Shown here in pieces: positions 1 to 39,223 of a stretch of 39,223 nt of DNA. The stretch lies in assembly GCA_964352165.1 (NCBI GenBank), contig CAYGRH010000001.1, positions 1 through 39,223 of the forward strand. The letters run 5' to 3'. Source of the DNA: an uncultured Hyphomicrobiaceae bacterium (GTDB lineage Bacteria; Pseudomonadota; Alphaproteobacteria; Rhizobiales; Hyphomicrobiaceae). The first letter of the stretch is position 1, and every line of letters begins with the position of its first letter. The notes beneath the pieces were generated by a model that ran no database searches, was not told the origin of the DNA, and worked only from the letters and a program-made list of their open reading frames with translations. Both the position numbers and the translations under genes were made by a program.

Positions 1-54
1 AGCAGCGGATTGAAAATCCGCGTGTCGGTGGTTCAAATCCGCCCCTGGGCACCA
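1..54 (+). tRNA. tRNA-Phe (anticodon GAA), 3' portion; the 5' part lies outside the window
   Basis: Anticodon stem-loop gcgga-TTGAAAA-tccgc with GAA at positions 34-36. Variable loop gtgtc. T arm ggtgg-ttcaaat-ccgcc. Acceptor 3' strand cctgggca plus CCA, ending at 54. Confidence 0.9.
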
Positions 55-1588
55 TCCCGAACATGTTATCGTTCGATCCCGACAAAGCTGTGAAAATACA
101 AGAGGTTGGGGCGGTTCGATAGCCGCCGTTTCGGCTGTATGGAAGCTTGCCGGTGAAAGCAAGTTTCAGGAACAGATTGCGGTCTGCAGGATCACCGGAA
201 GCCCAGATTTTACAGGGGTTTGAGAGGAACTGCAGCGCGGTTCGATAAGTCTCTTCGAAGTCGCCCCTCACCGGCCCCTCATTTTTCAGTTTTTCGGCCA
301 GGACCAGCTTGCGCTCCTGCAGCTTGCGCAGCTGACCCTCGAACATGGTGCCAAGCGTGGCATCGTCGGTCTCGATCAGCCGGGCCATCAGGCGCTCGCT
401 CTGCCGCTCGACCTTTGCGAGCTCTTCGCGAATGCCTCTGCCATGCGTCGCTGCCTTGGCCTGATTGAGCGTCCACGCCTCTTTCAAAAGATCGCGCAGC
501 AGGACGAACGCTTTCGGATCGGGCTGCAACCGTGCGATCAGATGCTCAAAGGCTGTCTCGACATCTTCTTTGCGGATGTTCTTGCGGTGCGCGCTGCAAC
601 TCTTCTGCTGGCAGAAGTAATAGCCGTAGTGCCGCGCCCGGCCTTTTGAGTAGGCGGCAGTGAGCGGATGATTGCACTCGGCGCAGGAGACGAAGCCGCG
701 CAGCAGGAAGTCTTGCGTGGTTGATTTGCGCACTGGTGCCTTGGCAGGACCGTTGAGGCGCTCCTGCACCCTCTGGAACGTCTCAAAGCTTACGAGCGCC
801 TCATGCTTGCCCGGAACGAGGCTCAGGCCCCACTGGGGGATGTCGATGTATCCGGCATAGATGGGCCGTTCGAACAACTCGCGAATGCGCTGCAAGTAAA
901 TGCGCCCGTTCTGCCAGAGCGGAAAATCCGGAAAGCGTTCCAGATAGCGGGCAACTTCGGCCTGCGTCTCCAGCCGCCCGTCGGCAAAGCGTTCCAGACA
1001 ATCGCGGATGATGGAGGCGGCAGGATCATCGGGCACCAGCATCTTGCCGTGACCGCTGATCCGTTCATAGCGATAGCCCAGCGGCGGAATGAAGACGTAA
1101 TAGCCATTCTGGGCGCGGGCGCGCATCCGGTTCTTGGTCTGCTCGGCGTTTTTCTGGCGCTGATGCTGCGAGACCGAAGCCAGCATGTTCTCGACCAGCT
1201 TGCTGTCGGAATCCTCGCCGAATTCGATGGACGGGCTTTCGAGCTTACCGCCCGCCTCGCCGATCGCGGCGCGCAGCTGAATATGCGCCATCAGATCGCG
1301 CGCCAGGCGGCTGATGTCATCGATAATCACGATGTGAGTGTGGCGGCGTTTGTTTGCCTTGAGGAAGGCCAGCATGGCCTGCATGCCGGGCCGGTCGATG
1401 AGACCGCCGGAGACGCCTTCGTCGGTAAAGACCTTGACCGCTTCGTAGCCCTTGTAGGCGGCGTATTCCCGGCAGCGCGTCTCCTGCGATCCCAGACCAT
1501 GGCCCTGCTTGACCTGCTTCACCATGGAAACGCGGCAGTAGATCACGGCTTTAGGGGCGGTCTGGGGAAGCGGGGCGGCGGTCGTCAC
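1..1588 (-). CDS. Large serine recombinase (resolvase-type catalytic domain, recombinase domain, Zn ribbon, coiled coil). No stop codon occurs before the window edge.
   Basis: Manual translation from GTG at 1588 gives VTTAAPLPQTAPKAVIYCRVSMVKQ...GLGSQETRCREYA...IVIIDDISRLARD...QRQKNAEQTKNRM...GFVSCAECNHPLTAAYSKGRARHYGYYFCQ...KLAFTGKLPYSRNGGYRTAPTS...MVPRGGFEPPTRGFSIRC. The frame stays open through 1-300, checked codon by codon. It is absent from the ORF track, presumably because it has no stop in the window. The + strand ORF 803-1621 is its antisense shadow. Confidence 0.9.
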   Translation of the reverse strand, partial: MTTAAPLPQTAPKAVIYCRVSMVKQVKQGHGLGSQETRCREYAAYKGYEAVKVFTDEGVSGGLIDRPGMQAMLAFLKANKRRHTHIVIIDDISRLARDLMAHIQLRAAIGEAGGKLESPSIEFGEDSDSKLVENMLASVSQHQRQKNAEQTKNRMRARAQNGYYVFIPPLGYRYERISGHGKMLVPDDPAASIIRDCLERFADGRLETQAEVARYLERFPDFPLWQNGRIYLQRIRELFERPIYAGYIDIPQWGLSLVPGKHEALVSFETFQRVQERLNGPAKAPVRKSTTQDFLLRGFVSCAECNHPLTAAYSKGRARHYGYYFCQQKSCSAHRKNIRKEDVETAFEHLIARLQPDPKAFVLLRDLLKEAWTLNQAKAATHGRGIREELAKVERQSERLMARLIETDDATLGTMFEGQLRKLQERKLVLAEKLKNEGPVRGDFEETYRTALQFLSNPCKIWASGDPADRNLFLKLAFTGKLPYSRNGGYRTAPTSCIFTALSGSNDNMFGMVPRGGFEPPTRGFSIRC

Positions 1589-1866
1589 GTCTGGGCTGTT
1601 CCTTTCAGTTTTTGGGCTTGAGCGTTGTCGTTGGCGGCTTGGGGCAGCGCGTTCCCAACTGGGTCTAATTCTACCATTTCTCTGGGATCATTGCCATTTT
1701 TACCGGGCAATTCTGTCCACAATTGCTGGCCAGGCGAGACGCCGAAAGCCTGATCGGCAAAGCCTTGGGCGATGGTCCACATGGCCTCGATGGCCGCGAG
1801 TTTTTCTGCCTCGCTGGCATCGAAATCATTGAGATGAGACAGGTAGGTTTTGGGGTCGAATGCCAT
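1585..1866 (-). CDS. Hypothetical small protein, translationally coupled to the serine recombinase
   Basis: ORF-track frame from internal Met MAFDPKTYLSHLNDFDASEAEKLAAIEAMW. Its TGA overlaps the recombinase GTG in a GTGA overlap at 1585-1588. No family recognised. Confidence 0.5.
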   Translation of the reverse strand: MAFDPKTYLSHLNDFDASEAEKLAAIEAMWTIAQGFADQAFGVSPGQQLWTELPGKNGNDPREMVELDPVGNALPQAANDNAQAQKLKGTAQT

Positions 1867-1983
1867 GCGCGCGGGGCCTCCTCTGATCCCGCGCGCGTTC
1901 ATGCGCACCGGATCGTTTCATAAGGGTTGAATACGCGGCAAGCGTAGCGTTGTGCGCGTCATCCTCTGGGGGAAAGGGGCCGA

Positions 1984-2484
1984 TCAGAACAGCGCAAGTT
2001 GTTCATGCGTTTGCATCTCCAGCGCTGCCATTAGCTGCCGCGCAGCGGTCGCATCCGGGCCATTGCCGGCGGCGATTGCGAGAAATCTCTACCGTAATTG
2101 CGCCATTGCCATGCTGCGGGCATCGGCGCGGCTTTCGAATGCGAAACTGTTCCAGACAGACGGCGCACTTCCTGCGCCGGAGTTCGGCAAGTGATAGTCT
2201 GTGGCAAACGCCCAAAGGCCGGACGGGGCGCATGCCAGTTCAATGTCCGCATGCGAGCGCCCGGCCTCAATGCGGATGACATCGTCCGGCGGGTCAAAGA
2301 CACCGCAGTCATTGATGCGCTGGTGCTCCGGCGTGATGCCCCAGAGCGCGGCAACGTCCCACATCGCCTGATCGATGACGTGATAGCGGGGCCCGTGCGC
2401 TTTGCGGATGGCGGCTTGCGCCGGGCGCAGATCAAGCGCTGCGATGCCAAGCGGTCCGATTGTGATGCGCTGGCAAGCTGTCAT
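1984..2484 (-). pseudogene. Conserved-looking hypothetical gene interrupted by one in-frame TAG at 2089-2091
   Basis: MTACQRITIGPLGIAALDL...SMAMAQLR, then TAG, then the same frame continues as RFLAIAAGNGPDATAARQLMAALEMQTHEQLALF to TGA at 1984-1986. The start forms an ATGA overlap with the upstream 64-aa ORF. Confidence 0.5.
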
Positions 2485-2675
2485 GACCGGCTCTTTCGCT
2501 CGGCGCGCGCAATTGCAGGCACGGCGCAATCATTCCACCACCGGGTAAACCGGGCGATGGTCTCGCGGCGGTCCTGCTCTGTCGCCGTGCTCAAAAGATT
2601 GTGCTGCCTCTTGATCCGGCTTGCGGCCTTCAGGGCTTGCAACAGGATTTCGGTTTCATCGGCAGACATAGGCAA
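2481..2675 (-). CDS. Hypothetical 64-aa protein in the ardA operon
   Basis: ORF track. Its start overlaps the ardA stop and its stop overlaps the next start (ATGA). No family recognised. Confidence 0.4.
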   Translation of the reverse strand: MPMSADETEILLQALKAASRIKRQHNLLSTATEQDRRETIARFTRWWNDCAVPAIARAERKSRS

Positions 2676-3162
2676 GCCTCCGTCCGTCGATATGGATCAT
2701 GGCAAACTCAACCGCCAGATCGCGGGCGATGGCCTCATAGTCGATGTAATGGGCAAGATGCGCCGGGATCTCGCCATAGAGCGCTTCATCAACAAACTGC
2801 TCGGCTAGCTCTCGCAAGGACCCTGCTTCGTACAGATCCACCTCGAAATCGTCCGGCTCCACGCTTGCCGGATCGAAGCTGTAGCCGCATTCACCCACGG
2901 CGATGATGAAGCGCAGTTTTTGATCCTCTGACCAGTCGCCTGCCACTTCAAGAAAGCGGGAAAAATTGCACTGGCTCAGGCCCCAGGCATTAGCCAGCGC
3001 GGCATCGATGCGCTCACCGTCAATGAACTGGATTTCGAATTCTTTCACGGGCTGACCGTGGTCGTTTCGCAAGGCTGCCGCCTTGGCGGCGTAGCTTTCC
3101 GCGTCGTCAAAATAAAAGCCGCTCGCACTGATGTCGTAGGGCTGGGCGTAAAGTGTCGTCAT
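2656..3162 (-). CDS. ardA: ArdA-family antirestriction protein
   Basis: From internal Met MTTLYAQPYDISASGFYF. Acidic protein with the C-terminal motif YGEIPAHLAHYIDYEAIARDL, which resembles the ArdA/Tn916 Orf18 motif GEVPASLQNYIDYQAYGRDL as recalled from memory. Confidence 0.8.
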   Translation of the reverse strand: MTTLYAQPYDISASGFYFDDAESYAAKAAALRNDHGQPVKEFEIQFIDGERIDAALANAWGLSQCNFSRFLEVAGDWSEDQKLRFIIAVGECGYSFDPASVEPDDFEVDLYEAGSLRELAEQFVDEALYGEIPAHLAHYIDYEAIARDLAVEFAMIHIDGRRLAYVCR

Positions 3163-3559
3163 GGCTCTCGATCCTTTCAAAAGAGGGGTTCGCATGAACC
3201 CTTCTGGCCCTCGCCGAGAGCGGGGGTAGCAAGCGCAAGGAGGCTCCGGCCGAGGGGCCCCGCCTTCTTCAGGCGGGGAGACGGCTGGATGCCTTGCGCG
3301 CGCGAGGGGCGGCTGCCCCTGAGCACAAGACTGGCGTTCAATTTGCTGATGGTTTGATGGAGTATTGTTGCCCTGCGTCCGCGTCAGGGATGGAAGCCCG
3401 AAGGGCCGAGACGAGCCTCAAGCGCAGGCTCGGCGCGTGACAGCCCGGTCGCTGGCCGGACCTGCCAGCGAGGCGCTAGTCAAATGAACTTCAGGCCCAG
3501 ACCGTGTAATAAGAAGTGAAGTCTACGTCAAAACAGAACCGAAAGCCGACATTTAGTAC

Positions 3560-4034
3560 CCGCTGCGATTGGCCCCAACACACCAGTTCGGATTGCAAGC
3601 AGGCGCTTTAAGGCAGTCTCTGGCTCAAAGCGTCGTTAAGCGCGTGGTCAGCGACCTCCCAAAACTGGGGCTAACGCGTCGGAATTCTCGCTTCGAACTC
3701 AGACTGGCTGCTCTTGAAGGTCAATCTGACGCGGCCGACTTGGACGACCGCTGCCCCCATGATTCTCAGCCGAAATAGAGTCGGCCCGCTGCACCTGTGC
3801 CCGACATTGAGCCGTTGGACATTTGCACCGCAACGAGGTCGAACTTAACTTCATCCGCGGTCGCCGCCCGGCCAGCTGCTTTTTGCCAGCTACCAGAAAG
3901 TCTTTCGACCAGCGATAGCAGAGGTACTAGTTGATGCCCTCCTTGAGGCACAACTCGGCGATTATTTCCTTACCTGGCAGGACTTCGAGCACGATGCGGC
4001 TCTCCTCCTCGGAAGAGAACTTGCCGCGCGTCAC
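3560..4034 (-). pseudogene. Decayed IS3-family orfA (HTH transposase N-terminal part); no orfB
   Basis: Minus strand from GTG at 4034 reads VTRGKFSSEEESRIVLEVLPGKEIIAELCLKEGIN, then TAG (3927-3929), then YLCYRWSKDFLVAGKKQLAG. The continuation AATADEVK lies in a shifted frame (track ORF 3766-3951). The lower boundary is approximate. Confidence 0.45.
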
Positions 4035-4432
4035 TCTAGGAATATTCCAGCCGGCCGCGTCTGCGCTTCCCGGACGGCGCCCATTCCTGTCAGCCACCGG
4101 CTCCCTCCCAGGGGCTACGAAAAACCGGAATTTTTCTCTACGACAATCAGCTCAAACTGCCCCGAGGGCGCTGACGGGGGAACAGTCTGTATTCGCAATA
4201 TCATACGCTCAATAACAAAACGCACAAATTTCCAATTTTAAAAGCTGCGTGTACCAATAGTCCAATCCACCCGCATGTTGGCGAAGTTGCTAGGCAAATA
4301 CCTAGAATTGATACCCAACACCAATGCTTTCGTGAATAACTCCTAGGAACCTTCCCAATTCGCGCAATGCGAACGAATCAAACAGCAAGCTTTGTGGTTA
4401 TTTTCCGACACCAAAATAATTAGGAGGTGTCG

Positions 4433-5707
4433 ATGACATTCATTGAAAGTACATCCCCGTTCAATACGCTCGTAAATACGCCCAGAGATCCAGCCTTCTT
4501 AATTAAAAAGGTTGAAACGTATTACAGGGACCGGTTGAATAACACTTGGAACGGCGTCCATCCCATGAAAGGTAAGGCCCCAGGCCCATCCGATATCCAA
4601 GTCCGCACAAACGACTATCTCTGCTTAGCGTCTGACCCAAGAGTTATTGCCGCCGAAGTCAATCATTTGGAGGTTCATGGCCACGGTGAATCTGTGTCGA
4701 GAATATGGCTACATCACCAGAATGACATCTTACACCAATTCGAGGATAGGGTAGCTAATTTATTGGAAGCAGAAGCGGCCGTCCTTTGTAATTCAGGCTA
4801 TTGCGCTAATGTTGGCTTAATTCAATCTATTGTGGAACCTGGGTCTCCCGTCTTTATCGATATGAAAGCCCACGCATCGCTTTGGGAAGGTATAAAAAGT
4901 GCAGGTGCCAGGGCAATTCCGGTTCGCCATAATGATGCAGAGCACCTTTCCCGGCAAATCAAGAAAGAGGGGCAGGGAGTTATCGTTGTCGATGCCGTTT
5001 ATAGTATAGATGGAGATGTCTGCCCACTGAGAGAGTTTGTAGAGGTTTGCGAGCGTCATGGCTGCGCAATAATCGTGGATGAAACGCATTCATTCGGAAC
5101 ACAGGGGCGCTATGGCGCTGGGTTGACCGTCGCCCTAGGTCTTGCGGACCGAGTCCACTTTCGAACCATCGGGCTCTCTAAAGCGGTTCCATGTCGTGGG
5201 GGGCTGGTTATCTGCTCGCAACGGAATGCAGAGTTCCTCAGATACGAATCGCTCCCTGCGATTTTCAGCACGACGGTGCTCGGGCACGAAGTTGCGGCCT
5301 ATAACAAAGTGCTCGACATTTTTGCCAGCGAGCCGTGGCGGCGAAGCAAATTGCATAGCAACCACCGGCGGATACACGCAGCCCTAGATCAACTCGGTTA
5401 CAACGTGCAGGTTTCACGGTCCCAAATCATTGCGCTCGAGGCTGGGTCGATCTTGACAACGGTTAAGTTAAGAGACGCACTAGAACGGCGCGGGTTGTTT
5501 GGAGCCTTGTTTTTCCCGCCAGCGACCCCGGAAAAACGCTGCCTCATCCGCTTCACGGTTAATTGTGGATTGTCACCGGACGACATTAACCGAATCATAT
5601 CGATCTGTGCCGATGTGCGAACAGAAGTCGGCATGGAGCAATGGCCGTCCACGCGACGCAAGCATAAAGAAAACAGCCGTTCCAATTTAGGGGCTGTTGC
5701 GGCATAA
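4433..5707 (+). CDS. cqsA: CqsA/LqsA-type alpha-hydroxyketone autoinducer synthase (PLP-dependent, class I/II aminotransferase fold)
   Basis: AGGAGG lies 5 nt upstream of the ATG. Motifs TNDYLCLASDP, GYCANVGLIQSI, FIDMKAHASLWEGI, VVDAVYSIDG, VDETHSFGTQGRYGAGL, LPAIFSTTVL, SQIIALEAG and GLFGALFFPPATPEKRCLIRFTVN track V. cholerae CqsA segment by segment (from memory). Confidence 0.85.
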   Translation: MTFIESTSPFNTLVNTPRDPAFLIKKVETYYRDRLNNTWNGVHPMKGKAPGPSDIQVRTNDYLCLASDPRVIAAEVNHLEVHGHGESVSRIWLHHQNDILHQFEDRVANLLEAEAAVLCNSGYCANVGLIQSIVEPGSPVFIDMKAHASLWEGIKSAGARAIPVRHNDAEHLSRQIKKEGQGVIVVDAVYSIDGDVCPLREFVEVCERHGCAIIVDETHSFGTQGRYGAGLTVALGLADRVHFRTIGLSKAVPCRGGLVICSQRNAEFLRYESLPAIFSTTVLGHEVAAYNKVLDIFASEPWRRSKLHSNHRRIHAALDQLGYNVQVSRSQIIALEAGSILTTVKLRDALERRGLFGALFFPPATPEKRCLIRFTVNCGLSPDDINRIISICADVRTEVGMEQWPSTRRKHKENSRSNLGAVAA

Positions 5708-5714
5708 AATTCGG

Positions 5715-7082
5715 TTAGGCAACACATCTTGAGCGAGCCGATCCTTGCTGATCATTTGAACCGATTGGCGGCTCGCTTGGGACAACTGGTGGCAATTCGA
5801 TAATAATAGTTGTTCCCTCACCCAAAACAGTCTGGAAATGTATTGATCCTTGGAAGCTCTCCACAACATGCTTGCAGAATGCTAACCCAAGTCCGGTGCC
5901 TTCCATATATCGACCGCTTGTAGCAAAAGGAGTGAACACCGATTTCTGGATCTCCTTTGGAATGCCCGGGCCGTTGTCATTCACAATCAGGCTATTAACC
6001 CCGTCAATGCAATTGGTGGTTATAGTAATCATGTCACCTCTATCGACAGAAATCATCGCAAGGGAGTTCTTTAGGAGATTGAACAACACATGGACAAACA
6101 AAACCTTCGATCCAAAAAAATCAAAATCATGGTCAATATCCACGCGAACGGCCTCACGCTCACCTTTCCTAAAGGGATATCGAGCGATAGCATCCCGTAT
6201 TACGTCTCCAATTTTTGAGACCTGAAATTCCTCCTTGCTGAATCGGTCATGTTTTACCTTCAATAAGATCATATCAATCGCCATGCAGGCTCCTTCGGAA
6301 TGCTGCAAGATTCGAAGCAATGCTCCGCGGACGTCGCTATCGATCTCGACGAGTTCTTCAAGCTCAGATGAGGTCCCCTCGGCAGACAGGCCCGCCACCT
6401 TACTAATGACTTCATAGTCCTCTTGAATCCGCTCACAATCGAGTCTGATCCCAAGCAAAGGCGTCCTCATCTCATGAGCGATATTCGAAGCCAGCGCCTG
6501 GGCAGCGAGCAGTCTTTCGCCCGAAATTTGACGTTCACTATAGGTAAGAAAACCGATGGCAGAAATTGCGAACGCGTATATTGGGATACTCAAGAGAAAC
6601 GGCTCAGGTAGTGCCACCCATCCCTCCAGCGCAAGATATGCCGAAACGGCAGCCAAGTTTCCAACTACGAGAACGACCATCCCATTACGAAAGTCGTATA
6701 GTTGAACCACGAACAAAGTGGCAACCGTGGTAGACATTAACCAGGCATTGCTCCCATTATTCATCAAGAGCATGAATGTGAAGAAGAAGGGAAGACTGAA
6801 CAGGAGCGAAAAATACCCGAAGGCAAGATAGTACGGCTTAAGTTTTTCCGGCCACCAGCGCTCCGCTGCGAGGACCGAGCAAAAAAGCATACTGACTAAA
6901 CGAAGTTCGGGCGATTCGTATTCCTGCTTAAGCCAATATGTCCAAACCAAATAGTAGATGGGATGCGCACCCAATCCGAGAAGCCCGATGTAAGGCAGCT
7001 TGAACGGCGCGCGCTCGTGAAAACTGGCGTAAGATGCCTTAAGAGTTCCAATAGCCTTCTGGAGAAGTTGAAGTGGACTCAT
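5715..7082 (-). CDS. lqsS: Six-TM sensor histidine kinase of the CqsS/LqsS type, without a receiver domain
   Basis: Six hydrophobic segments in the first ~190 aa. H-box NIAHEMRTPLLGI and an HATPase region GPGIP...GTGLGLAFCKHVVESFQGSI. Convergent with cqsA, with only 7 nt between the stop codons. Confidence 0.75.
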   Translation of the reverse strand: MSPLQLLQKAIGTLKASYASFHERAPFKLPYIGLLGLGAHPIYYLVWTYWLKQEYESPELRLVSMLFCSVLAAERWWPEKLKPYYLAFGYFSLLFSLPFFFTFMLLMNNGSNAWLMSTTVATLFVVQLYDFRNGMVVLVVGNLAAVSAYLALEGWVALPEPFLLSIPIYAFAISAIGFLTYSERQISGERLLAAQALASNIAHEMRTPLLGIRLDCERIQEDYEVISKVAGLSAEGTSSELEELVEIDSDVRGALLRILQHSEGACMAIDMILLKVKHDRFSKEEFQVSKIGDVIRDAIARYPFRKGEREAVRVDIDHDFDFFGSKVLFVHVLFNLLKNSLAMISVDRGDMITITTNCIDGVNSLIVNDNGPGIPKEIQKSVFTPFATSGRYMEGTGLGLAFCKHVVESFQGSIHFQTVLGEGTTIIIELPPVVPSEPPIGSNDQQGSARSRCVA

Positions 7083-7218
7083 TTGAACCCTCGAATCAGT
7101 TCCTGGGACGCAATCCTTGCATCGGCCGGCCAGTTTGAGTTTCTAGGTGATTTAAATATCGGGCGCCCAAGCTGCAACCAGTCAGTTCTGGGTCAGTTCC
7201 AGCAAATGGATAGGGACT

Positions 7219-8169
7219 ATGCTGCCTCTTTATTACCCTACAACAGTTCTCGCGGTTGACGACGACAATGAATTTCTTGCGAGCTTTGAATACCGCTATC
7301 GGCGAAAATTCAAGTGTCATCTTACAAGCTCGCCCAGTGCTGCAATAGAACTCATAACCCAAGATGATAAAAAATTTCAAGAAAAGGTTCTGCTCAGCCA
7401 GTTTGGAGACATTGAGGGAGAAGAAGGCCCCAATATCGTTACACTGCGGCTATCGGAAATTGCTGCGATATCCGAGGCTCCTGACCACAGTGATAAAATA
7501 AGTGTTGTGGTAGTCGACTATGCCATGCCCGAAATGACAGGGGTAGAATTTTGCCGAGCTGTTGCCGATTGCAAGGTGAAGCGCCTGCTCTTGACAGGGA
7601 AAGCTGGATTGGAGCTTGCTGTGGACGCTTTCAACGAGGGGTTGATTGAATCTTTTGTTTTGAAGGGAGCTGCTGACGTTGGTTCAAAGATTGAGCGCGA
7701 AGTGAGAAGACTGCAGAACTTATTCTTTAAAGACGTAGCCGCCCCCATTACATCAATCAAAAATCTTCATGATTTTGAGTTCTTCCGGGACAAGGACTTT
7801 TGCCGACTCTTCGACAGACTGAAAAATGAGCTAAAAATATCTGAATACTTTCTTTCTGCATTTCCGCCAGGGTTAATAATCGTATCGCGTGATGGAAAAA
7901 AAAGGCTGCTACTTGTTTACAGTAAAGACATTATGCGCGCTCAATTCGAAACGGCGCTTCATGCAGAAGCGCCGTCGGAGTTATTGAGTATACTCGAAAG
8001 CAAGTCAGGAATTGTGGCATTTCCAGCTCCAATGGGGTTTTATAAAGAAACGTTTGCGGCGGTATGGGAAGACTACGTGTTTCCCTCGCAGCATGTGGCG
8101 GGCAGCGATCGGTGGTGGTGGACGATAGTCGAACCAATTGGTGATTTGAGCATGTTCAGGCCCCGCTGA
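7219..8169 (+). CDS. lqsR: LqsR-like response regulator: receiver domain with a large insertion plus an uncharacterised C-terminal domain
   Basis: VLAVDDDNEFL ... ISVVVVDYAMPEMTGVEF ... LLLTGKA gives the receiver signature, with the phospho-Asp near residue 100 after a ~40-aa insertion. There is no recognisable DNA-binding output. It is syntenic with the cqsA and lqsS homologues. Confidence 0.6.
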   Translation: MLPLYYPTTVLAVDDDNEFLASFEYRYRRKFKCHLTSSPSAAIELITQDDKKFQEKVLLSQFGDIEGEEGPNIVTLRLSEIAAISEAPDHSDKISVVVVDYAMPEMTGVEFCRAVADCKVKRLLLTGKAGLELAVDAFNEGLIESFVLKGAADVGSKIEREVRRLQNLFFKDVAAPITSIKNLHDFEFFRDKDFCRLFDRLKNELKISEYFLSAFPPGLIIVSRDGKKRLLLVYSKDIMRAQFETALHAEAPSELLSILESKSGIVAFPAPMGFYKETFAAVWEDYVFPSQHVAGSDRWWWTIVEPIGDLSMFRPR

Positions 8170-8219
8170 TATCTTTCGGAAGTAATCACCAAAATTGGAT
8201 AGTCCTGCTGCGTACAATA

Positions 8220-8507
8220 CTAATCAATTATACGCTGGCGGAGTGCGTAGGCAACTGCTTGTATCCTGGTTTTCACCTCGAGTTTTCGCTTGATGTTCTC
8301 GACATGATAATTGATGGTCTTAGGGCTAAGATTCAACTCTTGGCCAATTTGACTGTCGGACATACCCTCTGCAATCAGCGTCAGTATCGTAACTTCTCGG
8401 TTAGTGTAAATGCTTGCCGGAGTTTTATGAGGCATTGATTGTAACCTGATCACGCCGGTAACAGGGGTCCGCCCTGCAACATCCCTCAGTCGGTGATGCT
8501 GATTCAA
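8220..8507 (-). CDS. Small LuxR/GerE-type HTH regulator (HTH domain only)
   Basis: TNREVTILTLIAEGMSDSQIGQELNLSPKTINYHVENIKRKLEVKTRIQAVAYAL. Confidence 0.75.
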   Translation of the reverse strand: MNQHHRLRDVAGRTPVTGVIRLQSMPHKTPASIYTNREVTILTLIAEGMSDSQIGQELNLSPKTINYHVENIKRKLEVKTRIQAVAYALRQRIID

Positions 8508-8539
8508 TAAAGGACCGGTCTTGTCGCCACCAAGACACG

Positions 8540-8842
8540 CTAAATGCTTCGATAGAAGTGCTTGATCGGTATCTTGTAAATCTCCGCGATTGCAAAGAGC
8601 AACATTGGTGGCGTCCTATTAAAACCAACTTCTAGCCGGCGGAGCTCAAGTTCCGAAATGCCCAACTGTAATCCCAATTGAGAGGCCGGCATTCCGGCAG
8701 CTTCACGCAACCGCCGAATGCGGCGGCCAACGGCAAGGTCGATGGGGTGTAAAGCTGGTTCCGAGTGCTGAAAGTGCCGTGCTGCTATCTCAGACCTCTG
8801 ATCATCCGTGCCCGCGTTTGACAATGATCTGGCCCCCATCAT
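8540..8842 (-). CDS. XRE-family HTH regulator
   Basis: VGRRIRRLREAAGMPASQLGLQLGISELELRRLEVG. It sits 33 nt upstream of the LuxR-type gene on the same strand. Confidence 0.7.
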   Translation of the reverse strand: MMGARSLSNAGTDDQRSEIAARHFQHSEPALHPIDLAVGRRIRRLREAAGMPASQLGLQLGISELELRRLEVGFNRTPPMLLFAIAEIYKIPIKHFYRSI

Positions 8843-9061
8843 CGGGCGTTCCGAAGGAACGCTGATCGATTGTTTGTCAGCACTAGGTTGTCACCTAGTT
8901 CCTTGTGAAGCACAAGAGTGTTAGTAATCTAGCTTGATAATGGGCAGGTTGGGAACCTATATCTGCCCGTGGTTCTCGTTTTCCGCAACGTCCAGAAATC
9001 ATGGCGCTTTTTGGGTCGAACAACTAGGCCGTTGCTTGAGAATGAGCATTGTTGATTCAAA

Positions 9062-9316
9062 GTGGCGTTCGTTCAGACAGGCAAGGCCTTGACCATTTCG
9101 GCTGGTCCGACATCTAAATTGACAAAGATCGAAGAAGCAGTCTTGGAACTCTGCAGTGAGGGCTATTCTGATCTTGAGATCTCTCGGCAGCTTTATTCTT
9201 GCCCCCAAGTTGTGCGTAACATTTTTTTACGTATAAACAAAAAGTTAGGGGCAAAAAACAAGACGCATGCTGTCGCCTTATGGATTGGGAATCAGGACCC
9301 TATTTCAAAGCGATAA
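9062..9316 (+). CDS. Small LuxR/GerE-type HTH regulator (GTG start)
   Basis: LTKIEEAVLELCSEGYSDLEISRQLYSCPQVVRNIFLRINKKLGAKNKTHAVALWI. Confidence 0.6.
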   Translation: MAFVQTGKALTISAGPTSKLTKIEEAVLELCSEGYSDLEISRQLYSCPQVVRNIFLRINKKLGAKNKTHAVALWIGNQDPISKR

Positions 9317-9568
9317 GTTGGATTCGGAAGTTCCGTTCAAACGTGAGTGATCTTGGTGACGCGACAAGGCGGCAGCGGACTTCGCGCTGGGGACCCCCGT
9401 TTTTGCGTCCAGTTAGGATCTGATCCAATGCGCTTTGACTTAACCGTTATCAAGCGGCCCACCATGCTCCCATCTTTGCAAACCTACGGAAGTGCATCTG
9501 GCTTTTTCAAGCCTGCTGGAGAATCCCTGGCCTTGTACGAGGACAGAAAGGCATTTTGGTCTGAAATC

Positions 9569-9595
9569 ATAAGCTCAATAAGCTCAATAAGCTCG
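9569..9595. repeat. Three tandem copies of a 9-bp unit: ataagctca, ataagctca, ataagctcg
   Basis: Read directly from the sequence. Lies in the ~420-bp gap upstream of phyR. Confidence 0.9.
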
Positions 9596-9738
9596 ATTGC
9601 GATGCTGCGGTTCAAACGAGAAAGTGGGCTTGTCACAACATCGCAAATCGACAAGTTGTAGGGAGGCGGGTGCGACTTAATTTTCTTTAGTAACAAATTC
9701 CTTGCCCTGAAAAGGGGCCACGACTAGGAGATTGGACA

Positions 9739-10575
9739 ATGCAACTGAGTTCGGAATTGATGGCCTGGCTACCTAGCCTGCGTCGTTACGCCAGAGCGTT
9801 AACAGGTTCGCAGGACGCCGGTGATGATCTAGTCGTTAGGGCTTTAGAACGGCTTAGTATAGGTCCTCGTTTGGCCGACGACATTGCTCCGAAGATTGGT
9901 TTGTACAAAGTGGTCTCTGATGTTTGGAACAGTGTGATCGGGAAACACATTATGGATATGGCGGCCAAAGGAAGCTTGGCAGCGGCTGCTGACGAACGCA
10001 TCGGTCAACTCGAAGGGATACCCAGACAAGCCTTTTTACTCGTGGCTATGGAGAAGCTGACGCCGACCGAGGCGGCTATCGTACTTTCTCTTTCCGAGCA
10101 CGAATTTAAATCTGAACTCGCCAAAGCCCGGCACGACGTGGCCAGCCAAGTTGCAACCGATGTGCTTGTGATCGAAGATGAGCTTTTCATTGCTGCCGAT
10201 CTAGAGAAAATTCTCACTGATCTCGGCCACAATGTTGGTCCGGTAGCCCGGACCCATTCTCAAGCGGTTGCGGTCGCACGACGACAAAAGCCAGGTCTAA
10301 TAGTATCAGATATTCAGCTGGCTGATGACAGCAGTGGGATCGATGCTGTGCGTGATATTCTCGAATTTTCGTCAGCGCCAATAATCTTTGTCACATCTTA
10401 TCCAGAGTTATTGTTGACCGGGACACGACCCGAACCGATTTTTCTTATTAAGAAGCCGTTTTCAAGTGACGAAGTTCGTGGAGTGGTTTCTCAGGCTTTA
10501 TTTTTCCGACAGAATGCTCGCGCCTCGGATATTGCGGAAGGAGCGGTGCGATTATCGGGTCAGAGAAGTCACTGA
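9739..10575 (+). CDS. phyR: PhyR, the general-stress-response anti-anti-sigma response regulator (ECF-sigma-like N domain plus receiver)
   Basis: N terminus LPSLRRYARALTGSQDAGDDLVV and the region-4-like segment LTPTEAAIVLSL. Receiver VLVIEDELFIAADLEKIL...GLIVSDIQLADDSSGIDAV...IIFVTSYPE. RBS ctaggag. Confidence 0.9.
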   Translation: MQLSSELMAWLPSLRRYARALTGSQDAGDDLVVRALERLSIGPRLADDIAPKIGLYKVVSDVWNSVIGKHIMDMAAKGSLAAAADERIGQLEGIPRQAFLLVAMEKLTPTEAAIVLSLSEHEFKSELAKARHDVASQVATDVLVIEDELFIAADLEKILTDLGHNVGPVARTHSQAVAVARRQKPGLIVSDIQLADDSSGIDAVRDILEFSSAPIIFVTSYPELLLTGTRPEPIFLIKKPFSSDEVRGVVSQALFFRQNARASDIAEGAVRLSGQRSH

Positions 10576-10722
10576 TAGTCTGAATTGTCTGATTGTTTGT
10601 ATTTTTTAACTTTTCCGGCCGGCGTTGTTAGGTTTAACGAATTGTTTGCCATGCGAAGGCTCGGCTCTGCTCAGATTCGAACCATTTGCTTAGTCGCGGC
10701 ATCTGTTTCTCAATGAATTATT

Positions 10723-12510
10723 TTGAGGGGGATGCCAGTGGGCCACATGAGTCAATGCGTCAAGAGTTTGGTTGGGACCGCCAGCGACGATCATCGAGTA
10801 GATGCCGAAAACGATAGGGTCCAGAAGCTCCATGAGGTTCTTGAGATCCAAAAAAGTGCCTTGGATCACATGAGCCAAGGCCTGTGTCTCTATGATAGCC
10901 AACAACGGCTTGTTCTGTGCAATAGCCAGTTCAGAGACATGTACCAGCTCACCAACGAGCAAGTGCGCCCTGGAACATCGCTCGAGCAGATTTGTCGATA
11001 CCGAATCCAAAATGGAATTTTTGGTGAGCAGCATCCAGAGGCTTACATTCAGGAGCGAACGGCTCCCGTCTACGAATCGTCCAATCGTACACAAAAACTT
11101 TCCGACGGACGCACAATTCTTATAAGGCGTCGTATCACTCACGATGGCGGTTGGCTGACGACGCATGAGGATGTGACGGAACAATGCCTTGCCGAGGCCA
11201 GAATCACCTATATGGCAACGCACGACGCGTTGACTGGCCTCGCCAATCGGACGCTGCTGATGCAGAAGCTAAAAGATGTACTGCCGAGAGTCAAAAGAGG
11301 CGAAAAGGTTGCACTCCTTTGGCTTGACCTCGACCATTTTAAGAACGTGAACGATGCTTTTGGACACCCTATCGGCGACTCATTGTTATGCGAGGTGAGC
11401 CGGCGGATTTCTGCCGCCGTTCGTGATACCGATACGGCAGCCCGATTGAGCGGTGACGAATTTGCCGTCCTGCAAGTCCAAGTCCAGGAGCCGGCCGATT
11501 GTGCAGCGCTCGCGCGGCGTCTCATCAGCGTCGTAAGCGACCCCTACCTCATCGAAGGCAATCTGATCATGGTGGGTGTTAGCATCGGCATTGCCCTTAC
11601 GAGTGAGGCTGATTGCGAACCAGAGCAGCTAATGAAGTCGGCCGACCTTGCTCTCTACAGGGCCAAGAGCGACGGCCGCGGAACTTACCGATACTTTGCA
11701 GCCGAGATGGACGCTTCCATGCAGGCCCGCCGCGAAATGGAATCCGAACTCCGAGCTGCTCTCGTAAAGGAGGAGTTTGAGCTGTACTACCAACCGATCA
11801 TGAACTTAAAACTCATGCAGCCATGTGGTTTCGAGGCTCTTTTGCGATGGAACCACCCAAAGCGTGGGGTTGTGCCGCCCAACGACTTCATTCCCATAGC
11901 CGAGGAAACTGGCCTCATCATGCCAATAACCGAGTGGGTAATACGGACCGCTTGTAGGGAAGCGCAGTCCTGGTCTCGTCCATTGCGGGTTGCCGTAAAT
12001 GTATCTGCCGTACATTTCCGCTATGGCGACCCCGCCCTTTCCATTCGAAATAGTCTGCAAGATACCGGATTAACACCCTCACGCCTTGAAGTGGAAATTA
12101 CTGAATCTCTCCTCTTGGATAATTCAAACTCCGTACTCGACAAACTTATGAGTTTGAAGGAATTGGGTGTCCGGATATCCATGGATGATTTTGGGACTGG
12201 CTTTTCATCATTAAGCTATCTTGTTGATTTCCCATTCGACAAAATAAAAATTGATCGATCCTTTGTCAAAGGCCTCCCGAGCGAAAAGAGTTCGCTGGCT
12301 ATTCTTCGATCGATTGCAGGACTTGGGACGAGTTTAGGTATGGCAACCACTGCAGAGGGCGTGGAGACGCGCGAGCAACTTGACGTGGCGATAAAGGAGG
12401 GTTGCACCGAAGTTCAAGGCTACTACTTTAGCCGGCCGCAACCGATTTCCTTACTGGTAAGCGCACTTCGCGAATGCGATGAGAAGTGTCGGACGTTTAG
12501 CAGTTTATGA
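10723..12510 (+). CDS. PAS-GGDEF-EAL c-di-GMP turnover protein
   Basis: PAS-like N terminus, THDALTGLANR, RDTD-x5-SGDEF, EALLRW, DDFGTGFSSLSYL, KIDRSFV, EGVETREQ, QGYYFSRP. The start is ambiguous among 10723, 10732, 10738 and 10747. Confidence 0.9.
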   Translation: MRGMPVGHMSQCVKSLVGTASDDHRVDAENDRVQKLHEVLEIQKSALDHMSQGLCLYDSQQRLVLCNSQFRDMYQLTNEQVRPGTSLEQICRYRIQNGIFGEQHPEAYIQERTAPVYESSNRTQKLSDGRTILIRRRITHDGGWLTTHEDVTEQCLAEARITYMATHDALTGLANRTLLMQKLKDVLPRVKRGEKVALLWLDLDHFKNVNDAFGHPIGDSLLCEVSRRISAAVRDTDTAARLSGDEFAVLQVQVQEPADCAALARRLISVVSDPYLIEGNLIMVGVSIGIALTSEADCEPEQLMKSADLALYRAKSDGRGTYRYFAAEMDASMQARREMESELRAALVKEEFELYYQPIMNLKLMQPCGFEALLRWNHPKRGVVPPNDFIPIAEETGLIMPITEWVIRTACREAQSWSRPLRVAVNVSAVHFRYGDPALSIRNSLQDTGLTPSRLEVEITESLLLDNSNSVLDKLMSLKELGVRISMDDFGTGFSSLSYLVDFPFDKIKIDRSFVKGLPSEKSSLAILRSIAGLGTSLGMATTAEGVETREQLDVAIKEGCTEVQGYYFSRPQPISLLVSALRECDEKCRTFSSL

Positions 12511-12640
12511 GACGCAGTCGCGCTTGATATTGGTTGTATTGGGGCGTCCGGCTTATCGCGCCTGTGCCGCGCGCAGTTCTTGTTTCCTTTGAATCACTTC
12601 ATGGTTCTCCCTGAAGTTCTGCCTTCCTAAAGGATTTCTG

Positions 12641-13087
12641 ATGAATTTTTCCCCAGTCTGGACGGACATGTCGGGGGTCTCGGTGCAGCCCCGAATCGAG
12701 CAACACCCGACGTTCGAGCGCTTGATGGCGCGCATCCCCGCTTCTGAGCGCGAATCATTCACGCCAGTTCAACTTGCATTGCTGTCTTCCGCGAGTAAGC
12801 CACCACCGCCGCAGCACTGGATCGATTTTCGGGTTTCACTTCCTTTTTTTGGCACTCGTTTTTACGTAACGCTACTGAGCGGCAAAGAGCGGCGTTCAAT
12901 TCGACGAATTAAATCTGAGGGCCAAATTAGCGCGTCAAATCTGTCGGTGGCGTACCTTGGAGCCTTGCTTTTAATTGGAACGGTTTCGTTTCTAGCAATA
13001 GCCGTCTTCTTGTATGTATTAAAGTCTGGGCTTGGGATTGACTTCTATGAAGATCATTCATTCTTGCATGGACTGCTCCTCGAGTGA
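12641..13087 (+). CDS. Hypothetical membrane protein
   Basis: RBS aaagga. One clear TM segment, VAYLGALLLIGTVSFLAIAVFLYVL. No family recognised. Confidence 0.5.
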   Translation: MNFSPVWTDMSGVSVQPRIEQHPTFERLMARIPASERESFTPVQLALLSSASKPPPPQHWIDFRVSLPFFGTRFYVTLLSGKERRSIRRIKSEGQISASNLSVAYLGALLLIGTVSFLAIAVFLYVLKSGLGIDFYEDHSFLHGLLLE

Positions 13088-13412
13088 CTCATCTCTGGTC
13101 CACCTATTTAGCAAAACGATAAATTTCTTTATCGCCCGAACCTTGCGCTTCTTGTTTAGGTCCGCGTGCGATCCAAAACGAATCGGCGAATAAAGCAAGA
13201 TTTGTACGCCCATTAGAATGTAAAAAATTAGGGCGCGACGACAATATGACCAGCTTATTTACCATGATCGAACCCCGATAATAATTTTTCGAACTATACC
13301 TCATTCAAAGCATCTCATTATAGTTGCGACAGCCCACCCATCAAGCCAGATGACCCCTTATTGGAATTGATGTGCTTCGAAAGTAAATTGAGGAACGGAC
13401 TCGGAGGTGAAG

Positions 13413-14261
13413 ATGCAAGAAACAGTTGGAATGTTAAGTCGAGTTTTCGGAGATTCGCAAACTTCTAAGATTCAGTTTTCGGGTTCCCAATCGGATCTCA
13501 TACGTGCAGCGAATGCAGAGATTGAAAACTTTGGTGTTTTAGTGGCTGTCGTTTCAAGCATTCTGAATGAGTTGCGCGACAGTGGTGCGACGTCCATACC
13601 AGTTACTATTCGTCGCTTTATACCCTCCACTCCTGTCGTGCTTAAGCAGTTTTCAAAGTTGTCGAGACCAATTTCAACAACTGATATCGAGACCCACCTT
13701 GTTTATCTCGGCGCACAAATTTCGGTTGGCCAGTATCAACTGCGTCGGTCCCTGGAAGATCAAACAGACTTTCTATCTCATCTCGAAGTTGATCAGGTTT
13801 GCCATGCCTGGAGGGGCATTTGTGACCAGGTTCTTCTTGTAATGGCTGACCTTGATCTGCTTGCTGACGACATGGGTTGCGGGGCAATGGATCAAATGTG
13901 TCGGAAGGAACTAGAAGCGCATCTCGCAGACGCGCGAGACGGTGGCAGGCGACTGAGCTTGAGTCGTGATGTCGACTTCCAACGTTGGTCCCAGAACCGG
14001 CGCCATCGGCGGGTCTTGTTGAATGCCATGGGAACAGCTTATTGCATGGGGGAAGCGAGGCCAGTGCTCGTTACGGATGCATCTGTCGGCGGAGTTGGGC
14101 TTGATTTTGCGGAAGGTTTTCTTGAGGGGGAAACCATCAAGTTGGCGCTTCCCATGGGACGTGAGTTCGTCGGCAGGGTGGCGTGGTCTGCAGGCACTCG
14201 AGTAGGGGTTCAGTTTGATAAGGAGCTGGATCAGCATGACGTATTGTTTGATTTCGAGTGA
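13413..14261 (+). CDS. PilZ-domain protein with an uncharacterised ~200-aa N-terminal domain
   Basis: GGAGG lies 5 nt upstream of the ATG. The C terminus carries the c-di-GMP binding motifs RRHRR (RxxxR) and DASVGG (DxSxxG). Confidence 0.75.
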   Translation: MQETVGMLSRVFGDSQTSKIQFSGSQSDLIRAANAEIENFGVLVAVVSSILNELRDSGATSIPVTIRRFIPSTPVVLKQFSKLSRPISTTDIETHLVYLGAQISVGQYQLRRSLEDQTDFLSHLEVDQVCHAWRGICDQVLLVMADLDLLADDMGCGAMDQMCRKELEAHLADARDGGRRLSLSRDVDFQRWSQNRRHRRVLLNAMGTAYCMGEARPVLVTDASVGGVGLDFAEGFLEGETIKLALPMGREFVGRVAWSAGTRVGVQFDKELDQHDVLFDFE

Positions 14262-14440
14262 GGCAAGGGCTAACCCGGCTTTCTCACGGGGTGTCGCAGG
14301 AACGGCGTTTCTGCTGACGCTGGACCTCGTCTGATGCGGCGAGACAGGCCGAGCGCCATCGCTGCCACCAGTTCGGCAGCCCTTCCGGCCAGCGCTGATC
14401 CTCTTTCGTTGGTCCTCGGACTTCAGTGCGGCGTTGCCGC

Positions 14441-14700
14441 TCAGCCGCACAATCGTCGCGCGGCAATGGCAAACACGGCCGCATCGGGACAGCTCGATGC
14501 AAAGGCAAGCTTGACGCGCCGGACCGAGATCGTGACGCGAGCGCCGAGCTTCAAAAGCTTCAACCGGATCGTGCCGCAGGTCGCTACCGCCAGCCTGGTA
14601 CCGGCGAGCCCGACGCGGCGCACCGCGCACATCAGCACGTAGGCCAGTGACGGCAGCCAGAGCCGGAGTTGATTGGTGCGCATGGTGGGAACGGAAACAA
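14441..14700 (-). pseudogene. C-terminal remnant of an IS1380-family transposase
   Basis: TMRTNQLRLWLPSLAYVLMCAVRRVGLAGTRLAVATCGTIRLKLLKLGARVTISVRRVKLAFASSCPD matches the IS1380 C-terminal pattern as I recall it. A GC-rich patch at 14280-14740 sits inside AT-richer DNA. The N-terminal ~350 aa are missing. Confidence 0.55.
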
Positions 14701-14848
14701 AAGCTCGTGCCTCAAGAGTGAGCCCCGAAAGGCTCACCATTTGTGCTCCGATCTGTCACATGGATCGCTAGCCGTTCTTAGTGCCCGCTCGTCAACTGTG
14801 CACACGAACATAGCATCTTGACGTCCGCGGTGGCCTGGTCAAGCAACG

Positions 14849-14874
14849 CGAACTTGTTGTCCGATTTACCCGTT
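14849..14874 (+). promoter_or_regulatory. Candidate EcfG-type promoter: cGAAC-N17-CGTT
   Basis: GAAC at 14850-14853 and CGTT at 14871-14874 with 17 nt between, about 145 nt upstream of nepR. The published consensus is GGAAC-N16/17-CGTT, so the -35 element has one mismatch. Confidence 0.35.
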
Positions 14875-15018
14875 GTTTACCAGATCAGAATGAGTGTTTA
14901 CACTCTGCCGGATAATGATTCGAAGTAATGGTCATTCATCGCTCAGCGCTCGACCGTCTTTATGAATATTTGACCATTGAAAGTATATCGTCAATCAATT
15001 CAAGGAGCCGGGAGTGCC

Positions 15019-15213
15019 ATGATCGTTGACGAAGTTACAGCACCAGGACCGTGGGCAGACCAAGTGAATGATGATGACCCGATTATCGATGAAAACATCG
15101 AAGTCGAGCTCGGGAGAGTTCTGCGCGAAGCCTATGCTGATGTACTGGAGGAGCCAATCCCTGAAAGGTTTCACGAACTGATTAGGAAATTGAAGAATGA
15201 GACAGTGGCGTGA
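15019..15213 (+). CDS. nepR: NepR anti-sigma factor
   Basis: A 64-aa protein with the NepR signature LGRVLREAYADVLEEPIPERFHELIRKL. Its TGA overlaps the GTG of the ECF sigma gene. Confidence 0.8.
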   Translation: MIVDEVTAPGPWADQVNDDDPIIDENIEVELGRVLREAYADVLEEPIPERFHELIRKLKNETVA

Positions 15214-15845
15214 CCAAACATTCCATTCCATTCGATCAACTCCTCCTGTCCAAAGTTCCAAGTTTACGCGCCTATGCGCGTTCGCTTTGCCGAGATCCAA
15301 ACCTTGCCGATGACATCGTCCAGGATGCTTTGCTTGCGGCATGGACTAAAAGAGCTTCCCTGCGCGATCTGGATGCTATTAAGCCGTGGCTTTTGACAAT
15401 CGTACGAAACACGTACTTGGCGCACGTGCGCCGCTGCAGAAAAGAAGTCGAAGATGTGGATGGACGTCTTGCAGCCCGACAGTCCGCTCCCGCCACACAG
15501 GAAACGTCGAGCGAACTTAGCGATGTTAAAAGAGCTATGAACGCGCTCTCTGATGAAGAACGCGAAGCCCTGGTTTTGGTTTGCATTGATCAACTTACTT
15601 ATCAAGAAGCTGCGCAAGTATGCGCGTGCCCGGTTGGCACTATAAAAAGCAGAGTCAACAGAGCAAGGTCCCAACTTCTTGCCTACCTAAAGGACGACTC
15701 GTTTTATTTTACGTCCTCACGAGCCGCAAATGGGATTATCGAGGCTAGAGTATCCACTGCCGAGAAGCCGCAGAGGCGGCCAGAAACGCGGAACAAGAGT
15801 TTGAAGAGTTATAAACCTTTGCGTCCAGCGCAGGCTGTTGCATAA
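15210..15845 (+). CDS. ecfG: EcfG-type ECF sigma factor with a ~35-aa C-terminal extension
   Basis: Region 2 DIVQDALLAAWTK...KPWLLTIVRNTYLAHVRR, then KEVEDVDG. Region 4 EREALVLVCIDQLTYQEAAQVCACPVGTIKSRVNRARSQL. Confidence 0.9.
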   Translation: MTKHSIPFDQLLLSKVPSLRAYARSLCRDPNLADDIVQDALLAAWTKRASLRDLDAIKPWLLTIVRNTYLAHVRRCRKEVEDVDGRLAARQSAPATQETSSELSDVKRAMNALSDEEREALVLVCIDQLTYQEAAQVCACPVGTIKSRVNRARSQLLAYLKDDSFYFTSSRAANGIIEARVSTAEKPQRRPETRNKSLKSYKPLRPAQAVA

Positions 15846-15952
15846 AAACCCAGTGGGAAGCATTCGAAGAATGGCTGTACCCGTTCCGAGCTGTAGCCAG
15901 TTAGAAATGAAGATCGCAGTGTTGCGAGCTTCAGCGGCCGCACGATTCGAGA

Positions 15953-16876
15953 TCAACGAGCCGAGTTACCAAGCAGCAAAAACTTGAGAAAACTCCGCAT
16001 CTCGAATAATTTTTCAGTTACGCTCAAGCCACATCTACCCTTGCCGCTCCATGCGACACGACATCGAGCTGATTGGCCATTTGGCGTCAGGACCTCAGTT
16101 TCAGCGCCTTTCGATAGGTGAAAATTCGTAATCAGCCCGAACCCAGAATCCGAAATATCAAAGATTGTCGCGTTTTCTGAGCTCTCCTCTGTCTTAATGA
16201 TACAATTAAGACTGACCAGCATTCGCGGACTGGTTCTTTTCTCAACGAACGATGTAATATTTAGCTCGCCGTTCTCATTCGCCGATGGCCATCCGCCAAC
16301 CGCAGCTTCGACAAGGTCTGCATCGAAGTCGAAATGCACCCGCTCTCCACTGTTGTACTCAGCAACGTAGTACTGCGCTTCTATGCTTAGAAGTGCCCTG
16401 AGCGCCCGTTGTAACTGGCTGCAGGTGGTTCGCCACTGATTTGCTGCCTTTGCAAAATCATCTGACGAGTGTTCTATAGGCGCAGAGGGTGCGATGAGGT
16501 TAGTGACAAGCAGTGCGTTGCTTAGACTGTTCAAAAATTCGCCGACCATACCAGCAACATTACGCGGAAGCCCACACGACTTAAAGCGGCTGAGCACTGC
16601 ATTCTGCGGCCCAATATGGCTACTACCGATTGCTAAGACTTGGGAGCAGGCCCGACTTGTGAAGCAGTTGCGATTTACTCCAAAGTTCAGAAGGCTCGTC
16701 ATCGCCGTTACAATAGGCACAAGCGTATATAATGCCGCGCGGGCCTCACGCACCTCTTGGCTCAAAACCAGACGTATCGGGGACACCCCATTAGAGATGC
16801 AGAGTGAATTCTGGACGATGCCCAGATCTATCGACTCGTGCTCATCGAGCTCAAACACGGAAATTGGTGCCATCAT
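15953..16876 (-). CDS. PilZ-domain protein, distant paralogue of 13413-14261
   Basis: RTSPR (RxxxR) and DISDSG (DxSxxG) near the C terminus. The N-domain segment AANQWRTTCSQLQRALRAL parallels VCHAWRGICDQVLLVMADL in the other protein. Confidence 0.75.
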   Translation of the reverse strand: MMAPISVFELDEHESIDLGIVQNSLCISNGVSPIRLVLSQEVREARAALYTLVPIVTAMTSLLNFGVNRNCFTSRACSQVLAIGSSHIGPQNAVLSRFKSCGLPRNVAGMVGEFLNSLSNALLVTNLIAPSAPIEHSSDDFAKAANQWRTTCSQLQRALRALLSIEAQYYVAEYNSGERVHFDFDADLVEAAVGGWPSANENGELNITSFVEKRTSPRMLVSLNCIIKTEESSENATIFDISDSGFGLITNFHLSKGAETEVLTPNGQSARCRVAWSGKGRCGLSVTEKLFEMRSFLKFLLLGNSAR

Positions 16877-16991
16877 ACCTGATACCCGCTAATTACCATT
16901 CATTGGAAAACTCAATTGTTTCCAAGATATCGTCGGGGTTGGACCGCGGAGGTGCCAATCTTGTTTTTTTGTTGGAAATCGCAAGTAGACA

Positions 16992-17465
16992 TCACTTTGC
17001 ATCTTTTGATTCTTTACCAAGCACTGTGATGGGGAGCTTAAGCTTCAATGTCGCACTGTTCGGTTTTTTTGTGTTGAATGACCCGGGTTGCCGAAGGACT
17101 AACTCATAAGTCTGATCATGGGATGGTGCGGAACCGCCGACCCACTGGATGTGGAAAACTTGCCGACTAATGGCTCGCAACTGAACCGCGCTGGGTACAA
17201 CCAGAATTCTTTCGCCGTTTTTTTCGAATGCCGAATGTCCAGTTTCAGGAGCGGTCGATGCCAACTGTACAATCAAAAACATATCTTCTTCGGTCGGGTT
17301 CTCAATAGTCACCCTCGAAAAGGCGGATATTTGCGTCCCTGCAGCTTGAGAATCTCTATTAATCCATCTTAATTCACCTGCTACCGCTATTGAGATCAGC
17401 GCGGAAGAATGCTCCGCAAACGCGACAATTAATATGACGAGCGCATACCAACCGACTGCGCGCAT
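16992..17465 (-). CDS. Secreted hypothetical protein; the pattern is loosely reminiscent of a PapD-like chaperone N domain
   Basis: GGAG RBS and signal-like N terminus MRAVGWYALVILIVAFA. A beta-rich pattern follows: VTIENPTEEDMFLIVQL...VVPSAVQLRAISRQVFHIQWVG...YELVLRQ. The functional call is tentative. Confidence 0.5.
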   Translation of the reverse strand: MRAVGWYALVILIVAFAEHSSALISIAVAGELRWINRDSQAAGTQISAFSRVTIENPTEEDMFLIVQLASTAPETGHSAFEKNGERILVVPSAVQLRAISRQVFHIQWVGGSAPSHDQTYELVLRQPGSFNTKKPNSATLKLKLPITVLGKESKDAK

Positions 17466-17753
17466 ACGTCTCCGATTGCTTCCGGAGGCGGACGGCTGTC
17501 GCATCAAACATCTGAACTTGGCTCGGTGCGCTATCGACAACGGACTGGCTCCAGCAAGAAAACGAAATCTCTTGCCAATGAGATGCACTCCGAGCCCAAA
17601 GGGTTCGCAACGTTCCAACTATTTTTCGCAATCTCAAGGTGTGGAGGAGATTTAGAGAAAAGTAGAAACGTTCACGAAAATTAAATAAACTTTTGGCGTA
17701 TGCTGGAAGAATTCCGATTCGAATAGTTTGTGCCTTGCGGCCGGAGCTTTACG

Positions 17754-20348
17754 ATGCCTAACAGAATTGGCAATGCCCATCGCCATCTCAGCTTGCTCGG
17801 GCTCTACCCGACGATTTTCGTCGTGGTTTTACTCATTGGGATCGCGTGGACAACGGCTGTCAATCGCGGCATTCAGTCAGCTCACGAAGAAATGTTGTTG
17901 CTAGAAGGAAAACTCAAGAACGTCGGTGTAACGCTCTCGCATAATGTGGCGCGAACGTCGAGCGAGCTCGACACGCTACTCCAATTTATGCGAGCTATGC
18001 GAAAGTCGAAAAGTACCGAGGTTCCGTGGTCTGAAATAGTGTCGGAAGACTACACGCTTAACCGGCATACAGTACAAATTGCTGTCATTGCAAAAGATGG
18101 AATGATGGTGACTAGCACAAAGATGCTCAACCCACAGAAGCCAGTTGACTTAAGCGATCGGGAGCATTATCGCGTCCACCTTCATGGGAGCAGCGACCAG
18201 CTTTTTATTAGTAAACCCGTAATTGGTCGCGCCTCCAAAAAATGGAGTGTTCAATACACGCGCCCCCTTTACGACTCTGCCGGTGCTTTCGACGGGGCAA
18301 TTGTTGTTTCCTTCGATCCGGATAAATTCACGCAAATGTATGAAAAATTAGACCTTGGAAATGGTGGCGTTATTATCGTCGGGACCGACTCTATAGTGCG
18401 CGCAGCCTCTGGACTTTTTTCGAGTTCTCTAGGCTCCAGAATTGAAATGTCGGGACATGGAGTCAAGTTCTTGCAATCTGACGGGGTCAAATCGATCGAT
18501 TCTGATCAGAATCGCTTCAAGGATATCGTGTACGTGACGCAGGATGTCGAGGGATACCCGCTGAAAGTTATTGTCGCTGCAGAGGCAAGGATATCGTTCT
18601 TTTCGATTGGCAATGCAATATATTTGCTAGTTGCTGCGGTTTTCTCGGTTATTGCGATCTATATTGGTGTAAGCAATTACTCGCATCGTCGAAGGGAGCT
18701 GGAGTTATTGGGTGAAAGCAATGCGGCCCTGATTGACAAGGGTGTCGCAGAAGCAGCCAACAAAACAAAAGGCGAGTTCTTAGCAATAATGAGCCACGAA
18801 ATTCGTACACCGCTAAATGGTGTTCTAGGATCACTGGACCTCATTTCCAGCCACAAACTTCCAGCAGAAGCTATGAAAAGCTTGGATGTTGCAAAGTCTT
18901 CGAGCGAATATCTGCTCTCACTTATCGACGACATACTCGTTTATTCAAAACTCGAAGCCGGAAAAATTGAACTCGATAAACAGCCGTTCTCACTCCTTAA
19001 GTTCATAGGGGATCTAGAGGTTTTCTTTCGGCCGCTTACGGAGTCGACGGATAACAAGTTTTGCGTTCAAATATTGGGTGAAATTCCGGGTCAAGTTTTA
19101 GGCGACCAGTTCAGGCTCCGGCAGGTTTTGCTCAATTTACTAGGGAATGCCAACAAGTTTACTAGCGCGGGGAGTATTCAACTGACTGTTCGCTCGCAAA
19201 GTAGCGCTGATCAAACTTCTGCGAAAATTCAGTTCTCGATAGAAGACACAGGGGTAGGAATACCCATCGATAAGCAAGCCTTGGTCTTCGAAAAATTTCA
19301 ATCTTTGGACGCAAGCTATTCGAGAAGATCGGATGGTACTGGTCTTGGCCTCGCCATTTGTAACAGTATAATGCGTGCCATGGGTAGTCGCTTGAACTTA
19401 GTCAGCGAATATGGTGTCGGAAGCACATTCTTTTTCGAAGTCGAATTACCCAAAGCTGAAAATGAAAATTTAATGCTTCAAGCGGTTCGAAAAGCCATTT
19501 CTAAAACCGACTTCAGAACATTAAGTATTCTGCTGGCGGAAGACAATGAAACTAACGCCTACATAGCGACAGAGTGCTTGGTTCGCGAGGGACATTCGGT
19601 GGTCCGCGCTACAGACGGAGTCCAAGCCGTTGCTCGGGCAAACGCGGTGCAATACGATCTCATCTTGATGGATGTATCTATGCCGAACATGGATGGCTTG
19701 ACGGCATCACTAGCGATCCGGTCTCATCATGGTCCCAATCAATTTACACCAATCGTCGCCCTGACCGCGCATGCAGAATCTGGAACGGAGGAAAAGATCA
19801 GAGAGTGTGGGATGAACGCATATTTGACGAAGCCCATTCGGCGAGAACGGCTGTTGATTGCAGTTCAAGAATTTAGTGTTCAATCTGCGGTCAACTTGTT
19901 GCGGACGAATAACGCCCTGATTGCTTCAAATGATTCTCAAGGGGACCTATCGATGTGCGTTAGTGATTGTGAATTAGAATCGGATGGCCTTGCTGCCTTC
20001 CTCCGCGATAGGGAAATCGATGAGTCATCTCCGTTATTCAGAATTTTTATAACCGAGATGGATACAAAGAGAACCCTTCTTGATCAAGCTATAGCCGAAA
20101 AGAATATTAAAGCGGTCGGGCGCATCGCTCATGCTGTTTTGGGGAGTTCATCAACAATCGGTGCCGCCAAGCTCGCCGCGCATTGCAGGCTTTTGGAAGC
20201 CGAATGTCGCAGTCCTCGCCAAGTCGACTGGCGCCTTGCTATATCGACTCTGCACGCGATCGACAGCACTGTTAACGATTTCAAGGCCATCGTTGCCACG
20301 ATGTCGGAACGAAAGAAAGTCGAGGTAGCAACTGTTTCCGCCGCCTAG
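17754..20348 (+). CDS. Hybrid sensor histidine kinase: TM, Cache-like periplasmic domain, TM, HisKA, HATPase, REC, Hpt
   Basis: DREHYRVHL...ISKPVIGRASKKWSVQYTRPLYD (Cache-like). FLAIMSHEIRTPLNGV (H-box). GTGLGLAICNSIM. ILLAEDNETN...LILMDVSMPNMDG (REC). HAVLGSSSTIGAAKL (Hpt). Confidence 0.9.
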   Translation: MPNRIGNAHRHLSLLGLYPTIFVVVLLIGIAWTTAVNRGIQSAHEEMLLLEGKLKNVGVTLSHNVARTSSELDTLLQFMRAMRKSKSTEVPWSEIVSEDYTLNRHTVQIAVIAKDGMMVTSTKMLNPQKPVDLSDREHYRVHLHGSSDQLFISKPVIGRASKKWSVQYTRPLYDSAGAFDGAIVVSFDPDKFTQMYEKLDLGNGGVIIVGTDSIVRAASGLFSSSLGSRIEMSGHGVKFLQSDGVKSIDSDQNRFKDIVYVTQDVEGYPLKVIVAAEARISFFSIGNAIYLLVAAVFSVIAIYIGVSNYSHRRRELELLGESNAALIDKGVAEAANKTKGEFLAIMSHEIRTPLNGVLGSLDLISSHKLPAEAMKSLDVAKSSSEYLLSLIDDILVYSKLEAGKIELDKQPFSLLKFIGDLEVFFRPLTESTDNKFCVQILGEIPGQVLGDQFRLRQVLLNLLGNANKFTSAGSIQLTVRSQSSADQTSAKIQFSIEDTGVGIPIDKQALVFEKFQSLDASYSRRSDGTGLGLAICNSIMRAMGSRLNLVSEYGVGSTFFFEVELPKAENENLMLQAVRKAISKTDFRTLSILLAEDNETNAYIATECLVREGHSVVRATDGVQAVARANAVQYDLILMDVSMPNMDGLTASLAIRSHHGPNQFTPIVALTAHAESGTEEKIRECGMNAYLTKPIRRERLLIAVQEFSVQSAVNLLRTNNALIASNDSQGDLSMCVSDCELESDGLAAFLRDREIDESSPLFRIFITEMDTKRTLLDQAIAEKNIKAVGRIAHAVLGSSSTIGAAKLAAHCRLLEAECRSPRQVDWRLAISTLHAIDSTVNDFKAIVATMSERKKVEVATVSAA

Positions 20349-20427
20349 GGTCCCAGTGGCTAAAGTATTCCTCAACGCGCTCCTTGTCGCCCGGAACCCG
20401 CACAAACCGCGATAGGTGCTGCGAAAA

Positions 20428-21186
20428 TTAGTCCATAAACCAGGGCTTTACACTTGTACCTTTCTTGATCGAATACATGTAGAATATCGGAAGGTTGGGG
20501 GGGAAAATCGCGCGGAAGTCGGCTCCGTTGAACGTGATGAAAATAGAATTCGGGAAAACCTCTTGAACAGCTAGGCGCTCGATCATATTCATGCGGAAAT
20601 AGTCCAGAGCCCCTTTCCGTGCGCAACCATCACCTCGATACCATTTTGCGGCGCACTCCACTAGTTTTTCCGTTAACTCATGTTCGTGAGGAGCCAGGTC
20701 CTGCTGACGCGATTCCATGTTTATTTTTGCTTTCCGACATACTTCACTCAGTCGAGCAACAGTGAACAAGCGCGGATCCGCATGCATACGAATATCATTT
20801 CCATAGAAATTGATTTCCTCAGGATCGTAGCCGTTTAAATGGGCGTGTGTATCGGTATAAAGGATGTCAAAACTAGCGCCCCTATTGTACGCCTCACATA
20901 TTCTCTCCGCCATTCCAGTGAGAAAAGTTAGGCACTTATCTTCATTGATGCCGGCATGGGTACGGCGCCCTTTGCCCCAGTACATGACGAAGCTGATTGG
21001 CTCGCTTCTTCGGATGGCATTCGAGACGAAACGCCGCAAAAGCGTGTTATCGGAGGGCTGAGACCTTTTGTAGCTCCACTTATTGAAGCTTTTCAATGCG
21101 CTATCCACAAGCTGTGAATGGTTGGTCTCGGACAGACTTTCAACGGGCGAAGCGTCATCAACGCGATACTGGCCAGCCAAATACAT
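20428..21186 (-). CDS. Hypothetical 252-aa cytoplasmic protein, family not recognised
   Basis: A long clean ORF with coding-like composition and conserved-looking blocks EPISFVMYWGKG, DILYTDTHAHLNGY and IFITFNG. Confidence 0.65.
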   Translation of the reverse strand: MYLAGQYRVDDASPVESLSETNHSQLVDSALKSFNKWSYKRSQPSDNTLLRRFVSNAIRRSEPISFVMYWGKGRRTHAGINEDKCLTFLTGMAERICEAYNRGASFDILYTDTHAHLNGYDPEEINFYGNDIRMHADPRLFTVARLSEVCRKAKINMESRQQDLAPHEHELTEKLVECAAKWYRGDGCARKGALDYFRMNMIERLAVQEVFPNSIFITFNGADFRAIFPPNLPIFYMYSIKKGTSVKPWFMD

Positions 21187-21592
21187 TCATTAAACTCCAT
21201 CATGATTTTCAAATCGTGCGGTGGCGATTAAGGAGGTTCCCTTCACTTCTTTTTATTCTTTTCGGGCATAGAACGCCAAGCTTTCTTCCAGCTACCGACG
21301 CCGAAGCATTTTAAAATCAAAAACGCAGGCTGTTGCGTTGTGGAGGACGCGGCGTTCAAAGCCCCTTGCCAAGTTGCGTGTAGAGCTAACTCTCTTGATC
21401 CTACCGACATGCGTTATGAGCTAGTTTTTGATAGCAGTCCAAATCGCCGGATTTGGTCAGGCTAAAGTCTGAGGGCGCGCCCTGGATGGATATCGAGGCG
21501 ATCAAAAGGAACAAATCCTACCAGAATACTAAGACACCATTAGAGCTTGATCCTAATTTTCATGACAAGACAACCTCCTCAAAAATGGGGAG

Positions 21593-22366
21593 TTGACACT
21601 CGTCCTTCTTGCAAGCAGGGAGAAGGCATTCGAAGAGGAGGAGCTTACTTTGGCTTGTGTCGTGCGTTTTCTTGCTCACGGTGACGCCGCGTTGCTGGTC
21701 GAGTTCGGTGACAAGATACGGGGTGATATCAATGCCCGTGTTCTGGCGCTTGATAGGCGTATTGGCAATCAGGGGCTGGTTGGTTTCATAGAAGCAGTGC
21801 CAACCTATCGGTCACTGCTGATCCATTACGACCCACTTCAAACGACTTTCGGAAAGCTGCGGACGTCCGTCCGAGAGGCTTTGGCTGAAACGGATGATGT
21901 TGTGTTTAGTACGAACCGGAATTGGTCGGTACCTGTCGTCTACGGAGGAGAGGCTGGTATCGATATTGATTGGCTTGCTGCGCAACACGGTATCGATCGG
22001 CGGACGTTAATAGCCATTCACAGTAATGGATGCTATCGGGTCTGCATGATCGGGTTCATGCCAGGTTTTGCATATTTGAGCGGCCTTGATCCTAGTGTTG
22101 CAACTCCGCGGAGGAAAGAACCTCGACCTCACGCACCACAAGGTACGATTTCGATTGGCGGTGAGCAGACCGCAGTTCAGTCGGTAGCAGGCCCAAGTGG
22201 TTGGCACTGGATCGGGCGTACTCCACTTAAAGTTTACGACCCTCACCGCACCCCGATATGCCTCTTTGAGCCCGGTGACACGCTTCGATTTATCCCTATT
22301 GCCGAAGAAATGTGGGACGAAGAAACGCTCAAATGCGAATCCGCCATTCACGAGTCGATACCATGA
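21593..22366 (+). CDS. pxpB: 5-oxoprolinase subunit PxpB (KipI / allophanate hydrolase subunit 1 family)
   Basis: GDAALLVEFGD, VPTYRSLLIHYDP, IGFMPGFAYLSGLDP, RRKEPRPHAPQGTISIGGEQTAV, GPSGWHWIGRTP. The true start is probably TTG at 21650, which sits 6 nt after gaggaggag. Confidence 0.8.
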   Translation: MTLVLLASREKAFEEEELTLACVVRFLAHGDAALLVEFGDKIRGDINARVLALDRRIGNQGLVGFIEAVPTYRSLLIHYDPLQTTFGKLRTSVREALAETDDVVFSTNRNWSVPVVYGGEAGIDIDWLAAQHGIDRRTLIAIHSNGCYRVCMIGFMPGFAYLSGLDPSVATPRRKEPRPHAPQGTISIGGEQTAVQSVAGPSGWHWIGRTPLKVYDPHRTPICLFEPGDTLRFIPIAEEMWDEETLKCESAIHESIP

Positions 22367-23379
22367 GCGCTCTTCATGTACGTGCACCTGGTATTTCCAG
22401 CATCCAGGATGCCGGACGATACGGCCTTCAACGATATGGGGTGGCGCCTGCAGGGGCAATGGACTTAGGCTCGCTTGCCCTTGGCAATCTCTTGGTCGGC
22501 AATGACCCACGAGCAGCAGCGCTCGAAATCGGACCTATACCTGCGACCTTTAGGATTGAGCAAGCTCCTGCCCGAATAGCTGTAACAGGCGCATCCCGTA
22601 TTCTGAAGTCCGGTCAGCTCGTAAAACCAGACCATCAAACATTTATTGTTGCACCAGGTGAGGAGTTAGAGCTCGGCAGCGCACATAACGGCACGTTTTC
22701 GTACCTTTGTATCGAAGGATCCTTTAAGGTGGTACCTCATCTAGGAAGCAATTCCATCGACGAACGCGCCGGCCTCGGTCGACCCTTTGCCAGACGCATA
22801 CAGCGTAATGATATCCTAGAGATCGGCACCGCCGGCCCGAGGAGGGCCGAGCGACGCTCGCAACCCCCGATATTCTGTGGCACACCAATTCGAGTCATAA
22901 TGGGACCGCAGGACGATCACTTTTTCCCCGAAACCTTGAACCAATTTCTCGATTCGACTTGGCGTATCGCTCATAAAAGCGACCGAATGTGCTTTAGACT
23001 AGACGGACCTCTCCTAGCGCACGCACGAGGTTACAATATTGTTTCCGACGCCACAGTGAAAGGATCTATCCAAATCGCTGGTAGCGGTCAGCCATACGTA
23101 TTGATGGCCGATCGAGGAACGACTGGCGGTTACCCAAAAATTGCAGCTATCGCAACTATTGACATTGACCGTTTTGCGCAATGCCCTCCTGGTACTGAGA
23201 TTCGGTTCCAAGCAATATCACTTCTGGAAGCGCAGTCATTACTTCAAAAAATAGCCATGCCTCCGCGGCTTGAGCTCTTAACGGGTCTTCCCCTCATCGA
23301 CATAGATGCCCTCCATATTGCCAACTTGGCAGGTGAAGTTACGGACGCAAGAGCCGACGATCATTACTGTTTTTCATAG
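22363..23379 (+). CDS. pxpC: 5-oxoprolinase subunit PxpC (KipA / allophanate hydrolase subunit 2 family)
   Basis: ATGA overlap with pxpB. Motifs SSIQDAGRYGLQRYGVAPAGAMD, LGNLLVGN and ADRGTTGGYPKIA. Confidence 0.8.
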   Translation: MSALHVRAPGISSIQDAGRYGLQRYGVAPAGAMDLGSLALGNLLVGNDPRAAALEIGPIPATFRIEQAPARIAVTGASRILKSGQLVKPDHQTFIVAPGEELELGSAHNGTFSYLCIEGSFKVVPHLGSNSIDERAGLGRPFARRIQRNDILEIGTAGPRRAERRSQPPIFCGTPIRVIMGPQDDHFFPETLNQFLDSTWRIAHKSDRMCFRLDGPLLAHARGYNIVSDATVKGSIQIAGSGQPYVLMADRGTTGGYPKIAAIATIDIDRFAQCPPGTEIRFQAISLLEAQSLLQKIAMPPRLELLTGLPLIDIDALHIANLAGEVTDARADDHYCFS

Positions 23380-23415
23380 TAGAGTTTGTATTTTTGGGAG
23401 TTGACGAGAATTTAC

Positions 23416-24147
23416 TTAACGGAATAACATTTGCGTCCCTATGAAGAATAAGACCCACAGGACCATCGCCTTAAAACGTGACGGAGAAACCCTCTCCCTC
23501 AATCGGACACCTACTGCCATTCCCGCCAGTGCAGGAACAATCGCTAAAATAGAACAGATTGCCAACTGCATTGTGAGTACTCCCGTTAATGCGAGCCCTA
23601 AAGAAAGGGCGGAAGTCGCGACTAGGACTACAATATTGATTGCTTGAACGGTTCTGTGAGCATCAAGATTCAGAGCTAAGATGTAAGGCACAATTGGCAC
23701 AACCTGAGAGCCCGTTAGACCGGTAAGTATTCCATTTGTGAAGCCTACTGGAATTTCAAGCGGTTTGTGGAGCCGGGTTGCAAGTCTAAAATCTGGTTTA
23801 AGTAGCCCGAAAACAGAATACGACAATATAGCTATGCCAAGCACTCTTGCGGCTAGCGTTTGATCCACCCAAAGAAGCAAACCGATGCCAAGCGCAATCC
23901 CGGGCAACATTGAGATATATAGCCACCTGAAGGTCAAAATCGTTTCAGAAAAATGGCTCGACGCAAGAATCAATCCGATATTCGTTGCTACCGCAGGCGC
24001 AAGAACAACCGCCATCGCTGTTTTAAGTCCGAGTGCCAAAACAAGGAACGGTAACGCGCAGGATGCGTAACCCAAGCCGGTTGCACCCTTGATGATCCCA
24101 GCCATGAAAAGGCCGATCCCTGCAATCGCTACAATATCAGCTGTCAT
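23416..24147 (-). CDS. TauE/SafE (TSUP) family membrane permease
   Basis: A 243-aa polytopic membrane protein with a Gly-rich first helix (GIIKGATGLGYASCALPFL) and an internal repeat architecture typical of the family. Confidence 0.7.
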   Translation of the reverse strand: MTADIVAIAGIGLFMAGIIKGATGLGYASCALPFLVLALGLKTAMAVVLAPAVATNIGLILASSHFSETILTFRWLYISMLPGIALGIGLLLWVDQTLAARVLGIAILSYSVFGLLKPDFRLATRLHKPLEIPVGFTNGILTGLTGSQVVPIVPYILALNLDAHRTVQAINIVVLVATSALSLGLALTGVLTMQLAICSILAIVPALAGMAVGVRLRERVSPSRFKAMVLWVLFFIGTQMLFR

Positions 24148-24877
24148 TGATGTTCATATTTCGAAAAGGTGGATGCCAATATAGCGGCTAGTAGGCGCGG
24201 AAGGTGCAATAGTCTTTCAATCTTCAACGAAATAAAGTTAGGGTCAAATGATTTCTAGAAGTTCAGGCGAGCCCTAAACTGCCTCTTTGGGAAACGGTTC
24301 AGTGGCTCCCTTGGGCGTCGAGACGGGCCATTTTCTTGCTAGCTATAATTCAATATTGCAAGGTAGTTGCACCGCACGTCCTTTGATTAGTAAAGTGACG
24401 TAGCCTGACGAACCGAGGAATCTTTTGTCAAGACTTGGCTGCCGAGCAGTATTGAATGCTGGGCCCTGCCAATAGTCTTTCTCGTTAAAGAGGCGACTGT
24501 GACTGACTATTTCTGGACAGCCTCTAGTGATGAACAGCAACACATAGGGGCAGGGTCACGGGACATCGCTCGAGGACCTACGCACCAACGGCAACCTGAT
24601 CGTGTGATCTTCACCACACCGGCGAGAGAATAATTGGGTGCAACAGCGATGCTGCGCCCAACCCCGATTGTCTTGCTTGACTGGTCGAAGAAATAGCTGA
24701 ACAGATAGTTGATTCTCAACCGCAGGTAGGTGGGCGGCGCCTGTTGATTGGGGATTTTTCGTTCTCATGATCGTTAATCAAAATTCTGGGACATTATGGG
24801 GGTCCCTTTGTGATTTGAGTGCGGCGGCAAGGTTGCCAACCAACGTTTTCATTGCGCAGTTCAGGGGGCGGGGACCG

Positions 24878-26287
24878 ATGTTGAAAAACAAAGCAACAAT
24901 GCTTTGCCCATTTGCAGGCATTTGCACCCGTTTGGCAGCCATGGTGCTTTTCTTAGCTTGGTCGCTCATGCCTTATCCAACTTCCGCCGATACCCTAAGT
25001 GGCGTTGTGCTGGAGGCGCTCGATACAAACCCGGAACTCGGAGCGATTCGCTACAACCGGGACGCGATCGACCAGGAGTTGCGGGCCGCCCGCGGCCTGG
25101 GCCTTCCCACCCTGGACGTGAAGAGTGAATTCGGCCGTCACCGCGACAGCCTCAAGACGCCGCTGGGGATCGAAAACTCCGACGATTGGCATGCCCATCG
25201 TGACGTGTCTCTGATTATGTCGCAGCGGGTCTTCGATGGCTTCGAGCGCACACATGAAGTTGCCCGCCAGAAAAACCGCGTGGAGTCCGCCCGCTGGCGC
25301 GTTGCCGACACGGCGAACTCCATCGCTCTGCGCACCGTCCAGGCCTACTTCGAGGTGCAGCGCTCAGCCTCCGTCCTGGCCGCGGCCCAGTCCAATCTCT
25401 CCGCCCTCGAAGGGTTGCGCGCCCGTGTCTATGCCCGCGTTGATGCGGGCCACGGCAACGCCGCTGAGGAGACAGAAGCAGGTTCGCGGGTTGCCAATGC
25501 GAGCGCCCTGGTGATCGAAGCTCAGGCCCGGCTCGAAGACGCCAGATCGCTGTTCCGCTCCGTCGTCGGTCGTGGACCGGGGAGCCTCGCAGGTGCCCAG
25601 GTGCCAAGGAAGGCTTTGCCCTCAACCGTTGAAGCCGCTGTCGCCGAAGCGCGCCGCGCAGCGCCTTCGATCATCGCAACCCAGCACGATACGGTTGCCG
25701 CTCAAGCCTCCATCGGCTCAGCTTACTCACGCTTCTACCCCAAGCTCAACGTCGAATTGTCCACCTACCACGGCAAGGGCATCGATCAGGACAGCGATCG
25801 CGACCTGGATGCCCGCGCTATGCTGGTCGTGCGCTGGAACCTCTTCAACGGCGGCATCGACCGCGCCCGCATTCACGAAGCAGCCGCCCGCGCCGGCGAA
25901 GCTTCCGAAATCGCAGCCAACACGCAACGAATCGTAGAGCGCGAAACGCGTGTGTCATGGAATGCGATGGTTGCCGCGCACGGCCGGGTGCCGACTCTGC
26001 GCAAACAGTTGCAGCTCGCCCGCGCCACGCGCGCCACCTACTCCGATCAATTCGATACCGGTGCCCGCAGGCTCCTCGATCTCCTAGACGCACAAAGCGA
26101 AGTCTTCGTCGCAGAAGCCGCCCTGCGCACCGAGGAGTTCATTGGCACGTTCAATTCGTTCCGCGTTCTGGCCGCAATGGGCAAGCTCGTCTGGGCGCTC
26201 GGTATGGACATGCCGCCACAGGCTGTTGACCCCCATCAGCAATCGATCTTCGACAGTTGGAAAACGACCGTAATCCGACACGACTAA
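24878..26287 (+). CDS. TolC-family outer membrane efflux / type I secretion protein
   Basis: Signal peptide, then LSGVVLEALDTNPELGAIRYNRDAIDQELRAARG, and a second repeat EAVAEARRAAPSIIATQHDTVAAQASIGSAYSRFYPKLN. No adjacent ABC or MFP genes. The start is ambiguous between 24878 and 24899. Confidence 0.8.
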   Translation: MLKNKATMLCPFAGICTRLAAMVLFLAWSLMPYPTSADTLSGVVLEALDTNPELGAIRYNRDAIDQELRAARGLGLPTLDVKSEFGRHRDSLKTPLGIENSDDWHAHRDVSLIMSQRVFDGFERTHEVARQKNRVESARWRVADTANSIALRTVQAYFEVQRSASVLAAAQSNLSALEGLRARVYARVDAGHGNAAEETEAGSRVANASALVIEAQARLEDARSLFRSVVGRGPGSLAGAQVPRKALPSTVEAAVAEARRAAPSIIATQHDTVAAQASIGSAYSRFYPKLNVELSTYHGKGIDQDSDRDLDARAMLVVRWNLFNGGIDRARIHEAAARAGEASEIAANTQRIVERETRVSWNAMVAAHGRVPTLRKQLQLARATRATYSDQFDTGARRLLDLLDAQSEVFVAEAALRTEEFIGTFNSFRVLAAMGKLVWALGMDMPPQAVDPHQQSIFDSWKTTVIRHD

Positions 26288-26804
26288 GATTTCATCGATA
26301 GCGAAAGCCGTGGAGTTCGTGACCAAATACTTTCTTTAAGTTCATTGTATTTTTCAATGTAAGCGGAAATTTAGTGTGCCAGGACCGAAGGACCCAATAT
26401 AGGGTAAAGCATTTTGAACACACGAATGCAGTTTCGTGGTTTGTCCAGGTGGATTGCTTTGGAATTTCCACTCCTGGCTCAGCATCGCGGTTTGCGGTTC
26501 GACAGCGAGCCCCCGTGGTAGTGTAAAAATCGGAACGCTACGGTCTTTACTATCAAGATTGGTGGCGCCGCTCTCCGCCTCACGTCCTGATTAATGCGAT
26601 ACCGGCCCGTCGGTGGCAAAAGAGGTCGAAAACTCTAGCTCCTAGTGAGGGCGCATTGGGGAGCGGATCACTTCCGTTGCGGCAGCTCAAGCGGACGTTT
26701 CGGAGCGTGGCGGAACGGTCAAAAGTGCCCCCGGCCGGACTTTCTCAACCTCGTTCGCAGGATTAAAGTCTCGACAATTGTTAATCAGAACTCGGCTTTC
26801 ACCC

Positions 26805-27225
26805 ATGCCTATGCCGCTTGAATACTCCAACGCCTCTCAGGATTTCGAAGCGTTCTTGGATGACGCCGTGGAGGAATTGGATTTGGCCACGAGAACATGA
26901 CCTACACTACTATTCAAGCAGTACTCGTGGTATTTCGGCGCCGCTTAACATTCCGTGAGGCGATTGCCTTTGCGGCCGTACTTCCAGCCGTCCTTCGGGC
27001 CATTTTTGTTGCTGACTGGGAGCTAAGCGCAGAACGCCTAACTTTTGGTACAGTCGACACCATGAATGACGAGGTCAAGCTCCTCTGTCGCAATCACAAT
27101 TTTCACCTGATAATTCCATTCAGCGGGTCGCCAAGGTCCTGCAACGCCACGATGACAATGATCGGTTGAGGCGCGTTGTTACGCAAATTTCCCCCGAAGC
27201 TGAGGGCTATTGGCGGACCAGCTAG
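26805..27225 (+). pseudogene. DUF2267-like gene broken by two frameshifts
   Basis: Three consecutive frames read as one protein. First MPMPLEYSNASQDFEAFLDDAVEELDLATR. Then TYTTIQAVLVVFRRRLTFREAIAFAAVLPAVLRAIFVADWE (track ORF 26897). Then PDNSIQRVAKVLQRHDDNDRLRRVVTQISPEAEGYWRTS, ending at TAG 27223-27225. Confidence 0.55.
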
Positions 27226-27314
27226 GAGTCCTCTCAGGCCGTCACCGACTTCCATCCTAGATGAGGTCATGACGGCCCCTTAATGCAGAACGGAGGTAGC
27301 GTCGAAGTGACTGC

Positions 27315-27962
27315 TCACCTCGACGCCAGATACGCACCCGTTCCGATCAGCAAGCCGCCAGAAGTGAGCTCCAGCCCTCTCTGACGCCTCAGTCCGCTCG
27401 CCAGGACTGCGAGCTTCATTGCTCCCAAGGCATAGGCGCATTTTACGCCGCCCACCGAGACGATCGTGAGCGCTGCAACCACGATGATGTCTACGGCTGT
27501 CAATGTCGCCAGATCCAGAAGGGTCGGCAGGAGGCTGGCATAGAAGAATATTGCCTTAATGTCGCCGAGCGTCAGGGCGAGACCCGCCGCGTAGCTGCGA
27601 ACTAGATTGCCCTTCTGCAGAAATACGGGCCGAGAGGTCACGGCCGTACGGCTTTTTTCGCGATTCCCCCGGACCAATCCGATGCCGAGCCAGATCAGAT
27701 AGGCGGCTGCCAAGTATTTCATGACAATGAAGAACGCGCCCAGTTGTTCGGCAAGTGCAGTCATGCCGAACAACGCCATGGCCAGGAAGATCAGATCGCC
27801 CGTGACGACCCCAGCAGCGGTCGCAAGGCCATTCTGTGCCCCGAGAGTGGCCGAACGTGCCACTACCAAGGCAACGGAGGCGCTGGGCATCGCCGCTAGA
27901 GCAGTCACGACGCTGGAGAAGACAAAGGCGGCTAGTACCGTCATCGCGCGGTCCTGGATCAT
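27315..27962 (-). CDS. LysE/RhtB-family amino-acid exporter
   Basis: About 210 aa with six hydrophobic helices and family-typical size and Gly/Ala-rich helices. The start may be the internal Met at 27944. Confidence 0.75.
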   Translation of the reverse strand: MIQDRAMTVLAAFVFSSVVTALAAMPSASVALVVARSATLGAQNGLATAAGVVTGDLIFLAMALFGMTALAEQLGAFFIVMKYLAAAYLIWLGIGLVRGNREKSRTAVTSRPVFLQKGNLVRSYAAGLALTLGDIKAIFFYASLLPTLLDLATLTAVDIIVVAALTIVSVGGVKCAYALGAMKLAVLASGLRRQRGLELTSGGLLIGTGAYLASR

Positions 27963-28247
27963 GTGGTGGTGGAGCTAACTGAGGGCGAGAGTATAACAGC
28001 TGAGGATGGACGGCCACGATCCACCGCGCTGGACGTGTGTCTGTCTTGACCGCTTCGACAAGCAGCTCGGCCATCGGTCGTTCGACCGGCAGGGCCGCAA
28101 ACTCGTCCGAACCGTAGCCGGCCGCATCTGACAGTGCGGCCCGCCATTCAACTGAGATGCTGCATCTATTCAGATTGCGCTTCAAACGCGGTGTCCGTTG
28201 TTGTGAAGAGTTTCGGATGTCGGCGGATTCGGCAATGTAGGCGCTTG

Positions 28248-28264
28248 CACCGTGGCTCGGCGTT
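28248..28264 (+). repeat. Left copy of the 17-bp perfect direct repeat caccgtggctcggcgtt
   Basis: Read directly. The partner copy is at 30003-30019, and weaker similarity continues for ~10 nt downstream. Confidence 0.85.
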
Positions 28265-29258
28265 CGTAATTCTTGTCAATTCCAGTCTTCGCCCGACAAC
28301 TGTCGATTGTCCGGTTATCGACGAATTCCAGTCGAGTGATTGGCTTGCGGACCGAAAAAATCTTTGCGCTGCCATCCCGTGTTGTTCCCGCAGTTAGCTT
28401 TCGCGGTACTGCGGGCCGAACCGGCAGTTTTCGTTCATCAGTGAGTCTAGTCTTCCGGTTGCTAAAGGGCGTCAGAAGCTCGGCGGTGCCAGTAGTTCCG
28501 TGTCATACCCTTTCGGGCGTGCCAACGATAAAATGTACAGAGCTGAATCGGATTTTTTCAAATTGAGCGGGCGGCCAGCAGCACTGATGGGCCACCATGG
28601 AGAAGCTGAGCCTTGGGTCCCATATGCCGCAAATCAAGAGCTGTCTCCAAATGGGGCGACAACTGAGGCTCCCGTGCACGAAACGATCCGGCTGAAGCAG
28701 CCTCCGGCGCAGTGTACCGGCTGCATAAAATATTAAGCGTCAGATGCGCTCGGGTCATTTGTTCGCCTGGCAGAATGTCGGCAGACAGAGGATCTTTTCA
28801 GGGGTCTCTACCGGCGTTACGAGAAATCAAGTGGCGCGAAATTTGTTCGACAAAGAGCAACATCATTGCGAGACTTCAATCGTCAAATTACAGCATGGCG
28901 CCGCTTCACGGCGGACTTCGAGGAAATGGGGCGGGAAATATGGAAGAATTTCTAAAGGATCCAGCAAACATTGCGGTCTACGGACCAGCGGTCGTGGTCT
29001 TTCTTTTTATGATGCTCGAATTCCGGGGGCGACTGCGGCGGATGAACGATCGTTCCCGCGAATCAAAAGGCTAAGCGGCTTAATTCGGCGCTTCCTCGTT
29101 GGCCATTCAGCATTGGGAGCGCCCACATATTTAGGGCCAAGCTGTACAGCCCCCTTGTAATGGGCCACTTCGATGTAAAGTTTCTGGTACCGGCGGGCGC
29201 ATATTTAGCGCTTGGTGTGGGCGGGTGTGATTGTACTGGCGCAGCCACTGGGTCATGA

Positions 29259-29453
29259 CAGCGCGGGCCTGACCCGGCAAAGTTCGGCACGCACTCGCTG
29301 CGGCGGTCAAAGGCCGTGCTGATCTGCCGGCGAACCGGGAACCTTCGAGCTGTCCAACTCTTGCTTGGACATTCGAAGATCGAGAGCACCGTTCGATATC
29401 TCGGTATCGATGTCGATGATGCCATCGAGATCACGGAGAAGATCGATGTCTGA
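29259..29453 (+). pseudogene. C-terminal fragment of a tyrosine recombinase/integrase
   Basis: PAKFGTHSLRRSKAVLICRRTGNLRAVQLLLGHSKIESTVRYLGIDVDDAIEITEKIDV, then stop. It contains the HxxR and LLGH...Y catalytic box. A TGA at 29256 and frame breaks lie upstream, and there is no N-terminal part. Confidence 0.75.
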
Positions 29454-29608
29454 GTGTTCGACGCGATCCCCCTGACAACAGACGTGATCGGCGATGGAAT
29501 CTCCGTCGTCAATCATGGCCAGGCCGATGACAGCTTCTGGGATCTTCCGGGCATGCCTCAACGAGGGTCCCACTTGAATGAGCCAATGCAAACAAGTAGT
29601 CACAGACG

Positions 29609-29815
29609 TTATGCCGTACGTGATCTCTGGGTCCTGTAGACAAGGACGCCGTGAGCAAGCAACCCAAGGCCCCAGCCGAGTAGCGGCCACTGAAACCAGG
29701 TCACATGCGGACCTGTGAGCACGTCGATAACGAATAGCAACAAGTTGACGCTTGCATACACGATCAGGTGGATCAGAAATGGTTGATTACCTAGCAATTG
29801 ATTGATGAGCGACAT
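29609..29815 (-). CDS. Small 2TM-domain membrane protein
   Basis: From internal Met: MSLINQLLGNQPFLIHLIVYASVNLLLFVIDVLTGPHVTWFQWPLLGWGLGLLAHGVLVY. Confidence 0.5.
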   Translation of the reverse strand: MSLINQLLGNQPFLIHLIVYASVNLLLFVIDVLTGPHVTWFQWPLLGWGLGLLAHGVLVYRTQRSRTA

Positions 29816-30002
29816 GAATAAGCCTCGCATGGTCACGCGTTTGGTGGCGTGATCTAGATGGAACACGGTCGGCAATGAACCAATCCTGCAGGCTATTGCG
29901 CTTACACGCATTGATCAGCAGCAACCCTGCATTTCGTCATCTGCCACGCAGGTGTTGCGCGTTGGCACGATGACGGTTGCGGGTCATCGGCTGTAATGAT
30001 GA

Positions 30003-30019
30003 CACCGTGGCTCGGCGTT
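30003..30019 (+). repeat. Right copy of the 17-bp perfect direct repeat caccgtggctcggcgtt
   Basis: Read directly. Confidence 0.85.
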
Positions 30020-30478
30020 TGGTTACTCCTTATGGCCTGACCAACGGGCCTCAGACTTCCGGTTCTTCCTGATCAGCCGAAGTTGCACAAAGCCGGGCCA
30101 ACGTCAGCGTCGGGTCAAAAGCGAGCGTTTGCGCTGCACAACCAATGTCCGGTGCTGGTGAGAGGAGTCGTTGGTCGGCCTGAGACCAGCAAGTCAGGCA
30201 TGTCTGCAATCTCCGCTTTGCTGCCTTTTGCAACATTTGTGATTGGGGATGCAACGGGGGCCAGCAGGCCCCCTTGCCGAGGCGGCGTGAGCCGACGAGC
30301 AAGCGGTGCTGTGTAATACAGCACACATCTTGCGGAACGAATTTTGGACCAGCTTCGTGGACTGGTGATGCGTGGCATGAGATCTTGTGTTGGTGCATTT
30401 CCGGGTCCCGTGAACCGCCTTTGACCCGCGCTGCTCCGTTGGTGTTCCATCCGGCTATTTCTCTGCCTTCCTGCCAAC

Positions 30479-31090
30479 TTAGTGCAGCACTCTGAGCCCC
30501 AACCGTTTGAAGCCTCTTGTAAGCGTTGCGTGGCTGACTTTCATACGTCCGGCGACTTCGTAGATCGGCGTCCCATGCTGGACGACAAGGCGATGTCCTT
30601 CGAGAATGTCGCCTGGGCTAAGCGCAAAAGGCCGTCCGATTTGCTTGCCGCGCTCACGGGCGGCAGCGAGGCCATGCACCGTGTTTTCGCGGATCATATC
30701 GCGCTGGAATTCCGCGACAGCGGCAAAGACATGATAGACGAGCTTGCCACCGGGCGTGGTCGTGTTGACCCCTTCGGCCAGCGAGCAGAAATGAATCCCT
30801 TCACGCTGAAACCGTGTCAGCAGGTCGGCCAAATGCAGGACCGAGCGCCCCAATCGATCGAGCTTGAAGACGACCAGAACGTCTCCAGGTCTCAGGGTGC
30901 TAAGGGCGCCATCCAGACCGGGCCGTTCAGCCTTTGTGCCTGAGACGCCATGGTCGGTGAAGATGTGTGAACACCGAACGCCATTGAGAGCGTCCAGCTG
31001 CATGTCGAGCTTTTGTTCTGCTGTGGAGACGCGCGCATAACCGATCCGGCGGGCGGTACCTTCGAGCGGCGGCCAGAACGAGTCTGTCAT
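30479..31090 (-). CDS. Small serine recombinase (resolvase/invertase family)
   Basis: RIGYARVSTAEQKLDMQLDAL...DVLVVFKLDRLGRS...AEFQRDMIRENT...GRPFAL, plus the C-terminal HTH IYEVAGRMKVSHATLTRGFKRLG. Confidence 0.9.
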   Translation of the reverse strand: MTDSFWPPLEGTARRIGYARVSTAEQKLDMQLDALNGVRCSHIFTDHGVSGTKAERPGLDGALSTLRPGDVLVVFKLDRLGRSVLHLADLLTRFQREGIHFCSLAEGVNTTTPGGKLVYHVFAAVAEFQRDMIRENTVHGLAAARERGKQIGRPFALSPGDILEGHRLVVQHGTPIYEVAGRMKVSHATLTRGFKRLGLRVLH

Positions 31091-31245
31091 GAGCTCACCT
31101 CGTCAAAACCGAACCCTTTCGGCAGGTGACCTCGAACGGCGCTGATTGGCACCTCAGCAGTTCTAGTGACTGAATATCCGCAGTTTTTCAAGTAGTTTTG
31201 GCTCATGATAGTGCTAGTACTAGTGCTATAAATATACGTTCCTTT

Positions 31246-31587
31246 ATGAAGACCATAAAACGCCTAGTGCTCGCAAGTCTGAGTGCTATTGTGTGCATAC
31301 TCGCGCAAGAAACGCATGCGAAAGAGTCACTCACGAGTGCTAGGTTCTTGCAGTATTCAGCAGAAGCACAGCGCAATTACATCGTGACGTCTTCTATCAT
31401 GGCCGGGCTAGTTGCTTCGCAGAACAGAAAAACCCAAACGGAATGCATCAACGACTGGGCGGCACAGAATGCTGCCTCCGGATTTGAACCCGTCATCGCA
31501 ACCATGAAGAAACACCCTCAATTTCACCCCAGCGGGGTAATCATCGCAGTGCTACAGAAGGCATGCGGGTCATTTGCGTATAAATAG
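31246..31587 (+). CDS. Small secreted protein with two Cys, unknown function
   Basis: Signal peptide MKTIKRLVLASLSAIVCILAQETHA. Lies in a locally AT-rich patch. Cys residues at TECIND and QKACGSF. Confidence 0.55.
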   Translation: MKTIKRLVLASLSAIVCILAQETHAKESLTSARFLQYSAEAQRNYIVTSSIMAGLVASQNRKTQTECINDWAAQNAASGFEPVIATMKKHPQFHPSGVIIAVLQKACGSFAYK

Positions 31588-31589
31588 AG

Positions 31590-32339
31590 CTAGGGCAGCA
31601 CCGGTATCTCCGGACTAGTTGGCGTCTTCGGTGTCGGTACAGAAACAGAATCGTTCGCGCGTCCTTCGACCTGGAGATCCGGCATCTGCTCAACGATGTC
31701 GCGCTGAAATACCTCCAACTCTTCCGGCGATGGCGGATTTGCGTCGTCGCTCATGCGGTCACGAATGCGGCCCAGGACGTCGACCTGATAGGTCCCCAAT
31801 TCAGATTGGGCCGTCATAGAAGCTTCGACGGCGCCCTTAGCCTGGACATGCTCTTCAAAACCGGGCTCGCCGCCGTGCCATTGGATAGCGGCAGCATCAT
31901 CCACGCTGACGAGGTCGCCATCAGCGCTGCGGATCTGGCCTGCTGCATCGCGAAACACGATCGTACCATCCGGCAGGCGTGCCGCGCGATCGAGAATGTG
32001 CTGGTGATGTTCTTTGGCCTTGGTCAGGGCAAGAGCGGCGGCTGATAAGGAACGCTCTGTGGCGCGCTCGGCGCTATCCAAGGCGATCATCGTTTCTTTG
32101 TAGAGCGCAGCATAGGCGGCATCGCTGGCCAGAAGCAGCTGCAGCCGTGACATGGCATCGACTCGACCGTCGCCAGACCTGCCAGCTTTGCGTGCCTCCT
32201 GCTGCTCTGCCGTCAGGAAACGTTTCGCGCGACCGGTTTCCAGCCCGGAAAGCTCGTTTTGCAGATCGTCGAAATCCTGCTGACGTTTTGCGGACGCAGC
32301 GGCACGGCCATATGCTTCACTTAACGTGCCTTTATCCAT
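31590..32339 (-). CDS. Hypothetical coiled-coil-rich protein
   Basis: ORF track, from internal Met MDKGTLSEAYG. High-GC third positions. No family recognised. Confidence 0.55.
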   Translation of the reverse strand: MDKGTLSEAYGRAAASAKRQQDFDDLQNELSGLETGRAKRFLTAEQQEARKAGRSGDGRVDAMSRLQLLLASDAAYAALYKETMIALDSAERATERSLSAAALALTKAKEHHQHILDRAARLPDGTIVFRDAAGQIRSADGDLVSVDDAAAIQWHGGEPGFEEHVQAKGAVEASMTAQSELGTYQVDVLGRIRDRMSDDANPPSPEELEVFQRDIVEQMPDLQVEGRANDSVSVPTPKTPTSPEIPVLP

Positions 32340-32556
32340 TGCCGGTCCCCCATACCGCTTTAGGCTTGGCGGACCCGGCACACAGAGAAACGGTAGAACT
32401 GCTCCAATTGTTGCCGAGCTTGTCCTTGCCCTAGCCCACTGTAATATAATAACAAATTTCGATCTTTCGTGTCAAAAGACTGACCGGCAACTGAGTGCAA
32501 ACCGGCAGCCACAGCCCGCCTGAAGTTGGCGGCTGCATTCATGATGGATCTCAAAA

Positions 32557-33696
32557 ATGACCGGGAACGAGCAGTTTGAGCGCTTCTGCTGCGAGCGACT
32601 GCATGCAGCGCACTTGGACACGTCCACGGGCGACCCGAGCGTCATGCTCTTCGATCTGTCTGTATCCAGCTTCCGGCAACATGTTGACTGGGCAAGTGAT
32701 CTGCAAAATCGTGATCAGCGCCCCTTTCAGCTTCGTGCCGGCTTCGTCGAGGACGTGCGTCCAAACGCTATTGCCGATTACTGGGAAGGGACGCATTTCG
32801 TCGGCATGCACTCCCCACTGTTTGTGGTGATCATGGAATTCGCGATGTTCTGCTTTACGCAACGCGGCTTCTTTCCATCGATCGGAGATGCGGGCGCCGA
32901 GCGCTCTCCGCCACTGATTGGTTGCTACGTGCCGGGCTTCTGGCTTCTTGATCGAACGAAGCAGGGCAAGCCAGTTGACCACGCGCACAGTGAAGCGTTG
33001 ACGCCACGTGACCCGGAGCGCTACCGCGCCTCACTGTATCTGGCGCTACTCATGGCCCGGTTTGTATGGCTGCATGAGTTTTCACATTGCCACAACGGCC
33101 ACGTCGGCTTTGCTCAGGAGAAGGGTTTGGCGCTGCGTCTCAACGAAGTGCCAATGCCTGCCGTTGGCTTTGCGAAACTTACCTTCGCCGGCTCAGCCGA
33201 AGACAAGAGAGACATTCTGCATTGCCTGGAGTTCGACGCGGATATGTCGGCATTTTTCGCCAGCTGCCGGCTGCAGGCAGATGATCGCGAGAACATCGAA
33301 GGATTGGGAGCCTGGGACCGGCGGATGCGACTGGTGATGACGATTTTCGGCGCTTACGCCATGACCTGGCTGTTCGACGAACTCCAAACCTACATGGCAC
33401 CTGAAAGCCGGATGACGCCTCAACAGAACGCGTCTCATCCTCCGCCATACTACCGCTTACAAAACCTCTTTCGGACGGTGGCATCTCAACTGAAAGGCAA
33501 GGTGGAAAACGCATCAGAGTTGAATACATCCGCATGTATTCAGTTCGATGCGATCAACCGTACCATCGACACGGCATACCGCTCGAAGTCGCTGTTTCGG
33601 GATCTACGTGATGAGGCCCTGCAGGGTGAGATTACGAAGCTGGATGAGCGGCTGTCTGATCTTAAGCCTGATCTCGCCGCTTTTGAGTATTCCTAG
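32557..33696 (+). CDS. Hypothetical protein with a putative Zn-metallopeptidase motif, HEFSHCHNGH
   Basis: A 379-aa ORF with strong GC3 bias. The HExxH motif sits in LLMARFVWLHEFSHCHNGHVGF. No signal peptide or TM segment is evident. Confidence 0.65.
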   Translation: MTGNEQFERFCCERLHAAHLDTSTGDPSVMLFDLSVSSFRQHVDWASDLQNRDQRPFQLRAGFVEDVRPNAIADYWEGTHFVGMHSPLFVVIMEFAMFCFTQRGFFPSIGDAGAERSPPLIGCYVPGFWLLDRTKQGKPVDHAHSEALTPRDPERYRASLYLALLMARFVWLHEFSHCHNGHVGFAQEKGLALRLNEVPMPAVGFAKLTFAGSAEDKRDILHCLEFDADMSAFFASCRLQADDRENIEGLGAWDRRMRLVMTIFGAYAMTWLFDELQTYMAPESRMTPQQNASHPPPYYRLQNLFRTVASQLKGKVENASELNTSACIQFDAINRTIDTAYRSKSLFRDLRDEALQGEITKLDERLSDLKPDLAAFEYS

Positions 33697-34532
33697 CGAT
33701 CAACGCGCGTCGTCGGAGAAATGAACTGCGCATTGATCCTCAACACATCCCAGTGGGACTCATGAGGCTCCAGCAGCCCGTTCGCAATGTTGTTCAAGAC
33801 TTCAGGTGCCACAGGAATGCCCGGCTTGAGCCTATTGCACACGTCGGCAGCATCGAACCCATTGAACAACAGGAAGACAAAGCGATGCATCCCGGCATCT
33901 TCTTCTTCACTCAATGGCTGCAGCGCGCCGCTCGTCTCGCAAGCTGGCACAACATGTTTCCCGGTGGAGATGGTTGTCTGAAATCCTGCCTTGGATAGCG
34001 GTAGCGGATACCAGACGTCTTTGTAGCCTTGAAAGCACAGGACCGTGCGGGCTGATGTGGAAGCGATGCGAAAGACAAACCGTTGCCCCAGGAGTATCGG
34101 CTGTTCGTGGACAGGATCAGGTTCCGCGAACTTAACGATACCGAATGGCCCCTCCGAAACGGGAAGGATTTCGACGTCATCGAAGCGGCCGAAGGTGCTG
34201 ATGAAGACAGGCCAACTTGCCTGACCCTCTTGCACTTTTGCCTCGAACAGGGCCGCTCTGAGATCTTCTGCGATCGCGGGCGCGGTTGTCGCCAGCCACC
34301 GATAGACGTGCCCTGCGTTGACTTTGCTGATCTTCCCTTTGCGGAAATTGTCGTCATAGCCGATCCCTTGATGGCCCGGCATTCCAGCTTCACGGAATAA
34401 CGCATCCCATTCGAGATGCCTCGCTGCCTTGGCGCGCTTCGCGAATTTGTAGAGGGTCTTCCTGTCCTCTTCAGAAGCGACAGCCCAGTTCGGTTCAAAG
34501 TGACTGAGACGCCGAGCCCGTCCGGGCATCAT
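33693..34532 (-). CDS. Hypothetical protein with a DUF4384-like beta-rich C-terminal region
   Basis: From MMPGRARRLSHFEPNW. The C-terminal pattern is ILLGQRFVFRIASTSARTVLCFQGYKDVWYPLPLS...GMHRFVFLLFN. Its stop codon shares the CTAG tetranucleotide with the convergent HExxH gene. Confidence 0.55.
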   Translation of the reverse strand: MMPGRARRLSHFEPNWAVASEEDRKTLYKFAKRAKAARHLEWDALFREAGMPGHQGIGYDDNFRKGKISKVNAGHVYRWLATTAPAIAEDLRAALFEAKVQEGQASWPVFISTFGRFDDVEILPVSEGPFGIVKFAEPDPVHEQPILLGQRFVFRIASTSARTVLCFQGYKDVWYPLPLSKAGFQTTISTGKHVVPACETSGALQPLSEEEDAGMHRFVFLLFNGFDAADVCNRLKPGIPVAPEVLNNIANGLLEPHESHWDVLRINAQFISPTTRVDR

Positions 34533-34620
34533 TTTACCCCCGCGATTACCCCATGAATTACCCGGCCACTGCGCTGTAGTTGAGAAGGCCTTGGTTCCCG
34601 CAATGGAAGGAGGCCTCACT

Positions 34621-35058
34621 ATGCCGATCTGCAACGCATGTCACAAACGCTATCAAACACAATGCAAGCACTGCCAGCCGAATGGAGACGCAGCTAAGCC
34701 GTCGGAGATTGTTGTTGCTACGAACGAGCAACTGCAGCGCCGCTCACACGTACAGCGGCTCGCTATCGCAACCCTTGCTCTGGGTCATTCCAGGCGGGTC
34801 ATGATCAACGTCATCGCTGATGTGCTCTATCACTATCACGGTGATCTTTTCTGGCCCGACGGCGTGCCCTACGACCTCCCGGAAATCGATGAGGTCTTCG
34901 GCAATGACCCGACATTTCGCTGGGTGTCGGCCTTCCTGAACTTTGCCGTCGAGACGCCGCGCCAGGCTACGCAGGAGCGCGTGATCGAGCGGTTGCGGAT
35001 GATTGATCTGTATTTCAGGATCGCGCATCCGGACATCGCCAAGCGGATCGCCAAATAG
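34621..35058 (+). CDS. Zn-ribbon protein, paralogue 1 (CxxC-x9-CxxC N terminus), unknown function
   Basis: RBS ggaaggagg. Sequence MPICNACHKRYQTQCKHC...RRSHVQRLAIATLAL..SRR..IADV...WPDG...FRWVSAFLNFA...RLRMIDLYFRI....IAK. Confidence 0.65.
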   Translation: MPICNACHKRYQTQCKHCQPNGDAAKPSEIVVATNEQLQRRSHVQRLAIATLALGHSRRVMINVIADVLYHYHGDLFWPDGVPYDLPEIDEVFGNDPTFRWVSAFLNFAVETPRQATQERVIERLRMIDLYFRIAHPDIAKRIAK

Positions 35059-35106
35059 ATCCTGGGCATTGGCAGCGGGACAATGCTCCGCTGCCAACCT
35101 TGCTGC

Positions 35107-35730
35107 TTATCCACCCAGCGGGTTTCGTAGAAGATATCGGCGGTAGTCGTCAAAAAGGCGCCCGTGCGGGAACTGGTAGCGGCGCGCGCCGGGAAGCGCG
35201 CTGCATATTTGGACCGGCCAATCCTTGCCGTTAAGCGAGGACACGAGGCCGCCAAGCTCACGTAATAGCGTTTCCCTGCCAGATTCGCAGGCGGTGAGCC
35301 CCCGCAAGTCCAGGGCGCAAAGCAGCCGAACGGCGGTTTCGAAGACCAGAAGCTGCCGTTCGGCCACGCCCGCCAACCGCGGAGCGTGGCGCAGGCGATG
35401 ACGGCGATGCAAGCGGCTTTCTGCAAGCGCATCGAGGAATGCAGCGCCATCTTGGCGCAACGCATCACCCTGAATGAGCAATCGCCCTGCCTGGCCGAAC
35501 GCGTCCGGTTGCTGACGGACGGCCTGAGGGAGCCGTTCGCGAAGCGCAGCGTATGTTGTGCGGATGGTTTTGGCGGAGACGTGGGTGCGCGGCTCCAACT
35601 CGGCAATGGTTCGCCCTTCGGCGTAGCCGCGCAGCACTCTCAGGAATTTGTGCTCCGAGAGTTTGGCTCTGGCCGCGTACCGGTTTCGCGGCCGGCAGAC
35701 TTTCCGTTTTTTGCTTTCGACACGCCGCAC
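35107..35730 (-). CDS. Hypothetical protein whose N-terminal HTH resembles the IS1595/ISXO2-type transposase N terminus; no DDE domain
   Basis: RYAARAKLSEHKFLRVLRGYAEGRTIAELEPRTHVSAKTIRTTYAALRERL. The rest is Arg/Leu-rich and helical. Confidence 0.55.
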   Translation of the reverse strand: MRRVESKKRKVCRPRNRYAARAKLSEHKFLRVLRGYAEGRTIAELEPRTHVSAKTIRTTYAALRERLPQAVRQQPDAFGQAGRLLIQGDALRQDGAAFLDALAESRLHRRHRLRHAPRLAGVAERQLLVFETAVRLLCALDLRGLTACESGRETLLRELGGLVSSLNGKDWPVQICSALPGARRYQFPHGRLFDDYRRYLLRNPLGG

Positions 35731-35930
35731 AGCTCCGCTCCCACGCTTCGTTCGAACTCGAATCGTGACAGCCGTGCTTCCCTAGAAATTTGCGCGCGAC
35801 AGCGTCGTTTTCTTACCTTCACATTTCGCGCCAGACATACCCGCAATTCCTACGTGGGTATTCGGTGCGGTGATTTTTTTTAAAGCTGCGGAGCGATCCG
35901 CCAACACCAATAAGAAAAGGACCATTGCCA

Positions 35931-36365
35931 ATGCCGACCTGCAGCCGCTGTGGACGTGATGTCTGCAAACCTTGTGTTTTCAAATCCTCTTCCAAACTGC
36001 CGCGAACCATCATCGTTGCCAGCGATGCTGAGCTCTCAAGGCGGTCGCATTTCCAGCGCCTTGCGATCGCAACGCGCGCCCTTGATCTGTCCCGACGCCA
36101 GATCCCGAACTGGATTGCTGATGTGGTGTTCGGATTCGAGGGGCTGGTGTTGTGGCCGGATGGCAAGCCGTTCGAGGTCGATGATGAGGACATTGACGCC
36201 GCGTTCAACGATGACGGCAGTTTTCGCTGGCTCTCGGATTTTTTGGCCTTCGCTGAACGTGAGCCGGCGCAAGCGCCGCAGAGCCGAATACTGTTGCGGC
36301 TTCGGCTGATCGATTTAGCGTTTCGGATTTGCGATCCCTACAGGGCCGGACTGATCGCGAAATAA
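35931..36365 (+). CDS. Zn-ribbon protein, paralogue 2
   Basis: MPTCSRCGRDVCKPC...RRSHFQRLAIATRAL..SRR..IADV...WPDG...FRWLSDFLAFA...RLRLIDLAFRI....IAK. Collinear with 34621-35058 over the full length. Confidence 0.65.
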   Translation: MPTCSRCGRDVCKPCVFKSSSKLPRTIIVASDAELSRRSHFQRLAIATRALDLSRRQIPNWIADVVFGFEGLVLWPDGKPFEVDDEDIDAAFNDDGSFRWLSDFLAFAEREPAQAPQSRILLRLRLIDLAFRICDPYRAGLIAK

Positions 36366-36482
36366 TACCGGTGAAGCGCCTCCGGACTTCCGCCCAGTAT
36401 TTGAGGTCGGTCGCGCTATTCCTTCTCGCATCGAAGCCCGGTACCGGCAAGTCCGGTCCCGAAGCCAAGAGGAGAAACGAGA

Positions 36483-36779
36483 GTGTTCAATCAGAACTCT
36501 CACCGCCAAAAGCGCCAGCAGGTTTTCATGAGCTCGGTTGAAGGGCTCGCAAACACGATGGCCTTGATCGCGGCTTTCTTTCTGACCCCGGAAATCTACT
36601 TCCGGACCGTCAACTGGGTCGCGGGTTTTACCGCAGCCCGCTACGGCGCAGACCTCGTTGATATCGTGGCCTTCGTCTGGTTCGTGGCCGTGGCACTGCT
36701 GACGTTTTTCACGGCCCGCGCAACGCTCGCCACCGCAATCGTTGCGGCCGGTCTGGCCGTTGCAACCAAGTTCGTCTGA
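36483..36779 (+). CDS. Small membrane protein (three predicted TM segments) upstream of traG
   Basis: GTG start 8 nt after aggaga. Hydrophobic segments MALIAAFFLTPEIYF, IVAFVWFVAVALLTFF and AIVAAGLAVA. Confidence 0.55.
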   Translation: MFNQNSHRQKRQQVFMSSVEGLANTMALIAAFFLTPEIYFRTVNWVAGFTAARYGADLVDIVAFVWFVAVALLTFFTARATLATAIVAAGLAVATKFV

Positions 36780-36805
36780 ACGTGCAAACAGGAAAGGATT
36801 TAGTC

Positions 36806-36931
36806 GTGCCCAAGTACAAACACGTTGCCGGTGGACGCGTTGATGTCTACCGCAAGCAGCCCAATTGGGGCGGCATCATCGTCGCCATTATCGTTGCTCT
36901 GGTTGTCCTCGGAGCCTTGTTCGGCAAGTAG
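36806..36931 (+). CDS. Possible 41-aa single-TM peptide (below the ORF-track length cutoff)
   Basis: GTG start after ggaaagga. Sequence VPKYKHVAGGRVDVYRKQPNWGGIIVAIIVALVVLGALFGK. Confidence 0.3.
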   Translation: MPKYKHVAGGRVDVYRKQPNWGGIIVAIIVALVVLGALFGK

Positions 36932-37002
36932 GCCGAACGCGTCCGAACGAAGGAGCCCCAATTTTGGGCTCCTTCAATTTTGCAAGGCTTGAGGGACAAC
37001 CG

Positions 37003-38616
37003 ATGTCCAGCACATTCAACGAAGAATACCGCTTTGGCTCGGCCGCCTGGGCGGATGAGTATCAGCTCGGTGAGGCGGGCCTGTTTCAAAAACGCGGGCC
37101 CCAGATCGGCTATTGGAACAAGCGCCCGCTGCATCTGGAGGGCGATGCGCCGATGATCACCATCGGCGGGGCGGGCTCGGGCAAACTGCGCGATCTTTTG
37201 GGCTATGTGGTTTGCGCCTCTGCGGGCCAGCGCATGATCATCCTCGATCCGCGCGGCGAGCTTGGGGCGATCTCAATGCATGTCCATGCCGGCAATGGCG
37301 AGAACGCTTATTTCTGGAACCCGGTGCAACTGCATGACTTGCCGCAACATGGCTGCAACCCGCTGGCCATCCTGGCCCCTCTGGCCCCGAGCTTTCATGC
37401 GGACTGCCGCTTCATTGCTGAGGCGCTCATTCCGCTGAGCGGCTCCGGTGAGGGCAAGTATTTTGAGCTCAGAGCGCGCGACTGGGTCGAGGCGCTCCTC
37501 AAATCCGATGCGGAGAGCAATGGCCGCACCAGCCTGCCGCGCCTCATCCGGTTGATCAATGTCATTGAAGCCGATCCGCACAGCTGGGCTGATCAATTGG
37601 AAAAAATGCTCGCCTCTAATTTCGATGGCGTGCGCCGGACTGCCGGCGAGATGCTCGCCAAGCAGCAGGACAGCCCGCGCGAGTTCGGCTCCATACTGGG
37701 CGATATCTACGCCCATCTCGGGTTTCTTGACGATCCGGCCTTGCTGCATTGGCTGGATGGCGATGATTTCTGCCTGTCTGAACTGGCCGCCCGCTCGCGG
37801 GCCTGCAAGATCTTCATGAATATCCCGGCGGAGTATTTGAGCATCTGGTCGCCGCTGATCCGGCTGTTCATGACCGTGACCATGCTGCACAAGGGCCGCG
37901 CGCCCGATGCCCCGCGCGTCATGCTGCTGGTCGATGAGGCCGGGCAGCTTGGCCGGTTTGAAGCGCTCTTGCGGGCCTTCACCTATGGCCGCGGGGCCGG
38001 CATTCGCGCCTGGGCGATCTTTCAGGATGCAGGGCAGATCGTACGCAATTACGGGCAGCCCGCGTTGCAGAGCTTTATCGGCTCGGCGCAGATGCGCCAG
38101 TTCTTTGGCGTGCGCGATTACCAGACCGCGCAACTGGTCTCCGACATGCTGGGCTCCGAGACGCTGACCTTTGACGATACTCGCCAGCAGGAAGCTGCGC
38201 GCCGTCAAAAGGTGCAGGCCATGCAGCGCTTCATGGCCGGGGAAGATCCATTCGCAGCAGCCCTTGACGTTGCGCATTTCAGGAAGAGCGAGGGCTTGCG
38301 CACCAAGCAGGCGCGCAAACTCATGACGCCCGATGAAGTGCTCGCCATGCTGGAAGACCGGCAGATCCTCTTTATCTCCGGCAAGAATCTGAAGCCCATT
38401 TTCGCGCACAAATATCCGTACTTCACGCGGCCCGAGATGGCCGGGCTCTATCTGCCCAATCCCTACCATCCGCCTTTGGACCGTGTGCCGATCGCGACAT
38501 GGCGCGGGCAGCAATGGGCGAGCGTCATTCGCGAGCCGGTCCCGGAAAACTTTGCAGCTTTCCCCCAATATCGTTCGGGAAGTTGGGCATATGTAAGCGG
38601 GTACAAACCAACCTAA
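37003..38616 (+). CDS. traG: TraG/VirD4-family type IV coupling protein without an N-terminal TM domain
   Basis: RBS gaggga. Walker A ITIGGAGSGK, Walker B VMLLVDEAGQLG, and IRAWAIFQDAGQI. The 431-aa minus-strand ORF 37273-38568 is its antisense shadow. Confidence 0.9.
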   Translation: MSSTFNEEYRFGSAAWADEYQLGEAGLFQKRGPQIGYWNKRPLHLEGDAPMITIGGAGSGKLRDLLGYVVCASAGQRMIILDPRGELGAISMHVHAGNGENAYFWNPVQLHDLPQHGCNPLAILAPLAPSFHADCRFIAEALIPLSGSGEGKYFELRARDWVEALLKSDAESNGRTSLPRLIRLINVIEADPHSWADQLEKMLASNFDGVRRTAGEMLAKQQDSPREFGSILGDIYAHLGFLDDPALLHWLDGDDFCLSELAARSRACKIFMNIPAEYLSIWSPLIRLFMTVTMLHKGRAPDAPRVMLLVDEAGQLGRFEALLRAFTYGRGAGIRAWAIFQDAGQIVRNYGQPALQSFIGSAQMRQFFGVRDYQTAQLVSDMLGSETLTFDDTRQQEAARRQKVQAMQRFMAGEDPFAAALDVAHFRKSEGLRTKQARKLMTPDEVLAMLEDRQILFISGKNLKPIFAHKYPYFTRPEMAGLYLPNPYHPPLDRVPIATWRGQQWASVIREPVPENFAAFPQYRSGSWAYVSGYKPT

Positions 38617-38630
38617 GAAGGAGACTGCCT

Positions 38631-38915
38631 ATGAGCAAAGAAGACGAACCCAAACGCCCAAGTTTTATCGCCTATCAAGTCCGCGAGGGCGAAGACAACA
38701 AGGCCTATTTCAACAGGGTCGGTGCGGCGTTCCCGCACAAAGACGGCGAGGGGCACGACGTGCTGCTCGATGCCTTGCCGGTTGGCGGGCGCGTGACGCT
38801 GCGCACTCCGCAAGAGCGCCTTCAGGAAGCGAAAGAGTCCAAGGGTGATGATCGCCGTGAACAAAAACGGGAGGGCCGGCGGGAGCGCGATACCGGCCCA
38901 CGTTATGAGCGGTGA
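38631..38915 (+). CDS. Hypothetical 94-aa protein with a charged C-terminal tail
   Basis: RBS aaggag. Starts MSKEDEPKRPSFIAYQVREGEDNKAYFNRVGAAFPHKDGEGHDVLLD. No family recognised. Confidence 0.5.
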   Translation: MSKEDEPKRPSFIAYQVREGEDNKAYFNRVGAAFPHKDGEGHDVLLDALPVGGRVTLRTPQERLQEAKESKGDDRREQKREGRRERDTGPRYER

Positions 38916-39190
38916 GTGATCCCAAACACGGCGAGCGGTCGGCCGGCATAAAAACCAAAGCCGAACTCGAACAACGCCGCGCAGCTCGGCCCAGACCTCG
39001 GGCCGAGCTGCATCTCACCCCGCCGGGCATCACAGCCCTCGATGTCAAACGCCGCGTCGATGAATACCAGGAAGCCCGCATCAAGCTTTTAGAAACGCGC
39101 CTCAAATCCGCGCGCACCAAACTCCGTCATGATCTCAGCTACGCCGTGCACAAGGGCAAGGCCCGCGGTGATTTTGACCGGTCCCGATAA
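38912..39190 (+). CDS. Hypothetical 92-aa basic protein
   Basis: GTGA overlap with the preceding ORF. Coding-like composition. No family recognised. Confidence 0.45.
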   Translation: MSDPKHGERSAGIKTKAELEQRRAARPRPRAELHLTPPGITALDVKRRVDEYQEARIKLLETRLKSARTKLRHDLSYAVHKGKARGDFDRSR

Positions 39191-39223
39191 GTCCTTCTCG
39201 CAATCAGGAGTTCGCTTAAGCCC

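What the first reader, a model, noticed from the sequence alone, without database searches (positions are those of the whole stretch)
4200..24200. AT-richer ICE cargo that is almost purely a signalling circuit: alpha-hydroxyketone quorum sensing, PhyR-NepR-EcfG, c-di-GMP and a hybrid kinase
**Seen in sequence.**
- Between a decayed IS3 orfA (about 3560-4034) and the GC-rich tolC region, base composition drops visibly relative to both flanks.
- About 13 of roughly 19 genes here are regulators or second-messenger components.
  - cqsA/lqsS/lqsR homologues.
  - Two LuxR-type HTH genes and one XRE HTH gene.
  - phyR, nepR-ecfG and a PAS-GGDEF-EAL protein.
  - Two PilZ proteins and a Cache-HK-REC-Hpt hybrid kinase.

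**Established knowledge.**
- PhyR/NepR/EcfG is a chromosomal core regulon of Alphaproteobacteria.
- Cqs/Lqs systems are best known from Vibrio and Legionella.

**Inference.**
- The island may be a self-contained, horizontally mobile regulatory cassette that links cell density, stress sigma control and c-di-GMP.
- It may also feed into ICE behaviour.
- I do not know of such a combination being described.
Basis: partly seen in the sequence, partly recalled or inferred. Interest (0 to 1): 0.78.

Follow-up and report, generated by a model that had tools for sequence, protein, structure and literature searches.

The report
Low-GC signalling gene block between mobile DNA
A 20-kb stretch of 19 genes, 13 of them signalling genes (a quorum-sensing cassette, a second stress-sigma switch, c-di-GMP parts and a sensor kinase), sits between mobile-element DNA and is kept intact in one related lineage. 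It is real and unusual, but it is a mosaic of known modules, and neither its status as ICE cargo nor any cross-wiring between modules is shown.

Summary
GC is about 0.49 between 4256 and about 24200-24766, against about 0.60 on the flanks. All named genes are present, and 13 of 19 are signalling genes.

- **Conservation.** The block is collinear (69-80% nucleotide identity) with one other metagenomic lineage whose flanks are unrelated. dS is 0.8-1.95 and dN/dS is 0.06-0.18 for 13 genes, so it is a co-inherited, functional unit.
- **Mosaic structure.** It has three modules:
  - a 5-kb cqsA-lqsS-lqsR-gerE-xre-gerE cassette, also seen next to recombinases or a coupling protein elsewhere, with its own conserved operator (CTAGG-N6-CCTAG) before cqsA and xre;
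  - phyR-PAS/GGDEF/EAL-orf148-PilZ plus nepR-ecfG;
  - a dCache hybrid kinase with orf252, a KipI/KipA-like pair and TauE.
- **Origin of modules two and three.** They match chromosomal neighbourhoods of GC-rich Alphaproteobacteria.
- **What is not settled.** "ICE cargo" is plausible, given a tRNA-Phe, an intact serine recombinase, ArdA and a coupling protein. It is unproven: both copies sit at GC3 of about 0.5, so the block may be resident chromosome between two mobile elements. No sequence evidence links the modules to each other or to transfer genes.

Verdict: new variant of a known kind, moderate interest.

The parts
1..54 (+). 3' part of a tRNA gene, anticodon loop TTGAAAA (GAA, Phe), ending in CCA
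   Evidence: Rfam RF00005, 35 bits, cut at the 5' end. Sequence read. 94-96% identical to tRNA loci of many Alphaproteobacteria.
2..1588 (-). Intact large serine recombinase. The ORF runs through the tRNA and off the left end of the window.
   Evidence: An open frame of at least 529 aa. Pfam Resolvase, Recombinase and Zn_ribbon_recom.
2656..3195 (-). ArdA-type antirestriction protein
   Evidence: PF07275, 37.2 bits against a cut-off of 27.
3770..4050 (-). Frameshifted IS3-family orfA remnant at the left border
   Evidence: Six-frame reading. HTH_Tnp_1 at 22.2 bits, E 1.7e-4, below the cut-off.
4256..24181 (.). The conserved low-GC block: 19 genes, collinear with the relative contig L001+L086
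   Evidence: blastn at 69-80% identity over the whole length, with no similarity outside it. GC3 0.46-0.57. dN/dS 0.06-0.18.
4290..4305 (.). Operator palindrome CTAGG-N6-CCTAG, 128 bp upstream of cqsA
   Evidence: Exact match, conserved at the homologous place in L001/L002/L003. It is the only 5+5 palindrome recurring in intergenic DNA of both copies.
4433..5707 (+). cqsA/lqsA-type alpha-hydroxyketone autoinducer synthase
   Evidence: NF005526, 471 bits against 428. PLP lysine in GLSKA. 88% identical to the relative's copy.
5715..7082 (-). LqsS-like membrane histidine kinase without a receiver domain
   Evidence: HisKA and HATPase_c. His204 and hydrophobic N-terminal half. Found next to cqsA in 72 of 85 fetched cqsA loci (80 genome loci plus 5 metagenome contigs, not split).
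7219..8169 (+). LqsR-family response regulator
   Evidence: PDB 6sy9, E 1e-33 over residues 4-268. Asp100 in VVVVDYAMP.
8220..8435 (-). Small GerE/LuxR-type HTH protein (gerE1), convergent with lqsR
   Evidence: PF00196, 70 bits. Found at the same position in L001, L004, L094, L097 and in 8 of 67 genome loci.
8540..8842 (-). XRE-type HTH protein
   Evidence: HTH_31 and HTH_3. Conserved in L001 and L094.
8883..8898 (.). Second copy of the CTAGG-N6-CCTAG operator, between xre and gerE2
   Evidence: Also present at the equivalent place in L001, L002 and L004.
9062..9316 (+). Second small GerE-type HTH protein (gerE2)
   Evidence: PF00196, 30.2 bits. 58% identical to L001 and 47% to L004.
9739..10575 (+). 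PhyR anti-anti-sigma response regulator
   Evidence: NF006623, 294 bits against 240. PhyR_sigma2, PhyR_sigma-like and REC domains. Asp191 present.
10723..12510 (+). PAS_7-GGDEF-EAL protein: SGDEF with an RxxD I-site, and intact EAL, DDFGTG and EGVE motifs
   Evidence: 65-68% identical to the gene that follows phyR in L091, L092 and L099.
12641..13087 (+). orf148, a small protein with one membrane-like segment
   Evidence: No family match. Conserved after the GGDEF-EAL gene in L091, L092 and L099 at 43-47%. dN/dS 0.09.
13407..14261 (+). PilZ1: an unknown N-terminal domain plus PilZ with RxxxR and DxSxxG
   Evidence: 317 cluster representatives at E up to 1e-3. 53% identical to the L092 homologue.
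14262..14864 (.). GC-rich insert (0.63) present only in the window. It holds an IS1380-type transposase C-terminal remnant at 14441-14740 on the minus strand.
   Evidence: No similarity to the relative at this place. DDE_Tnp_1_4, 77.8 bits, profile positions 348-430 of 435.
15016..15213 (+). NepR anti-sigma factor
   Evidence: PF18557, 41.7 bits against 25.7.
15210..15845 (+). EcfG-type ECF sigma factor, overlapping nepR by 4 bp
   Evidence: Sigma70_r2, Sigma70_r4_2 and PhyR_sigma2. 59% identical to the sigma of the canonical locus in L091.
15953..16876 (-). PilZ2, with the same architecture as PilZ1
   Evidence: 57% identical to the relative's copy, which shows a frame change.
16992..17618 (-). 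orf208, unknown, with one membrane-like segment
   Evidence: 48% identical to the relative. No family match.
17754..20348 (+). dCache-HisKA-HATPase-REC-Hpt hybrid kinase
   Evidence: Called product of 864 aa. 50-52% identical to chromosomal homologues in L088 and L098.
20428..21186 (-). orf252, a conserved partner of the kinase and of TauE. Function unknown.
   Evidence: 51% identical in L088 and L098, 42% in L096. Weak DIT1_PvcA match (E 0.075) and weak PDB 3e59 match (E 2.4).
21593..23379 (+). CT_C_D and CT_A_B pair (PxpB/PxpC or KipI/KipA type), overlapping genes, with no PxpA nearby
   Evidence: PF02682 at 224 bits and PF02626 at 246 bits. Same pair next to the kinase in L088 and L098.
23416..24147 (-). 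TauE/SafE-family membrane transporter
   Evidence: PF01925, 92 bits.
24767..26287 (+). TolC-type outer membrane factor, start of the GC-rich right flank
   Evidence: PF02321. GC3 0.70.
30479..31090 (-). Small serine resolvase
   Evidence: PF00239, 150 bits.
35107..38915 (.). Transfer backbone segment: orf207, orf146R, orf98, type IV coupling protein (36865-38616) and orf138
   Evidence: T4SS-DNA_transf, TraG-D_C and TrwB. The same five genes are collinear in L101, L103 and L104 at 45-67%. A relaxase and ArdC lie downstream in L101.

Best explanation
**What it is**

The feature is a 20-kb accessory regulatory gene block. It was acquired as one piece from a low-GC alphaproteobacterium and now lies inside, or directly beside, an integrated transfer-competent element at tRNA-Phe. 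It joins three modules.

**Module 1 (4256-9316): alpha-hydroxyketone quorum sensing**
- CqsA makes the signal. The LqsS-like kinase senses it and passes phosphate to the LqsR-type regulator.
- The three small HTH proteins (GerE, XRE, GerE) are the likely DNA-binding output.
- They autoregulate through the palindrome CTAGG-N6-CCTAG in front of cqsA and of xre/gerE2.

**Module 2 (9739-17618): accessory general-stress partner switch with c-di-GMP parts**
- Phosphorylated PhyR binds NepR and frees the EcfG sigma.
- The switch is embedded in the c-di-GMP genes that follow phyR in related chromosomes.
- Those genes are a PAS-SGDEF-EAL enzyme, most likely a phosphodiesterase, a small membrane protein and two PilZ receptors.

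**Module 3 (17754-24147): sensor kinase block**
- It holds a periplasmic dCache hybrid kinase with an Hpt domain, orf252, a KipI/KipA-like pair and a TauE transporter.
- The kinase is the best candidate for the input to PhyR.

**Shown**
- Gene identities, intact catalytic motifs, collinear conservation and purifying selection.
- The operator.
- The recurrent pairwise linkages in other genomes.

**Inferred**
- Every phosphotransfer and every regulatory arrow between modules.
- Capture by the mobile element.
For: **Identity and integrity**
- Family matches are above curated cut-offs.
- Catalytic and binding motifs are intact.

**One unit**
- Collinearity with L001+L086 runs from 4256 to 24181. 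The flanks are unrelated.
- dS is 0.8-1.95 and dN/dS is 0.06-0.18 for 13 genes, including unknown ORFs.
- GC3 is uniform across the three modules.

**Mobile setting**
- The left side carries a tRNA-Phe, an intact serine recombinase and ArdA. The right side carries a resolvase and a coupling protein.
- The coupling-protein backbone is conserved in three metagenome contigs. A relaxase and ArdC lie downstream there, and the genes upstream vary.
- An IS remnant lies at the left border and another inside the block.

**The Lqs cassette moves on its own**
- It sits beside a coupling protein, a toxin-antitoxin gene and an IS in L004.
- It sits between two large serine recombinases in L094.

**Operator**
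- There are two exact copies against about 0.04 expected (my own 4^-10 arithmetic).
- Both are conserved in the relative and in L004.

**Recurrent pairwise linkages elsewhere**
- lqsR is followed by PAS_7-GGDEF-EAL in 28 of 80 genome loci.
- phyR is followed by GGDEF-EAL, orf148 and PilZ in L092 and L099; L091 has the first three without the PilZ gene.
- A PhyR paralogue lies directly upstream of the hybrid kinase in L098.
- The kinase, orf252, CT_C_D/CT_A_B and TauE lie together in L088-L090 and L098.
- orf252, TauE and a dCache-GGDEF-EAL gene lie 5-9 kb from cqsA in L096.
Against: - No relaxase, mating-pore genes or att repeat are in the window, so one continuous element is not shown.
- Both copies have GC3 of about 0.5 although dS is near saturation, while their GC-rich flanks are unrelated. 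This fits residence in a low-GC chromosome.
- No exact EcfG promoter (GGAAC-N16/17-CGTT) is in the window.
  - The one-mismatch site before nepR is only partly conserved, and the one before lqsS is not conserved.
- No HWE or HisKA_2 kinase, the usual PhyR partner, is in the block.
- The operator is absent from modules 2 and 3 and from the backbone.
- Only two lineages carry the whole block. The next-best homologues are at most 71% (CqsA), 58% (PhyR) and 52% (kinase) identical.
Confidence: 0.5

Rival explanations
1. The low-GC block is ordinary resident chromosome of an alphaproteobacterium with about 49% GC. The GC-rich DNA on both sides belongs to two separate, later-arriving mobile elements. 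One is a small serine-recombinase element in tRNA-Phe. The other is a mobilisable element with the coupling protein. On this reading the block is not cargo and does not travel.
For: - Both copies keep GC3 of about 0.5 at dS of about 1 or more, which suggests compositional equilibrium with a low-GC host. The GC-rich flanks are unrelated in the two lineages.
- In the relative, low-GC DNA continues for 591 bp past the end of homology.
- Modules 2 and 3 are chromosomal in other genomes, next to valS, tolC or mreBC.
- Only 3 of 80 cqsA loci in species genomes show mobile-element genes. This used a limited query set.
Against: - Mobile DNA richer in GC than its host is unusual. This rests on general knowledge and was not tested here.
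- The left border falls at the same place in both lineages, yet no tRNA or att repeat is there.
- A 4.2-kb element holding only a recombinase and ArdA would be small.
- The closest Lqs cassettes elsewhere are in mobile settings.
- Genes upstream of the conserved coupling-protein backbone vary between relatives, as expected for a cargo region.
Confidence: 0.3
2. The genes are functional, but the three modules are merely neighbours with no regulatory connection. Each works separately: quorum sensing, the stress sigma switch, c-di-GMP and the kinase. They have stayed together only because the two copies are close relatives.
For: - The only repeated conserved operator is confined to the Lqs cassette.
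- No exact EcfG promoter is present.
- Each module occurs without the others in other genomes.
- The whole combination is known from only two lineages.
Against: - Gene order is unbroken over 20 kb at near-saturated dS, while intergenic DNA has diverged beyond recognition.
- Independent pairwise linkages exist elsewhere:
  - lqsR with PAS_7-GGDEF-EAL in 28 loci;
  - phyR with GGDEF-EAL and PilZ;
  - PhyR with the hybrid kinase;
  - cqsA near orf252, TauE and a dCache gene.
Confidence: 0.35
3. The contig is an assembly chimera that joins low-GC and GC-rich genomes at repeats.
For: - There are two sharp composition changes.
- The junctions rest on this single contig.
- The relative's contigs from two samples stop at the same base. 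This hints at a repeat or variable junction there.
Against: - Two chimeric joins would be needed.
- No repeat is shared between the junctions.
- The relative's independent contigs also join GC-0.60 integrase DNA to the same left border in three samples.
Confidence: 0.03

Closest known systems
Legionella pneumophila Lqs system (lqsA-lqsR-hdeD-lqsS) and Vibrio CqsA/CqsS
   Same: - A CqsA/LqsA-type synthase above the equivalog cut-off.
- An adjacent membrane kinase without a receiver domain, as in LqsS.
- An LqsR-family regulator matching the solved LqsR-type structure 6sy9.
- lqs clusters are already reported in Alpha-, Beta- and Gammaproteobacteria (PMC10653808).
   Different: - The gene order is cqsA, lqsS (opposite strand), lqsR, with no hdeD.
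- Three small HTH genes and a shared palindromic operator are attached.
- The cassette occurs in mobile settings.
- CqsS of Vibrio carries a receiver domain. This kinase does not.
Alphaproteobacterial general stress response core (PhyR-NepR-EcfG), including paralogous sets as in Sphingopyxis granuli TFA and Methylobacterium extorquens (PMC9303464, PMC4814048)
   Same: - All three proteins are present and intact.
- nepR overlaps ecfG.
- The proteins are 55-59% identical to those of canonical chromosomal loci.
   Different: - phyR and nepR-ecfG are on the same strand and 4.4 kb apart, rather than divergent neighbours.
- No HWE/HisKA_2 kinase is in the block.
- No exact GGAAC-N16/17-CGTT promoter is present.
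- The set lies beside mobile-element genes.
Quorum-sensing control of transfer on ICEMlSymR7A and Ti plasmids (TraR/TraI with the QseM/QseC switch). Named from my own knowledge.
   Same: A signal synthase with small HTH regulators next to conjugation-type genes.
   Different: - The signal here is an alpha-hydroxyketone, not an acyl-homoserine lactone.
- No operator copy or other link to the transfer genes was found.
c-di-GMP enzymes carried as cargo by SXT/R391 ICEs (DgcK, DgcL). Named from my own knowledge.
   Same: Second-messenger genes carried next to an integrative transfer element.
   Different: Here a GGDEF-EAL enzyme comes with two PilZ receptors, a sigma switch and a quorum-sensing cassette, rather than as single cyclase genes.
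Plasmid-borne PhyR in the Roseobacter group, for example the Dinoroseobacter shibae 153-kb and Roseobacter litoralis 94-kb replicons
   Same: A PhyR homologue outside the main chromosome.
   Different: - Those copies are only 41-46% identical.
- 20 of the 23 records are typed non-mobilizable.
- No cqsA is on those replicons.

Membership tests
Alpha-hydroxyketone quorum sensing (Cqs/Lqs) | CqsA/LqsA-type PLP-dependent synthase | tested here: met
   NF005526 equivalog, 471 bits against a cut-off of 428. Lysine in GLSKA.
Alpha-hydroxyketone quorum sensing (Cqs/Lqs) | Cognate membrane sensor kinase encoded next to the synthase | tested here: met
   HisKA and HATPase_c with a hydrophobic N-terminal half. 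Adjacent in 72 of 85 fetched cqsA loci (80 genome loci plus 5 metagenome contigs, not split). The number of membrane spans was not settled.
Alpha-hydroxyketone quorum sensing (Cqs/Lqs) | LqsR-family response regulator | tested here: met
   PDB 6sy9, E 1e-33 over 265 residues. Asp100 present.
Alpha-hydroxyketone quorum sensing (Cqs/Lqs) | Production of and response to an alpha-hydroxyketone | not testable with these tools
   Needs chemistry and genetics.
PhyR-NepR-EcfG general stress partner switch | PhyR with a sigma-like N-terminal domain and a C-terminal receiver | tested here: met
   NF006623, 294 bits against 240. Pfam PhyR_sigma2, PhyR_sigma-like and Response_reg.
PhyR-NepR-EcfG general stress partner switch | NepR anti-sigma gene directly upstream of an EcfG-type sigma gene | tested here: met
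   PF18557, 41.7 bits. 4-bp overlap with the sigma gene. The sigma is 59% identical to that of the canonical locus in L091.
PhyR-NepR-EcfG general stress partner switch | HWE/HisKA_2 kinase in the locus | tested here: not met
   No such domain is in the block. It is present in the chromosomal loci L091 and L099.
PhyR-NepR-EcfG general stress partner switch | EcfG-type promoter GGAAC-N16/17-CGTT before nepR-ecfG or phyR | tested here: inconclusive
   No exact site. A one-mismatch site at 14849-14874 lies 142 bp before nepR and is only partly conserved. The exact motif is also absent from the nepR-phyR spacer of the canonical loci L091 and L099.
Integrative and conjugative element | Site-specific recombinase at a tRNA gene | tested here: met
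   Intact large serine recombinase abutting tRNA-Phe.
Integrative and conjugative element | Type IV coupling protein | tested here: met
   PF02534 at 154 bits, PF12696 and PF10412.
Integrative and conjugative element | Relaxase and mating-pore (T4SS) genes | tested here: not met
   None in the window. A relaxase lies downstream of the homologous coupling protein in L101, so it may lie beyond the contig end.
Integrative and conjugative element | Two att ends enclosing the block | tested here: inconclusive
   No repeat of the tRNA 3' end in the window. Serine recombinases need no long repeat, and the right end is outside the contig.
c-di-GMP signalling module | Catalytic GGDEF and EAL motifs, and PilZ binding motifs | tested here: met
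   - SGDEF (degenerate first residue) with an RxxD site.
- EAL, DDFGTG and EGVE intact.
- RxxxR and DxSxxG present in both PilZ proteins.
5-oxoprolinase PxpABC | PxpA (LamB/YcsF) together with PxpB and PxpC | tested here: not met
   Only CT_C_D and CT_A_B are present. No LamB_YcsF match in the block or in L088 and L098. A KipI/KipA-like role is an inference, not a test.

The most novel reading that the evidence does not exclude
The block could be a portable behaviour module with two self-made signals.
- **Signal one:** the alpha-hydroxyketone from CqsA.
- **Signal two:** an unknown small molecule made by orf252, possibly with the CT_C_D/CT_A_B pair. TauE would export it and the dCache hybrid kinase would read it.
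- **Convergence:** both inputs would meet on an accessory PhyR-NepR-EcfG switch, with the Hpt domain phosphorylating PhyR instead of an HWE kinase. They would also act on c-di-GMP read by the two PilZ proteins.
- **Consequence:** a recipient cell would acquire density-dependent stress and lifestyle control in one transfer. The small GerE/XRE proteins would then be the missing DNA-binding output of LqsR-type regulators.
Probability: 0.1. Interest if true: 0.8.

Novelty: new variant of a known kind. Interest (0 to 1): 0.48.

Why it matters
- **Transferable regulation.** If the block really travels, whole regulatory sub-networks can move between Alphaproteobacteria as a unit. These would include a complete second general-stress sigma switch, not just enzymes or resistance genes.
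- **Testable leads that do not depend on mobility:**
  - A conserved operator and small HTH partners could explain how LqsR-type regulators, which lack a DNA-binding domain, reach promoters.
  - A conserved phyR-PAS/GGDEF/EAL-PilZ neighbourhood ties the general stress response to c-di-GMP.
  - A PhyR gene next to a dCache-Hpt hybrid kinase suggests an input route other than HWE kinases.

Tried and rejected
- **Plasmid similarity.** A megablast of the block and of both flanks against plasmids found only the tRNA end.
- **PilZ1 genome scan.** PilZ1 as a single-protein anchor in species genomes gave no confirmed locus.
- **att or terminal repeats.** None were found.
- **EcfG promoters.**
  - There are no exact sites in the window.
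  - The lqsS-upstream one-mismatch site is not conserved and was rejected.
  - The site at 17194-17219 is conserved but lies inside orf208, so it stays a lead only.
- **Generic promoter and terminator scan.** Counts were at chance level.
- **orf252 structure.** The single-sequence AlphaFold model had pLDDT 41.6 and was not used. No fold search was run.
- **"Decayed" recombinase.** I first read the left-end recombinase as decayed. The full frame is open, so I withdrew this.
- **DUF736.** My guess that 38499-38915 is DUF736 got no Pfam support and was dropped.
- **TolC as leftover synteny.** The tauE-valS-tolC order of L088 suggested it, but the two TolC proteins are only 23% identical, so I rejected it.
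- **valS remnant.** None was found at the right border.
- **Literature.**
  - No paper was found that places an alpha-hydroxyketone system or EcfG/PhyR on an ICE.
  - The PhyR + c-di-GMP + PilZ search returned only titles unrelated to PhyR; I suspect "Phyre" matches but did not check.

Full report
**1.

- In 1-kb windows, GC is 0.59-0.61 up to 4000 and 0.45-0.55 from 4000 to 24500. One bump lies at 13500-15000. GC is 0.54-0.65 further right.
- Third-position GC is 0.46-0.57 for every block gene and 0.62-0.73 for every flank gene tested.
  - CqsA, above the NCBIfam equivalog cut-off;
  - a membrane histidine kinase;
  - an LqsR-type regulator matching PDB 6sy9 at E 1e-33;
  - two GerE HTH proteins and one XRE HTH protein;
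  - PhyR, above its cut-off;
  - NepR, overlapping an ECF sigma gene;
  - PAS_7-GGDEF-EAL;
  - two PilZ proteins and a dCache-HisKA-HATPase-REC-Hpt kinase.
- The remaining genes are orf148, orf208, orf252, a CT_C_D/CT_A_B pair and a TauE transporter.
- Catalytic and ligand-binding motifs are intact. The one exception is that the GGDEF motif reads SGDEF.

**2. Borders and surroundings**

- The window is a whole contig.
- *Left flank.*
  - The contig starts inside a tRNA with anticodon GAA.
  - A large serine recombinase reads through that tRNA. It is intact, not decayed.
  - ArdA follows, then a weak IS3 orfA remnant on the minus strand.
- *Right flank.*
  - This side holds TolC, LysE, a resolvase and a type IV coupling protein.
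  - The five-gene segment around the coupling protein recurs in three metagenome contigs at 45-67% identity.
  - In one of them a relaxase and ArdC lie downstream. The genes upstream differ from contig to contig.
- The flanks are therefore mobile-element DNA. The window itself shows no relaxase, no mating-pore genes and no att repeat.

**3. A second copy fixes the unit**

- The closest CqsA (88% identical) lies on a 22.9-kb contig from another sample.
- Joined from two look-ups, that contig is collinear with window 4256-24181 at 69-80% nucleotide identity. All 19 genes are in the same order.
- Nothing outside those borders is similar.
  - On its left the relative has a GC-0.60 tyrosine integrase.
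  - On its right it has 591 bp of low-GC non-coding DNA before the contig ends.
- For 13 genes, dS is 0.8-1.95 and dN/dS is 0.06-0.18. The genes are functional, and the order has survived near-saturating synonymous change.
- The GC-rich insert at 14262-14864 is an IS1380-type remnant found only in the window.

**4. The block is a mosaic**

- *Module 1: the Lqs cassette.*
  - Among 80 species genomes with a CqsA relative, most of the fetched loci also carry the kinase and LqsR (72 and 70 of all 85 loci scored). Only the close relative carries PhyR or anything further right.
  - The six-gene cassette cqsA-lqsS-lqsR-gerE-xre-gerE recurs on its own:
    - beside a coupling protein, a toxin-antitoxin gene and an IS (L004);
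    - between two large serine recombinases (L094);
    - beside DUF4238/HNH genes (L097).
- *Modules 2 and 3: chromosomal counterparts.* These lie in GC 0.56-0.61 genomes.

| Locus | Gene order |
|---|---|
| L091 | HWE kinase, ecfG, nepR, then phyR-PAS_7/GGDEF/EAL-orf147 on the other strand, near valS |
| L092/L093 | mreBC, phyR, GGDEF-EAL, orf164, PilZ |
| L099/L100 | phyR, ecfG-nepR, then a second phyR, GGDEF-EAL, orf149, PilZ and an HWE kinase |
| L088-L090 | a response regulator, hybrid kinase, orf261, CT_C_D, CT_A_B, TauE, then valS, DUF2497, tolC |
| L098 | as L088-L090 (hybrid kinase to TauE only), with a PhyR paralogue directly before the kinase |

**5. Evidence on wiring**

- One palindrome, CTAGG-N6-CCTAG, occurs exactly twice in the window, before cqsA and between xre and gerE2.
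  - About 0.04 copies are expected by chance.
  - Both copies are kept in the relative, and one is kept in L004.
  - It is the only 5+5 palindrome that recurs in intergenic DNA of both copies.
  - It is most simply the operator of one of the cassette's HTH proteins. That gives an autoregulatory loop inside module 1.
  - It is absent from modules 2 and 3 and from the backbone.
- The canonical EcfG promoter is absent in exact form.
  - A one-mismatch site lies 142 bp before nepR.
  - Another, at 17194-17219, is perfect in the relative at the same place but lies antisense inside orf208.
  - The site before lqsS is not conserved.
- Direct sequence evidence for cross-talk between modules is therefore lacking.
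- Indirect evidence is the set of independent pairwise linkages elsewhere:
  - lqsR is followed by a full-length PAS_7-GGDEF-EAL gene in 28 of 80 loci;
  - phyR with GGDEF-EAL and, in L092/L093 and L099/L100 but not L091, PilZ;
  - PhyR with the hybrid kinase;
  - orf252, TauE and a dCache-GGDEF-EAL gene a few kb from cqsA.

**6. Cargo or resident chromosome?**

- *For cargo.*
  - Mobile genes of similar composition lie on both sides.
  - IS remnants lie at the border and inside the block.
  - The region upstream of the coupling-protein backbone varies between relatives.
  - The nearest Lqs cassettes are in mobile settings.
- *Against cargo.*
  - Both copies keep GC3 of about 0.5 at near-saturated dS, while their GC-rich neighbours are unrelated.
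  - Either the block joined GC-rich DNA recently in both lineages, or it is resident in low-GC genomes and the mobile DNA is the newcomer.
- I put cargo, inside or at the edge of an integrated element, at about 0.5. I put resident chromosome at about 0.3. A chimera is unlikely.

**7. Comparison with what is known**

- lqs clusters are already reported across Alpha-, Beta- and Gammaproteobacteria (PMC10653808).
- Paralogous PhyR/NepR/EcfG sets are known (PMC9303464, PMC4814048).
- PhyR occurs on 23 plasmid records and CqsA on 9 records. The CqsA records are mostly replicons of 0.9-2.5 Mb, which I take to be chromids.
- From my own knowledge, quorum sensing and c-di-GMP genes are also known on ICEs.
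- I found no paper placing an alpha-hydroxyketone system or the stress switch on an ICE. The search covers open-access text only.
- The combination and the cassette's operator look undescribed, but each part belongs to a known kind.

**8. Verdict**

- This is a new variant of a known kind: a regulatory gene block associated with mobile DNA.
- Interest is moderate, at 0.48.
- The most useful leads are:
  - the operator with the small HTH proteins as a possible LqsR output;
  - the conserved phyR/c-di-GMP/PilZ neighbourhood;
  - the adjacency of PhyR and the dCache-Hpt kinase.

Noticed in passing
window 2-1588 (minus strand): The large serine recombinase is intact. Its reading frame continues through the antisense of the tRNA-Phe gene and off the contig end. 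The ORF lister omitted it because it runs off the end.
   Followed up: yes
window 4290-4305 and 8883-8898; L001 2311-2326 and 6905-6920; L004 7077-7092: A conserved 16-bp palindrome, CTAGG-N6-CCTAG, lies in the promoter regions of cqsA and of xre/gerE2. It is probably the operator of a cassette HTH protein.
   Followed up: yes
window 17194-17219; L086 9444-9469: An EcfG-like -35/-10 motif lies on the plus strand, about 535 bp upstream of the hybrid kinase gene. It reads GGTAC-N17-CGTT in the window and is a perfect GGAAC-N17-CGTT in the relative. It sits inside the only nucleotide-conserved patch of orf208.
   Followed up: partly
L017-L050, L059, L081 (28 loci), about 0.2-2 kb after lqsR: In the Hyphomicrobium-type genomes, a full-length PAS_7-GGDEF-EAL gene follows cqsA-lqsS-lqsR on the same strand. 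This conserved link between Lqs and c-di-GMP genes did not come up in the literature searches run here, none of which targeted it.
   Followed up: partly
L098 8886-12321: A PhyR paralogue (35% identical to the block's PhyR) lies 60 bp upstream of the homologous dCache-Hpt hybrid kinase on the same strand. This suggests a non-HWE input to a PhyR-type regulator.
   Followed up: partly
window 20428-21186; L096 524-4832: orf252 always travels with TauE and a dCache sensor, which is a kinase here and a GGDEF-EAL protein in L096. It has weak matches to the isonitrile-synthase family PvcA/DIT1 (Pfam E 0.075, PDB E 2.4). It may be a small-molecule enzyme.
   Followed up: partly
window 21593-23379: The CT_C_D/CT_A_B pair (PxpB/PxpC type) is conserved beside the hybrid kinase in three lineages, without any PxpA gene. 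This recalls the KipI/KipA kinase inhibitor pair of Bacillus, a comparison from my own knowledge.
   Followed up: no
window 14262-14864: A GC-0.63 insert holds the last 83 residues of an IS1380-type transposase. It is absent from the relative and explains the GC bump inside the block.
   Followed up: yes
L086 8218-9101 and L087 7302-8185: The relative's PilZ2 matches in two different frames. This points to a frameshift or a shorter protein, and it is identical in two samples.
   Followed up: no
window 34591-35058 and 35925-36365: Two paralogous small proteins with an N-terminal CxxC-type motif lie upstream of the coupling protein. The second is conserved with orf207, orf98 and orf138 in all relatives of the backbone.
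   Followed up: partly
window 32557-33696: A 379-aa ORF with an HEFSH motif (a possible zinc protease signature) has no family match. It is not found in relatives of the backbone.
   Followed up: no
window 9347-9661: The 104-aa ORF between gerE2 and phyR has no homologue in the relative, and the DNA there is not conserved. It is probably not a gene.
   Followed up: yes
L013, L014, L016, L076 at about 13155-13188 (minus strand): An exact GGAAC-N16/17-CGTT motif lies antisense inside lqsR in four related genomes. A second recurrent site lies about 2.6 kb upstream of cqsA in several Hyphomicrobium loci.
   Followed up: no

Follow-up and report, generated by a model that had tools for sequence, protein, structure and literature searches.

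A three-gene locus in a 39,223-nt stretch of DNA from an uncultured Hyphomicrobiaceae bacterium (the whole stretch is called the window here) very probably specifies a working Cqs/Lqs-class (alpha-hydroxyketone) quorum-sensing module, as the first-pass annotation had proposed. It consists of genes for an autoinducer synthase, a sensor histidine kinase and a response regulator, arranged in the order A(+) S(-) R(+). All three ORFs are intact, and the protein-family matches for the cluster lie far past the chance level (E 1e-33 to 1e-141).

Organisation of the locus

The coordinates of the cluster and of its neighbouring features are given in Table 1. An AGGAGG box precedes the synthase ATG at 4433, and an alternative GTG start of the same ORF lies at 4427.

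Table 1. Features of the lqs-type cluster and its surroundings (window coordinates)
Feature	Position	Strand	Size or remark
Exact palindrome CTAGGCAAATACCTAG, candidate operator	4290..4305		128 nt upstream of synthase start
lqsA/cqsA-type PLP-dependent autoinducer synthase	4433..5707	+	424 aa
Spacer between convergent synthase and kinase stop codons	5708..5714		7 nt
lqsS-type sensor histidine kinase	5715..7082	-	455 aa
lqsR/phcX-family response regulator	7219..8169	+	316 aa
Small stand-alone LuxR-type (GerE) HTH protein, GerE1	8220..8507	-	Pfam GerE, E 2.9e-19
XRE-type HTH protein	8540..8842	-	Pfam HTH_31 and HTH_3
Second exact palindrome CTAGGTTGTCACCTAG	8883..8898		Divergent promoter region, XRE/GerE1 genes versus GerE2
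Second small GerE-type HTH protein, GerE2	9062..9316	+	Pfam GerE, E 3.6e-07
PAS_7-GGDEF-EAL protein	10723..12510	+	Pfam domains; SGDEF, intact EALLR and DDFGTG

The synthase and kinase genes converge, and the ORF coordinates agree with the first-pass annotation in placing their stop codons only 7 nt apart. This spacer contains neither a terminator-like site nor an unusually stable hairpin, and convergent transcription could thus hinder expression.

The first-pass annotation had also set the locus apart from that of Legionella by its gene order and its lack of an hdeD-like gene. Both differences are real: the order is unlike that of the Legionella locus used for comparison (L005), and tblastn with Legionella HdeD as query detected no hdeD/DUF308 homologue anywhere in the window (best E 1.1). 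They are not peculiarities of this locus, however, but represent the standard alphaproteobacterial arrangement. The same order has already been given for Rhodomicrobium (Liu et al. 2023, PMC10653808, Table S5), and in Legionella it is hdeD that is considered the intruder (PMC8023197).

Sensor kinase and response regulator

Pfam identified HisKA and HATPase_c as the only domains of the kinase. It found no receiver domain in the protein, which ends 23 residues past HATPase_c. V. campbellii CqsS does carry a receiver, and the earlier assignment of the kinase to the LqsS/LqsT architecture rather than to the CqsS hybrid type therefore stands. By inspection of the sequence, the N-terminus has six hydrophobic segments (approximately residues 28-49, 59-75, 83-106, 112-128, 133-152 and 158-180), of which a 19-residue hydropathy scan strongly flagged just three. 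The domain that they form aligns without gaps to LqsS residues 1-190 (30% identity, E 1e-6), in line with the six transmembrane helices originally proposed. End-to-end comparison of the kinase gave 31% identity with Legionella LqsS (E 2e-39) and again 31% with CqsS of V. campbellii (E 3e-51). Homology of the sensor domain to those of LqsS and CqsS was borne out by a profile of the N-terminal domain built without the window sequence, which scored 207 bits with the window kinase, 184 with Legionella LqsS and 151 with V. campbellii CqsS, and gave no score with the controls (shuffled sequences and other membrane proteins). The kinase core has its H-box (H203), N-box (335), G1 (369) and G2 (395), and the HEMRTP stretch around H203 lines up with IAHELRTPL, the H-box of LqsS.

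The regulator had been likened to LqsR on account of an insertion in its receiver and an output domain without an assigned family, and this likeness was confirmed by sequence as well as by predicted fold. Some 85 residues separate its acidic pair D14/D15 from the acceptor D100, with residues 60-72, within the insertion, forming a low-confidence loop, and the C-terminal domain of about 160 aa matches no Pfam family. The protein is 33% identical to Legionella LqsR and both of its domains align with 6SY9, the structure of L. pneumophila LqsR (E 1e-33 over residues 4-268). Its AlphaFold model (pLDDT 87) gave Foldseek TM scores of 0.74/0.76 with 6SY9, and the isolated C-terminal domain matched 6SY9 only (E 1e-7). 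D100 aligns with the Asp of the LqsR motif VVVDYAMP, and D14, D15, D100, T126 and K149 are invariant across 23-26 members of the LqsR/PhcX family. The C-terminus is 20-25 residues shorter than in most family members, and a DNA-binding domain is absent, as judged by Pfam and by Foldseek of the C-terminal domain.

Proposed signalling and output

The Lqs signal of Legionella pneumophila is LAI-1 (3-hydroxypentadecan-4-one), and those of the Vibrio CqsA/CqsS systems are CAI-1 and Ea-C8-CAI-1. The PLP-dependent synthase would condense a fatty acyl-CoA with a donor derived from an amino acid. Its predicted product resembles CAI-1/LAI-1, being an amino-enone or alpha-hydroxyketone whose acyl tail is medium or long. 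Such a signal would partition into membranes, where the kinase would bind it through its six-helix sensor domain. In Legionella, LqsS autophosphorylates on His200, Asp108 of LqsR is phosphorylated, whereupon LqsR dimerises, and LAI-1 inhibits the kinases (PMC5289986). If it behaves as LqsS/LqsT and CqsS do, the window kinase may autophosphorylate on His203 when signal is low and pass the phosphate to Asp100 of the regulator. At high cell density bound signal would inhibit the kinase, so that the regulator would become dephosphorylated. Lacking a DNA-binding domain, the regulator probably works via partner proteins and phosphorylation-dependent dimerisation.

Two exact CTAGG-N6-CCTAG sites were observed in the window, against 0.01 expected, and they are confined to the region upstream of the synthase and to that between the GerE genes. 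The upstream site is kept at the same position, within a conserved non-coding block, in L001, a locus 75-80% identical to this one; equivalents of the second site occur in L001 (8183-8198) and in L003 (8249-8264), and none is present in the other 88 fetched loci. GerE1 is convergent with the regulator gene and probably starts at an internal ATG (8435). Its homologues adjoin the regulator gene in L001, L003, L014, L026, L044 and L045, while homologues of GerE2 were found in L001 and L003, and the XRE gene is common to L001 and L002 only. Further downstream, a full-length PAS-GGDEF-EAL homologue lies beyond the regulator, in the same orientation, in 27 of the 39 loci with the window order (the window and L001 included), against 4 of the 34 with the beta/gamma-type order. 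This gene is thus genomically linked to the cluster, and may be linked to it in function.

It is possible, though on balance unlikely, that the signalling logic departs from that of Legionella, with the LqsR-type protein serving only as a phosphate sink or modulator and the actual transcriptional output running through the GerE/XRE proteins, putatively binding CTAGG-N6-CCTAG, and/or through c-di-GMP turnover by the PAS-GGDEF-EAL protein. The lack of a DNA-binding domain in the regulator, the restricted placement of the palindrome and its retention in L001 and L003, the presence of GerE genes beside that of the regulator in several lineages and the recurrent PAS-GGDEF-EAL neighbour are all consistent with such an arrangement, and work cited by PMC10653808 has proposed a relation of LqsR to c-di-GMP signalling. 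Genomic linkage is not interaction, however, and much of the PAS-GGDEF-EAL synteny falls in a single genus-level clade, so that these cases are not independent. Neither did the proteins themselves reveal a relationship: hhalign of the LqsR C-terminal domain against the neighbouring GGDEF domain found no similarity (probability 0.1%), and Foldseek returned no GGDEF match for the C-terminal domain of the regulator. A Legionella-like relay from kinase to regulator is the reading that we prefer.

Mobile context and selection

The view that the cluster belongs to an alphaproteobacterial mobile element is upheld by its surroundings and by its relatives. Flanking genes encode ArdA, a resolvase and a TraG-type coupling protein, a tRNA 3' fragment occupies window positions 1-51, and an IS3 OrfA remnant sits at a GC break. 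GC content falls from 59% to 48%, and the cluster lies in the low-GC cargo module, which also carries a PhyR/NepR/EcfG stress-response set. The same block adjoins a tyrosine integrase in L001, and the three lqs genes adjoin TraG in L003. No integrase, relaxase or att repeat was found within the window, nor did the window have a close plasmid match. All three proteins have their nearest relatives among Alphaproteobacteria; the closest in GTDB share 57-67% identity with the synthase but just 33-43% with the kinase and the regulator. The best reading is that a conjugative-type mobile element, possibly an ICE or a plasmid, carries the cluster as cargo in an alphaproteobacterial host. The lqs genes, the LuxR-type/XRE regulators, PhyR/NepR/EcfG and c-di-GMP genes travel together in a single conserved block that spans 12.5 kb or more.

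Cargo of this kind might be a decaying or silent passenger that has lost its signalling function, and the low GC beside an IS remnant, the shortened C-terminus of the regulator and the tight convergent spacing without a terminator, with the transcriptional collision that it could cause, would fit such a fate. We consider it very unlikely. None of the three ORFs is broken, every catalytic residue tested is kept, and in this clade convergent ends are usually tight or even overlap. Comparison with L001 gave dN/dS values of 0.07 for the synthase, 0.07 for the kinase and 0.14 for the regulator at a dS that is saturating (0.9-1.6), which indicates long-term purifying selection on all three genes.

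Synthase

The synthase was said to follow V. cholerae CqsA block by block, and every motif block listed for it is indeed visible in the HMMER alignment to CqsA (3hqt). That the 424-aa enzyme belongs instead to metabolism, as an alpha-oxoamine synthase of the BioF, Kbl or serine palmitoyltransferase (SPT) kind, and has a two-component neighbour by coincidence is scarcely credible: it shares the fold, superfamily and Pfam domain (Aminotran_1_2) of these enzymes, but its matches to BioF (260 bits), Kbl (199 bits) and SPT (at most 241 bits) fall far under the curated cut-offs of 426, 460 and 500 or more, whereas the NCBIfam alpha-hydroxyketone synthase equivalog NF005526 is passed with 471 bits (cut-off 428). 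A HMMER search of the PDB likewise returned CqsA 3hqt as the closest solved structure (281 bits, E 9e-83), against 155 bits for the best SPT. Phylogeny, which the first-pass annotation had suggested alongside profile searches, places the synthase inside the CqsA/LqsA clade and apart from E. coli BioF and Kbl, with the Rhodomicrobium-type subclade as the sister group of its lineage (90% bootstrap). The gene adjoins that of a CqsS/LqsS-type kinase in the window and in more than 70 fetched loci.

Identity amounts to 39% with Legionella LqsA and 37% with V. campbellii CqsA. The PLP residues H147, D216, H219 and K250 are conserved, being invariant in 20 of 20 aligned sequences, and align with H133, D204, H207 and K236 of E. 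coli BioF.

Distribution and comparison with known systems

Relatives of LqsR are present in 325 GTDB species, and the A, S and R genes occur together in about 75 of the 80 GTDB loci fetched. The A(+) S(-) R(+) order was found in 39 loci, mostly from Hyphomicrobium, Rhodomicrobium and related Alphaproteobacteria, a count that takes in the window together with L001-L004 and L041, a set that contains duplicate sequences. The cluster is hence a real but largely expected addition to a family already catalogued in Alphaproteobacteria, and its kind is not new. What is new is its location within the low-GC cargo of a conjugative-type element, its linkage to a PhyR/NepR/EcfG stress module and to a conserved PAS-GGDEF-EAL gene, and the exact CTAGG-N6-CCTAG upstream of both the synthase and the neighbouring LuxR-type regulator genes.

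The closest counterparts are the alphaproteobacterial lqs clusters (PMC10653808; Rhodomicrobium vannielii ATCC 17100; L009-L048), which have an identical gene order, synthases 57-67% identical to that of the window and tightly convergent 3' ends. Most of them go further, with 23-147 nt shared between the synthase and kinase ORFs; in 22 species the overlap is 132 nt. These clusters are chromosomal, whereas the window cluster is on a mobile element; their kinases and regulators are only 33-43% identical to those of the window, and the window block carries the GerE/XRE regulators, the palindromes and PhyR/NepR/EcfG in addition.

The Legionella Lqs system shares the same three protein families, a receiverless kinase (455 aa here, 429 aa in L005) and a separate LqsR-type regulator, with the His and Asp phospho-sites conserved. 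It differs in its lqsA-lqsR-hdeD-lqsS order and in having a second, LqsT-like kinase, of which no counterpart was found in the window. The window cluster, unlike that of Legionella, is on a mobile element, and the C-terminus of its regulator is shorter by about 25 residues.

Vibrio CqsA/CqsS likewise combines a homologous synthase (37%) with a six-helix sensor domain (31%), encoded by adjacent, convergent genes (106 nt apart in V. campbellii). CqsS, however, is a 690-aa hybrid whose C-terminal receiver (residues 574-686 in V. campbellii) feeds LuxU and LuxO, and the Vibrio system has no LqsR. At the position associated with tail length, the window kinase has Thr180, against C170 in V. cholerae and F175 in V. 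harveyi (PMC3285556).

By its published description, the JQS system of Janthinobacterium sp. HH01, a non-pathogenic environmental bacterium, is a similar three-gene cluster (jqsA/jqsS/jqsR), and cqsA and lqsA can complement a jqsA mutant (PMC3566124), which makes the latter a convenient reporter. It is betaproteobacterial, however, and in the beta/gamma-type order S and R share one strand while A is convergent. Ralstonia solanacearum PhcX belongs to the same regulator family, combining a receiver with the family-specific output domain (PMC10653808). PhcX has been split from lqsA/lqsS and tied to the phc system, whereas the window regulator retains its ancestral Lqs partners.

The synthase, kinase and regulator form an Lqs-type module

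To our knowledge, experimental work on alpha-hydroxyketone (AHK) signalling has been limited to Vibrio, Photobacterium, Legionella and Janthinobacterium, and we know of no characterised AHK system from the Alphaproteobacteria, though genome surveys list such systems. Judged from its sequence, the window carries an intact and selectively maintained Lqs-type AHK quorum-sensing module, in the standard alphaproteobacterial arrangement, within the cargo block of a conjugative-type element. We infer the signal structure, kinase logic and output of this module by analogy. The first-pass annotation had read an AHK quorum-sensing cluster from the same three open reading frames, whose existence ORF calling bore out, and it was right in both observation and interpretation.

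Features of the window discussed in the text
Feature	Position	Strand	Remarks
tRNA gene, 3' part	1-51	+	Rfam tRNA, 35 bits; cut by window start
ArdA	2656-3195	-	
IS3-family OrfA remnant	~3860-4034	-	internal stop; Pfam HTH_Tnp_1, E 3.6e-5; exactly at GC break (~59% to ~48%)
Palindrome 1	4290-4305		128 nt upstream of synthase start, within conserved non-coding block
Synthase (lqsA)	4433-5707	+	424 aa; ATG 4433 preceded by AGGAGG; alternative GTG start 4427
Kinase (lqsS)	5715-7082	-	455 aa
Regulator (lqsR)	7219-8169	+	ORF call
GerE1	8220-8507	-	
XRE	8540-8842	-	
Palindrome 2	8883-8898		divergent promoter region between XRE/GerE1 genes and GerE2
GerE2	9062-9316	+	
PhyR	9739-10575		complete set with NepR and EcfG inside low-GC mobile block
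PAS_7-GGDEF-EAL protein	10723-12510	+	595 aa; SGDEF; EAL motifs intact
PilZ-domain gene, first	13407-14261		same low-GC block
NepR	14977-15213		
EcfG-type sigma factor	15210-15845		
PilZ-domain gene, second	15953-16876		same low-GC block
Hybrid histidine kinase	17730-20348	+	large; dCache, HisKA, HATPase_c, receiver, Hpt; same low-GC region
Serine resolvase	30479-31090	-	
TraG-type coupling protein	36865-38616		

The synthase scored 471 bits against the NCBIfam equivalog NF005526, 'alpha-hydroxyketone-type quorum-sensing autoinducer synthase', whose curated cut-off is 428. Its scores against the models of related enzymes were 260 bits for BioF (cut-off 426), at most 241 for serine palmitoyltransferase (at least 500), 199 for Kbl (460) and 159 for ALA synthase (339). 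Among solved structures the best match was V. cholerae CqsA (281 bits, E 9e-83), with serine palmitoyltransferase as the second family (155 bits), and the CqsA motif blocks previously listed for this protein were all visible in the alignment to the CqsA structure. The synthase is 39% identical to a Legionella LqsA and 37% to V. campbellii CqsA, and its PLP-site residues H147, D216, H219 and K250 align with H133, D204, H207 and K236 of E. coli BioF. On a neighbour-joining tree with E. coli BioF and Kbl as outgroups, it branched inside an alphaproteobacterial subclade (93% bootstrap) of the CqsA/LqsA group. Since model scores, structural match, identities, PLP residues and tree all agree, the alternative that the synthase clusters with BioF- or Kbl-type enzymes fails.

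Pfam detected only HisKA and HATPase_c in the kinase, and no receiver domain. Its H-box (H203 in HEMRTP, aligned with the H-box of LqsS), N, G1 and G2 boxes are present. Six hydrophobic segments were read by eye in the N-terminal 185 residues, of which a hydropathy scan strongly flagged only three. For sensor homology we fetched a Legionella lqs locus, reached via the sequence of the L. pneumophila LqsR structure (PDB 6SY9), and a V. campbellii cqs locus, entered in PLSDB as 'plasmid'. Residues 7-433 aligned with Legionella LqsS (31% identity, E 2e-39) and residues 22-433 with V. campbellii CqsS (31% identity, E 3e-51), while the membrane domain alone aligned with that of LqsS with no gaps (30% identity, E 1e-6). 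A membrane-domain HMM, built from 117 homologues with the window sequence left out, gave 184 bits for LqsS, 151 for CqsS and 207 for the window kinase, and matched none of the shuffled sequences or other membrane proteins of the window. The sensor domain is thus homologous to that of CqsS and LqsS by both pairwise alignment and HMM. Unlike V. campbellii CqsS, a hybrid of 690 aa whose receiver lies at 574-686, Legionella LqsS (429 aa) and the window kinase lack a receiver, which bears out the LqsS/LqsT architecture proposed for this gene. The acyl-tail length accepted by CqsS is determined by C170 in V. cholerae and F175 in V. harveyi (PMC3285556). In pairwise alignments Thr180 of the window kinase (codon ~6543-6545, minus strand) falls at this position, where Legionella LqsS has Asn; by the published logic (PMC3285556), so small a residue might perhaps tolerate longer acyl tails.

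Residues 4-268 of the regulator match PDB 6SY9 (E 1e-33), and its identity to a Legionella LqsR is 33%. Five residues, D14, D15, D100, T126 and K149, do not vary among the 23-26 family members aligned; they are the full receiver phospho-acceptor set, D100 being the counterpart of LqsR Asp108 (PMC5289986). An AlphaFold model (pLDDT 87) had 6SY9 as its sole full-length structural match (TM 0.74/0.76), the rest being receiver-only, and for the C-terminal domain modelled separately Foldseek found 6SY9 alone (E 1e-7). These sequence and fold matches agree with the earlier description of an LqsR-like protein with a receiver, a long insertion and an unassigned output domain. We know of no organism in which the output of an LqsR-type regulator has been identified, nor of a DNA-binding domain in the family. 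A published suggestion, as cited in PMC10653808, likens the LqsR output domain to GGDEF; this was not reproduced and is not relied upon here, as hhalign of the LqsR C-terminal family against the GGDEF domain of the neighbouring gene gave a probability of 0.1% and the Foldseek search with the domain model held no GGDEF or PleD match.

Convergent junction and selection

As first reported, the synthase and kinase genes converge, with only 7 nt (5708-5714) between their stop codons. Since this spacing comes with no terminator-like site in a consensus scan of the junction and no unusually stable structure there (fold z-score -0.74; short inverted repeats only), it is reasonable to expect that the two transcripts overlap in the window. 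The tight junction is one case of a wider pattern across loci. The gap is 29 nt in L003 (a Pseudomonadota MAG), 49 nt in L001 (one of the two closest relatives) and 106 nt in V. campbellii, and in the Hyphomicrobium-type loci (L009-L048) the synthase and kinase ORFs themselves overlap: the shared stretch is exactly 132 nt long in 22 species and 23-147 nt long in nine others. The overlap was verified on the ORFs of L031, from Hyphomicrobium sp. 1Nfss2.1 (4547-4678).

With L001 as reference (75-80% nucleotide identity to the window), the synthase and the kinase each gave a dN/dS of 0.07 and the regulator one of 0.14, at dS of 0.9-1.6. Selection maintains all three genes.

Distribution and relatives of the cluster

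When one genome per GTDB species was scanned with an alignment as query, LqsR relatives turned up in 325 species; a word-indexed protein search with the regulator had given only 23. In the best 80 of these loci the synthase (A), kinase (S) and regulator (R) genes usually occur together, in two arrangements. The order of the window, A(+) S(-) R(+), was found in 39 loci, a count that takes in the window and a few duplicate fetches, and most of them belong to Hyphomicrobium, Rhodomicrobium, Hyphomicrobiaceae, Methyloligellaceae or unnamed Alphaproteobacteria. The order S(+) R(+) A(-) was found in 34 loci, mostly beta- and gammaproteobacterial; among them is Paraburkholderia xenovorans LB400, a species named earlier in the literature (PMC3376566). 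Older reviews place AHK systems in Legionellaceae, Vibrionaceae, Burkholderiaceae, Chlorobiaceae and Oxalobacteraceae (PMC5289986). LqsR/PhcX orthologues were reported from 310 RefSeq species, 16 Alphaproteobacteria among them, by Liu et al. 2023 (PMC10653808), whose Table S5 lists Rhodomicrobium vannielii with 'lqsA(+)..lqsS(-)..lqsR(+)'. Together with the GTDB scan, these sources mean that architecture, gene order and alphaproteobacterial occurrence were already documented. The absence of hdeD had been listed as a difference from Legionella: no hdeD was found in the window, but this is the norm rather than a peculiarity, since hdeD counts as an unrelated intruder even in Legionella (PMC8023197).

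The closest relatives, the Logan metagenome contigs L001 and L002, share 88% (synthase), 81% (kinase) and 72% (regulator) amino acid identity with the window. The corresponding values are 68%, 49% and 39% for L003, and at most 67%, 43% and 40% for all other relatives. By these identities the window copy is a divergent lineage, a new member of a known, catalogued kind. With the family, its architecture and its presence in Alphaproteobacteria on record, the find is an incremental one; modest further interest comes from its mobility, from the stress and c-di-GMP genes that travel with it and from a candidate operator.

Two plasmid loci depart from the three-gene set. The Paraburkholderia caribensis plasmid NZ_CP013105.1 (L008, 2936-6577) encodes an 858-aa hybrid protein with a fused CqsS-like sensor domain. 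In place of a CqsA-type synthase, its gene has a KAS III-like gene (3-oxoacyl-ACP synthase III C-terminal domain) before it; a different signal synthase may here be paired with the same receptor family. Conjugative plasmid 1 of Polaromonas sp. JS666 (L007, 3878-6239) carries an LqsS-like kinase and an LqsR-like regulator as overlapping co-directional genes, with no synthase within the fetched 9 kb. This pair, which adjoins a BREX defence system, may be an 'eavesdropping' pair.

Mobile setting and co-carried genes

GC content drops from 59-61% before ~4.0 kb to ~46-50% over most of the stretch to ~25 kb, and the IS3 OrfA remnant at the break is the left edge of the lqs-carrying cargo block. Genomic islands and ICEs typically integrate at tRNA genes; a search of the window for an att repeat of the tRNA's 3' end returned the tRNA alone, and the window contains no integrase or relaxase. 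The window and L001 are collinear from window position 4256 to at least 16776; in L001 the block adjoins a tyrosine integrase, and the three lqs genes of L003 adjoin TraG. Megablast of 25000-39223 against plasmids gave no close match, the contig index had no entry for the window kinase itself, and tblastn with TraG returned only matches of at most 38% identity, mostly to alphaproteobacterial plasmids. The proposed location on a mobile element is well supported by ArdA, the resolvase, TraG, the IS remnant, the tRNA fragment and the GC break; no particular type of element is.

Downstream of lqsA, lqsS and lqsR, the block continues with the small helix-turn-helix (HTH) genes GerE1(-), XRE(-) and GerE2(+), then PhyR, the PAS-GGDEF-EAL gene, a 148-aa ORF, a PilZ gene, NepR with the EcfG-type sigma factor, and a second PilZ gene. 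The whole PhyR/NepR/EcfG and PilZ arrangement is common to the window and L001. PhyR, NepR and EcfG make up the alphaproteobacterial general stress response; their presence in the block, with the phylogeny, argues for an alphaproteobacterial host. The locus shows that conjugative-type DNA can carry a complete, selectively maintained Lqs-type module from one alphaproteobacterium to another. Stress-response and c-di-GMP genes travel with the module, so that a single transfer could equip a recipient with an entire communication channel.

In 27 of the 39 loci arranged like the window, itself and L001 among them, and in 4 of the 34 with the beta/gamma-type order, a full-length PAS_7-GGDEF-EAL homologue (39-45% identity) is encoded downstream of the regulator and on its strand. 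Such homologues occur in L009-L048, L037, L040, L043, L050, L057 and L072, a few of these being betaproteobacterial loci, and the linkage could owe much to shared ancestry in one clade. This neighbourhood suggests that AHK quorum sensing is linked with c-di-GMP. Hybrid kinases, one of which lies in the low-GC region of the window, were also seen near the lqs cluster in many Hyphomicrobium loci, by generic domain matches only.

A candidate operator and the output of the module

The window has two exact copies of the palindrome CTAGG-N6-CCTAG, where 0.01 would be expected. L001 keeps both copies (12777-12792 and 8183-8198), L003 has one between its two GerE genes (8249-8264), and the other 88 fetched loci have none. 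It looks like a candidate operator for one of the small HTH proteins, which would tie these proteins to synthase expression. The palindrome, common to the synthase promoter and the nearby LuxR-type regulator genes, and the widely conserved PAS-GGDEF-EAL neighbour offer leads on the output of LqsR-family regulators.

Taken jointly, these features could be read as a self-contained mobile 'signalling island' from ~4.2 to at least 16.8 kb, a reading that we consider rather unlikely. The LqsR-type regulator would then work through partners transferred along with the cluster. Stand-alone GerE-type HTH proteins would close an autoinduction loop by binding CTAGG-N6-CCTAG upstream of both the synthase gene and their own genes; the conserved PAS-GGDEF-EAL enzyme would turn cell density into a change in c-di-GMP; and a private PhyR/NepR/EcfG cascade would connect the density signal with the stress response. 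If this were true, the output partners still missing for the LqsR family would come to light in the lineage of the window.

In Hyphomicrobium sp. 1Nfss2.1 the LqsR-type and PAS-GGDEF-EAL genes have between them a gene (L031, 7059-8339, plus strand) for a FadL/TodX-type outer-membrane channel for hydrophobic compounds, which is absent from the window. A hydrophobic autoinducer could conceivably pass through this channel.

Follow-up and report, generated by a model that had tools for sequence, protein, structure and literature searches.

The genes described here probably constitute a functional PhyR–NepR–EcfG general-stress switch, which belongs to a distinct PhyR lineage with a linked c-di-GMP module and has been captured on an island. 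They lie in a stretch of 39,223 nucleotides (referred to as the window) from an uncultured Hyphomicrobiaceae bacterium. What is directly observed, and described below, are the gene identities, the intact motifs, the conservation of the linkage, the derived order of the genes, the purifying selection and the mobile setting. The classical form of this switch (ECF15) is known from Methylobacterium extorquens, Sphingomonas melonis Fr1 and Caulobacter crescentus (PhyR–NepR–SigT).

The switch genes and their neighbours

Judged by their family signatures, PhyR, NepR and EcfG are confirmed as a gene-complete partner switch. Every gene that an earlier note on this DNA had listed (phyR, the PAS-GGDEF-EAL gene, a membrane protein gene, a PilZ gene, the IS1380 remnant, nepR and ecfG) was found where it had been placed:

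9739–10575, + strand: phyR, anti-anti-sigma response regulator (Pfam PF22029 PhyR_sigma2, PF22233 PhyR_sigma-like, PF00072 receiver)
10723–12510, + strand: PAS_7-GGDEF-EAL c-di-GMP enzyme gene (Pfam)
12641–13087, + strand: 148-aa membrane protein of an uncharacterised family, one C-terminal hydrophobic segment at residues 100–135 (hydropathy)
13407/13413–14261, + strand: PilZ c-di-GMP receptor gene (PF07238)
14300–14845, − strand: IS1380-family remnant, last ~85 transposase codons only, 63% GC, unique to this island copy
14441–14740, − strand: IS1380 transposase C-terminal remnant ORF (PF13701 positions 348–430 of 435; NF033539 positions 352–419 of 419)
14849–14874, + strand: weak candidate EcfG-type promoter, CGAAC-N17-CGTT, 145 bp upstream of nepR
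15019–15213, + strand: nepR, anti-sigma factor of 64 aa (PF18557, 41 bits)
15210–15845, + strand: ecfG, ECF sigma factor with sigma-70 regions 2 and 4 and a KEVEDVDG motif (Pfam and sequence)
15953–16876, − strand: second PilZ gene (PF07238), convergent with ecfG, motifs RTSPR and DISDSG

PhyR scores 293.8 bits against the NCBIfam model NF006623 ('PhyR family'; cut-off 240) and its receiver is complete, the phosphoacceptor Asp (LIVSDIQL), Thr (FVTSYP) and Lys (LIKKPF) being conserved (alignment A2). The likely start of nepR is the ATG at 15019 and its stop is at 15213; the same 64-aa call recurs in locus L001. It lies directly upstream of ecfG, the GTG start of which overlaps the nepR stop codon (GTGA). 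EcfG extends 49 residues past region 4, compared with a median of 21 in 77 reference EcfGs; the C-terminal extension previously noted is thus real, although at about 28 aa it is shorter than the estimate of about 35. This basic tail (pI 10.6) is shared with the sister islands.

A motif search of the window found no exact EcfG-type promoter (GGAAC-N16/17-CGTT). The candidate at 14849–14874 differs from this consensus by one mismatch, and is not conserved, the sister islands reading GGAC...CTTT. Because there is no exact promoter, and because the near matches are both weak and little conserved, autoregulation of EcfG and any regulon targets are unsupported.

This lack of a recognisable promoter, an IS scar in the nepR upstream region and the lack of a cognate kinase in the window could be taken to mean that the locus is a non-functional relic of a captured one. 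We consider that very improbable: every reading frame is intact, as are the catalytic and binding motifs, and dN/dS is 0.06–0.25 across the island genes at a dS of ~1 between two island lineages, which indicates purifying selection. When the window is compared with the related island L003, dN/dS comes to 0.064 (phyR), 0.069 (the GGDEF-EAL gene), 0.08 (the membrane protein gene), 0.10 (PilZ) and 0.18 (nepR and ecfG alike).

The island and its mobile context

The features outside the switch region are as follows:

1–54, + strand: 3′ part of a tRNA-Phe gene, anticodon GAA (Rfam RF00005, 35 bits, model positions 22–71 of 71), cut at the contig end
2656–3195, − strand: ArdA antirestriction protein (PF07275), 59% GC backbone
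4256–24550, no strand: low-GC (~49%) signalling island, ~20 kb (GC profile and blastn)
4427–5707, + strand: CqsA/LqsA-type alpha-hydroxyketone autoinducer synthase (NCBIfam NF005526, 471 bits; cut-off 428)
5715–7082, − strand: membrane histidine kinase, HisKA-like and HATPase_c (Pfam), at least three hydrophobic segments, not HWE/HisKA_2
7219–8169, + strand: LqsR-like response regulator with receiver domain (PDB 6sy9_A, E = 1e-33 over residues 4–268)
8220–8507, − strand: small HTH regulator, LuxR/GerE type
8540–8842, − strand: small HTH regulator, XRE type
9062–9316, + strand: small HTH regulator, LuxR type
17730–20348, + strand: hybrid sensor kinase dCache-HisKA-HATPase_c-REC-Hpt (Pfam), conserved in all sister islands, dN/dS 0.094
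30479–31090, − strand: serine recombinase (resolvase) of the backbone (PF00239)
36865–38616, + strand: TraG/VirD4 type IV coupling protein of the backbone (PF02534, PF12696, PF10412)

The island has a GC content of 49%, as against 59% in the flanking DNA. Its left border is the start of homology with the sister islands, and positions 4256–20568 match L003, L004 and L005 at 72–80% identity by blastn. The right border is approximate and was set before a T1SS fragment, 24559–26289 matching the unrelated T1SS locus L102. That the module sits in horizontally acquired DNA, in line with the mobile cargo that had been proposed, is supported by this difference in GC together with the tRNA-Phe fragment, ArdA, the resolvase and TraG, which is less than 40% identical to any plasmid protein. 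The tRNA-Phe gene is likely to be the integration site of the surrounding element; its 3′ end is not repeated elsewhere in the window. Neither clean att repeats nor an integrase for the island was found in this window; three related islands adjoin a tyrosine integrase. No island-free variant was seen in four metagenome runs.

The left arm of the island, which encodes a synthase, a membrane histidine kinase next to it and a response regulator, resembles the Lqs system of Legionella and the Cqs system of Vibrio (LqsA–LqsS–LqsR). By its position the kinase would be an LqsS/CqsS-type sensor, and the regulator matches PDB 6sy9, which we take to be LqsR, the depositors having named it only 'Response regulator'. 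Unlike those systems, the set found here is in an alphaproteobacterial mobile island and is physically linked to a PhyR switch.

As an extra copy, the module might rewire or titrate the stress response of its host, as the earlier note suggested. The island could instead carry the only general-stress module of its host, a core function in acquired DNA with no titrating role, and an indispensable function would fit the strength of purifying selection on phyR, nepR and ecfG. Complete classical modules on extrachromosomal replicons are annotated as the general-stress locus in Dinoroseobacter shibae (153 kb) and in a member of the Rhodobacteraceae (78 kb). We regard this as rather unlikely, given that almost all Alphaproteobacteria have a chromosomal module, that all 80 reference matches are to chromosomal-type loci, that the GC content of the island is 10 points off its surroundings, and that the absence of an HWE kinase suggests reliance on kinases of the host whose usual partner is a resident PhyR.

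The c-di-GMP block and the origin of the gene order

In 70 of the 80 reference loci, ecfG is on the opposite strand, 0.4–0.65 kb upstream of phyR, in keeping with the view that phyR is usually divergent from, and adjacent to, nepR-ecfG. In the window the genes are co-oriented, with phyR 4443 bp upstream of nepR (correctly given before as about 4.4 kb); a co-oriented arrangement, with a separation of 3.4–3.6 kb, occurs in two of the reference loci.

What lies between is a conserved block, in which phyR is followed by the PAS_7-GGDEF-EAL gene, a gene for a membrane protein of ~150 aa and, usually, PilZ. The GGDEF-EAL and membrane protein genes are downstream of phyR in every clade member examined, and PilZ in most (it is absent from the block in one locus type, L006). 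This linkage of phyR to GGDEF-EAL is seen in none of the 80 reference loci. A simple neighbour-joining tree of 96 PhyRs, built without support values, groups the 13 block-linked PhyRs in one clade that contains no reference sequence. The 13 are all metagenomic and represent five locus types: the islands (the window and L003–5), L006, L007–9/L090/L103/L105, L091/92 and L093/94. In all five, GGDEF-EAL starts 150–280 bp after phyR. The hosts are uncultured Alphaproteobacteria, the L007/L090 type including Alphaproteobacteria bacterium BRH_c36. Further contigs pair up by matching length as P0003/P0130, P0007/P0123 and P0124/P0133, which suggests that the block is present on these too.

The GGDEF-EAL protein has an SGDEF sequence with an intact RxxD I-site, and its EAL catalytic motifs (EAL, N, ExxE, DDFGTG, KID, EGVE, QGY) are likewise intact; both sets are conserved in the orthologues. 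The 148-aa protein has no Pfam or NCBIfam match and belongs to a family of 891 representative clusters at E ≤ 1e-3; because this family is also found away from phyR, it is not a dedicated partner. The first PilZ protein carries the motifs RxxxR (RRHRR) and DxSxxG (DASVGG) after a helical N-terminal domain of ~190 aa, the AF2 model being confident for the PilZ barrel only. The second PilZ is a distant paralogue of the first (BLASTP and alignment).

The chromosomal loci L006, L091/92 and L093/94 have kept a classical divergent nepR-ecfG, with a CHASE- or PAS-HWE kinase beside it. As the block stands next to phyR in loci with this classical arrangement, the c-di-GMP genes are the ancestral neighbours of phyR, and it is nepR-ecfG that moved. 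The derived features here are the downstream shift of nepR-ecfG and the loss of the kinase. The island PhyR is nested within the block-linked clade, the basal members of which have the classical nepR-ecfG and HWE kinase; acquisition of the chromosomal blocks from an island is disfavoured since the island PhyR is not basal. Identity of the island proteins to those of L006 is 59% for EcfG, 68% for NepR, 57% for PhyR and 65% for GGDEF-EAL, against 40–47% for EcfG and 44–51% for PhyR in other genomes, which favours a common origin of these parts.

The earlier note saw instead a switch split by c-di-GMP genes and an IS remnant, that is, a classical adjacent phyR/nepR-ecfG broken on the mobile element by insertions. 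The c-di-GMP genes do sit between phyR and nepR, and the IS1380 remnant, which fills the PilZ–nepR spacer, abuts the nepR upstream region. However, the GGDEF-EAL and membrane protein genes trail phyR in chromosomal loci with the classical divergent nepR-ecfG, as does PilZ in L091/92 and L093/94, and the block genes are orthologous (49–65% identity) with conserved motifs. The remnant, the DNA of which is 75–77% identical to Rhizobium IS1380 transposase genes, is missing from the sister islands; their spacer (L003–5) is unrelated and not alignable. Since three related islands have the same gene order without it, it is a late scar and did not create the arrangement. A split origin therefore has very little probability.

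A further alternative is that PhyRs of this clade work mainly with the c-di-GMP module and not as NepR antagonists, the sigma-like domain binding another partner, such as the PilZ N-terminal domain, and the island nepR-ecfG being independent. In the L007/L090 type, phyR-GGDEF-EAL-membrane protein-PilZ adjoins mreBCD, and neither nepR nor ecfG lies within 10 kb. In addition, evolution is slower in phyR and the GGDEF-EAL gene (dN/dS 0.06–0.07) than in nepR and ecfG (0.18). Against this, PhyR is above the curated family threshold with a well conserved sigma-like domain, nepR-ecfG is right beside phyR in three of the five locus types, the island has kept nepR-ecfG and this pair shares the lineage of the island phyR, and the PilZ N-terminal domain is a fold without assignment. 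We therefore think it improbable.

On our preferred reading, that of a captured functional switch, the ancestral chromosomal layout would have had an HWE kinase, ecfG and nepR running leftwards and phyR, GGDEF-EAL, the membrane protein and PilZ rightwards. A copy of this locus would have been captured on the ~20-kb low-GC island. There, nepR-ecfG would have come to lie after PilZ, on the same strand, and the HWE kinase would have been lost. In this copy, IS1380 would later have inserted in the PilZ–nepR spacer and been mostly deleted. The island itself is nested in a conjugative-element-like region adjoining the tRNA-Phe gene.

Signal input and output

The window contains no HWE/HisKA_2 kinase, as had been noted from the sequence: both of its kinases are of the HisKA/HATPase_c type (Pfam), and when four HWE kinases of related loci were used as queries in a six-frame tblastn search, no match had an E value below 0.1. 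The phosphodonor, the protein interactions and a functional link of the switch to c-di-GMP or quorum sensing, if there is one, are inferences. The receiver Asp of PhyR may be phosphorylated by a host HWE/HisKA_2 kinase, or by a donor encoded on the island, for instance the Hpt domain of its hybrid kinase. The sigma-like domain of phosphorylated PhyR would then bind NepR, and the EcfG so freed would redirect RNA polymerase. The PAS-GGDEF-EAL enzyme and the PilZ receptors could couple the stress response to c-di-GMP levels, in either direction.

Comparison with known systems

With the classical switch, the window shares the three protein families and their domain signatures, the overlap of nepR with the downstream ecfG and a complete PhyR receiver. 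It differs in the position and orientation of phyR (4.4 kb upstream, same orientation, not divergent and adjacent), in having no nearby HWE/HisKA_2 kinase and no consensus promoter, in the longer basic EcfG tail (by ~28 aa), and in being on a low-GC island. The chromosomal loci of the same clade share the order phyR, PAS_7-GGDEF-EAL, membrane protein, PilZ (the last lacking in L006), with identities to the window of 47–58% for PhyR and 49–65% for the GGDEF-EAL protein. They differ in being chromosomal with 59–60% GC, in the classical nepR-ecfG and kinase of L006, L091/92 and L093/94 or the lack of a nearby nepR-ecfG in the L007/L090 type, and, in L091 and L093, in a short single-domain PilZ.

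Paralogous general-stress modules also occur, as with RsiB2 of Sinorhizobium meliloti. A complete PhyR/NepR/EcfG set is found on an accessory replicon, as in the window, in D. shibae (plasmid NC_009956.1) and Rhodobacteraceae bacterium S2214. Unlike the window, these modules have the classical kinase-ecfG-nepR/phyR layout with the stress effectors Dps and CsbD around them, and are on non-mobilizable replicons without a c-di-GMP block or quorum-sensing genes. The lineage-wide linkage of phyR to c-di-GMP genes hints that general-stress and c-di-GMP signalling are wired together.

Components of the partner switch

In Alphaproteobacteria, the PhyR–NepR–EcfG system acts as the master regulator of the stress response. 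An earlier note had described a complete set of its three proteins as mobile cargo, split by c-di-GMP genes and an IS1380 remnant. Every element that it listed was recovered in place by open reading frames and Pfam searches, as follows.

9739-10575, + strand: phyR, with PF22029 (PhyR_sigma2), PF22233 (PhyR_sigma-like) and PF00072 (receiver)
10723-12510, + strand: PAS_7-GGDEF-EAL gene (Pfam)
12641-13087, + strand: gene for a 148-aa protein, no Pfam match, one C-terminal hydrophobic segment
13413-14261, + strand: PilZ gene (Pfam)
14441-14740, - strand: ORF of the IS1380 remnant, last ~85 transposase residues
15019-15213, + strand: nepR, with PF18557
15210-15845, + strand: ecfG, with sigma regions 2 and 4 (Pfam) and the KEVEDVDG motif

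PhyR comprises an N-terminal sigma-like domain with degenerate regions 2 and 4 and a C-terminal receiver (Pfam), and it scores 293.8 bits on the model NF006623 (cut-off 240). The phosphoacceptor D191 of the receiver, together with T219 and K239, is invariant when PhyR is aligned with 13 relatives (alignment A2). NepR is short, is recognized by PF18557 at 41.1 bits (cut-off 25.7) and carries the motif LREAYADVLEEPIPERFHELI, which matches other NepRs in the alignment; its gene lies directly upstream of ecfG, and the nepR stop overlaps the GTG start of ecfG. The individual PRK sigma models of NCBIfam, which are narrow, have curated cut-offs that EcfG does not reach (158.7 versus 219). The protein is 59% identical to the EcfG of L006, a chromosomal relative with a classical locus, and 40–47% identical to the EcfGs of the listed reference loci where one was found. 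NepR and PhyR are 68% and 57% identical to their counterparts in L006, and the similarity of the three values indicates that all parts derive from one lineage. The extra C-terminal tail ascribed to EcfG is real, but its excess is ~28 residues rather than the ~35 first given: 49 residues follow region 4, where 77 reference EcfGs among the matches listed have a median of 21. The tail is basic (pI 10.6) and occurs also in the sister islands, where its C-terminal end is similar.

The integrity of these genes was assessed by dN/dS between the window and L003, one of three sister islands (L003-L005), at a dS of ~1. The ratios are 0.064 for phyR, 0.069 for the GGDEF-EAL gene, 0.08 for the membrane protein, 0.10 for PilZ and 0.18 for both nepR and ecfG, and the remaining island genes give 0.07–0.25. 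Judged by these substitution ratios, the switch module is kept by selection and is not decaying. Separately, a perfect 9-bp tandem repeat, ATAAGCTCA, with 2.9 copies at 9569-9594, is found ~150 bp upstream of phyR. One unit of it is missing in contigs from two of four metagenome runs, so the copy number varies in the population.

Inheritance of the c-di-GMP block

It had been noted that phyR is usually divergent from, and adjacent to, nepR-ecfG, and that here it is co-oriented and ~4.4 kb upstream. Both statements hold. The distance in the window is 4443 bp, and the classical divergent layout occurs at 70 of 80 PhyR loci of reference genomes among the matches listed in a PhyR-profile genome scan. 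Co-oriented ecfG genes lie 0.4–0.7 kb downstream of phyR at four of these 80 listed loci (Sphingomonas) and 3.4–3.6 kb downstream, with unrelated genes between, at two (Rhizobium type). A GGDEF-EAL gene immediately after phyR was found at none of the 80 listed loci, a set composed mostly of generic PhyRs and containing none of the genomes of the block-linked clade described below.

The unusual distance could be read as the splitting of a compact switch by the later arrival of the intervening genes, as the earlier note had proposed, and the separation itself agrees with this. The relatives, identified by tracing the closest PhyRs to their contigs, argue against it. In the nearest, L003-L005, PhyR is 86% identical and the same island is present, at 72–80% nucleotide identity over window 4256-20568. 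More distant relatives, with PhyRs 47–58% identical, are chromosomal and have a GC content of 59–60%. Three of these loci (L006, L091/92 and L093/94) have a PAS- or CHASE-HWE kinase and a classical ecfG-nepR pair divergently upstream of phyR, and in all three an orthologous PAS_7-GGDEF-EAL gene starts 150–280 bp after phyR and is followed by the ~150-aa membrane protein; PilZ comes next in L091/92 and L093/94 and is missing in L006. A further chromosomal type (L007/L090) has the four-gene block beside mreBCD and lacks nepR-ecfG within 10 kb; Alphaproteobacteria bacterium BRH_c36 is a member of one of its 90% clusters. When 96 PhyRs were placed in a neighbour-joining tree, the 13 that are linked to the block grouped as a single clade without any reference PhyR. 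The island PhyR is nested within this clade, whose basal branches are loci that combine the classical arrangement with the block.

Taken together, the presence of the block in chromosomal loci and the PhyR tree indicate that the c-di-GMP genes did not split the switch. The chromosomal loci reveal what is probably the ancestral layout of the lineage, and the c-di-GMP genes are, on this evidence of gene order and phylogeny, an inherited feature of block-linked PhyRs. Two features of the island are derived: nepR-ecfG has been relocated and now lies downstream of PilZ, and the HWE kinase has been lost. The absence of such a kinase had been remarked earlier and was confirmed: both kinases of the window are of the HisKA type (Pfam), and tblastn with four HWE kinases of related loci gave no match in the window. 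On one of the chromosomal contigs, L091, a single ecfG-nepR pair lies between two phyR paralogues (5473-7992); the c-di-GMP block follows the second phyR only, and only that second phyR belongs to the block-linked clade.

The insertion sequence is no better a candidate for the splitting of the switch, since gene order is the same in the sister islands, which lack it. The remnant keeps the last ~85 of ~420–435 transposase residues, its DNA is 75–77% identical to IS1380 genes of Rhizobium, and a full DDE transposase with terminal inverted repeats is not present. It belongs to a 0.55-kb segment (14300-14845) with a GC content of 63%, against ~50% in the island, which stands in place of an unrelated spacer of ~0.63 kb in L003-L005; homology to these islands picks up again just upstream of nepR. 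Insertion followed by partial deletion was therefore a late event, specific to the copy in the window.

Properties of the block proteins

The GGDEF motif of the PAS_7-GGDEF-EAL protein reads SGDEF and an RxxD I-site is present; the EAL catalytic motifs are intact, and all are conserved across orthologues. The RxxxR and DxSxxG motifs are kept in the PilZ protein and in the second PilZ protein of the island, which is a distant paralogue of the first. An AlphaFold2 model of the PilZ protein (8-sequence alignment) has a mean pLDDT of 50 and is confident for the PilZ barrel only. Searches of the PDB with PilZ and membrane-protein profiles gave no match, and a metagenome scan with the PilZ profile returned three loci, all of the L007 type. 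The 148-aa protein belongs to an uncharacterised family with no Pfam model and 891 representative clusters at E <= 1e-3. Some of its members are neighbours of a CHASE-only protein or of type I secretion ABC/HlyD genes (L097, L098). The membrane protein was considered as a marker of the block and rejected, because its family is broad and found in other contexts.

Candidate promoters

No exact GGAAC-N16/17-CGTT motif is found in the window, against 0.68 expected. The best EcfG-type promoter candidate is a one-mismatch site, CGAAC-N17-CGTT, 145 bp upstream of nepR. Another, GGTAC-N17-CGTT, lies upstream of the hybrid kinase gene, and at the corresponding site L003-L005 have the exact GGAAC-N17-CGTT. 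This second motif sits in a short conserved patch (window 17137-17270, L003 15409-15542), ~0.5 kb upstream of the kinase gene and within a poorly conserved minus-strand ORF. The phyR-nepR intergenic regions of the clade contain no clear EcfG-type motif, and relaxed EcfG-promoter scans of the window and its relatives gave weak, non-conserved sites only, so that no EcfG regulon can be claimed. A generic scan for promoters and terminators performed at chance level.

The island and its mobile context

The island is a package of signalling genes. Its left arm (4427-8169) encodes what is predicted to be a complete alpha-hydroxyketone quorum-sensing set of the Lqs/Cqs type: a CqsA/LqsA-type synthase (471 bits on NF005526, cut-off 428), an adjoining membrane histidine kinase, to which a sensor role is assigned from position and architecture only, and an LqsR-like response regulator that matches PDB 6sy9 (E = 1e-33), which we take to be the LqsR of Legionella. 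There follow three small HTH regulators, the PhyR block, nepR-ecfG, the second PilZ gene, an unknown membrane ORF and a dCache-HisKA-HATPase-REC-Hpt hybrid kinase (17730-20348). The quorum-sensing set is conserved in L003 and L004, and the HTH regulators, second PilZ, membrane ORF and hybrid kinase are common to the sister islands. The right arm (21593-24147) encodes PxpB/PxpC-like carboxyltransferase subunits (CT_C_D, CT_A_B) and a TauE/SafE exporter, with no obvious tie to the signalling genes.

The description of the switch as cargo is well founded. The island, at 49% GC, spans ~4256 to ~24.5 kb, and its flanks, at 59% GC, encode ArdA, a resolvase and a TraG/VirD4 coupling protein. The first feature of the window (1-54) is the 3' end, 51 nt long, of a tRNA-Phe gene (anticodon GAA), which ARAGORN missed because the gene is truncated. 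The start of the contig inside this gene suggests an element integrated at tRNA-Phe. A tRNA neighbour, deviant GC content and genes for conjugation and maintenance, all of which mark genomic islands, are thus present, and the island looks like one nested in a tRNA-Phe-associated conjugative element. A tyrosine integrase is found directly left of the island in two of the three sister contigs, and no tRNA was found at the sister loci. The window itself yielded neither an integrase nor a relaxase nor an att repeat, the element extending beyond the contig, and the island borders have no convincing direct repeats. No Pfam or NCBIfam model matches several long ORFs of the 59% GC backbone (31590-36365; 263, 379, 313 and 245 aa), and a relaxase or T4SS component could be among them. 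At the right edge of the island (24559-26289) there is a stranded type I secretion fragment, 80% identical to the otherwise unrelated locus L102; an outer-membrane-factor gene and the final 45 bp of a giant RTX-like gene are present, and the ABC and HlyD genes are absent.

A near-identity search of a plasmid database gave no match to the locus or its backbone, and TraG is <40% identical to any plasmid protein there. Four biofilm metagenome runs contain the sequence of the window, at a depth that is low and even; none of their contigs showed an island-free junction, a result with no bearing on excision. The contig lacks a terminal overlap that would indicate circularity. Accessory replicons of the Roseobacter group also carry complete GSR modules, but always in the classical layout, and the searched literature yielded no description of a PhyR switch carried by an ICE.

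Proposed mechanism and significance

A working partner switch is the best-supported reading of the locus. From membership of the ECF15 family of systems, it would be expected that a kinase phosphorylates PhyR, that PhyR~P sequesters NepR (a binding likewise expected from family membership) and that EcfG is thereby freed. Candidate phosphodonors would be HWE/HisKA_2 kinases of the host or the Hpt domain encoded in the island; the kinase wiring of the ECF15 general stress system is treated by Lori et al. 2018 (PMC5964349).

The locus is a variant of this known general-stress system; the linkage of phyR to c-di-GMP genes is new as far as the searched literature goes, in which we found no description of it. 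The conserved linkage is what suggests a functional coupling of the switch to c-di-GMP. A broader proposal, which we regard as rather doubtful, is that one alphaproteobacterial lineage has hard-wired its stress response to c-di-GMP through a dedicated PAS-GGDEF-EAL protein and PilZ inherited with phyR, and that the window holds this hub as a portable unit, including alpha-hydroxyketone quorum sensing and an Hpt hybrid kinase that replaces the HWE phosphodonor. If this were true, acquisition of the unit would provide a recipient with a self-contained circuit that joins stress with cell density and c-di-GMP.

To our knowledge, the cross-talk of PhyR–NepR–EcfG with other global signals is poorly understood. 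The island version indicates that the switch may move horizontally, that its gene order is plastic and that it can persist without the usual class of kinase; this prompts the question of how PhyR is then phosphorylated. Should the host also have a resident copy, the one on the island would constitute a natural experiment on insulation versus titration of partner switches. The most interesting and most testable outcome is the clade-wide linkage of phyR to c-di-GMP genes, which, being maintained by selection, offers a concrete and testable hypothesis of cross-talk between stress and lifestyle.
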